Origin: Oscillospiraceae bacterium
GTDB taxonomy: Bacteria > Bacillota > Clostridia > Oscillospirales > UBA929
NCBI GenBank assembly: GCA_031258665.1
Contig: JAIRML010000288.1
Location: 1 to 28,340, forward strand
Direction: 5' to 3'
Length of the DNA: 28,340 bases
Shown: piece by piece, positions 1-28,340 of the stretch
How the letters are laid out: every line of letters starts with the position of its first letter
Position numbering within the stretch: the first letter of the stretch is position 1
Made by a program: the position numbers and the translations under genes
Notes under the pieces: generated by a model
What the model saw: only the letters and a program-made list of their open reading frames with translations
Told to the model about the DNA's origin: nothing
Databases searched by the model: none

Positions 1-1151
1 ATGCCGATCACCTTTTTGAAGTCGGTCTCCACATCTTTTTCCAGCGCCTTGCGGACGGCCCGGTCCTCCAGCGGGGTCTCGAAGAACAGCGTCAAGATGT
101 CTTTGCCGTTTAGATGGTCAATCATGATCTGATATTCGCTGCTGACGCCCTCCACCTGGGCCAGCAGCGTGTCCACCGTGCTGGGGTAGATCAGCGCGCC
201 CTTCACCTTGACCATGTCGTCCGAGCGACCGATCAGTGTGTCGATCCGCGGGAAGTCGAGGCCGCAGGCGCATGGGCCGGGGAGATCCCGGGTCAGGTCG
301 TGCGTGCGGTAACGGATCAGCGGCGCGCCCTCCTTTTGGAGCGTCGTGATCACGATCTCTCCGATCGCCCCCTCCGGCACCGGCAGGCCGGTCTTTGGGT
401 CGATGATCTCGTAGTACAAAAAATCGGTCCACATGTGCATGCCGCACTCGTGCCGGCAGCTCATCCCGATGCCGGGGCCGTAGATTTCGGTGAGGCCGTA
501 GATGTCGTAGAGCTCGACGCCCAGTTCGCTCGCAATGCGCCGGCGCATCTTTTCGCCCCAGCGCTCCGAGCCGATGACACCCTTTTTCAGGTGGATGCGG
601 TCCCGCACGCCGCGCCGCTCGATCTCCTCGGCGAGCAGCAGCGCGTAGGAGGAGGTGGCGCCCAAGACGGTGGATTTCAGATCCATCATCATCTGGATCT
701 GCTTGTCCGTGTTGCCGGGGCCCATGGGGATCGCCATCGCGCCCAGCAGTTCCGCGCCGAGTTGAAAGCCGATGCCCGCGGTCCACAGCCCGTACCCCGG
801 GGTGATGTGAATGCGGTCTTTGTTTGTGATGCCCGCGGTCTCGTAACAGCGCCGGAACATGAGGGCCCAGTCGTCCACGTCTTTCTGCGTGTAGGGGATG
901 ATGACGGGTGTCCCCGTGGTGCCGGAGGAGGAGTGGATGCGGACGATCGCTTCGTCGGGCGCCGCCAACAGGCCGAGCGGGTAGGCCTCCCGCAGATCTT
1001 CTTTCTCCGTAAACGGGAGCTTTTCAAAGTCCGCCCGGGTGCGGATGTCCTCCGGCGCGATGTCTCGGAAACGGGTCCGATAAAAGTTTCCCTCCAGAGC
1101 GTGCGCGAGTGAAGCGCGGATCTTGGCCAGCATCCCCGGCGTCATGTCCAT
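1..1151 (-). CDS. paaK: Phenylacetate-CoA ligase family protein (3' end outside the window)
   Basis: Hand-translated; absent from the ORF track because there is no stop in the window. ATG at 1151 with an AAGGGGG RBS. MDMTPGMLAK... contains IHSSSGTTG, YGLTE, RYRTHD and GRSDDMVKVKG, which are typical AMP-forming PaaK motifs. Confidence 0.9.
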   Translation of the reverse strand, partial: MDMTPGMLAKIRASLAHALEGNFYRTRFRDIAPEDIRTRADFEKLPFTEKEDLREAYPLGLLAAPDEAIVRIHSSSGTTGTPVIIPYTQKDVDDWALMFRRCYETAGITNKDRIHITPGYGLWTAGIGFQLGAELLGAMAIPMGPGNTDKQIQMMMDLKSTVLGATSSYALLLAEEIERRGVRDRIHLKKGVIGSERWGEKMRRRIASELGVELYDIYGLTEIYGPGIGMSCRHECGMHMWTDFLYYEIIDPKTGLPVPEGAIGEIVITTLQKEGAPLIRYRTHDLTRDLPGPCACGLDFPRIDTLIGRSDDMVKVKGALIYPSTVDTLLAQVEGVSSEYQIMIDHLNGKDILTLFFETPLEDRAVRKALEKDVETDFKKVIG

Positions 1152-1208
1152 GGATAACTTCCCCCTTCTCTCTGTGTTGTGAGATAGCTTCCCCCTTGTC
1201 TCCCTGTG

Positions 1209-1817
1209 TTATGGCCCGTCTCTCTCCCGCGGCGCCTCGGCCGCCAGCGCCGCGCCGAAGTCCAGGGCGCGGAGGTTTATGTCGAGCAGCCGCGCCGGGA
1301 TCCGCGCCCGGAGCGCCCGTTCGGCCTCAGCCCGGTCAAACGGGAGCAGGCCGCCGGCCGCCGCGACGCCGAGCAGCGCCACGTTGATCGCCTTCGCGCC
1401 GCCGCACGCCGCGATCGTGCGGGCGCCGTCCACGACCGTCAGCCGCCCCACCCGCGCGCGCAGGTATGTGAGCATGGCCGCCGCGTCGTAGGCGCCGCCG
1501 CCCAGCGCGCTGGTCACGGCGTTCACCGGCCGGTCGAAGACAACCATCGCGCCGCGCGTCGCCAGAAACGGGAGCGCGCGCACCGCCTCGCCCGGTTCGA
1601 ACGCGATGATGAGCCCGGCGCCCCTCGGGGGGATCAGCGGCGAAAGGATGTCCGCGCCGATGCGGACATGGCTCACCACGCTGCCGCCGCGCTGCGCCAT
1701 GCCAATGGTCTCGCTGCCGCGGATGTCGAAGCCCTTGTCCAGGGCCGCCTGGCCGATCAGTCTGGAGAGCAGCACGGTTCCCTGGCCGCCCACGCCGGTG
1801 ATGATGAGGTTCAGCAT
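1209..1817 (-). CDS. iorB: Indolepyruvate:ferredoxin oxidoreductase beta subunit
   Basis: True start MLNLIITGVGGQGTVL (ATG 1817), with ETIGMAQRGGSVVSHVRIG and N..LLG motifs. Start overlaps the iorA stop. Confidence 0.92.
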   Translation of the reverse strand: MLNLIITGVGGQGTVLLSRLIGQAALDKGFDIRGSETIGMAQRGGSVVSHVRIGADILSPLIPPRGAGLIIAFEPGEAVRALPFLATRGAMVVFDRPVNAVTSALGGGAYDAAAMLTYLRARVGRLTVVDGARTIAACGGAKAINVALLGVAAAGGLLPFDRAEAERALRARIPARLLDINLRALDFGAALAAEAPRERDGP

Positions 1818-3637
1818 GGGCGCCCACCCCCTCCGATCGCGGACACCGGGCAGAGCGCCGCGCAGAGGCGGCACCCGGTGCACAAGACGGGGTCGATCCA
1901 CGCCGCGCGCCCGTCGGCCGCCCGGGCCAGGGCCGGGCAGCCGAGCTGCCGTAGGCAGCGCCCGCAGCCTGTGCAGGCGTCGCCGTCCACCGCGCAGGGC
2001 GCGCCTCCCCGGTCCACGGCGATACACGGGCCCTCAAAGAGAATGACGCGCACGCCCCGCGTGCCCAGCGCCGCCGCCACCGCCCTCTTGGCGGCGGGCA
2101 GATCGAACGCGTCCACGCGCGCCAGCGCCGTGACGCCGAGGGATGAGACCAGGGCGTGGATGTCGACCCGCGGCGCCGCCGCGCCCGACGCCGTCCGACC
2201 GATGCCCGGATGAGGTTGGTGGCCGGTCATCGCGGTCGTGCCGTTGTCGAGGATGCAGAGGATCACATCCGCTCCGTTGTAGACGGCGTTCACAAGGCCG
2301 GGCAGGCCTGTATGGAAAAATGTGGAATCTCCAATGAAAGCGAAGTGCAGGGTGTCCGGCTCCACACGGCCCAGGCCCTGCGCCATCGTGAGGCCCGCCC
2401 CCATACACAGACAGGTGTCCACCATGTCGAGCGGCGGGGCGTTGCCGAGGGTGTAGCAGCCGATGTCCCCGGAGTAGACGGCGCGCCGGCGCCCGACCGC
2501 CTCCTTTACCGCAAAGAAGGCGCCCCGGTGCGGGCAGCCCGCGCAGAGCACCGGCGGACGGGCCGGCGGTGACGGCGCTTCTCCGGCTTCTCCATCCGCC
2601 TTCGCCGCCTCGCCGCCCTCCGGCGCGGGGAGGCCCAAAAAGCGCCGCACGGCAAGGCGCACCCCGGCGACGGTATTCTCCCCGGCGTTTGGCATGTCGC
2701 CGGTGCCCTTGCCGCGGACCACCGCGCGCAGGCCGCGCCGCCCGCAGAGGCGCAGCAGCGCGTCTTCGATGACGGGGTCCAGTTCCTCCGCCACCAACAC
2801 TTCGTCGAGGCCCTCGAGAAACGACAGCCCCAGCGCCTCCGGAAAGGGGACGGTGGAGACTTTCAGCAGCTTGCAATCGACCTGTATATCCGCCAGCGCC
2901 TCGCGGACATAGGGGTAACTGACGCCCCCCGCCGCAATGCCCAGGCGGCCGCGGCCCGTGAGGGCGTTGTGCGGATAGGCGGAGAACGCGTCGCTCAGGG
3001 CGCGCAGCTCCGATTCGATTTTGAGATGGTTCTGATACGAGAGGCGGGGGAAGATCACCCACCGGCCGCCGTCTTTGTGAAACCCCTCCGGCGCGCGGCG
3101 GGGCAGTTCGTCCAACAGTGTCACCGAGGCGTAACTGTGGCAGACGCGTGTGGTGGGGCGCAGCAGCACCGGCCGGCCCTGGGCCTCGGAACAGGCGAAC
3201 GCGTCCGCCGCCATCAGGTAGGCCTCCTCCGGCGTGGAGGGGTCGAACACCGCGAGCTTGGCAAAGAGGCCGAAGTGTCTGCTGTCCTGCTCCGTCTGCG
3301 ACGAGATCGGCCCCGGGTCGTCCGCGACGACGACGACGAGCGCGCCCCGGACCCCCACATAGTTCAGGCTCATGAGCGGGTCGGAGGCGACATTCAGGCC
3401 CACCTGCTTCATCGTGACCATGGCCCGCGCGCCCGCGCAGGCGGCGCCCGCGGCCACCTCCAAAGCGGACTTCTCGTTGACAGACCATTCCACGTAGATC
3501 CGCCCGTCTTTCTGTCGGGCCACGGTTTCCAAAATCTCGGTGGAGGGTGTGCCCGGGTAGCCTGTCACACAGGTGACCCCCGCGCGCACGGCCCCCAGGG
3601 CAATCGCCTCGTTGCCCATAAGCAGTCGTCTCTCCAT
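1811..3637 (-). CDS. iorA: Indolepyruvate:ferredoxin oxidoreductase alpha subunit
   Basis: Start MERRLLMGNEAIALGA (ATG 3637). Motifs GYPGTPSTE, WSVNEKSA, MKQVGLNVASD, CAGCPHR, GDIGCY and TPP-binding GDSTF..N, plus a C-terminal double CxxCxxC ferredoxin domain. Confidence 0.95.
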   Translation of the reverse strand: MERRLLMGNEAIALGAVRAGVTCVTGYPGTPSTEILETVARQKDGRIYVEWSVNEKSALEVAAGAACAGARAMVTMKQVGLNVASDPLMSLNYVGVRGALVVVVADDPGPISSQTEQDSRHFGLFAKLAVFDPSTPEEAYLMAADAFACSEAQGRPVLLRPTTRVCHSYASVTLLDELPRRAPEGFHKDGGRWVIFPRLSYQNHLKIESELRALSDAFSAYPHNALTGRGRLGIAAGGVSYPYVREALADIQVDCKLLKVSTVPFPEALGLSFLEGLDEVLVAEELDPVIEDALLRLCGRRGLRAVVRGKGTGDMPNAGENTVAGVRLAVRRFLGLPAPEGGEAAKADGEAGEAPSPPARPPVLCAGCPHRGAFFAVKEAVGRRRAVYSGDIGCYTLGNAPPLDMVDTCLCMGAGLTMAQGLGRVEPDTLHFAFIGDSTFFHTGLPGLVNAVYNGADVILCILDNGTTAMTGHQPHPGIGRTASGAAAPRVDIHALVSSLGVTALARVDAFDLPAAKRAVAAALGTRGVRVILFEGPCIAVDRGGAPCAVDGDACTGCGRCLRQLGCPALARAADGRAAWIDPVLCTGCRLCAALCPVSAIGGGGRPC

Positions 3638-3723
3638 TGGCCTCTCTCCCCTCACGGTCCGCGCGCCCGCGCGGGTTGGGGCGGTGTGTTCAGAAAATAA
3701 GCTCGGAATTTTTTGGAGAAGTC

Positions 3724-3752
3724 TTGACAAATGGCCGGTTTTCATATAAGGG
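3724..3752 (+). promoter_or_regulatory. Possible sigma-A promoter for the Rrf2 gene
   Basis: Perfect TTGACA at 3724-3729. The -10 is weak: TATAAG at 3745 gives only a 15-bp spacer. Confidence 0.35.
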
Positions 3753-3827
3753 TATAGGGTATAGTGATCGGTTAAAGAAAAAGATACAAAGAGAAAGATA
3801 CAAAAATTGTTGTCAGGAGGAAGGGTT

Positions 3828-4259
3828 ATGCGTATTTCCACACGGGGGCGCTACGGTCTGCGCTTTATGCTGGTGCTGGCCGCAGAGTACGAACATGGCG
3901 TGATCTCCCTGCGGGAAGTGGCGGAGCGGGAGTCTATGCCGGAAAAATATCTGGAGCAGATTGTCTCCTATTTCATCAAAGCGGGGTTGGTGGACAGTCT
4001 GCGCGGCGTGCGGGGCGGGTACCATCTGGCCAGGCACCCTGTCGACATCACGGTGGGCGATATATTGCGGCTGACGGAGAACGTGTTCCCGACGGCGGCC
4101 TGCGGCCGGGAGGGCGTCCACTGCGGTCATTCGGAGAGCTGTGTGCTCATTGAGATCGTTGAGGACATTCGCGGCGCCGTCGACCGTGTGATGGACCGCC
4201 TCACGCTGGAGGAGCTCCTCGGGCGGTTCCGGCAGCGGTCCGCCTCTCTCGCGGTGTGA
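3828..4259 (+). CDS. Rrf2-family (IscR/CymR-like) transcriptional regulator
   Basis: AGGAGG RBS. MRISTRGRYGLRFM...YLEQI...V.S.RG..GGY.L, with three C-terminal cysteines (ACGREGVHCGHSESC) like Fe-S-binding Rrf2 proteins. Confidence 0.92.
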   Translation: MRISTRGRYGLRFMLVLAAEYEHGVISLREVAERESMPEKYLEQIVSYFIKAGLVDSLRGVRGGYHLARHPVDITVGDILRLTENVFPTAACGREGVHCGHSESCVLIEIVEDIRGAVDRVMDRLTLEELLGRFRQRSASLAV

Positions 4260-4260
4260 G

Positions 4261-4425
4261 ACAAGAGCCGGGTGCAATGGGTGCCTGACAGGATTGACAG
4301 CGGACACTGGACAATTGTCAGGCGCCTCCCGGCGCGCGGCGGGCAATGGTTCACTGTCCGATTTGTTCACTGTCCGATTTCCCGGCGTCTCCCGGGCGCG
4401 CGGCGCGCCATTGTCCATTGTCCAT
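4261..4425. repeat. Mosaic of short repeats between the convergent Rrf2 and esterase genes
   Basis: Exact 16-bp tandem GTTCACTGTCCGATTT x2 (4349-4380), near-duplicate GGCG(C/T)CTCCCGG(G)CGCGCGGCG at 4321 and 4384, and ATTGTCC/TGGACAA heptamers. Confidence 0.7.
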
Positions 4426-5361
4426 GGTGCGGCCCGCGCCGTCGCTGCGGAGCAGACGGAGGATGCGCCGCATGTCCGCTCGGCTCTCCGGGACCAGTGG
4501 CATATAGGGCCACACATGGATCATGTCCTCGCGGTACCAGTAGTCGTGCGCAATCCCCTCCGCCAGAAGACGGCGGTGCAGCCGCTCCGTGTCGGGGTAG
4601 AGGATGTCCCGCCCGCCGATACAGAGCGTGAGACGCGCGCCGGAGCGCCGGAGGTTCTCGTAGGAGAAAAACAGGGGGCTGACGTCCTCGTTCTTTACCG
4701 AGAGAAGCATCCGCTGTGCCGTGGTCTTCACCGTATCCCACGGCAGGAGAAGGTCCAGATCGCGCCGCGCCTCGGCGTCCGGGTTGGAAAACGAGGCGTC
4801 CGCGCAGGGCGACAGGGCAATGAATCGGCCCGGCTGGACATCGGGCGCAAGGCGGGAGGCGAGGGAGAGGGCCAGGGTGGCGCCGGCGCTGTCGCCCCAA
4901 ACGGCCTGCAGCCGGCCTCCGAAATCCCGGCGCGCCGCGTCGAAGGCGGCGGCCACATGGTCGTAGATCTGCGCGAGACCGGCCTCGGGGAACAGGGGGT
5001 AGCGCACGAAATAGACGGCGGCGCCCGTGCGGCGCGCCAGCATGGTGGCCGTGTGCCAATGCAGCGGGAGCGGAGGCATGACAAAACCGCCGCCGTGAAT
5101 GAAAAAGACGGCCTTGTCCGGAGCCGCCGCCCCGGCGGACAGGAGGTAGAGCGGGAACCCGCCCACGTCCAGCCGCACGACGCGCAAGCCATGCAGCCGC
5201 AGGCCATACAGCCGCAGGCCCTGCGCCCGCTGTTTCTGCGGCCGCGCGGCGCTCTCGCGAAACGGCGCCCGCTTGGCGAGCCAGTGTTTGAGCCCAAGCA
5301 GACGCATCAGGCAGAAGACGGCCCGGGCAAGCCGGCTCACCCGTTGTTGTGTATCGACCAC
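4351..5361 (-). CDS. Alpha/beta hydrolase, hormone-sensitive-lipase-type esterase
   Basis: GTG start with GGAGG RBS. Oxyanion motif HGGGF, nucleophile GDSAG, Asp in GRDIL and His in MIHVWP. Confidence 0.88.
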   Translation of the reverse strand: MVDTQQRVSRLARAVFCLMRLLGLKHWLAKRAPFRESAARPQKQRAQGLRLYGLRLHGLRVVRLDVGGFPLYLLSAGAAAPDKAVFFIHGGGFVMPPLPLHWHTATMLARRTGAAVYFVRYPLFPEAGLAQIYDHVAAAFDAARRDFGGRLQAVWGDSAGATLALSLASRLAPDVQPGRFIALSPCADASFSNPDAEARRDLDLLLPWDTVKTTAQRMLLSVKNEDVSPLFFSYENLRRSGARLTLCIGGRDILYPDTERLHRRLLAEGIAHDYWYREDMIHVWPYMPLVPESRADMRRILRLLRSDGAGRTMDNGQWRAARPGDAGKSDSEQIGQ

Positions 5362-5432
5362 GGCGACACCTCCAAGTATCTCTTAAGATTATAACAACAT
5401 CTGCACAGGGCCGTCAAGAGGCGCCCCCTGTC

Positions 5433-5541
5433 AGAATTTTGGGCTGCGGGCCGCGGGCGCAGCCCGCGCTAGCACCCTGTTGCCGCGAAGCGGCAGCAAA
5501 AAACAAGAATCTGGGTTGTGGGCTGCGGATGCGGCCCGCGC
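5433..5541 (+). repeat. REP-like two-hairpin element, locus A (about 1.5 tandem units)
   Basis: TGTTGCCGC-GAA-GCGGCAGCA, AAAAACAAGAATCT, GGGTTGT GGGCTGC-GGAT-GCGGCCC, preceded by a partial unit. Confidence 0.85.
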
Positions 5542-5582
5542 TGGATATGATATAATTTTTTGGCATTTGATCGAACAAGTAC

Positions 5583-5611
5583 TGGACAAAGAGAACGACT
5601 TGTGGTAATAT
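5583..5611 (+). promoter_or_regulatory. Candidate sigma-A promoter upstream of the surface-protein gene
   Basis: TGGACA-17 bp-TAATAT with a TG extension. A second TGnTATAAT lies at 5548-5556. Confidence 0.45.
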
Positions 5612-5620
5612 TACACTATG

Positions 5621-5691
5621 GTGGGTTGCCCCTGCAACCCACAACCCAAACTCTTGTTTTTCGTTGCCGCGAAGCGGCAGCAAGGTACTAG
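5621..5691 (-). repeat. REP-like two-hairpin element, locus B
   Basis: Reverse complement reads TTGCTGCCGC-TTC-GCGGCAACG AAAAACAAGAGTTT GGGTTGT GGGTTGC-AGGG-GCAACCC AC. Confidence 0.88.
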
Positions 5692-5794
5692 AGGGCTGGC
5701 GGCACAATGGGTACCGTCAGGCGGGCTGTATGGCCGTCGGAAATGTGGTGAGGGTACCCACGCCGTATCCTCCAGGGTGGGAAGGACGAGGAAG

Positions 5795-7722
5795 ATGAAG
5801 ACAAGAAGGATCGCGTGGACGCTCTGCGCGCTCATGGCGTTGGCCTTATGTGCCTCTGTGGGCGCGGGGGCGTACGCTTTGCCCGAGCCGAGAGAACCAT
5901 ACCCCCCCACAGATCTAAACAAGGTGGACGGCTCGGCGGCGGTCATCGACCTGGAGGCGGAGGTCTATACCGACGCCACACTGGGCGAAATCGTGATCTT
6001 CAAGGCGGCCGACCCCGGCAAGTGGGCCACTTTGAAGGTGGACGCCGTCCAGCCGGGCGAGTCTTTTGTGGTCACTTTTCGGTACAAAAACACCATAGAA
6101 GTGGCCGGCCGGCCGTTGCGCCTTTCCCCGCATCTCTCCGCCCTGTCGCCGGACACCGGCGCGCGCCGCGCGGTGGACAAGCTCACCTTCCGGGTCTACA
6201 CCCAATTGTTTAGCGCCGGCTACTTGGAGGCGCCGGGGAACACGGAGAGCGATTGTTTCCGGACCGAGCAGGGCGACGCCAAGAGTGTGCGGGAGATTGA
6301 GGCGCCGCTGCCGTCCGGTGTGCCGCCGATCCAGAGGCGGCAGACCGAGCTCGACTGGGTGAGCCATCTGTCGCGGGACCGCACGGTGTCACTCGACACG
6401 ATCCAGCCGGGGGATGTCCTCTACATCCACTATTGGTTCTATTGGGACGGTTCTTTGGGCGCGGTCGCGCCCGAGAGGCCGGGTGACGACCCGCTTCAAA
6501 ATGTCAACATCGACCCGGCCACCGGCCGGCATCGGCGGGACTGCGCCGACGCGGCGTGTACGCACGACAACCACTACATGGGCCTCCCGTTCAGCCTGGA
6601 GTGGAAGCTCTACGCCACATACGCAACGTCCCCGTCCCCGGTGGGCTATACGCTGAGACATCAGGACGCATCGGGCACGACGCTGGCGCCCGACGCGGTC
6701 ACACAGGCCGCGGCCTCGACGAAGTACGCGGGGGACAGATGGGAACCGTCCCCCCTCGCGGATCTTGTCGTTGAGGGCGTAACGTACCAGTACCTGGGCT
6801 ACAAAGTGTCGCCTTCCGGTGCACTGACGGGGGGGGCGCCCACCCGTCTGCTGACCGGCGACGCGTCGGAGAATGTCCTCATATTGGTGTATGAGCCGCG
6901 ACCGGCAACGCCGTCCGCGGTGAGCTATACGCTGAAGTATCAAAATGCCGGCGGCGCGACGCTGGCGGCCGACGCGGTCACGTCGGCCGCGGCCTCGACG
7001 AAGTACGCGGGGGAGACATGGACCGTGTCGCTCCCCATCGCGGATCTTGTCTTTGAGGGCGCCGTGTACCGGTACGTGGGCTACAAAGCGCCGCCTTCCG
7101 GTTTATTGACGACGGAGGGAGCGCCCTTCCGTGTGCTGACCGGTGACGCGTCGGAGAATGTCCTCATATTGATATACGAGCTGGTCGAGGAGTCAACGCC
7201 GACGCCGACGCCGGGCGGGGGGTCGAGGCCGAATCCGACGCAGACGGTCGCGCCCGCATCCGGTATCAGGACGAGCTGGGCGCCACCATCAGGCCGGACA
7301 GAACGCTGGCGGCCCGCAACGAGGACACCTGGTTTGAGTACTCCTTCGATGAGAGCGCCGACGCCATCGACGGCTACGCCTTCATCGAGTACAGGCCGTA
7401 CCCGCCGCGCATCCAGCTGCGGCGAGGCAACGCCAACGCCATCACGCTGATCTATCGCGTGGTGCCGGGGCAGCCGGGGGAGAATGTGCCCGATACGCCG
7501 CCGCCGCTGGAGCCGCCGGACCCGTTCGGTGACCCCGGCGAGGACATCGGCGATACGCCGCCGCCGCTCGGGCCGCCGACCAAGCCGGATGTGCCCTACA
7601 CAGGGGGCTTTGACCTCACCGACCTGTTCTTTGTCGGCGTGTTCCTGCTGGTGTTGGGGCTGCTCTATTACCGGGGCGAGAAAAAGCGGAGACAAAAACA
7701 GTCCGCGGCGCCCGCGCCGTAA
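5795..7722 (+). pseudogene. Sortase-type cell-surface protein with MucBP-like repeats, interrupted by one frameshift (real, phase-variable or sequencing error)
   Basis: Signal peptide MKTRRIAWTLCALMALALCASVGAGAYA. The first frame stops at 7450. The -1 frame is open from 7147 to 7722 and encodes a third repeat-like domain (RIRYQDELG...LIY), Pro-rich repeats, VPYTG, a hydrophobic helix and a KKRRQK tail. Confidence 0.8.
6641..7180 (+). repeat. Tandem duplication of a ~93-aa domain (period about 279 bp)
   Basis: Copies start at 6641 and 6920 and share long identical stretches, e.g. GGCCGCGGCCTCGACGAAGTACGCGGGGGA and GACGCGTCGGAGAATGTCCTCATATTG. Confidence 0.9.
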
Positions 7723-7750
7723 GGCCGGCGCCCGCCCGGCTCCGCGCTTT

Positions 7751-7821
7751 GGTATTTTATTGCCGCTTCGCGGCAATAAAATACAAGAATTTGGGTTGTG
7801 GGTTGCAGACGCAACCCGCGC
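7751..7821 (+). repeat. REP-like two-hairpin element, locus C
   Basis: Perfect 15-bp stem GTATTTTATTGCCGC-TTC-GCGGCAATAAAATAC, then AAGAATTT GGGTTGT GGGTTGC-AGAC-GCAACCC. Confidence 0.88.
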
Positions 7822-7885
7822 TTAGACAAGATTTTATGCTTTTGCGGCATTCTCGTTTTGCGTGTGGAAGAAAGAAGAAAGAGAC

Positions 7886-7918
7886 AAAAAACCACGACGG
7901 ATTCCGCCGTGGTTTTTT
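7886..7918. terminator. Probable bidirectional intrinsic terminator
   Basis: A6-CCACG(A)CGG-ATT-CCG(C)CGTGG-T6. Confidence 0.7.
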
Positions 7919-7945
7919 GCGTGGGCGGCGTTTTTGATTTTTTTG

Positions 7946-7974
7946 TTGTCCCGCGCGCCGTGGGCTGATATAAT
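7946..7974 (+). promoter_or_regulatory. Sigma-A promoter for prmA
   Basis: TTGTCC-17 bp-TATAAT with an extended -10 TG. Confidence 0.65.
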
Positions 7975-8081
7975 AAATGGACGCCTCTGACCGGCGGAAG
8001 ATGTGCAAAAGACCGCGGGGCAGAGCGCTGAGCGCTGTGCCCCGGTGTCGCCCCGGCGGCGGGCGGGACAGGGGGGAGATT

Positions 8082-9044
8082 GTGGAGTGGCTGTCGGTGG
8101 AAATCGATACGGCGCATGAGGGCGTGGACGCGGTGTGCGCCGGGCTGTCCGTGTGGGGGGTAGAGACCCTCGCGATTCAGGACGAGGCCGAGTTTCGCGC
8201 TTTTTTTGAGACGGACCGCCGGGCGTGGGAGCTGGTGGACGACGCCCTGTGCCGCCGCCTGGAGGGTGTCTGCCGCGTGGGGTTCTACCTGCCGGCGGAC
8301 GAAGACGGGCGGCGCACGCTGGCGCGTGTGCGCGCGGGTCTGGGCGCGCTGCGGGCGGGCAGCCCCGGGGCGGATCTGGGCACGCTGGCGCTGCGGGTGG
8401 AGACCGTGCGCGACGAGGACTGGGCCGAGAGCTGGAAGCAATTCTACAGGCCCTTGCCCGTCGGCCGCCGCCTGCTGATCCAACCGGCCTGGGAACCCGT
8501 CGCGGACCCGGAGGGCCGGGCGGTGTTCCTCAACAACCCCGGCATGAGCTTCGGCACGGGCGAACACGAGACCACGTTTTTGTGTCTGGAGGCGCTGGAG
8601 CGGCGGGTGCGGGGCGGAGAACACCTGCTGGACCTCGGCTGCGGTAGCGGTATCCTGGCCATCTGCGCGCTCTTGCTGGGGGCCGCGCGGGCCGACGCGG
8701 TCGACATCGACCCCCACGCGGTGCGGACGGCGCGCGAAAACGCCGCGCGCAACGGCCTGACGGCGCCCCGGTTTCGGGCCTCGGTCGGTGACCCGCTGGC
8801 GGGGACAGCGCCGCTCGCGCCGCCTTACGACCTGGTGACGGCCAATATTGTGGCGGATGTGGTGATCGCGCTGTGCCCGCGCGTGTCCGCGTGGGTCCGC
8901 GCCGGCGGCCTGTTTGTGGTCTCGGGGGTCATTGGGGCGCGGCTGGCGGAGGTGCGCGCGGCGCTCCAAGGCGCCGGCTTTGCCCTGGACGCGGCGCACG
9001 CGCTGCGCGACTGGCACTGCCTGACCGCCCGCAAGACGCCTTGA
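8082..9044 (+). CDS. prmA: Ribosomal protein L11 methyltransferase
   Basis: GTG start after GGGGGAG. Motifs DEDWAESWKQFY, PGMSFGTGEHETT, SAM-binding LDLGCGSGILAI, DIDP.AV and ANIVAD. Confidence 0.95.
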   Translation: MEWLSVEIDTAHEGVDAVCAGLSVWGVETLAIQDEAEFRAFFETDRRAWELVDDALCRRLEGVCRVGFYLPADEDGRRTLARVRAGLGALRAGSPGADLGTLALRVETVRDEDWAESWKQFYRPLPVGRRLLIQPAWEPVADPEGRAVFLNNPGMSFGTGEHETTFLCLEALERRVRGGEHLLDLGCGSGILAICALLLGAARADAVDIDPHAVRTARENAARNGLTAPRFRASVGDPLAGTAPLAPPYDLVTANIVADVVIALCPRVSAWVRAGGLFVVSGVIGARLAEVRAALQGAGFALDAAHALRDWHCLTARKTP

Positions 9045-9133
9045 GAGGCGCCCCTGTATCGGGAAAAGCTCCGGCGCGGGCGCCGGGCACGAGTTTTTGG
9101 AGGCGCCGGGAAGAGAACAGGAGGGAAAACGCC

Positions 9134-9451
9134 ATGACGGTGGAAAGAGCGAAGCGGATGTATATGCCGATGACAGAGACGATGTATTACATCTTGTTGT
9201 CTCTGATCGAACCGCAGCACGGATATGGGATCATGCGGCATGTGGAGCGCATCACAAATGGGCGGATCCGCTTGGGGGCGGGCACCGTGTACAACAGCCT
9301 GGGCAAGCTGCAGGCCGACAACCTGATCGAACTGATTGCCGAGTCGGACCGGCGGAAGATCTATCTCATCACCGAGGCGGGGCAGGGGCTGATCGAAGCC
9401 GAGCTGAAGCGCCTCGAAGAACTGAGCGCCAACGGGCGGCAGGCGATGTAG
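9134..9451 (+). CDS. PadR-family transcriptional regulator
   Basis: GGAGG RBS. ILLSL..P.HGYGIM, GAGTVYNSL.KL and RRKIY.IT.AG match the PadR winged-helix pattern. Confidence 0.9.
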   Translation: MTVERAKRMYMPMTETMYYILLSLIEPQHGYGIMRHVERITNGRIRLGAGTVYNSLGKLQADNLIELIAESDRRKIYLITEAGQGLIEAELKRLEELSANGRQAM

Positions 9452-9463
9452 AGGGCGCGCCTT

Positions 9464-9492
9464 TTGACATTTGCACCGACCTGTGTCATAAT
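9464..9492 (+). promoter_or_regulatory. Sigma-A promoter for thrS
   Basis: TTGACA-17 bp-CATAAT with an extended -10 TG. Confidence 0.8.
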
Positions 9493-9525
9493 ACAAACAG
9501 AGACGCGGCGCGAGGGGCCCGTCAC

Positions 9526-9674
9526 GCTTTGGCACATTGCGGCCGCTTCGCGGCAGCAAGAAAACGAGAATGTGGGCCCTGGGCTGCGGGTGCGGCCCAC
9601 ATGGGCGCCTTGCGGCCGCTTCGCGGCGGCGGAAAAACGAAAATTTGAGTTGTGGGCTGCGGGTGCGGCCCACA
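9526..9674 (+). repeat. REP-like two-hairpin element, locus D (two tandem units, period 73 bp)
   Basis: TTGCGGCCGCTTCGCGGC at 9537 and 9610, each followed by an A-rich spacer and GGGCTGC-GGGT-GCGGCCC ACA. Confidence 0.85.
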
Positions 9675-9693
9675 TTGAGAAAGGGTGGGACAT

Positions 9694-11442
9694 ATGGCGG
9701 AATTTCCCCTGTCCACATTGCGGCACAGCGCATCCCATATTTTGGCGCAGGCGGTGCTTCGCCTGCATCCGGGCGCGAAGCTGGCCATCGGCCCCGCCAT
9801 CGAACATGGGTTTTACTACGACTTTGACGTAGAAAAACCCTTTGCCGCCGAGGAGCTGGAGGCGTTGGAAAAAGAGATGAAGCGCATTGTCCGCGAGCGC
9901 TACCGCGTCGAGAGTTTCACGCTGCCGCGCGCGGAGGCGTTGGCGCTCATGGAGAACCAGCCCTACAAGCAGGAGATGATCCGTGAGCTGCCGCCGCAGG
10001 AGCCCATTCGGTTTTACAAACAGGGGGAATTCACCGACCTGTGCGCCGGCCCCCATGTCGACCACACCGGGCGGGTGAAGGCCTTCAAGCTCCTCTCCGC
10101 GACCGGGGCTTACTGGCGGGGCGACAGCAGCCGGAAGATGCTCTGCCGGATTTATGGCACGGCCTTTGACAACAAAGAAGATCTGGAGCGTCGCCTGACG
10201 GCGTTGGAGGAGGCCAAAAAGCGGGACCACAACCGCCTCGGGCGCGAGCTTGAGTTCTTTACCACTGTCGATTACATCGGGCAAGGCCTGCCGATCCTTA
10301 TGCCGAAGGGCGCGCGCGTCATCCAGATCCTGCAGCGCTTTGTCGAGGACGAGGAGCAGCGGCGCGGGTACCTGCTGACCAAGACGCCCCTGTTTGCCAA
10401 ACGCGAACTCTATCAGATCTCCGGCCATTGGGACCACTACCGAGACGGCATGTTCATCATGGGTCCGGAGGACGACGAGGAGGCCGATGTCTTTGCCCTG
10501 CGGCCGATGACCTGTCCGTTTCAGTTCATGGTCTATCTCTCCCGCACGCGTTCGTACCGGGACTTGCCGATGCGCCTGAACGAGACCTCGACGCTGTTTC
10601 GCAACGAGGCCTCCGGCGAGATGCATGGGCTCATCCGGGTGCGGCAGTTCACGATCTCGGAGGGGCACATCGCCTGTACGCCGGAACAGCTCGAAGAGGA
10701 GTTCAAAGACTGCCTCGACCTCGCCGCCTTCATGCTGAGGGCCGTGGGGCTGGACGACGATGTCTCCTACCGCTTCTCCAAGTGGGATGAAAACAACCGG
10801 GAGAAGTACATCGGCTCGCCCGAACAGTGGAACGATGTGCAGGGCCGCATGCGCGGCATCTTGAACCACATGGAGATCGCCTACGAGGAGGCGGACGGCG
10901 AGGCGGCGTTTTACGGCCCGAAGCTGGACATTCAGATCCGCAACGTCCACGGCAAGGAGGACACGCTGATCACGATCCAGATCGACTTTCAGCTCGCGGA
11001 GCGCTTCGGCATGGAATACACCGACAGAGACGGTGTGAAGCGGCACCCCTACGTGCTGCACCGCACCTCCATCGGCTGCTATGAGCGGACGCTGGCGCTG
11101 CTGATCGAAAAATACGCGGGCGCGCTGCCGCTGTGGCTTGCGCCGACGCAAGTGGCTGTCCTGCCCATCACCGAGCGGCAGCACGACTACGCGCACGGGC
11201 TGTGCAATAGGCTCCGCGCGGCGGGTTACCGCGTGGAACTGGACGAGCGCAACGAGAAGATCGGCTTTAAGATCCGCGAGGCGCAAGTGCAGAAAGTGCC
11301 CTATATGCTCGTCGTGGGCGACAAGGAGACCGAGGCGGGGCAGGTGTCGGTGCGTGACCGGCGCCAGGGCGATCTCGGCGCCATGTCGCCGGACGACTTT
11401 GAGGCGCGGCTGGCCGGCGAGGTGGCGCGGCGGGTGCTGTGA
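9694..11442 (+). CDS. thrS: Threonine--tRNA ligase (short form, apparently lacking the N-terminal TGS domain)
   Basis: RHSASHILAQAV, GFYYDF, DLCAGPH, RDHNRLG, LRPMTCP, RVRQFTISEGH, FYGPKLD and HRTSIG motifs, plus a C-terminal anticodon-binding domain. Confidence 0.98.
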   Translation: MAEFPLSTLRHSASHILAQAVLRLHPGAKLAIGPAIEHGFYYDFDVEKPFAAEELEALEKEMKRIVRERYRVESFTLPRAEALALMENQPYKQEMIRELPPQEPIRFYKQGEFTDLCAGPHVDHTGRVKAFKLLSATGAYWRGDSSRKMLCRIYGTAFDNKEDLERRLTALEEAKKRDHNRLGRELEFFTTVDYIGQGLPILMPKGARVIQILQRFVEDEEQRRGYLLTKTPLFAKRELYQISGHWDHYRDGMFIMGPEDDEEADVFALRPMTCPFQFMVYLSRTRSYRDLPMRLNETSTLFRNEASGEMHGLIRVRQFTISEGHIACTPEQLEEEFKDCLDLAAFMLRAVGLDDDVSYRFSKWDENNREKYIGSPEQWNDVQGRMRGILNHMEIAYEEADGEAAFYGPKLDIQIRNVHGKEDTLITIQIDFQLAERFGMEYTDRDGVKRHPYVLHRTSIGCYERTLALLIEKYAGALPLWLAPTQVAVLPITERQHDYAHGLCNRLRAAGYRVELDERNEKIGFKIREAQVQKVPYMLVVGDKETEAGQVSVRDRRQGDLGAMSPDDFEARLAGEVARRVL

Positions 11443-11455
11443 CGCCCCAAAAAGC

Positions 11456-11475
11456 GGCCGCCCTTTCGGGCGGCC
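11456..11475. other. GC-rich stem-loop downstream of thrS
   Basis: GGCCGCCC-TTTC-GGGCGGCC. No U-tract follows on the plus strand, so a terminator role is uncertain. Confidence 0.4.
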
Positions 11476-11665
11476 AAGTGGGTTATGGGATAAAGACAGG
11501 CGGCCACGCAACCGCCGGGGCCGGGCGCCCGAAAGCAGTTGCCCTGCGCCGGCTATCCATAGCGTATCACAATTTCCTTAATTTGTAAATTAGAAGTTTT
11601 GTCGTTTTTCCGCGAAGGGGTGCCCGGCCGCAAAAAAGGTGGGGCGCCCGGAGGGAGGAAGGCGC

Positions 11666-12568
11666 GTGAGAGATCTGATCATTGTGGGCGGCGGCCCGGC
11701 GGGGCTGACCGCCGCCATTTACGCCGCGCGTGCCGGTCTGTCCGTCACCGTGGTGGAGAGGGGCTTTGCGGGCGGGCAGATGGCCGCCACAACCGACATC
11801 GTCAACTACCCCGGCTTCGAGACCATCGACGGCGCGGAGCTCGCCCGGCGCATGGAGGTCCACGCGCGCGGGCTGGGCGCCGAGGTGCTGACAGGGGAGG
11901 TGCGGGCGCTGTGGCTGAAGCCGGGTGCGCTGACTGTCGTGACCGAATCGGAGCTGCCGGCCCGCACGCTGATCCTCGCGATGGGTACGCGGCGGCGCAA
12001 GCTGGCGGTCCCCGGGGAGGAACGGCTGACCGGGCGGGGTGTCTCTTACTGCGCCATATGCGACGGCGCTTTCTTCAAGGACCGGGATGTGGCGGTGGTT
12101 GGCGGCGGCGACACGGCGCTGGCAGACGCCGCCTATCTGGCCGGCGTCTGCCGGCGGGTGACGCTGGTACACCGGCGTGACGCGTTCCGCGGCGGCCGGC
12201 GCCTTGAGGAGATCCTGCGCCGGCTGCCGAATGTGACGCTCCGGCTCGGGCAGGTGGTCGAGGAGATCTTGGGGGACAAGGCCGTGCAGGCGATCCGGGC
12301 GCGGGATGTGAAGACGCAGGCGGCGGAGGCGCTGCCGGTGTCGGCCGTCTTTGTGGCGGTGGGCGTCGTGCCGGACACCGCGCTGCTGCGCGGGTCGCTG
12401 CCGCTGGATGCGGAGGGGCGGGTGGAGGCGCCCGAGGATGGGAGCACCCAGGTTCCCGGCGTGTTTGTGGCCGGCGACCTGCGGCAAAAACCCATCTATC
12501 AAATCGTAACCGCCTGTGCCGACGGAGCCATGGCCGCCACGGCGGCGGCGCGGTTCTTGCGGGGGTAG
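11666..12568 (+). CDS. trxB: Thioredoxin-disulfide reductase
   Basis: GTG start after GGAGG. FAD motif IIVGGGPAGLTAAIY, redox centre GVSYCAICDG, NADPH motif VVGGGDTA..HRRD, and GVFVAGD. Confidence 0.95.
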   Translation: MRDLIIVGGGPAGLTAAIYAARAGLSVTVVERGFAGGQMAATTDIVNYPGFETIDGAELARRMEVHARGLGAEVLTGEVRALWLKPGALTVVTESELPARTLILAMGTRRRKLAVPGEERLTGRGVSYCAICDGAFFKDRDVAVVGGGDTALADAAYLAGVCRRVTLVHRRDAFRGGRRLEEILRRLPNVTLRLGQVVEEILGDKAVQAIRARDVKTQAAEALPVSAVFVAVGVVPDTALLRGSLPLDAEGRVEAPEDGSTQVPGVFVAGDLRQKPIYQIVTACADGAMAATAAARFLRG

Positions 12569-12740
12569 GGAGATTTTATACGGCGGGCGACGCCCGCCGC
12601 GCCTGGGAGCCATGGCCGCCACGGCGGCATCGCGGTTCTTGCGGGGGGAGGGGGAGTTTATACGGCGGGCGACGCCCGCCGCGCCTGGAGGAGCCATGGC
12701 CGCCACGGCGGCATCGCGGTTCTTGCGGGGGTAGGGAGAG
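12524..12740 (+). repeat. Tandem triplication of the trxB 3' end (period 82-84 bp)
   Basis: GGAGCCATGGCCGCCACGGCGGC..CGCGGTTCTTGCGGGGG starts at 12524, 12606 and 12690. The third copy is partial. Confidence 0.92.
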
Positions 12741-12744
12741 AGAT

Positions 12745-13896
12745 ATGCTGATTTACCATGCCGAGCTGCACACGATGGACGGCGCTGTTTTGGCGGGGGG
12801 GTGGGTGCGCACGGAGGGCGCGCGCATCCATTCGGTGGGTCCCCCGGAGACGTGCCCCGCCGCGGGCCCGGACGACATAGACGCCGCCGGCGCGGTGGTG
12901 ACACCCGGCTTCATTGACGCCCACTGTCACATCGGTGTCTTTGAGGACGCCGTGGGGGAGATGGGCGAGGACGGCAACGAGGCCTCCGACCCCGTCACGC
13001 CGCATATGCGGGGGCTCGACGCCGTCAACCCGCGGGACCGCTGTTTCGCCGACGCGCGCCGCGCCGGCGTCACCACCGTGGTCACCGGGCCGGGCAGCGC
13101 CAACCCGGTGGGCGGACAGATGGCCGCGCTGAAGACAGACGGCCGCCGCGTGGACGACATGGTCCTGCGCGCGCCCGCGGCCATGAAGTTTGCCATGGGG
13201 GAGAACCCAAAGCGCACGTACGCCGGACGGAAGGCCGCCCCCTTTACGCGCATGGGGACGGCGGCGCTCATCCGCGAGGCGCTTTTTCAGGCGCGCGCCT
13301 ACGGGGCGCGCAAGGAGAAGGCGGCGCGGAGCGGCGGCGACCCGCCGGACTACCATATGAAGTGGGAGAGCCTGCTGCCCGTGCTCGCGGGCGCGATGCC
13401 GGCCCATATCCACGCCCACCGCGCCGACGACATCTTTACGGCGCTGCGCATCGCGCGGGAGTTTGCGCTGGACGCCGTCATCATCCACGGCACGGACGCG
13501 GCCTCGGTGGCCGACCTGTTGGCGGCGGAGCGCGTGCCCGTTGTCGCCGGGCCGCTGCTTGTCGACCGTTCGAAGCCGGAGCTCGGGAGTCTGTCGTTTG
13601 CGCTGCCGGCCGCGCTGTACCGGGCCGGCGTTCCGGCCGCGCTGTGCACCGACGCGCCGGTCGTCCCCCCGGAGTACCTCCCGCTGTGCGCGGGCCTCGC
13701 GGCCAAGGCGGGCCTGCCGGCGGAGGAGGCGCTGCGCGCCGTCACCGCCGCCGCCGCCGCCATCGCCCGGCTCGACCACCGCGTGGGCCGGCTGCGTCCG
13801 GGCCTGGACGCGGACATTGTCATCTGGCGCGGCCCCCCGCTGTCGCTGGAGGCCGCCCCCGCGGCCGTGTTTCTCTCGGGCCGGCGGGCCCGGTGA
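12745..13896 (+). CDS. Metal-dependent amidohydrolase (imidazolonepropionase-like family)
   Basis: VTPGFIDAHCHIG metal-binding motif, K in MKFAMGENPK, HAHRADDI, IHG, TDAP and G.L..GLDADIVIW. Confidence 0.88.
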   Translation: MLIYHAELHTMDGAVLAGGWVRTEGARIHSVGPPETCPAAGPDDIDAAGAVVTPGFIDAHCHIGVFEDAVGEMGEDGNEASDPVTPHMRGLDAVNPRDRCFADARRAGVTTVVTGPGSANPVGGQMAALKTDGRRVDDMVLRAPAAMKFAMGENPKRTYAGRKAAPFTRMGTAALIREALFQARAYGARKEKAARSGGDPPDYHMKWESLLPVLAGAMPAHIHAHRADDIFTALRIAREFALDAVIIHGTDAASVADLLAAERVPVVAGPLLVDRSKPELGSLSFALPAALYRAGVPAALCTDAPVVPPEYLPLCAGLAAKAGLPAEEALRAVTAAAAAIARLDHRVGRLRPGLDADIVIWRGPPLSLEAAPAAVFLSGRRAR

Positions 13897-13926
13897 CGGA
13901 AAGGGGTGGCGGAATCCCGCCGCGCG

Positions 13927-13935
13927 TGGTATACT
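13927..13935 (+). promoter_or_regulatory. Extended -10 promoter element upstream of hpf
   Basis: TGGTATACT (TGn + TATACT). No convincing -35. Confidence 0.45.
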
Positions 13936-14005
13936 GGGGGAGAGGAGACCGGGCTGGGCGCCGGTTGTCTTACAGATACATCCCGGTTGGAAGGAGATGT
14001 TCGAA

Positions 14006-14542
14006 TTGAGAGTCCAATTTACCGACAAAAAGGTGGAGGTGTCCGACGCGCTGCGTGAGTACGCGGAAAAAAAACTGACCAAGCTGGACCGCTACTTCAA
14101 ACACGACGCCGAGGCGCGTGTGGTGTTTGCCGTGGAGCGGGGCCGCCACCAGGTGGAGATCACCGTCTCCCACAGCGGGACGGTGTACAGGGCCTCCGAG
14201 TCCACCAACGATATGTATGCGGCCATCGACAGCGCCGTGGCCTATATCGAGCGGCAGATTCACAAGTTCAAGACAAAGCTCGAAAAGCGGCTGCGCCAGG
14301 GCGCGTTTGAGCGCGAGGTGCCCACCGCCATGGCCGACCCGACGGTGGATGAGGAGTACGAGTTCAACATCATCCGCGTGAAGAGATTTGCCTTCAAGCC
14401 GATGACGCCGGAGGAGGCGATTCTCCAGATGAACCTCTTGAATCACGAGTTCTTCGCGTTTCGCAACTTTGAAAACGGGGGCGTTTTCGCCGTGGTCTAC
14501 AGGCGCAACGACGGCGGATACGGCCTGATCGAGGAACACTGA
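14006..14542 (+). CDS. hpf: Ribosome hibernation promoting factor, long form
   Basis: TTG start 9 nt after AAGGAG (the ATG at 13997 abuts the RBS). LREYAEKKL.KL, DMYAAIDSAV..IERQI.K.K, and C-terminal KPMTPEEAILQMNLLNHEFF..F.N and VVY.R.DG.YGLIE. Confidence 0.95.
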   Translation: MRVQFTDKKVEVSDALREYAEKKLTKLDRYFKHDAEARVVFAVERGRHQVEITVSHSGTVYRASESTNDMYAAIDSAVAYIERQIHKFKTKLEKRLRQGAFEREVPTAMADPTVDEEYEFNIIRVKRFAFKPMTPEEAILQMNLLNHEFFAFRNFENGGVFAVVYRRNDGGYGLIEEH

Positions 14543-14610
14543 TGTGGGTTACCTGCAACCCACAACCCAGATTCCTGTTTTTTATTGCCGCGAAGCGGCA
14601 ATAGGGTACT
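14543..14610 (-). repeat. REP-like two-hairpin element, locus E
   Basis: Starts 1 nt after the hpf stop. Reverse complement reads GTACCC TATTGCCGC-TTC-GCGGCAATA AAAAACAGGAATCT GGGTTGT GGGTTGCAGGTAACCC ACA. Confidence 0.88.
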
Positions 14611-14625
14611 GACGGGTACACAGCG

Positions 14626-14661
14626 CGGGGCGCGGCCGCTTTGGCCGCGCCCCGATTTCCT
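14626..14661 (+). terminator. Probable terminator after hpf
   Basis: 12-bp stem CGGGGCGCGGCC-GCTTT-GGCCGCGCCCCG followed by ATTTCCT (weak U-tract). Confidence 0.5.
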
Positions 14662-14712
14662 ATCAATCATAAGATCGCAGACCATTTTGTAAAATAATAT
14701 AGTGAATTCGAC

Positions 14713-14730
14713 TATAATGGATGCTATAAT
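14713..14730 (+). promoter_or_regulatory. Candidate -10 elements for the GH55 operon
   Basis: Two TATAAT hexamers 12 bp apart. The second has a TG extension. No good -35. Confidence 0.5.
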
Positions 14731-14773
14731 AAAACGGCAGCAACATTGAGAAGAGAAAGGAAGTGCTTTGTTT

Positions 14774-17700
14774 ATGACTGCCAAAAAACGGACGATGGCT
14801 GTGCTTGTCGCGCTTGTCATGGCGTTGGGGGTGTTGCCGTCGCTGCCCGTCTCCGGTTTGGAGGCGGCTGCCGGGCCTCTCACAGAAAACACCAACACAC
14901 ACTGGCTGTTGTATTCTCCGAAGGCCCAGTCGTATGTACAGCATCTCACAAACGCCGGGTACGGCGCCAATCCCGGCGGGGTCGTCGCCACGCAGGACGA
15001 CCCGTCCGACCCGGCCGCCCAATGGACGCTCACCAACTACAACTCCGGCTCGATACCGGCCGCCGCCGGCATGTTCCGTATGGTGACCGCCGAAACCGCC
15101 AACGGGCACAACGCCGGCCTGGCGTTTAAAATGTTCGACGGCGCCGTGTATGTCGAAGGCGGGACAAACGGCGACGCCGACGGATTCTATCCGACGCCCG
15201 GACCCGCGGCCGACACTGTCATCATTCGCGGCGGGGGCAACGGCGGCATCGTGTACCCGATGAACGCCAACGCGCAGGGGTTGACCGTGAACGACGCGAA
15301 CATTCTCCGCCGCTCGGCCAGCAGCCCCGACGCCTTCATCCTCATCCCGCCGCAGGGGTACGTCCCGGTTCCGCCGGTTCCGTCGTCCCTCACCACACCG
15401 GACGGCAGTTCCGTTGCGGTCCAGTGGCCGAACCCCACCACATATTCGTCTAAACTGATTCTCCAGCGGGCCACCGACGAAGCGTTTTCAGACGCGGTCG
15501 CCGTGGATCTCAGCGGCGCGGCGCAGCAAGCCGGATATGTCACGCGGCTTGTCGATGCGTCGCCCAAGACGCATGGGACCACCTATTACTACAGGTTCAT
15601 CGCCGAGGATTACTGGCACAAAGGTGAAAACGGCGTAGTCGGCGAGAGCGCGGACATCACGATGCCCTCGACATTGCCGCCGACCATACAGACGACGGCG
15701 CTGACGTTTTTCAAATACCCCGCCCCGAAAGACCAGACCATCGGCTTTGACCCTGGCTTCGGCGCGCCCGAAGGCGCGACGGGCGTCGCGTCCGTCAGTT
15801 TCGACGGCGGAGCGAGTCTCGCCGTTGGCAGCGATTACACGGTCGATTGGGCCGGCAAGACGGTCACCGTCAAAGCGGCCGCGTTGAGCCGTTTGGCGCA
15901 GGGTGAACACGCGATCGACGTCAGGTTTGACCGGGAGGCCGGCGTGGCGTCGTTTGCCGTCAGCCTCCATGTGACGGACAAGATCACACACCCGTCTCAC
16001 TGGTTGATTTTTTCGCCGGACGCGGGCGCGCTTGTCGGTGTCAGGCAGAGCAATCCCTGGCAGGCGAACCCGCAGGGCTCGCTGTCGGCGACATATCTTT
16101 CGGCCGATCATGTGAACGCGCAGTGGTCCATCGACCGCAACGTGGCGGCCGCCTATACCGGCACGTACCCGTTCCGCATCCAATCTATGCTGACCACACC
16201 CACGCCGGCGCAGAGAAATATGTCTATGTACGCCGACTCTTGGGCCGCCTGGGAACAGGCCGGAACGATCAACCAGGCCACCGCCATGGCGATTGTCCCG
16301 CAGGGCGACGGTACTGTCAAGATTCACGGCGCGTGGAATAACCCGGGTTGGGCGGCGGTAAACGCCGACGGCACAACGCGCACTTTGGCGCAGGCCGCGT
16401 CGTCGAATTTCATTGTCATTCCGCCGGACAGTTACACGCCGGGCGACGCCGTCGGCGGGGCGGTCACCAGCGAAACCGCCGCGGACGTCACGTTCACGTG
16501 GCAGGCCCCGGCAGGGCCCGCGCCGAACTATTTTGCCGGGTTCCGCGTATTCAGACAGGACGGCGCGCAGTGGATTGAACTGACGGGCGACGGCAGCCTT
16601 GTCGTCAGAGAAGGCGGCGGCGTGTACTCGTTTACCGACGACTCGCCCGTGGACAATGTCAGCGTGTATAAAGTCGTGACGGACACCGCCAACCACGATT
16701 CGGACGGGATGCTGCTCACCGCCAACATCCCCGGGGGGGAACCCCCGAGTGTGGGCGCGTCCATCGCGACGTTCAACAAAAAGATCCCGGAGAGCGTGGT
16801 CATCGGCGTCAAGCTGGGCTTCGGCTCGCTGAGGGCCTCCCAGGTCGCGTCTCTGCTTCTCGACGGCATCCCTGTCGCCTATACGCTGAGCGGCGGCAAG
16901 TCCCCCGCCGTGACCCTTGACGCCGCCGCGCTCTCCGCTTTGGCGCTGACAAACGGCGACGCGCACAGCATCGCGGTTGCGTTCAACGACGCCGCGGAAA
17001 CGGTAAAAACCGTGACGCTCAACGTCATTGACGCCGAGAGCGCCTTGCCCGCCCCCGCGAACGTCAGAGTGACCGGCGACGGCAATGGCGCGGCGATCTC
17101 ATGGGATGCCGTGCCGAACGCAACCGGCTACAAAATCTACCGCGGGCTCGGCAAGTACGCGCCCGCCACATTCACCGCGCTCGTCGACGCCACCGACGAA
17201 ACGGGGTACAATCTCGGGGCCAGCTATGTGTGGGATTGGTACAAAGTAACCGCGTACAACGGCGCCGGCGATTATATCGATAGCCCGCCGTCGGACGTGG
17301 CCTCACTCGAGATCACGATGTTCCCAAACACCGAAATCTTCACCGAGAACGACGCGCAAAATACGGTGTCGACGGTCACCAATAACCATTCGAAGGCGTT
17401 CTTCTGGGGTGGGGCCATAGGCGGGAATTCCCCGTCCGGCGCGGACGCCAACAACCAATTCACAGACGACCGCATCGCGCTCCTGTTCAGGCCCGCCAAG
17501 GGTCACACGGCGGACTTCACGTACTTGGGGCTGTACCTCAACTTTTATATGCACATTGCCGGGCTTGGCAAAGTGCCGACCGACGTGCAGACGCAATCGG
17601 TTCAGGTATATTCTTGGGAGGGCGGCAGTTACAATGGCGGCGGCAACGTCACACAAAACTTCTGGCGCACGTTTGAAAATATGGAGACCACAGCCGGAGG

Positions 17701-19594
17701 CAATGTGTTCGCCGTCTCACAGGCGTCCCCTGTCCGCCGGGTTAAGACGGGCGCGCTTACGTTCCAGCTCGGCGGTTCGGCGAGCGGCGGGTTCCTTGCC
17801 GACAGTTACACAGGCTGGCAGTCCTATCAGGGGCAGCAGCAGTTTTATACCCGCAACAACGCGATAGCGGGCACGGACGGCCTGATCTGGAACGGTGTCA
17901 TGCAGGGCAACACGACCCAGGACGGGACCCAGTGGAACCAGTCCTACTCATGGATTGTCGTCGATGTGGAGCACACGCCGCTCATAGCGGAGAAGCCCTT
18001 CCTCTACTTTGACGTGGACGCGAACGGCGGCACCGGCGACTACCGAGTATTCGTACCCGGTTACCGCAAAGACGCTGTCGGCCTTTCGTGGGGCGACGGC
18101 AAGGCAAATGGGGGCATGGGCCCCGGCGAAAGCAGGCCGCTGAGCGATTTCTTTGTGGCGGACGAGTCCATGAGCGCCGACCAAATTATCGCCGGGATGC
18201 AAACGAAGAACGGCAACATCTTCTTCACCCCAGGCGTATACAAACTTGACAAAGAGATCCGCGTCACCGAGCCAAACGCCGTGCTGCTCGGGATCGGCGA
18301 GGCCTCGCTCCGCCCGCTGAGCGGGAATGTCTGCGTAAAAGTCGCGGATGTGCCCGGTGTGCGTGTCGCCGGACTTCTGTTCGACGCCGGCCCCGCCGCC
18401 GAGAATGACTTGGCCAACGCCAGCGAGGCGCTGCTTGTGGTCGGAGAAGGCGGCTTCACCGCCACGCCGGAGATGGAAGCGAGCCCGATTGTGCTTTCCG
18501 ACGCGATCGTGCGCGTTGGCGGGCTTCCGACGAGCGTACCCTATAAAGCGAAGAACGGCATTGTCATAAACGCCGATTACACGATTCTTGATCACGCCTG
18601 GATCTGGCGCGCCGACCACGGCGACCAGGTCGGATGGACGCTCAACCAGACAGACAACGGCCTTGTCGTCAACGGCGATCATGTGATTACATACGGGTTG
18701 CACTCCGAACACTTCCAGAAATATGACGTCCTCTGGAACGGCGATGACGGGCGCTGCTTCTATCTGCAAAATGAGCGCCCGTATGACACGCCGGAAACCG
18801 ACGACGTGCCCGACGCCTGGCGCGACACGTCGCTCGCGGACGCCAAGTATGATTACATCGGCCCGCTGGCCGACAGGCAGCAAGGGTACGCCGCTTTCCG
18901 CATCGGCGACGATGTGAGAAACTTCGAGGGCTGGGGTCTTGTGTCTTATGACGTGTTCGTACAGAACATGGGCGTCCAGTTCCGCACCATTTGGACAGGC
19001 TTCATAGCGCCGGAAAAGAACGCCAACATCAAGATCCATCAAGTGGGGACACTCTCAATCTCGCAGAACAGGGGTGAGATCGCCCACATCATCAATGGCG
19101 AGGGCCCGAGCAACGTTGGCCCCGTTGGGCCGACAAAATTTCTCGCGGCAAACGAGTTCCACCCCGACAATGAATACTGGTCGAAATGGCCGCTCTCCGC
19201 CGACGCGCTTGTGATCGGAGGTGCTGATGTCTATGACGATGCCGTTGGCCTGTATGTACTGAATTTGGGTGAGACTGAGCGGACGGCGAACGCCATTCTC
19301 GGCGGATACGAAACAGGCGGGAGGCTGACCGACGCAAACGTCGACCGGATAACCGTCAAGGGCTCCATCCTTGTTGGCGGCGGCGTCGGCGGCAATTCGG
19401 AGATTGTCGGCGGAGAGGCCCGCGGTCCGCAGCCGTTTATATCTAAAGATACCACCGTGGGTTCGCGGCTGTCCGGCGGGAGGTATGCCCTGCCCCGGCC
19501 GGGCGGCGAGAGTGCCGACGTCTGCGCCGCGTATGTCTGGAGCAGTGAAACCCATACGCCGCTTGCGGAGCGCCTCATCATTCCGCTGGATTAG
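14774..19594 (+). CDS. Secreted multimodular GH55 beta-1,3-glucanase (laminarinase)
   Basis: Signal peptide MTAKKRTMAVLVALVMALGVL (an alternative TTG start is at 14768). About 17320-19180 matches recalled bacterial GH55 motifs: NVTQNFWR, AVSQAS, SGGFLADS, QQQFYTRN, EKPFLY, FTPGVY, DHAWIWRADHG, EHFQKY, QNERPYD. The N-terminal half has duplicated accessory modules. Confidence 0.85.
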   Translation: MTAKKRTMAVLVALVMALGVLPSLPVSGLEAAAGPLTENTNTHWLLYSPKAQSYVQHLTNAGYGANPGGVVATQDDPSDPAAQWTLTNYNSGSIPAAAGMFRMVTAETANGHNAGLAFKMFDGAVYVEGGTNGDADGFYPTPGPAADTVIIRGGGNGGIVYPMNANAQGLTVNDANILRRSASSPDAFILIPPQGYVPVPPVPSSLTTPDGSSVAVQWPNPTTYSSKLILQRATDEAFSDAVAVDLSGAAQQAGYVTRLVDASPKTHGTTYYYRFIAEDYWHKGENGVVGESADITMPSTLPPTIQTTALTFFKYPAPKDQTIGFDPGFGAPEGATGVASVSFDGGASLAVGSDYTVDWAGKTVTVKAAALSRLAQGEHAIDVRFDREAGVASFAVSLHVTDKITHPSHWLIFSPDAGALVGVRQSNPWQANPQGSLSATYLSADHVNAQWSIDRNVAAAYTGTYPFRIQSMLTTPTPAQRNMSMYADSWAAWEQAGTINQATAMAIVPQGDGTVKIHGAWNNPGWAAVNADGTTRTLAQAASSNFIVIPPDSYTPGDAVGGAVTSETAADVTFTWQAPAGPAPNYFAGFRVFRQDGAQWIELTGDGSLVVREGGGVYSFTDDSPVDNVSVYKVVTDTANHDSDGMLLTANIPGGEPPSVGASIATFNKKIPESVVIGVKLGFGSLRASQVASLLLDGIPVAYTLSGGKSPAVTLDAAALSALALTNGDAHSIAVAFNDAAETVKTVTLNVIDAESALPAPANVRVTGDGNGAAISWDAVPNATGYKIYRGLGKYAPATFTALVDATDETGYNLGASYVWDWYKVTAYNGAGDYIDSPPSDVASLEITMFPNTEIFTENDAQNTVSTVTNNHSKAFFWGGAIGGNSPSGADANNQFTDDRIALLFRPAKGHTADFTYLGLYLNFYMHIAGLGKVPTDVQTQSVQVYSWEGGSYNGGGNVTQNFWRTFENMETTAGGNVFAVSQASPVRRVKTGALTFQLGGSASGGFLADSYTGWQSYQGQQQFYTRNNAIAGTDGLIWNGVMQGNTTQDGTQWNQSYSWIVVDVEHTPLIAEKPFLYFDVDANGGTGDYRVFVPGYRKDAVGLSWGDGKANGGMGPGESRPLSDFFVADESMSADQIIAGMQTKNGNIFFTPGVYKLDKEIRVTEPNAVLLGIGEASLRPLSGNVCVKVADVPGVRVAGLLFDAGPAAENDLANASEALLVVGEGGFTATPEMEASPIVLSDAIVRVGGLPTSVPYKAKNGIVINADYTILDHAWIWRADHGDQVGWTLNQTDNGLVVNGDHVITYGLHSEHFQKYDVLWNGDDGRCFYLQNERPYDTPETDDVPDAWRDTSLADAKYDYIGPLADRQQGYAAFRIGDDVRNFEGWGLVSYDVFVQNMGVQFRTIWTGFIAPEKNANIKIHQVGTLSISQNRGEIAHIINGEGPSNVGPVGPTKFLAANEFHPDNEYWSKWPLSADALVIGGADVYDDAVGLYVLNLGETERTANAILGGYETGGRLTDANVDRITVKGSILVGGGVGGNSEIVGGEARGPQPFISKDTTVGSRLSGGRYALPRPGGESADVCAAYVWSSETHTPLAERLIIPLD

Positions 19595-19595
19595 C

Positions 19596-19696
19596 TTTTT
19601 GCTGCCGCGAAGCGGCGGCAAAAAAGAAGAATTTGGGTTATGGGTTGCAGGCGCAACCCGCGTTGGTACCCTGTTGCCGCGAAGCGTCAACAAGGT
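19596..19696 (+). repeat. REP-like two-hairpin element, locus F (about 1.4 tandem units)
   Basis: TTTTTGCTGCCGC-GAA-GCGGCGGCAAAAA, GAAGAATTT GGGTTAT GGGTTGC-AGGC-GCAACCC GCGTTGGTACCC, then TGTTGCCGC-GAA-GCGTCAACA. Confidence 0.88.
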
Positions 19697-19726
19697 GTTA
19701 TCGATTTGTGGAAGGGGGCCTTGTGG

Positions 19727-21007
19727 ATGAAAAAGATTCTCGTTTCATTGTTGGCGGCCGTCATGGTTTTTGGAGCGACGGCGTGTTCGCCGAGTGGTCA
19801 GCAGACGAGCGGCGGCAAGACTGTGATTAAGGTATTCAGCAATCTACCGGACAGAACAACGGGGCAGGGGCTTGTGGAACAGAAGATTTTTGACCAGTAT
19901 ATGGCCGAAAATCAGGACATCGACATCCAGGTGGAGGCGTTGGACGACGAAGCGTACAAAATCAAGATGAAGGCATATGCCTCGGGGACGAATTTGCCTG
20001 ACCTCATCAGTGTTTGGGGGCAGCCGTCTTTTTTGGACGGATATATTGACGCCGGGCTGATCGCCGAGCTCGACCCAAATGACTATGACGGATATGGCTT
20101 TGTTGAGGGCTCGCTCGCCGGATTCTCCAAAAATGGCAAGCTGTACGGGCTGCCGAGAAACACGGATATGATCGCGTTCTATTACAACCAGAAACTGTTT
20201 GGCGACAACAACTGGTCGGTCCCGGCCACGTATGATGAACTGCTCGCGCTCGCCCCGAAGATCGCGGCTGCCGGGATATCGCCTGTTGCGATGGACGGCA
20301 ATGACAAGTGGCCTATCTCTATATTTATAACGGATTTGCTCGTCAAAATCGCGGGGACATCCTATCAGGCGGAGACCCTGAAGGCCATATCCAGCGGCGA
20401 CTTTTCCCATCCGATGTACGCCGAGGCGGCGCGTCTTCTCCAGGACGCGTTCGATGCCGGTCTGTTCCAACCCGGATTCGAGCAGCAGGATTATGGCACG
20501 GCACAGAACCTCTTTATCAATGGCCAGGCCGCCATGTTTTACATGGGCAGCTGGGAGATGAGCATGGCCAACAACCAGGAAATCCAACCGGAGGTCCGTG
20601 ACAATATTCGCGCGTTCACGATGCCTGTTGTGTCCGGCGGCGCCGGGGTTGCCACAGATATCGCGGCCTGGAACGGCGGCGGTCACTCTGTGGTGGCGAA
20701 AAGTCCCGTGAAAGACAAGGCCGTTGCGCTTCTGAATTACATCTACAAGCCGGAAAATTGGACGAAAATCGCCTGGGAGAACAATGTCTGCATGTCGGCG
20801 CAAGACTTCTCTCAGTACAAAACCGGCAGCGAAACCCCTGTCCAACTGCAGTTGATTGACATCTTTTCTCAGGCCACGTCCATCAGCGGCACGACAATCA
20901 ACGATCTCGGCTCGTCCGATTTTAAGACGAAGTTTGAGGATTTATCGCAGCAAATCTCCATCAAATCTATCACCCCAGAAGACGCGATAAGCGCTTTGGC
21001 GAATTGA
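19727..21007 (+). CDS. Carbohydrate ABC transporter substrate-binding lipoprotein
   Basis: Lipoprotein signal MKKILVSLLAAVMVFGATAC, then K.YGLP, YYNQKLF and F..GQAAMFYMGSW, typical of family-1 sugar-binding proteins. Confidence 0.92.
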   Translation: MKKILVSLLAAVMVFGATACSPSGQQTSGGKTVIKVFSNLPDRTTGQGLVEQKIFDQYMAENQDIDIQVEALDDEAYKIKMKAYASGTNLPDLISVWGQPSFLDGYIDAGLIAELDPNDYDGYGFVEGSLAGFSKNGKLYGLPRNTDMIAFYYNQKLFGDNNWSVPATYDELLALAPKIAAAGISPVAMDGNDKWPISIFITDLLVKIAGTSYQAETLKAISSGDFSHPMYAEAARLLQDAFDAGLFQPGFEQQDYGTAQNLFINGQAAMFYMGSWEMSMANNQEIQPEVRDNIRAFTMPVVSGGAGVATDIAAWNGGGHSVVAKSPVKDKAVALLNYIYKPENWTKIAWENNVCMSAQDFSQYKTGSETPVQLQLIDIFSQATSISGTTINDLGSSDFKTKFEDLSQQISIKSITPEDAISALAN

Positions 21008-21023
21008 TCACAACGAAGGGGGC

Positions 21024-21051
21024 GCGGGCGCCGGGGTTTCTCGGCGCCCGC
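21024..21051 (+). other. Intercistronic stem-loop between the binding-protein and permease genes
   Basis: GCGGGCGCCGG-GGTTTC-TCGGCGCCCGC. Such hairpins commonly stabilise binding-protein mRNA in sugar ABC operons (inference). Confidence 0.45.
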
Positions 21052-21089
21052 CGGTCCTCCGCAATGCGGCTGGCGGCCTGCCGATAGGG

Positions 21090-21968
21090 GTGAGTGATGT
21101 GGAAAAGATGCTCAAAGATAAACGCGTCATAGCCATCCTGATCGCGCCGAGTTTGGCCGCTTTTATTTTTGCCGTACTCGCGCCGATTGTCCTCAGTTTT
21201 GTCTACAGTTTTACCAACAGCTCCGGCATCGGCCGGTTCACATTTGTGGGGTTTGAAAACTATTCCGCCCTCGCAAAGGACCGGGCCTTTTGGAACGCGT
21301 TGCTCAATTCGGCGCTGCTCGCGGCGGGCTTTGTTCTCATTCAGCACCCGATAGCGATTTTGACGGCGTGGCTGCTGGATCGGGTTGGCGGCCGCCTGGA
21401 AACGTTTTTCAAAACCGCCTACTTTATCCCAAACATCATCTCGTCAGCCGTCATTGCCATTTTGTGGAAATATATCTACAATACGAATTTCGGGCTTTTT
21501 AACGTGATCGCGCGATTTTTCGGCGGGGAGGGCGTCAATTGGCTTGGCACAGGGGTGGCCATCTGGTCGGTGCTTGTCGTACTCGTATGGCACGGATTTG
21601 GCTGGGGTATGCTGATCTATTACACGGGTATAAAGAACATCGACCCTGTTTTGTATGAGGCCGCCGCCATCGACGGGTGCGACGACAAAAAGATGTTCTT
21701 CGCGATCACCCTGCCGCTCATGCGCCCTGTGATCCAGGTGAACGTGACGCTCGCCCTCATTTCGGCTCTGAAACAGATGGAAACAGTGTATCTTTTGACA
21801 AAAGGCGGCCCCGGAAATGAGACACAGTTCGTGGCCACATATCTATATAAACAGGCCTTCCAGTCGGGCAATTACGGTTATGGCAATACGATCAGCGTCG
21901 TCTTTGTCGTGATCTGTCTGCTCACCACAGCCTTCCTCAACCGACTGTTTCGCGAAAGGGGGATTTGA
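21090..21968 (+). CDS. Carbohydrate ABC transporter permease (MalF-like)
   Basis: FVGFENY, multiple hydrophobic helices, EAA loop LYEAAAIDG and ITLPLM.P. The start could instead be 21099 or 21108. Confidence 0.93.
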   Translation: MSDVEKMLKDKRVIAILIAPSLAAFIFAVLAPIVLSFVYSFTNSSGIGRFTFVGFENYSALAKDRAFWNALLNSALLAAGFVLIQHPIAILTAWLLDRVGGRLETFFKTAYFIPNIISSAVIAILWKYIYNTNFGLFNVIARFFGGEGVNWLGTGVAIWSVLVVLVWHGFGWGMLIYYTGIKNIDPVLYEAAAIDGCDDKKMFFAITLPLMRPVIQVNVTLALISALKQMETVYLLTKGGPGNETQFVATYLYKQAFQSGNYGYGNTISVVFVVICLLTTAFLNRLFRERGI

Positions 21969-21971
21969 GGC

Positions 21972-22817
21972 GTGACAGACAAGATGAAAACGAGATTTCC
22001 CCTGGGCAGAGGCATCATTTTGGCCGTGCTCTTATTGTTCTCGGTGATCCAGCTTTTCCCGCTGGTATGGCTTATCGATTTCTCCCTCGCCAGCAATACA
22101 GAGTTCTTCACGTCGAAGCTGCTTATCATGCCCAAAGAAATCCAATGGGGGAATTATCCAAGGGCATTTATTGATGGGCATTTTTTGCTGTATTTAAAAA
22201 ACAGCCTGCTTGTCAATACGCTCGCGGTTGTCGTCGTGCTGGTCCTCTCAATCTGTTCGGCATACGCCGTCACAAGAATGCGCTGGAAGTTTTCACAAGC
22301 CGCCAAAAGCGTCATACTGTTGGGCATGATGATCCCGATTCACGCGACGCTTATCCCCAATTACATGATATACGACTTCCTCGGAGTCCGTGACACGCTG
22401 TGGTCGCTTCTTCTGCCTTACGTGGCCTTTTCGCTGCCGCAGGGGCTTTTTCTTGCGGCAAGTTATATGGAGTCCGTTTCGAAAGAAATAGAGGAAGCCG
22501 CCATCATCGACGGCTGCGGGACCTTTCGCCTTCTGGGCAGCATTATCACGCCGATGATGAAATCGTCGCTTATAACCGTCATGATCATGACTTACTTGAA
22601 CAACTGGAATGAGTTTATGATGGCCAGCACATACCTGAGCACATCAAAATGGAAGACACTCCCATTTTCCATCTTGGAATTCACGGGGCAGTACCGCGCG
22701 AATGTGGCGGTGCAATTTGCCGTTATGACGCTCACCGCAGCGCCGGCTATCATCATATATATTATATTGAGCAAACATATAACAAAGGGTGTGGCCATGG
22801 GTGCTGTAAAGGGATAA
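21972..22817 (+). CDS. Carbohydrate ABC transporter permease (MalG-like)
   Basis: LKNSL, AYAVTR, IPIHATLIP, EAA loop IEEAAIIDG, NNWNEF and terminal KG...GAVKG. Confidence 0.93.
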   Translation: MTDKMKTRFPLGRGIILAVLLLFSVIQLFPLVWLIDFSLASNTEFFTSKLLIMPKEIQWGNYPRAFIDGHFLLYLKNSLLVNTLAVVVVLVLSICSAYAVTRMRWKFSQAAKSVILLGMMIPIHATLIPNYMIYDFLGVRDTLWSLLLPYVAFSLPQGLFLAASYMESVSKEIEEAAIIDGCGTFRLLGSIITPMMKSSLITVMIMTYLNNWNEFMMASTYLSTSKWKTLPFSILEFTGQYRANVAVQFAVMTLTAAPAIIIYIILSKHITKGVAMGAVKG

Positions 22818-22853
22818 AAGTCCTCGTTCATTATATTTTTACAGTAAAATCAT
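22814..22853 (+). promoter_or_regulatory. 40-bp conserved box, copy 1 (upstream of the kinase-regulator-GH30 unit)
   Basis: ATAAAAGTCCTCGTTCATTATATTTTTACAGTAAAATCAT. 37/40 identical to 26901-26940 and contains a TAAAAT -10-like hexamer. Confidence 0.7.
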
Positions 22854-22876
22854 GATAGCGGTCGGGGCGGTTTTCT

Positions 22877-24754
22877 ATGTGTGGAATGAAGAGGAATGAG
22901 CATACGGGGATGAGGATAGGGCACAAGATAGTCCTGAGTATCTATGCCGTTCTTCTGCCGACGTTTCTTATCGTAGAAAGCATCATTTACTGGAACAGCC
23001 ATTCCGCCGTCATCAGTGAACGCACGCGGCAGTATAAGCGCGCCGTTTCGTCCATCGACGAAAACATTGGATACCTGGAGCAGGACATGTTGGAAATCGC
23101 GACCTATCTCTCCATCAATTATGAAATACAGAGGGTTCTGATGTCCGACCCTGAAGAGACCGCGGAAGATCCCCTCTTTTGGTCAAACAAAACGCCGGTC
23201 AATGTCATAAAAGACATATTGGCCGTAAAAACGAAGATTGCGACGGTCGCGCTTTATCCAGAAAACGGGCTCAGGCCTTTTACCATAAGCCGCGACAGGA
23301 GTGTTTTCGCCCCCAATATCGCCAATCTTCGGGGGCTGGACATTTATAAGAGAGCCGCAGCAGGGAACGGCGTCATCGTTTGGAGCCGGGTAAACAGCGA
23401 TGATATTGGGCTTTTTATCAACAACCGTTCAGACAAAATCGTCGCCTGCAGTGAACTGTATGATTTGTCTAAGAGACGCAAACTGGGCTTTCTGTCACTC
23501 GGCATTGATTTGGAGGGATACGAAAGCATATGCGCGAACGCCATGCCTCAGAACAACGAGGCTGTCCTTATCTTCGACTCCGACGGCAGCGAGATGTTCC
23601 GATACGGCGACGTGCCGGACGAAGCCGCCGCGTGGCTCAGGGAGCGTGATCCAAACGTCACGGATGAGCCGTTGGAATACGAGAAATACTACATATTTTC
23701 TCAGCGCCGTGAGACATCGGGTCAGACGATCTTTTATCTGTCCAGAAAAAGCGACTGGGACGCGTGGACAAGAAGCGGGTTCCTGATCACATGCCTGTCG
23801 GCACTTGCTCTTTTGGGAGGGGTATGGCCGCTGTCCTCGTTCGCCTCACGGATCGTTACCCGGCCGATTATGCTGCTCTACGCCTCCATGAATAAGTTTA
23901 AGAGCGGCGATTTCAACCAGCAGGTACATGTCGAGGGAAATGATGAAATTTCTGAGCTGGCCGAAACATTTAATACCATGGTGAGCGATATCCGCGAGCA
24001 AATCGACAAGAATTATGTGTTGGCTTTGAGAGAGAAGCAGAGCGAACTGAATGCGCTCCAAGCGCAGATCAATCCGCATTTCCTCTACAACGCGCTGGAC
24101 GCGCTTTACTGGCAAGCGACGGAATGCTGTCAAGAGCGGCTTGCGGACGATATATTGGCGATGTCGGAATTGTTCCGTATGCTGCTCTCCAACGGCAACA
24201 GCGAGGTTACGGTGGAACAGGAACTGAAAATTGTGCGCCACTATCTGCAAATTCAAAAATTACGTTTTGACAAAAAAATGAACTACAGCATTGAGGTGGA
24301 GAACGAACTGCTTCCATACCAGATCCCAAAGCTGATTATCCAGCCATTTGTAGAGAACGCCATTGTCCATGGGATGGAAAAGAATGGAACGTGGGGCCGC
24401 ATTCGAATCACCGGCCGCATAGACGGCGACTTCCTCTCGTTCACCGTCGAAGACAGCGGGATCGGCATGTCAAATGAGAGAATTCAGGAGATCTTAAAGG
24501 CAAAGGACGACGACCGGTACGCCTACCAAAGGGTGGGACATTACGCTGTCAGAAATGTGAAGGAGCGCATGAATCTGCGCTACGGCGCTGCGGCGGAACT
24601 CACCATCGAGAGCGAGCTGAATATCGGCACAAAAGTTCAGATCAAATTGCCACTGATAGTGCCTTGTTGCCGCGAAGCGGCAGCAAAAAACAAGAATTTG
24701 GGTTGTGGGTTGCAGGGGCAGCCCACGTGGGAACGAAATGAGGCGGGGCTATGA
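22877..24754 (+). CDS. YesM-like sensor histidine kinase (HAMP + His_kinase + HATPase)
   Basis: Two TM segments, HAMP (DEISELAETFNTM), LQAQINPHFLYNAL, QPFVENAIVHG, VEDSGIGM and GTKVQIKLP. Start uncertain (22877, 22886 or 22910). Confidence 0.93.
   Translation: MCGMKRNEHTGMRIGHKIVLSIYAVLLPTFLIVESIIYWNSHSAVISERTRQYKRAVSSIDENIGYLEQDMLEIATYLSINYEIQRVLMSDPEETAEDPLFWSNKTPVNVIKDILAVKTKIATVALYPENGLRPFTISRDRSVFAPNIANLRGLDIYKRAAAGNGVIVWSRVNSDDIGLFINNRSDKIVACSELYDLSKRRKLGFLSLGIDLEGYESICANAMPQNNEAVLIFDSDGSEMFRYGDVPDEAAAWLRERDPNVTDEPLEYEKYYIFSQRRETSGQTIFYLSRKSDWDAWTRSGFLITCLSALALLGGVWPLSSFASRIVTRPIMLLYASMNKFKSGDFNQQVHVEGNDEISELAETFNTMVSDIREQIDKNYVLALREKQSELNALQAQINPHFLYNALDALYWQATECCQERLADDILAMSELFRMLLSNGNSEVTVEQELKIVRHYLQIQKLRFDKKMNYSIEVENELLPYQIPKLIIQPFVENAIVHGMEKNGTWGRIRITGRIDGDFLSFTVEDSGIGMSNERIQEILKAKDDDRYAYQRVGHYAVRNVKERMNLRYGAAAELTIESELNIGTKVQIKLPLIVPCCREAAAKNKNLGCGLQGQPTWERNEAGL
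24659..24728 (+). repeat. REP-like two-hairpin element, locus G (inside the kinase reading frame)
   Basis: GTGCC TTGTTGCCGC-GAA-GCGGCAGCAA AAAACAAGAATTT GGGTTGT GGGTTGC-AGGG-GCAGCCC AC, upstream of the kinase stop at 24752-24754. Confidence 0.9.
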
Positions 24755-25491
24755 GCGATTCGAAAATCAGTCTGCTGATTGCCGAGGACGAGGAACGGGT
24801 GCGGGGAAGTCTGAAGTCCTTCATCAGCAAAAACGCCGATTATGTCTCCGAGATTTACTGCGCCGCCAACGGGCAGGAAGCCATCGACATCATTATTCAG
24901 TACAACCCCGATGTCATGCTGTTGGACATCAAAATGCCGATTAAGAGTGGAATCGATGTCATGAAAGAGGCATCCGCCATTGGCATACTGCCCAAAACCA
25001 TTGTTATATCAAGTTACGACAAATTTGAATACGCCCAGCTGGCGCTGCGCTACGGCGCGATGGAGTATTTGCTGAAACCCACAGCTACATCCGACATTCT
25101 TCGCGCGATTTGGAGTGTTTATAAAAGGGAACCGCCTCGCGGAAATGAGCAGAAAAAATCGGCCGTGTTGAACAGTTTTATCAGCAACGCTCTCGACTAT
25201 ATGAACCGCCATTATCCCGATGAATTGACGCTGACGATTGTCGCGGAACATATTGGGATAACACCAAATTATCTCTCGACCTTGTTTAAACGCACCCTCG
25301 GATGCGGATTCATAGATTGCCTCAACCAAATCCGGGTGGAACGCGCTTGTGACTATTTTGTGGACAACAAGATGAAAACCTATGAGGTGGCGTATAAGGT
25401 CGGTTATCGCGATGAAAAATATTTTTCTACCGTCTTCAAAAAAACAAAAGGTATGAGCCCATCCGAGTACCGCAAAAATCATAAGGGGTGA
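24751..25491 (+). CDS. YesN-like response regulator (receiver + AraC HTH)
   Basis: IAEDE, phosphoacceptor LLDIKMP..SG, YLLKP, LSTLFK..LG..F, YEVAYKVGY.D.KYFS..FKK..GMSPSEYR. ATGA overlap with the kinase. Confidence 0.94.
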   Translation: MSDSKISLLIAEDEERVRGSLKSFISKNADYVSEIYCAANGQEAIDIIIQYNPDVMLLDIKMPIKSGIDVMKEASAIGILPKTIVISSYDKFEYAQLALRYGAMEYLLKPTATSDILRAIWSVYKREPPRGNEQKKSAVLNSFISNALDYMNRHYPDELTLTIVAEHIGITPNYLSTLFKRTLGCGFIDCLNQIRVERACDYFVDNKMKTYEVAYKVGYRDEKYFSTVFKKTKGMSPSEYRKNHKG

Positions 25492-25497
25492 CAATCT

Positions 25498-26859
25498 ATG
25501 GAGAACATAACAAAGTTTGACCCGAGGGCGCTGCGTCTGTTTACAACCGCTTTTGGCGGCGGCCAAAAAACTGAAATATCATCCGTCCATACTTTTTCCG
25601 ACGACAACGGCGTTGAGAACGATGTCGTCAACATTCACCCCGAAATTGTGTATCAGACGTTCGAGGGGTTTGGAGGGGCCTTTACAGACGCGGCGGGTTA
25701 CGTTTTTTCACTGATGCCGAAAAAGGAACGCAGGCGTCTGATCGAGGCGTATTTCGGTGAGGGCGGCGCGGGGTATACGGCGGGGCGGATTCATCTGGAC
25801 AGCTGCGATTTTTCGGTTGGGCATTACGAGGCCGTGGAACCGAACGACGAAACACTCGCCACATTCAACCTCAGTAGGGCCGTAAAATACATCAGGCCGC
25901 TTCTGGATGCGGCACAAAGCGCCTACGGGAAGCAAATACCGCTCATGGCGTCTCTGTGGAGCCCGCCCGCCTTTATGAAATCAAACGGCGCGCGCAACGG
26001 CGGCGGCCAACTGCTCAAAAAGTACTATCCGCTGTTTGCGGAATATATATGCCGATACATCGCGGAACTTAAAAAAATCGACTTTCACATAGTCCGGCTC
26101 GCCGCCCAAAACGAGCCGAAGGCTGTTCAAATATGGGATTCGTGCGTATATACGGCGGAAGAAGAACGGGATTTTCTCGTCAACTATCTTCGTCCCGCTC
26201 TTGATGAGAACGGCTGCGACGATATAAAGCTGCTTTTTTGGGATCATAACAAAGAGCGATTGTACGAACGCGCGGCTGCGGTGGCGGGTGAGCGGGTATC
26301 TGGCGTTTTTGAGGGCATCGCATTTCACTGGTACAGCGGGGATCATTTCGAGGCTGTCGACCTTGTCCGCAGCCGTTTTCCCCATCTTAAACTGGTGCAA
26401 TCTGAGGCGAGTGTGGAGTTTCTCAAGTTTGACAGGAACGATATCGGCGCGGCGGCCAAATATGCCCACGAACTCATAGGGAACATCAACGCCGGTATGC
26501 ACGCCTTTTATGACTGGAACATTGTTCTCGACCAGGAGGGCGGCCCGAATCACGCCAAAAACTTCTGCGATGCGCCGTTCTTGTTCGACACCTGTACGTC
26601 CAAATTGGAGGAGCGCCCCGTGTACTCATATATTTCCCATTTCTCCCGATATATCAGGCCAGGCGCTCTCAGGGTCGCGTTCTCACGCTACACCGCCGAT
26701 CTGGACGTGACGGCACTGAAAAATCCGGACGGTGCGGTCATATCCGTCATTCTCAACCGCGGCACTGACGAAAAAAAAGTTGTCCTGCGCATCGGCGATA
26801 AAGCCACGGACATTCGCGTACCCGGCGTTTCAATATCCACCGCGGCCATTGATTTTTGA
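25498..26859 (+). CDS. Glycoside hydrolase family 30 (glucosylceramidase-like), no signal peptide
   Basis: GFGGAFTDAA, SCDFS, SLWSPPAFMK, acid/base QNEP, WDHNK, FHWY, nucleophile-position SEAS, DWNIVL and HFSRYIRPGA. Confidence 0.9.
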   Translation: MENITKFDPRALRLFTTAFGGGQKTEISSVHTFSDDNGVENDVVNIHPEIVYQTFEGFGGAFTDAAGYVFSLMPKKERRRLIEAYFGEGGAGYTAGRIHLDSCDFSVGHYEAVEPNDETLATFNLSRAVKYIRPLLDAAQSAYGKQIPLMASLWSPPAFMKSNGARNGGGQLLKKYYPLFAEYICRYIAELKKIDFHIVRLAAQNEPKAVQIWDSCVYTAEEERDFLVNYLRPALDENGCDDIKLLFWDHNKERLYERAAAVAGERVSGVFEGIAFHWYSGDHFEAVDLVRSRFPHLKLVQSEASVEFLKFDRNDIGAAAKYAHELIGNINAGMHAFYDWNIVLDQEGGPNHAKNFCDAPFLFDTCTSKLEERPVYSYISHFSRYIRPGALRVAFSRYTADLDVTALKNPDGAVISVILNRGTDEKKVVLRIGDKATDIRVPGVSISTAAIDF

Positions 26860-26900
26860 TTCCACTGCAAAAAGGCTAAGGAACGGACTGGATATCCAGT

Positions 26901-26940
26901 ATAAAGGCCCTCGTTCATTATATTTTTGCAGTAAAATCAT
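26901..26940 (+). promoter_or_regulatory. 40-bp conserved box, copy 2 (upstream of the ABC ATPase gene)
   Basis: ATAAAGGCCCTCGTTCATTATATTTTTGCAGTAAAATCAT. Confidence 0.7.
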
Positions 26941-26965
26941 TTTTGGTGAAAGAAGGAGAAAGGCA

Positions 26966-28084
26966 ATGGCGGGGATTACTTTCAAAAATGTGACCAAAAG
27001 TTACAGAAACCATGTGATGGTTGTGCCGGGCTTGAATTTTGAGATCAAAGACAAGGAATTTGTTGTGCTCGTGGGCCCTTCCGGTTGCGGCAAATCGACC
27101 ACGCTCCGTATGATCGCAGGCTTGGAAGCGGTGACGTCCGGCGAGATCCTCATAGGAGAAAAAGTGGTGAACAATGTGGCGCCGAAAGACAGGGACATTG
27201 CGATGGTCTTTCAGAACTACGCGCTTTACCCCCATATGACGATCTATAAAAACATGGCCTTCGCTTTGAAAATACGCAAAATTCCGAAAGATATAATCGA
27301 CAAAAAGGTGCGCGAAACCGCTGCTATACTCGACATCTCTGACTATTTGGACAGAAAACCGAAAGAACTGTCGGGTGGGCAGCGCCAACGCGTGGCGCTG
27401 GGGCGGGCCATGGTGCGCGATCCCGCCGTATTTCTGCTTGACGAGCCGCTTTCCAATTTGGACGCGAAACTGCGAACCGAGATGCGCGGCCAGATTATTG
27501 AGCTTCAACGCAAACTGGAGGCGACGTTCGTTTATGTCACGCATGATCAGACAGAAGCCATGACAATGGCCGATCGTATCATCGTAATGAAAGGTGGTGA
27601 GATCCAACAGAGCGATACGCCGCAGGTGTTGTACGATGCCCCGGATAACAGATTTGTGGCGGGGTTTATCGGTTCGCCGGAAATGAATTTTTGGGATGCG
27701 TCTGTTGCTGTTGAAGGTGACGATGTATTTCTGGAATTCTGCGGAGTGAGTATACAGATGCCGAGAAATCGCGCCGCCGCATTGAAGAGTTATTCGGGAA
27801 AATCTGTCATGATTGGCATAAGACCAGAAGATATTCATTGGTGCGATAGCAATGAAAAAGGTAGTGGTATTTTTTCATCAAATGTTGCTATTGTCGAGAT
27901 GATGGGTTCCGAATTGTTCCTCTATCTCGACTTCAATGGCAACCGTGTTCGCGCGCGGGTCCCGGCGAGATTTGGGATTCGTTCAGGAGATAAAATCAAT
28001 CTGTCTTTCGATATCAATAAGTTTCATATATTCGATGAACAAACGGAAAAAACGATTGAGCAAGGGCGGCCCGGGGGCGCATAA
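26966..28084 (+). CDS. Carbohydrate ABC transporter ATP-binding protein (MalK/MsmK/UgpC-like)
   Basis: AAGGAG RBS. Walker A GPSGCGKS, VFQNYALYPHM, LSGGQRQRVALGRA, Walker B LLDEPLSNLDAKLR and YVTHDQTEAMT. Confidence 0.96.
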   Translation: MAGITFKNVTKSYRNHVMVVPGLNFEIKDKEFVVLVGPSGCGKSTTLRMIAGLEAVTSGEILIGEKVVNNVAPKDRDIAMVFQNYALYPHMTIYKNMAFALKIRKIPKDIIDKKVRETAAILDISDYLDRKPKELSGGQRQRVALGRAMVRDPAVFLLDEPLSNLDAKLRTEMRGQIIELQRKLEATFVYVTHDQTEAMTMADRIIVMKGGEIQQSDTPQVLYDAPDNRFVAGFIGSPEMNFWDASVAVEGDDVFLEFCGVSIQMPRNRAAALKSYSGKSVMIGIRPEDIHWCDSNEKGSGIFSSNVAIVEMMGSELFLYLDFNGNRVRARVPARFGIRSGDKINLSFDINKFHIFDEQTEKTIEQGRPGGA

Positions 28085-28133
28085 TCTTCTAAACCCATTG
28101 CGTTAAAACGATCCCGTTTGTGAGGGATATGAT

Positions 28134-28209
28134 AGACACATCCGCGTTTGCGGCGTTCTTTTAAAAAGGTATACCTTTTCAAAAGTGTGCCACAAACGCG
28201 GATGTGTCT
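28134..28209. repeat. 76-bp near-perfect palindrome (second repeat family)
   Basis: Perfect 17-bp arms AGACACATCCGCGTTTG / CAAACGCGGATGTGTCT around the core CTTTTAAAAAGGTATACCTTTTCAAAAG. Confidence 0.88.
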
Positions 28210-28308
28210 TGCTATGTTCACCACAATTTGCAAAACTGATGGGTCGATGCAGCGTTTTCTTGTATATTTTAACCGAATTGCAGAAGGAAGATGTCCGGAA
28301 ATAACACC

Positions 28309-28340
28309 TTCAAAAAGGTATACCTTTTTAAAAGAACGCC
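28309..28340 (-). repeat. Inverted partial second copy of the 28134 palindrome, cut by the window end
   Basis: 28313-28340 is the exact reverse complement of 28152-28179 (GGCGTTCTTTTAAAAAGGTATACCTTTT). Confidence 0.85.

Follow-up and report, generated by a model that had tools for sequence, protein, structure and literature searches.

We report a family of short, hairpin-ended mobile elements that has multiplied to several hundred copies in the genome of an uncultured member of the Oscillospiraceae from the termite gut. The elements are 72-75 nt long, non-coding and carry one hairpin near each end. The existence of the family, its borders, its mobility, its preference for a tetranucleotide target and the absence of a target duplication are established here by a genome-wide census and by comparison with congeneric genomes. 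The family is a non-autonomous DNA transposon and, on the likeness of these features to those of the IS200/IS605 elements, is probably moved in trans by a tyrosine transposase of the Y1 HUH type.

The source genome (G000) is a 1.6 Mb Oscillospiraceae bin, 64% complete, recovered from a termite-gut metagenome, and the window, by which we mean the whole stretch of 28,340 nucleotides that was analysed, belongs to it. The contigs of the bin are short (~5-kb), probably in part because of the high density of the element itself: 54 copies are found no more than 100 nt from a contig end, and 22 matches to the core module touch one. In the public termite-gut run that holds the window, contigs break and cross-map at the repeats, and no usable within-population polymorphism was obtained from it. 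An earlier note on the window, made from its sequence alone, had described a dispersed two-hairpin repeat with nine copies of the first hairpin. All of its loci were recovered by repeat search and alignment, and the nine first hairpins correspond to eight full copies found by nhmmer and one left-half fragment. The copies and fragments are as follows.

5433 to 5468, plus strand: 5'-truncated copy with the end of the linker, a variant of hairpin 2 and the right-end CTAG (sequence, repeat family, alignment)
5469 to 5544, plus strand: full copy, hairpin-1 loop GAA (nhmmer 73.9 bits; reference copy in the repeat search)
5617 to 5693, minus strand: full copy, inverse orientation (nhmmer 78.6 bits; inverted repeats)
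7747 to 7822, plus strand: full copy, loop TTC (nhmmer 74.8 bits)
9527 to 9677, plus strand: head-to-tail pair of copies, 9527-9602 and 9600-9677 (nhmmer 66.9 and 65.3 bits)
14540 to 14614, minus strand: full copy, inverse orientation (nhmmer 68.1 bits; repeat search)
19591 to 19666, plus strand: full copy (nhmmer 73.4 bits)
19664 to 19693, plus strand: 3'-truncated copy, left end and hairpin 1 only (repeat search, alignment)
24657 to 24729, plus strand: full copy, in frame in a histidine-kinase gene (alignment)

The element opens with TACC at its left end. Next come hairpin 1, which has a stem of 10 bp and a loop of 3 nt that reads GAA or TTC, and a linker rich in A; hairpin 2 has a 9-bp stem and a purine-rich 4-nt loop, and after it five right-end bases close with TTGG or, in the congener G002, with TTAG. 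The consensus and the right-end counts were taken from 182 solo copies, 114 of which have TTGG at the right end. The palindromes are near-terminal, with 4-5 nt between the left end and hairpin 1 and 5 nt between hairpin 2 and the right end, and in the 182-copy consensus the first 14 bases do not match the reverse complement of the last 14, as terminal inverted repeats would. The borders are sharp, with the information content falling to zero within one base at either side. The two hairpins are unlike each other, and the loop of hairpin 1 inverts as a block. Both stems are well conserved as paired structures (92% and 89% Watson-Crick cells), and the compensatory changes claimed in the earlier note are evident from the pair switches, G:C 147 against A:T 108 and C:G 134 against T:A 92. 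Folds of the element as single-stranded DNA have z-scores of -2.9 to -7.0. The mismatches within the stems are balanced (G:T against A:C, 81:97 and 102:110), and since the two kinds are equally common there is no sign of selection for the folding of one strand only. Guide-like covariation was sought between the end motifs and the bases 5' of the hairpins; all that emerged was a weak dependence between the second base of one end motif and that of the other (MI 0.105; highest null value 0.08).

A longer form of the element has the same ends as the short form and a 117-nt three-hairpin core within the linker. This internal module is present 0, 1 or 2 times per element and is also found alone elsewhere in the genome, and the long form probably arises when this separate 117-nt module is inserted or duplicated in the linker. 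An autonomous parent was sought as pairs of left and right halves lying 0.3-6 kb apart; the 16 close pairs are copies of the long form, and three wider pairs, of 0.65, 3.4 and 5.0 kb, were also noted.

A profile built from the eight window copies and run with nhmmer on the 1.6 Mb genome (E<=1e-3) yields ~465 non-overlapping copies, 313 of them full length, or about one copy per 3.5 kb; a scan of this kind had been suggested in the earlier note, and the number found is far above chance. The motif GCCGC-NNN-GCGGC occurs 409 times in the same genome against 73 times for an arm-swapped control, and its loop is GAA or TTC in 282 of these occurrences. The copies are almost all intergenic (96%, with 17 of the 465 overlapping predicted genes) and occupy 268 of 1022 intergenic regions (26%), divergent regions more often than convergent ones (45% vs 22%). 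They show no bias of orientation relative to gene direction (138:137), often lie near stop codons and ribosome-binding sites, and are also found in leaders and between promoters and ribosome-binding sites. What had been described from the window, namely both orientations, head-to-tail tandems, intergenic placement and closeness to stop codons, is therefore borne out across the genome.

The mobility of the family is seen directly in comparison with G002, a 95% complete congener with ~89% identity to the source genome. Of 48 source loci mapped into 831 kb of G002, 45 are unoccupied there and, reciprocally, 7 of 12 G002 copies are unoccupied in the source genome. Clean pairs of filled and empty sites show an insert of 72-73 nt with no target duplication, and the left tetranucleotide (TTAG, ATAG or similar) pre-exists at the empty site. 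The polymorphic empty sites that the earlier note had proposed to look for thus exist in exact form in congeners; furthermore, independent insertions in one and the same spacer vary in number, position and orientation across four genomes. Within the window, the copy at 7747-7822 has an empty site in G002, G003 and G005 (G003, like the source genome, is incomplete), and that at 24657-24729 has an exact one in G002 and G005. The spacer 3670-3785 is without the copy that three congeners have and was ruled out as a clean empty site, there being a larger deletion at that position.

The target preference was read from the left tetranucleotides of 285 non-tandem copies, where TTAG (82), ATAG (50), TTGG (40) and TCAG (19) are the most frequent and NTAG accounts for 55%. 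Among intergenic 4-mers only 0.09% are TTAG, which is more than 300-fold enriched at the left ends; in G002 the same preference is seen (TTAG 15 and ATAG 7 of 27). A search for target duplications among flanking k-mers of 2-8 nt, with several choices of border, gave only a weak excess, which arises because both end motifs share G or AG; there is no correlation between the third base (A/G) of the left tetranucleotide and that of the right one, which argues against a duplication. With neither terminal inverted repeats nor a target-site duplication, the element is not a classical MITE.

The same rule accounts for the arrays and for many of the positions next to genes. The right end of the element resembles its target, so that a new copy can land right behind a resident one and give an exact head-to-tail array. 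There are 73 such exact junctions, with a period of 70-75 nt, in which the target is the TTGG or TTAG of the upstream copy, and at one locus common to both genomes a second tandem copy has been gained in G002. Calls of mixed orientation within arrays are matches on both strands of one palindromic copy. In the window, the CTAG that ends the right-half fragment 5433-5468 is the target motif of the copy that follows it, and the fragment 19664-19693 abuts the copy 19591-19666 head-to-tail. As TAG is also a stop codon, many copies lie flush against the ends of genes, and the TAG stop of a gene has served as target for 21 of them. The copy 19591-19666 is one example, its target motif TAG being the stop codon of a 1608-aa ORF (14768-19594), and that at 14540-14614 begins 2 nt within the stop codon of the gene model 13997-14542. 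The pair 9527-9677 sits in the leader of a threonyl-tRNA synthetase gene (ORF 9694-11442, Pfam); in a four-genome alignment this leader has one copy in G002, none in G005 and, in G003, a single copy in the opposite orientation at a different position. The copy 24657-24729 adds 72 nt, or 24 codons, in frame 9 codons ahead of the stop of the histidine-kinase gene, the Pfam domains of which (HAMP, His_kinase and HATPase_c) end at residue 590 of 622.

The family is present in four of seven genomes of one genus, with first-look estimates of ~366, 88, 85 and 30 copies, and in none of the 23 other genomes from the taxonomic family or the 16 from the order that were searched. A scan of public genomes with the pattern of hairpin 1 returned Oscillospiraceae bins, a Nitrincola chromosome and isolated sites elsewhere. 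The Nitrincola match is the repeated end of an integrase plus IS91-like element, and this and the isolated outside matches were judged to be chance, their likeness being confined to the search pattern. No match to the element was found in phage and plasmid collections, in two metagenome-contig scans or in the literature. The comparison with Rfam that the earlier note had called for gave no relevant match at E<=1, whether the query was the window, a tandem array or the long form; the output consists of chance microRNA and sRNA matches far under the gathering scores. The suggestion of an undescribed clostridial (Oscillospiraceae) family of non-autonomous mobile elements with two modules therefore stands, on the hundreds of copies, the empty sites, the restriction to one genus and the lack of an Rfam or literature match, and its REP/RAYT specifics are not supported. 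The GTGG that the note had read from the right end is part of stem 2, and the end signals are NTAG at the left, as target, and TTGG at the right.

The element goes in immediately behind (3' to) its target tetranucleotide, with TTAG and ATAG preferred, and no target duplication is made. The mobiliser that we favour would be a candidate Y1 HUH enzyme acting in trans, either an IS200-type TnpA or a RAYT-like protein. We infer this from the match to the IS200/IS605 elements in hairpin ends, a target motif at the left, a similar motif at the right end and scarless insertion. By the same analogy the route may be the scarless, single-strand 'peel and paste' transposition of that family and of its miniature derivatives, the palindrome-associated transposable elements (PATEs); the TnpA mechanism has been described (PMC3119063, PMC10055086). 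As the earlier note had said, there is no mobiliser in the window, and no Y1 transposase was found in the 64% complete source genome. At least one Y1 gene is present in each of the element-bearing congeners that were searched; the Y1 loci of G001, G002, G003 and G005 have no adjoining copy of the element, the hairpins of the IS200 copy in G002 are AT-rich and unrelated to those of the element, and G001 has an IS200 TnpA with the element undetected. The four element-bearing genomes, of which the source genome and G003 are incomplete, yielded no parental IS200/IS605 transposon whose ends match those of the element. Searches of the element-bearing genomes turned up neither a tnpB nor a Y2 gene; the negative for Y2 is uninformative since the Y2 model matched no control genome either.

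An immobile repeat selected by the host for a structural or regulatory role (terminator, mRNA stabiliser or protein-binding site) and spread by recombination might account for stable intergenic hairpins near stop codons and ribosome-binding sites, and secondary roles of this sort are known for the REP elements of E. coli. This reading of how the present family originated is highly improbable and is largely refuted by dozens of orthologous sites that differ precisely in the presence or absence of a copy, by the confinement to part of one genus and by the copy that lies in frame within a coding region. The equal orientation relative to genes argues against a role at the RNA level and, together with the lack of a T-run after either hairpin and the good occupation of divergent spacers, led us to reject an intrinsic terminator. 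A true REP/RAYT system, with each hairpin a REP and a single-copy, domesticated RAYT in the unassembled part of the genome, would explain high-copy extragenic palindromes with compensatory changes, and stem 2 does open with GTGG, comparable to the GT(A/G)G head of REPs (PMC2817692). The GTGG is, however, base-paired within stem 2, and hairpin 1 lacks a head of this kind and is preceded by TACC; what moves is the entire 72-73 nt block of two hairpins, not a lone palindrome, and the arrays are head-to-tail and not the inverted doublets of REPINs and BIMEs. RAYT-like genes (NCBIfam REP_Tyr_transpos) occur in two element-bearing congeners, G005 (85.1 bits, above the 80-bit cut-off) and G003 (59.8 bits, below it), but the RAYT flanked by the element, for which the earlier note had advised a search, was found in neither of these nor in the source genome, and the 95% complete G002, with ~90 copies, has no RAYT-like gene at all. 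We hold a REP/RAYT origin to be quite unlikely.

The likeness to IS200/IS605 may alternatively be convergent, the mover being some other single-strand, site-specific or unknown system. The cognate Y1 gene was not found, stem mismatches are symmetric and the two hairpins are dissimilar, where the ends of classical IS200/IS605 elements have hairpins that are similar to each other. Insertion of the IS608 type favours the lagging-strand template, and here neither orientation relative to gene direction nor that relative to contig GC skew (179:163), both of them crude proxies on 5-kb contigs, reveals a strand bias. Furthermore, the PATEs of Haloquadratum apparently move despite disrupted IS200-type transposase genes (PMC3119063). 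Against such a mover, a 4-nt target, hairpin ends and the lack of a duplication together form the signature of the Y1 family, neither a tnpB nor a match to the Y2 model was found in the genus members that carry the element, blind as that model was in the controls, and the targets recognised by IS110-type elements are far longer than 4 nt. On balance we regard a mover outside the Y1 family as rather unlikely. It is also doubtful that the family, with the 117-nt module that targets its linker, is moved without any resident Y1 HUH transposase by an unrecognised mobiliser. That idea draws on the absence of a transposase with matching ends, the dissimilar end hairpins and the lack of a strand bias by these proxies; genomes that are 95-97% complete hold 30-90 copies, and none has a transposase gene bearing matching ends.

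Among known systems, the element fits the published definition of the PATEs (near-terminal palindromes, neither terminal inverted repeats nor target duplication, too short to code; PMC3119063, PMC10055086) better than that of the REP/RAYT systems. It shares these features with the PATEs of Haloquadratum and Geobacillus, miniature derivatives of IS200/IS605, along with insertion beside a fixed, short motif on the left, a right-end motif related to it, size variants related via short direct repeats and other small elements nested inside. It differs from them in that no matching parental transposon was found in the four genomes, that its two hairpins are unlike each other, that our crude proxies detect no strand bias and that its density is far greater. 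Like the REP, REPIN and BIME sequences of Proteobacteria, it comprises extragenic, GC-rich palindromes in the hundreds that show compensatory changes, has a presumed HUH-type mobiliser that is present no more than once in a genome and is arranged in a mosaic with other motifs, and it differs from them in being a fixed two-hairpin block with direct arrays, without a GT(A/G)G head outside the stem and without a repeat-flanked RAYT. The BOX elements of Streptococcus pneumoniae, boxA-boxB(n)-boxC, likewise have conserved end modules and a variable internal module; they are unrelated in sequence, their ends act as inverted repeats, and the internal module of the present element also occurs alone. 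The copy in the kinase gene extends a protein in frame without breaking it, as do the Rickettsia palindromic elements, although here such a copy is exceptional in an otherwise intergenic family.

The family illustrates clearly how a miniature hairpin-ended element can undergo a lineage-specific burst, here in an uncultured gut Firmicute, and the exact empty sites found by the dozen in sister species define its target rule directly. Movement without a resident Y1 enzyme, a question likewise left open for the Haloquadratum PATEs, would, if true, imply an unrecognised mobiliser for hairpin-ended, duplication-free miniature elements. Because copies have landed in leader regions, in the stretch between promoter and ribosome-binding site and, in one case, in the reading frame of a kinase gene, the family is likely to shape gene expression in this genus.

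In the window, the earlier note had placed a REP-like repeat at seven loci, and a repeat search and alignment recover it at every one of them. The window copies of this element fall into the repeat families D1, D4, D7 and D8 together with many inverted pairs, and an alignment of ten window segments holds 16 invariant columns. A profile built from eight full window copies was searched against the whole assembly of G000, the genome bin that holds the window (1,615,388 bases in 308 contigs, 62.7% G+C, 64% complete). Many of the 897 raw matches represent one palindromic copy matched on both strands; the non-overlapping copies at E<=1e-3 number 465 (313 full length and 152 partial), are spread over 195 contigs and account for 2.2% of the assembled bases. 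Since 54 of these are no more than 100 nt away from a contig end, the true copy number is probably higher.

When 182 solitary full copies are aligned with 30-nt flanks, conservation begins and ends within one base. In order, the unit comprises (T/A)TAG-TACC, a 10-bp hairpin (3-nt loop), the A-rich linker AAAAAACAAGAATTTGGGTT, a 9-bp hairpin (4-nt loop) and CGTTGG. The Watson-Crick share of the stems is 92% and 89%, and double changes are clear (G:C 147 versus A:T 108; T:A 196 versus C:G 45; C:G 134 versus T:A 92). A typical copy is:

Window 24657-24729: two-hairpin element

Two other repeats of the window are distinct from this family. Three tandem units of 82-84 nt at 12524-12771, with 94% and 65% identity to the first, lie at the end of the ORF 11666-12568 and are unrelated to the two-hairpin family. 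The stretch 28134-28340 opens with a palindrome of 76 nt that is nearly perfect (arms 28134-28171 and 28172-28209); an inverted partial copy of it, at 28304-28340, continues beyond the window end.

Contigs of the congeners G002 and G005 are syntenic with the window over its whole length, those of G003 over part of it. Identity is about 89%, and occupancy by the element varies across these regions. The copy at 24657-24729, within a histidine kinase gene, is exactly absent in G002 and G005, and that at 7747 is absent from all three congeners. Upstream of the threonyl-tRNA synthetase gene (thrS), G000 has two tandem copies, G002 one and G005 none, and the single copy of G003 sits elsewhere in the leader and points the other way. 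When 831 kb of G002 were compared with G000, 45 of the 48 G000 loci with both flanks mapped were unoccupied in G002; of the G002 copies mapped back, 7 of 12 were unoccupied in G000.

The histidine kinase copy adds 24 in-frame codons (72 nt) after the HATPase_c domain and 9 codons before the stop, which still overlaps the start of an AraC-type response regulator. The thrS leader (9464-9693) consists largely of its two tandem copies. The spacer at 3670-3785 is about 300 nt shorter in G000 than in G002, G003 and G005, whose counterparts carry an element copy and also a conserved, structured GC-rich stretch that lies shortly before the next gene and is missing from G000; G000 may have lost a leader or riboswitch-like region here.

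The cleanest pairs of filled and empty sites are as follows.

Window 24657: filled in G000
C93:2730: filled in G000
C183:3400: filled in G000
C34:1982: filled in G000
C211:1393-1599: long copy, filled in G000
G002 C63:72035: filled in G002, empty in G000
G002 C79:54918: filled in G002, empty in G000

The inserts measure 72-73 nt, or about 207 nt for the long form, and target duplication is absent in all of these pairs. The tetranucleotide to the left of TACC (ATAG, ACAG, TTTG or TTGG-like) already exists in the empty alleles; it is therefore the target, and the TTGG or TTAG at the right end is part of the element. The exact cut can be placed 1-2 nt either way, because both end motifs finish in G or AG. 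Among 285 copies without a preceding copy, the left targets are TTAG (82), ATAG (50), TTGG (40), TCAG (19), CTAG (14), ACAG (11) and GTAG (10), and TTAG makes up only 0.09% of intergenic tetranucleotides; in G002, TTAG (15) and ATAG (7) again lead among 27. The third-position A/G is uncorrelated between the left and right motifs (the four classes hold 93, 35, 26 and 7 copies), so a degenerate duplication is excluded. At 73 head-to-tail junctions the right end of the upstream copy serves as the target of the next (TTGG 52, TTAG 11), and at one locus, on C250, the first copy is common to G000 and G002 and a second tandem copy was gained in G002. The closeness to stop codons remarked on in the earlier note is borne out and arises because the target TAG doubles as the stop codon of the upstream gene, in 21 cases or 14% of all TAG-ending genes. 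We consider it highly probable that this is a miniature element which is mobile and follows the target rule given here.

Placement was assessed with a simple codon-usage gene caller written for the purpose (1330 genes, 87% coding). In G000, 448 of the 465 copies are intergenic or at contig edges, and of 1022 intergenic regions 268 are occupied; the share is 24% for co-directional, 45% for divergent and 22% for convergent spacers. In co-directional spacers 138 copies point with the genes and 137 against. Being thus orientation-blind and common in promoter-bearing spacers, the element is not a terminator or other strand-specific RNA signal. No bias was found against GC skew of the G000 contigs (179:163, p = 0.42), a usable though noisy proxy that tracks gene direction (200 concordant contigs versus 108).

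The short form is joined by a long one, about 212 nt in length and complete in at least 16 copies. Its ends are those of the short form, and its linker holds an insert whose 117-nt core has three further hairpins. This core gives at least 65 matches in the G000 contigs at a median identity of 98%, 22 of them touching a contig end, and occurs in several settings.

G000 L046:105-322 (C265:3254-3471): core in the element linker
C202:1437-1553: core alone, after CAAAAC
C233:1141-1371: cores in tandem

Within long copies, pairwise identity is 94% in the core and only 81% and 74% in the end parts, and the build is end-core(n)-end. The linker-borne module is preceded by AAAAC and itself ends in AAAAC. 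Probably the core is a miniature element in its own right, one that takes AAAAC as its insertion point and often lands in the linker of the first. Neither form nor the 117-nt module has a match in Rfam.

Small hairpin-loop inversions are a known class of mutation, for example in plastid spacers. Among the full copies, 139 have GAA and 70 have TTC as the loop of hairpin 1, read in element orientation. The three loop bases flip jointly (mutual information 0.8 bits), independently of stem subfamilies, and same-site copies in G000 and G002 differ in the loop; the flip thus either happens repeatedly in place or has no effect on movement. Flips of the hairpin-2 loop are very rare (4 CCCT in some 200 copies), a hint that the orientation of this loop matters.

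The element occurs in three of six other genomes of the genus (G002, G003 and G005) and was found neither in 23 more genomes of the family nor in 16 of the order; first-look candidate counts for the element-bearing genomes were 366, 88, 85 and 30. In a scan of one genome per species it was confined to 'Oscillospiraceae bacterium' bins with names in the style of termite studies, and the sole public run containing the window is a termite-gut metagenome. An uncultured Nitrincola chromosome (L026, L027, L033, L039, L041) carries a multi-copy element that opens with a hairpin, GCCGC-TAC-GCGGC, followed by an A-run; its genes are a tyrosine integrase and then an IS91-like transposase. This element was judged unrelated, its likeness being a fit to the search pattern only. 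Copies share 96% identity in G002 and about 80% in G000, so the bursts differ in age or in the diversity of source copies.

Searches for a Y1 transposase, the HUH tyrosine class of IS200-type TnpA and RAYT, gave the following.

G000 (64% complete, about 465 copies): no match to Pfam Y1_Tnp or NCBIfam REP_Tyr_transpos
G002 (95% complete, element present): one IS200-type TnpA with unrelated AT-rich hairpins
G003 (element present): 252-aa RAYT-like protein, 59.8 bits, below the 80-bit cut-off
G005 (element present): RAYT at 85.1 bits, above the cut-off, and an IS200 TnpA
G001 (element not detected): IS200 TnpA and tnpB

No element copy lies at the Y1 loci of G001, G002, G003 or G005, and no such locus was found in the incomplete assembly of G000, for which reason we only infer a Y1 enzyme as the mobiliser. 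The four element-bearing genomes yielded no tnpB. A Y2 gene was found nowhere, though the Y2 control search likewise gave no match. Upstream of the RAYT-like gene of G003, separating it from its neighbour, is a long perfect inverted repeat (L014:777-930, arms about 20 nt, 9-nt loop) whose hairpin is unlike those of the element.

Palindrome-associated transposable elements (PATEs) are defined by non-coding size, palindromes near the termini and the lack of terminal inverted repeats and target duplication (PMC3119063), and the two-hairpin element agrees on every point; in PATEs, size variants are produced when the sequence between short direct repeats is deleted, and further small repeats occur nested within them (PMC3119063). 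IS200/IS605 TnpA excises its element as a single strand, leaving a scarless donor joint, and inserts it without duplication downstream of a transposon-adjacent motif, a related motif lying inside the right end (PMC10055086), a scheme with which the target rule agrees. Unlike in these systems, no parental transposon with matching ends was found in the four element-bearing genomes, the crude proxies of gene direction and contig GC skew showed no strand bias, and the two hairpins are dissimilar. The REP/RAYT system to which the earlier note likened the element, with a GT(A/G)G head, a rayt gene between inverted REPs and inverted doublets (PMC2817692), is not supported: no RAYT gene flanked by the element was found and the arrays are head-to-tail, while GTGG opens stem 2 but is base-paired within it and TACC precedes hairpin 1; high number and extragenic position are shared. 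That the miniature element obeying this target rule is moved by a Y1 HUH mobiliser is the reading we favour, with some reserve. The family, mobile, non-autonomous, hairpin-ended and without target duplication, appears to be an undescribed one; what sets it apart is its density, together with a clean target rule and head-to-tail arrays.

Follow-up and report, generated by a model that had tools for sequence, protein, structure and literature searches.

Duplicated front-end modules, probably including divergent fascin-like beta-trefoils, on a predicted secreted GH55 glucanase of a termite-gut Oscillospiraceae bacterium

The GH55 gene in the window (the whole 28,340-nucleotide stretch that was analysed) is a single open reading frame, 14774-19594 on the + strand, that encodes a predicted secreted protein of 1606 amino acids. 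The catalytic domain follows a stretch of about 800 residues that carries two paralogous copies of a three-module unit made of a domain that we call A, an FN3-like module and an X2 module. Domain A is homologous to fascin-like beta-trefoils, and we assign it on profile evidence, with moderate to good confidence, to a very divergent bacterial branch of these trefoils that is related to CBM92. The full order is signal peptide-[A-FN3-X2]x2-FN3-GH55-C-terminal domain, with the modules placed as follows.

14774..19594, + strand: whole gene, predicted secreted multi-modular GH55 exo-beta-1,3-glucanase (open reading frame, ribosome-binding site, start shared with P0002)
14774..14872, + strand: putative Sec-type signal peptide (translation read by eye: KKR n-region, hydrophobic core, LEA/AAG c-region)
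14897..15367, + strand: domain A1, probable divergent fascin-like beta-trefoil (aa 44-200; paralogy with A2, profile-profile match)
15368..15676, + strand: FN3-like module a (aa 201-303; PhoD_N E 0.0014, Pur_ac_phosph_N E 0.037)
15677..15982, + strand: CBM_X2 Ig-like module a (aa 304-405; Pfam PF03442)
15998..16441, + strand: domain A2, probable divergent fascin-like beta-trefoil (aa 411-558; hhalign and BLASTP)
16442..16732, + strand: FN3-like module b (aa 559-655; PDB FN3con E 0.0084)
16733..17023, + strand: CBM_X2 Ig-like module b (aa 656-752; identity to X2a)
17024..17305, + strand: FN3 module c, directly 5' of the catalytic domain (aa 753-846; Pfam fn3 E 0.08)
17306..19132, + strand: GH55 catalytic region, two beta-helix domains (aa 847-1455; PDB match)
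19133..19591, + strand: C-terminal domain (aa 1456-1608; similarity to P0002 and P0004)

The ATG at 14774 is preceded at about 10 nt by a candidate ribosome-binding site (GGAAG), and P0002, an orthologue with 80% identity, begins at the same methionine; the reading frame stays open as far as a TTG at 14768. An earlier reading of the letters (the sequence-only reading) had proposed the architecture signal peptide-[trefoil-like + FN3 + X2]x2-FN3-GH55, and the module matches bear it out. The motifs it cited were also correctly placed, both in the front end (HWLLYSP at 14900, FILIPPQGY at 15335-15361, HWLIFSP at 15998, FIVIPPDSY at 16409-16435 and PAPANVRV at 17048) and in the catalytic region (TQNF at 17651, VSQA at 17714, EHF at 18707 and QNE at 18767-18775).

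The two [A-FN3-X2] units are true paralogues. A BLASTP comparison of residues 35-412 with residues 413-770 gave 26% identity across 310 residues (E 2e-9), and hhalign matched A1 to A2 with a probability of 94.6% (E 7e-8) and a score of 50, compared to 12.5 ± 1.8 for column shuffles. X2a and X2b were 43% identical (alignment A4). The duplicated three-module stalk described by the sequence-only reading is thus far beyond chance. In the nucleotide sequence, the repeat survives only as a 29-nt remnant with a spacing of 1062 nt, suggesting that the duplication is old.

Recognition of the smaller modules varied. X2a was matched by Pfam PF03442 (E 8.6e-8, 32.6 bits relative to a gathering cut-off of 28.9) and the X2 profile A4 matched PDB 4yzp (E 6e-4), while X2b alone had no Pfam match. 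Among PDB entries, the FN3 profile A3 matched FN3 structures with a best E of 0.0074. The protein's own FN3 matches were all sub-threshold (fn3 E 0.08, PhoD_N E 0.0014, PDB FN3con E 0.007-0.008); homologous modules scored fn3 at E 8.7e-10 in P0005 and 4e-16 in P0006, where residues 215-310 were the best fn3 stretch among them. FN3a aligned with the second FN3 of P0005 (32%, E 2e-6), FN3b was 41% identical to the first (E 3e-12) and FN3c was 35% identical to FN3-3 of the same protein (E 1e-10). FN3c is also present in P0004, which is without the remaining front end.

The catalytic region aligned over aa 894-1451 with the exo-beta-1,3-glucanase SacteLam55A of Streptomyces sp. SirexAA-E (PDB 4PEW and 4TZ1; phmmer E 3.9e-92), in which the general acid Glu502, the proton relay, subsite -1 and an aromatic block have been assigned (PMC10637969). 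Equivalents of Glu502 and Tyr505 are present as E1336 and Y1339, and the relay residues Thr149, Gln174 and Glu480 correspond to T962, Q985 and E1314; the Ser198 equivalent is the serine of SASGG (1004-1008). TQNF (962-965) holds the equivalents of Thr149 and Phe152 (T962 and F965), WIWRAD (1278-1283) holds those of Trp444, Trp446 and Asp449, and His481 corresponds to H1315, so that the residues expected of an exo-type, dead-end subsite -1 (the Phe152/Trp444/Trp446 block, Asp449 and His481) are all there. The plus-subsite aromatics Tyr194 and Trp196 of SacteLam55A were not conserved in the alignment. By this comparison the protein belongs to GH55, an inverting beta-1,3-glucanase family, and has a complete set of catalytic residues, in keeping with the earlier view that the catalytic motifs are intact. 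About 560 residues align with SacteLam55A, which has no comparable front end; beyond those, the GH55 protein is longer by about 800 residues at the N-terminus and about 150 at the C-terminus. The C-terminal domain (aa 1456-1608) had no Pfam match; it was 58% identical to that of P0002 and 25% identical to the C-terminus of P0004 (E 7e-4).

Direct searches with domain A returned little. Neither copy had a Pfam or NCBIfam match, and the fascin-like family models (Fascin PF06268, DUF7910 PF25490 and FRG1 PF06229) were silent even at E ≤ 10. There was no match among PDB sequences, and the domain A profile had 0 matches among 1.84 billion representative proteins. Word-indexed searches returned the 80% orthologue alone or nothing, a scan of genome contigs found two near relatives only and a metagenome pattern search found nothing. 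AlphaFold2 models were unusable (pLDDT 33.8 with a 4-row alignment and 32.2 with an 11-row alignment of A and B), and hhalign of the domain thirds detected no significant internal three-fold repeat. The sequence-only reading had called the domain aromatic-rich, which residue counts did not support: W+Y+F made up 9.6% and 10.1% of the two copies, compared to 9.7-12.8% in most other modules.

Placement of domain A came from intermediate homologues. The reference profile combined Pfam-annotated Fascin, DUF7910 and FRG1 domains with the trefoils of P0005-P0007 (A') and a related domain, B, and contained no A sequence. In hhalign, the pooled A1+A2 profile matched it with a probability of 92.8% (E 3.9e-7) over 134 columns, which is the whole domain. 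Column shuffles scored 11.3 ± 2.0 with probabilities of at most 1.4%, the reversed profile gave 0.2%, a CBM6 profile gave 2.8% and a ricin-type profile, the positive control in the same test, gave 96%. A2 alone reached 93.9% (E 1.7e-7, 126 columns), and A1 alone only 11.8%. Against fascin-like profiles A2 scored 76% (E 2.2e-5), 13 SD over shuffles; A1 was weak by itself (18%, E 1.3e-3) yet lay 8.8 SD over shuffles.

The A' domains, which occupy the same position in the same architecture, matched fascin-like domains at 97-98% in hhalign. BLASTP connected A2 with A'2 of P0005 (E 2e-4) and A'2 with domain B (E 5e-12), which itself matched DUF7910 at E 0.015 and Fascin at E 0.22; A'2 also had sub-threshold RicinB_lectin_2 matches (E 6.3e-5 and 3.2e-4). 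The first link between A and B, drawn from 400 genomes with a per-genome E of 0.008, is at chance level when taken alone and becomes credible only because of the A' bridge. A family profile of A, A' and B (A5) matched solved beta-trefoils (Symfoil, E 1.5e-7) and the CBM92 structures 7zoh and 7zoi (E 4.3e-4 and 5.8e-4), and the protein-language-model neighbours of both A copies were beta-trefoil families throughout (scores 0.84 and 0.89). The sequence-only guess of a beta-trefoil-like domain was therefore right, whereas its description of an unassigned domain and candidate new beta-glucan-binding module was too strong. With domain A as a very divergent copy of a known fold, the enzyme appears to be an unusual variation on a familiar design and does not bring in a new kind of module.

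CBM92 modules are found attached to glucanases and bind beta-1,6/1,3-glucans; their hallmark is a WExF motif that ends each of three subdomains, the Trp being essential for binding (PMC11039641). Domain A resembles CpCBM92A/B of Chitinophaga pinensis (7ZOI, 7ZOH; PMC11039641) in being a module of about 140-150 residues on a beta-glucan-active enzyme, but the alignments showed no strict WExF motif in it. The alpha subdomain has AQW[TS][LI], with the Trp kept in A1, A2 and A'2. In the beta subdomain, A1 reads AVYVE, and A2 reads AAWEQ and then has a 9-residue insert; the gamma subdomain, F[IL][IV]I, retains the Phe alone. At most, domain A therefore keeps QW in the alpha subdomain and, in A2 only, W-E in the beta subdomain. 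Domain A has no WExF triplet and no aromatic enrichment, so that its binding of glucan is a plausible prediction.

CBM13 or ricin-type modules are of the same fold class and likewise occur as a trefoil on a beta-1,3-glucanase, as in the GH64 enzyme GluY with its RICIN-like domain (PMC8394091). Domain A has one of the three QxW motifs, the AQW of the first subdomain. A ricin-type assignment was rejected: PF00652 and PF14200 gave no match (the PF14200 match in the genome lay on another contig, not in the GH55 gene), the A profile matched ricin-type domains no better than shuffles did (hmmsearch), only a G..V...QxW stretch aligned in hhalign (P 0.076) and direct hhalign to the ricin-type profile was not significant (2 of 80 shuffles reached the score, z 1.6-2.9). 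The sequence-only reading had named a match to a known carbohydrate-binding family, for example CBM13, as evidence against its proposal; the match found, with moderate to good confidence, is to the CBM92-like group and not to CBM13. A tentative reading, to which we give limited weight, is that A and the A' domains of P0005-P0007 form a separate, unclassified beta-trefoil CBM clade that would have given up the trivalent WExF mechanism of CBM92; the site used instead would have the conserved AQW Trp at its centre and, in the case of A2, W495 as well. The ligand of such a clade might also differ, and might be a branched beta-1,3/1,6-glucan, a chitin-glucan complex or a termite-gut-specific glycan; if this were so, a new CBM family or subfamily would be merited.

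Relatives gathered through the catalytic domain (234 long ones at E ≤ 1e-20) all share the Pfam label PF27525, presumably the GH55 domain. It is already known that fascin-like trefoils bind beta-1,6/1,3-glucans and sit on glucanases, and repeated trefoil and FN3 front ends, with fascin-like or ricin-type trefoils, are common among public GH55 enzymes. Those of Clostridia and Paenibacillus (P0076, P0013, P0042, P0060 and P0005-P0007) likewise have a signal peptide and alternating trefoil and FN3 modules before GH55. Pfam recognises their trefoils (Fascin, DUF7910, FRG1) or comes near threshold with them (RicinB_lectin_2), whereas domain A is far more diverged. P0005-P0007 are collinear with the GH55 protein (E 1e-22 to 4e-24) and also contain X2; their layout is signal peptide-[A'-FN3-X2]-[A'-FN3]-FN3-GH55 with less diverged trefoil copies, whereas the GH55 protein has a second X2 and another module order. 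P0004, with 64% identity the closest GH55 protein outside the genus, has only signal peptide-FN3-GH55.

Downstream of the GH55 gene, Pfam matches identified uptake and regulation genes in the same orientation.

19640..28084, + strand: co-oriented uptake and regulation genes
19640-21007, + strand: solute-binding protein
21090-21968 and 21972-22817, + strand: two permeases
22877-24754, + strand: sensor kinase
24751-25491, + strand: AraC-type response regulator
25498-26859, + strand: GH30 enzyme
ending at 28084 (start uncertain), + strand: MsmK-type ATPase

Taken together, the gene product is probably a Sec-secreted exo-beta-1,3-glucanase, encoded by the first gene of a locus for beta-glucan uptake in this Oscillospiraceae bacterium of the termite gut, with a trefoil front end that would hold glucan. 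The two trefoils would most likely keep the enzyme on insoluble beta-1,3/1,6-glucan such as the fungal cell wall, possibly through one retained aromatic site per A domain, and the FN3 and X2 modules may be spacers that give the catalytic domain reach to chain ends. The adjacent ABC system would take up the glucose and gentiobiose-type products so released, and the cytoplasmic GH30, whose closest structures are SrfJ and glucosylceramidase, would complete their breakdown.

The front end could instead be passive. If domain A were a degenerate trefoil that binds no carbohydrate, the 800 residues would be a spacer or solubility scaffold that merely keeps the catalytic domain away from the cell or other modules. 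The loss of most canonical WExF sites and the ordinary aromatic content are consistent with this, and the short layout of P0004 suggests that the front end is dispensable for this type of enzyme. A1 and A2 are, however, each well conserved among orthologues (A1 87%), which together with the retained Trp residues argues for selection beyond length, and related glucanase trefoils do bind glucans (PMC11039641). We regard a passive role as rather unlikely.

It is still less probable that domain A, the X2 modules or both tether the enzyme to the surface of the producer or to another protein. In clostridial scaffoldins, contact with the cell surface has been proposed for X2 modules, and Pfam and NCBIfam searches found no anchoring module (SLH, sortase or dockerin) anywhere in the protein that such a tether would replace. 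Nothing speaks directly for it, however, and the GH55 relative P0013 has SLH domains as well as fascin-like trefoils, so that the trefoil is no anchor substitute in proteins of that type. We consider it very improbable that domain A is a new fold, unrelated to beta-trefoils, whose profile similarity reflects convergent beta-strand patterns. The silence of all family models and the poor AlphaFold2 models would fit such a fold, as would a global-alignment column-shuffle test that gave z 3.9-5.2 for trefoils but also 2.7-3.6 for the unrelated CBM6; that test was dropped as unspecific, and later comparisons relied solely on controlled local and MAC scores. Those scores were specific, and the A' homologues lead to fascin-like domains from the same position in the same architecture.

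Holding to a glucanase with probable glucan-holding trefoils, we see the interest of the front end in annotation and in carbohydrate enzymology, with no general principle changed. A seemingly orphan module of 150 residues was placed in a known fold family through intermediate homologues, to which the neighbouring catalytic domain led. Among fascin-like (CBM92-type) trefoils, the A domains would be a very divergent branch without canonical WExF sites, which bears on how much of that motif glucan binding really needs. An Oscillospiraceae genus of the termite gut also appears to deploy large, predicted secreted enzymes against fungal-type beta-1,3/1,6-glucan, namely the GH55 protein and a GH3...GH16 enzyme that bears related trefoils.

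The GH55 gene encodes a protein of 1606 aa in which a signal peptide is followed by two A-FN3-X2 units, a third FN3-like segment, the GH55 domain and a C-terminal domain; A is a module of about 150 aa (copies A1 and A2). The frame is open from 14768 and stops at 19594. ATG 14774, with a GGAAG ribosome-binding site ahead of it, is most likely the start codon, and a Sec-type signal peptide was seen by eye in the translation. The features discussed are:

14774-19594, forward strand, GH55 gene
19133-19591, forward strand, C-terminal 153-aa domain of the GH55 protein
25498-26859, forward strand, GH30 gene
26732-28084, forward strand, ABC ATPase reading frame in its longest form, from GTG 26732

The motifs quoted in the sequence-only reading were all found in place, and the duplicated N-terminal region that it claimed was borne out. 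Residues 35-412 and 413-770 are paralogous (BLASTP, 26% identity over 310 residues, E 2e-9), and hhalign aligned A1 (aa 44-200) with A2 (aa 411-558) at 94.6% probability (E 7e-8, score 50, against 12.5 ± 1.8 for column shuffles). The duplication is old, since just a 29-nt remnant, with a spacing of 1062 nt, is left at the DNA level. Domain A had also been called aromatic-rich, which did not hold: W+Y+F make up 9.6% and 10.1% of the copies, equal to or below most other modules.

X2a exceeded the Pfam CBM_X2 cut-off (32.6 vs 28.9 bits), and X2b was assigned through its 43% identity to X2a. Matches of the three FN3-like segments were themselves all sub-threshold; the GH55 protein P0005 has modules 35-41% identical to them (E 1e-10 to 3e-12), and their homologues in P0005 and P0006 match fn3 at E 8.7e-10 and 4e-16, respectively. 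The C-terminal domain had no family match in Pfam. It is less conserved between orthologues than the whole protein (58% vs 80% identity) and only weakly resembles the P0004 C-terminus (25%, E 7e-4).

Direct searches with domain A gave no match in Pfam, NCBIfam or PDB sequences, 0 matches at E ≤ 0.001 for its profile against 1.84 billion representative proteins, and none in a metagenome pattern scan. Of 400 genomes from the order, only two further ones, both of the same genus, contained it. AlphaFold2 returned pLDDT values of 33.8 and 32.2 in two runs. The protein-language-model neighbours of A1 and A2 all belonged to beta-trefoil families; their weak scores (0.84 and 0.89) provide a lead only.

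The link to trefoils came through relatives of the enzyme. A word-indexed search with the catalytic region yielded 234 long GH55 proteins, many with Pfam-recognised trefoils and FN3 repeats: Fascin, DUF7910 or FRG1 in, for example, P0013, P0042, P0060, P0076, P0110 and P0118, and RicinB in P0017, P0052, P0096 and P0099. In P0076, three trefoil regions are interleaved with FN3 modules upstream of GH55. Repeated trefoil and FN3 modules ahead of GH55 are already a common design in public sequences. Three relatives, P0005-P0007 (catalytic domain 41-44% identical), have the layout SP-[A'1-FN3-X2]-[A'2-FN3]-FN3-GH55, and their front ends are collinear with that of the UBA929 protein (E 1e-22 to 4e-24). 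The A' copies have diverged less than the A copies. A'2 matched RicinB_lectin_2 slightly below threshold (E 6.3e-5 and 3.2e-4), domain B, the related trefoil of a GH3...GH16 enzyme, at E 5e-12 (BLASTP), and A2 across the full domain at E 2e-4.

Profiles of these domains were compared with one built from 11 fascin-like domains, annotated as such by Pfam, of GH55 and GH16 enzymes.

hhalign comparison with the fascin-like profile (domain; probability; E; SD above shuffles)
B; 98.5%; 1.7e-15; 50.7
A'1; 97.7%; 1.6e-12; 25.0
A'2; 96.8%; 2.2e-10; 20.5
A2; 76%; 2.2e-5; 13.1
A1; 18%; 1.3e-3; 8.8

Against a wider reference of fascin-like, A' and B sequences, from which A sequences were excluded, the pooled A profile reached 92.8% (E 3.9e-7) over 134 columns, the entire domain, and A2 alone 93.9%. 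Controls gave at most 1.4% for column shuffles (score 11.3 ± 2.0), 0.2% for the reversed alignment and 2.8% for the unrelated, all-beta CBM6 profile; a ricin-type profile, the positive control, gave 96%. The pooled family profile also matched solved beta-trefoils in the PDB, including Symfoil designs (E 1.5e-7 and below) and 7ZOH and 7ZOI (E 4.3e-4 and 5.8e-4), which are CpCBM92B and CpCBM92A (PMC11039641). Domain A is thus very probably a highly divergent bacterial fascin-like beta-trefoil, a confidence that applies to the fold family. The earlier guess that it was beta-trefoil-like is supported, and A' and B give a place to a domain previously described as unassigned.

In CBM92, WExF closes each of three subdomains and its Trp is needed for binding (PMC11039641); CBM92-type trefoils on glucanases are already in the literature. 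Measured by that definition of the family, domain A is not a CBM92. The alpha subdomain has AQWT or AQWS, the beta subdomain W-E followed by a 9-residue insert in A2 and Y-V-E in A1, and the gamma subdomain Phe only. One clear WEx[FL], located in the beta subdomain, is retained by the domains nearest to A: A', B and the fascin-like domains appended to GH55. CBM92-type working of domain A is something that we only infer, and one or two altered putative binding sites may be left, or none. What is new is how far this trefoil clade has diverged, with loss of canonical motifs, together with the second X2 and a module order reshuffled relative to P0005.

When 14897-17305 is set against aa 39-758 of P0005, FN3b resembles the FN3-1 of P0005 (41%), X2a its single X2 and FN3a its FN3-2, and A1 and A2 resemble each other more than they do either A'. 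This order and closeness suggest that modules were shuffled or underwent gene conversion once the two GH55 lineages had split. P0004 (an ENA metagenome protein of 939 aa, 64% identity), the nearest GH55 from outside the genus, has only SP-FN3-GH55-C-terminal domain. Hence the FN3 adjoining the catalytic domain goes with GH55, both three-module units are additions, and the front end is accessory and not a requirement.

Residues 894-1451 match SacteLam55A (4pew; E 3.9e-92), a Streptomyces GH55 exo-beta-1,3-glucanase whose residue roles were taken from PMC10637969 (offset from chain index to published numbering, 44). The general acid Glu502 and Tyr505 are kept as E1336 and Y1339, and the water-activating relay (Thr149, Gln174, Ser198, Glu480), the subsite -1 residues and the aromatic block (Phe152, Trp444, Trp446) are all conserved. 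The catalytic motifs are therefore intact, as had been proposed, and the region fits an exo-acting enzyme. Unlike these residues, Tyr194 and Trp196, which are plus-subsite aromatics, have not been kept.

Genes upstream are housekeeping genes. Downstream and co-oriented are a solute-binding protein, two permeases, a sensor kinase, an AraC-type response regulator, the GH30 and an MsmK-type ATPase. For the GH30, the nearest structures are of the SrfJ/glucosylceramidase type (2wnw, E 7e-93), and GH30 xylanases match only weakly. This favours a beta-glucosidase-like role, acting on oligosaccharides after import, over endo-beta-1,6-glucanase activity. From its GTG, the ATPase frame shares 128 nt with the GH30 gene; because its ABC_tran match does not begin until aa 100, the true start probably lies about 80 codons downstream. 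G+C is very uneven: 0.61-0.74 across the upstream housekeeping genes and 0.56-0.65 across the GH55 gene, against 0.48-0.55 from about 20 kb on (transporter, regulator and GH30 genes).

In the mechanism that we propose, the enzyme is secreted, with its two trefoils probably tethering it to insoluble beta-1,3/1,6-glucan and its FN3 and X2 modules probably serving as spacers. The GH55 domain would trim chains from the non-reducing end, the adjacent ABC transporter, controlled by the two-component system, would import the products, and the cytoplasmic GH30 would finish them.

The loss of canonical motifs might instead mean that both trefoils have degenerated and that the front end is just a spacer; we consider this rather unlikely. 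That the front end keeps the enzyme at the cell surface is quite improbable; Pfam and NCBIfam searches of the protein found no SLH, sortase or dockerin signals. The empty direct searches and low pLDDT would suit an unrelated new fold, which is very improbable beside the whole-domain profile match. Tethering by divergent trefoils is the reading we prefer.

Close relatives of the gene occur in Oscillospiraceae bacterium MAGs (isolates Ct408_bin61 and Nm470_bin132), presumably termite-gut bins from their names. A second giant secreted enzyme (about 1750-1790 aa) is encoded in three genomes of the same genus: G000 (C30; L043, L045), G119 (C129; L009, L042, L047) and G199 (C63). It has a GH3 N-terminal domain, two units of an Ig-like domain and the ~150-aa fascin-like trefoil B (copies 53-58% identical), a Listeria-Bacteroides repeat and a C-terminus that is GH16-like by eye (WNDEFDG), where the locus ends and Pfam gave no match. 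Among 300 genomes of the order, domain B was found in this genus only. To judge from its genes, the organism evidently degrades polysaccharides and has numerous large modular enzymes. The 64%-complete genome G000 has at least six CBM6 matches (contigs C230, C209, C210, C77, C198 and C61), several in ORFs of 900-1800 aa, and one RicinB_lectin_2 match (contig C223).
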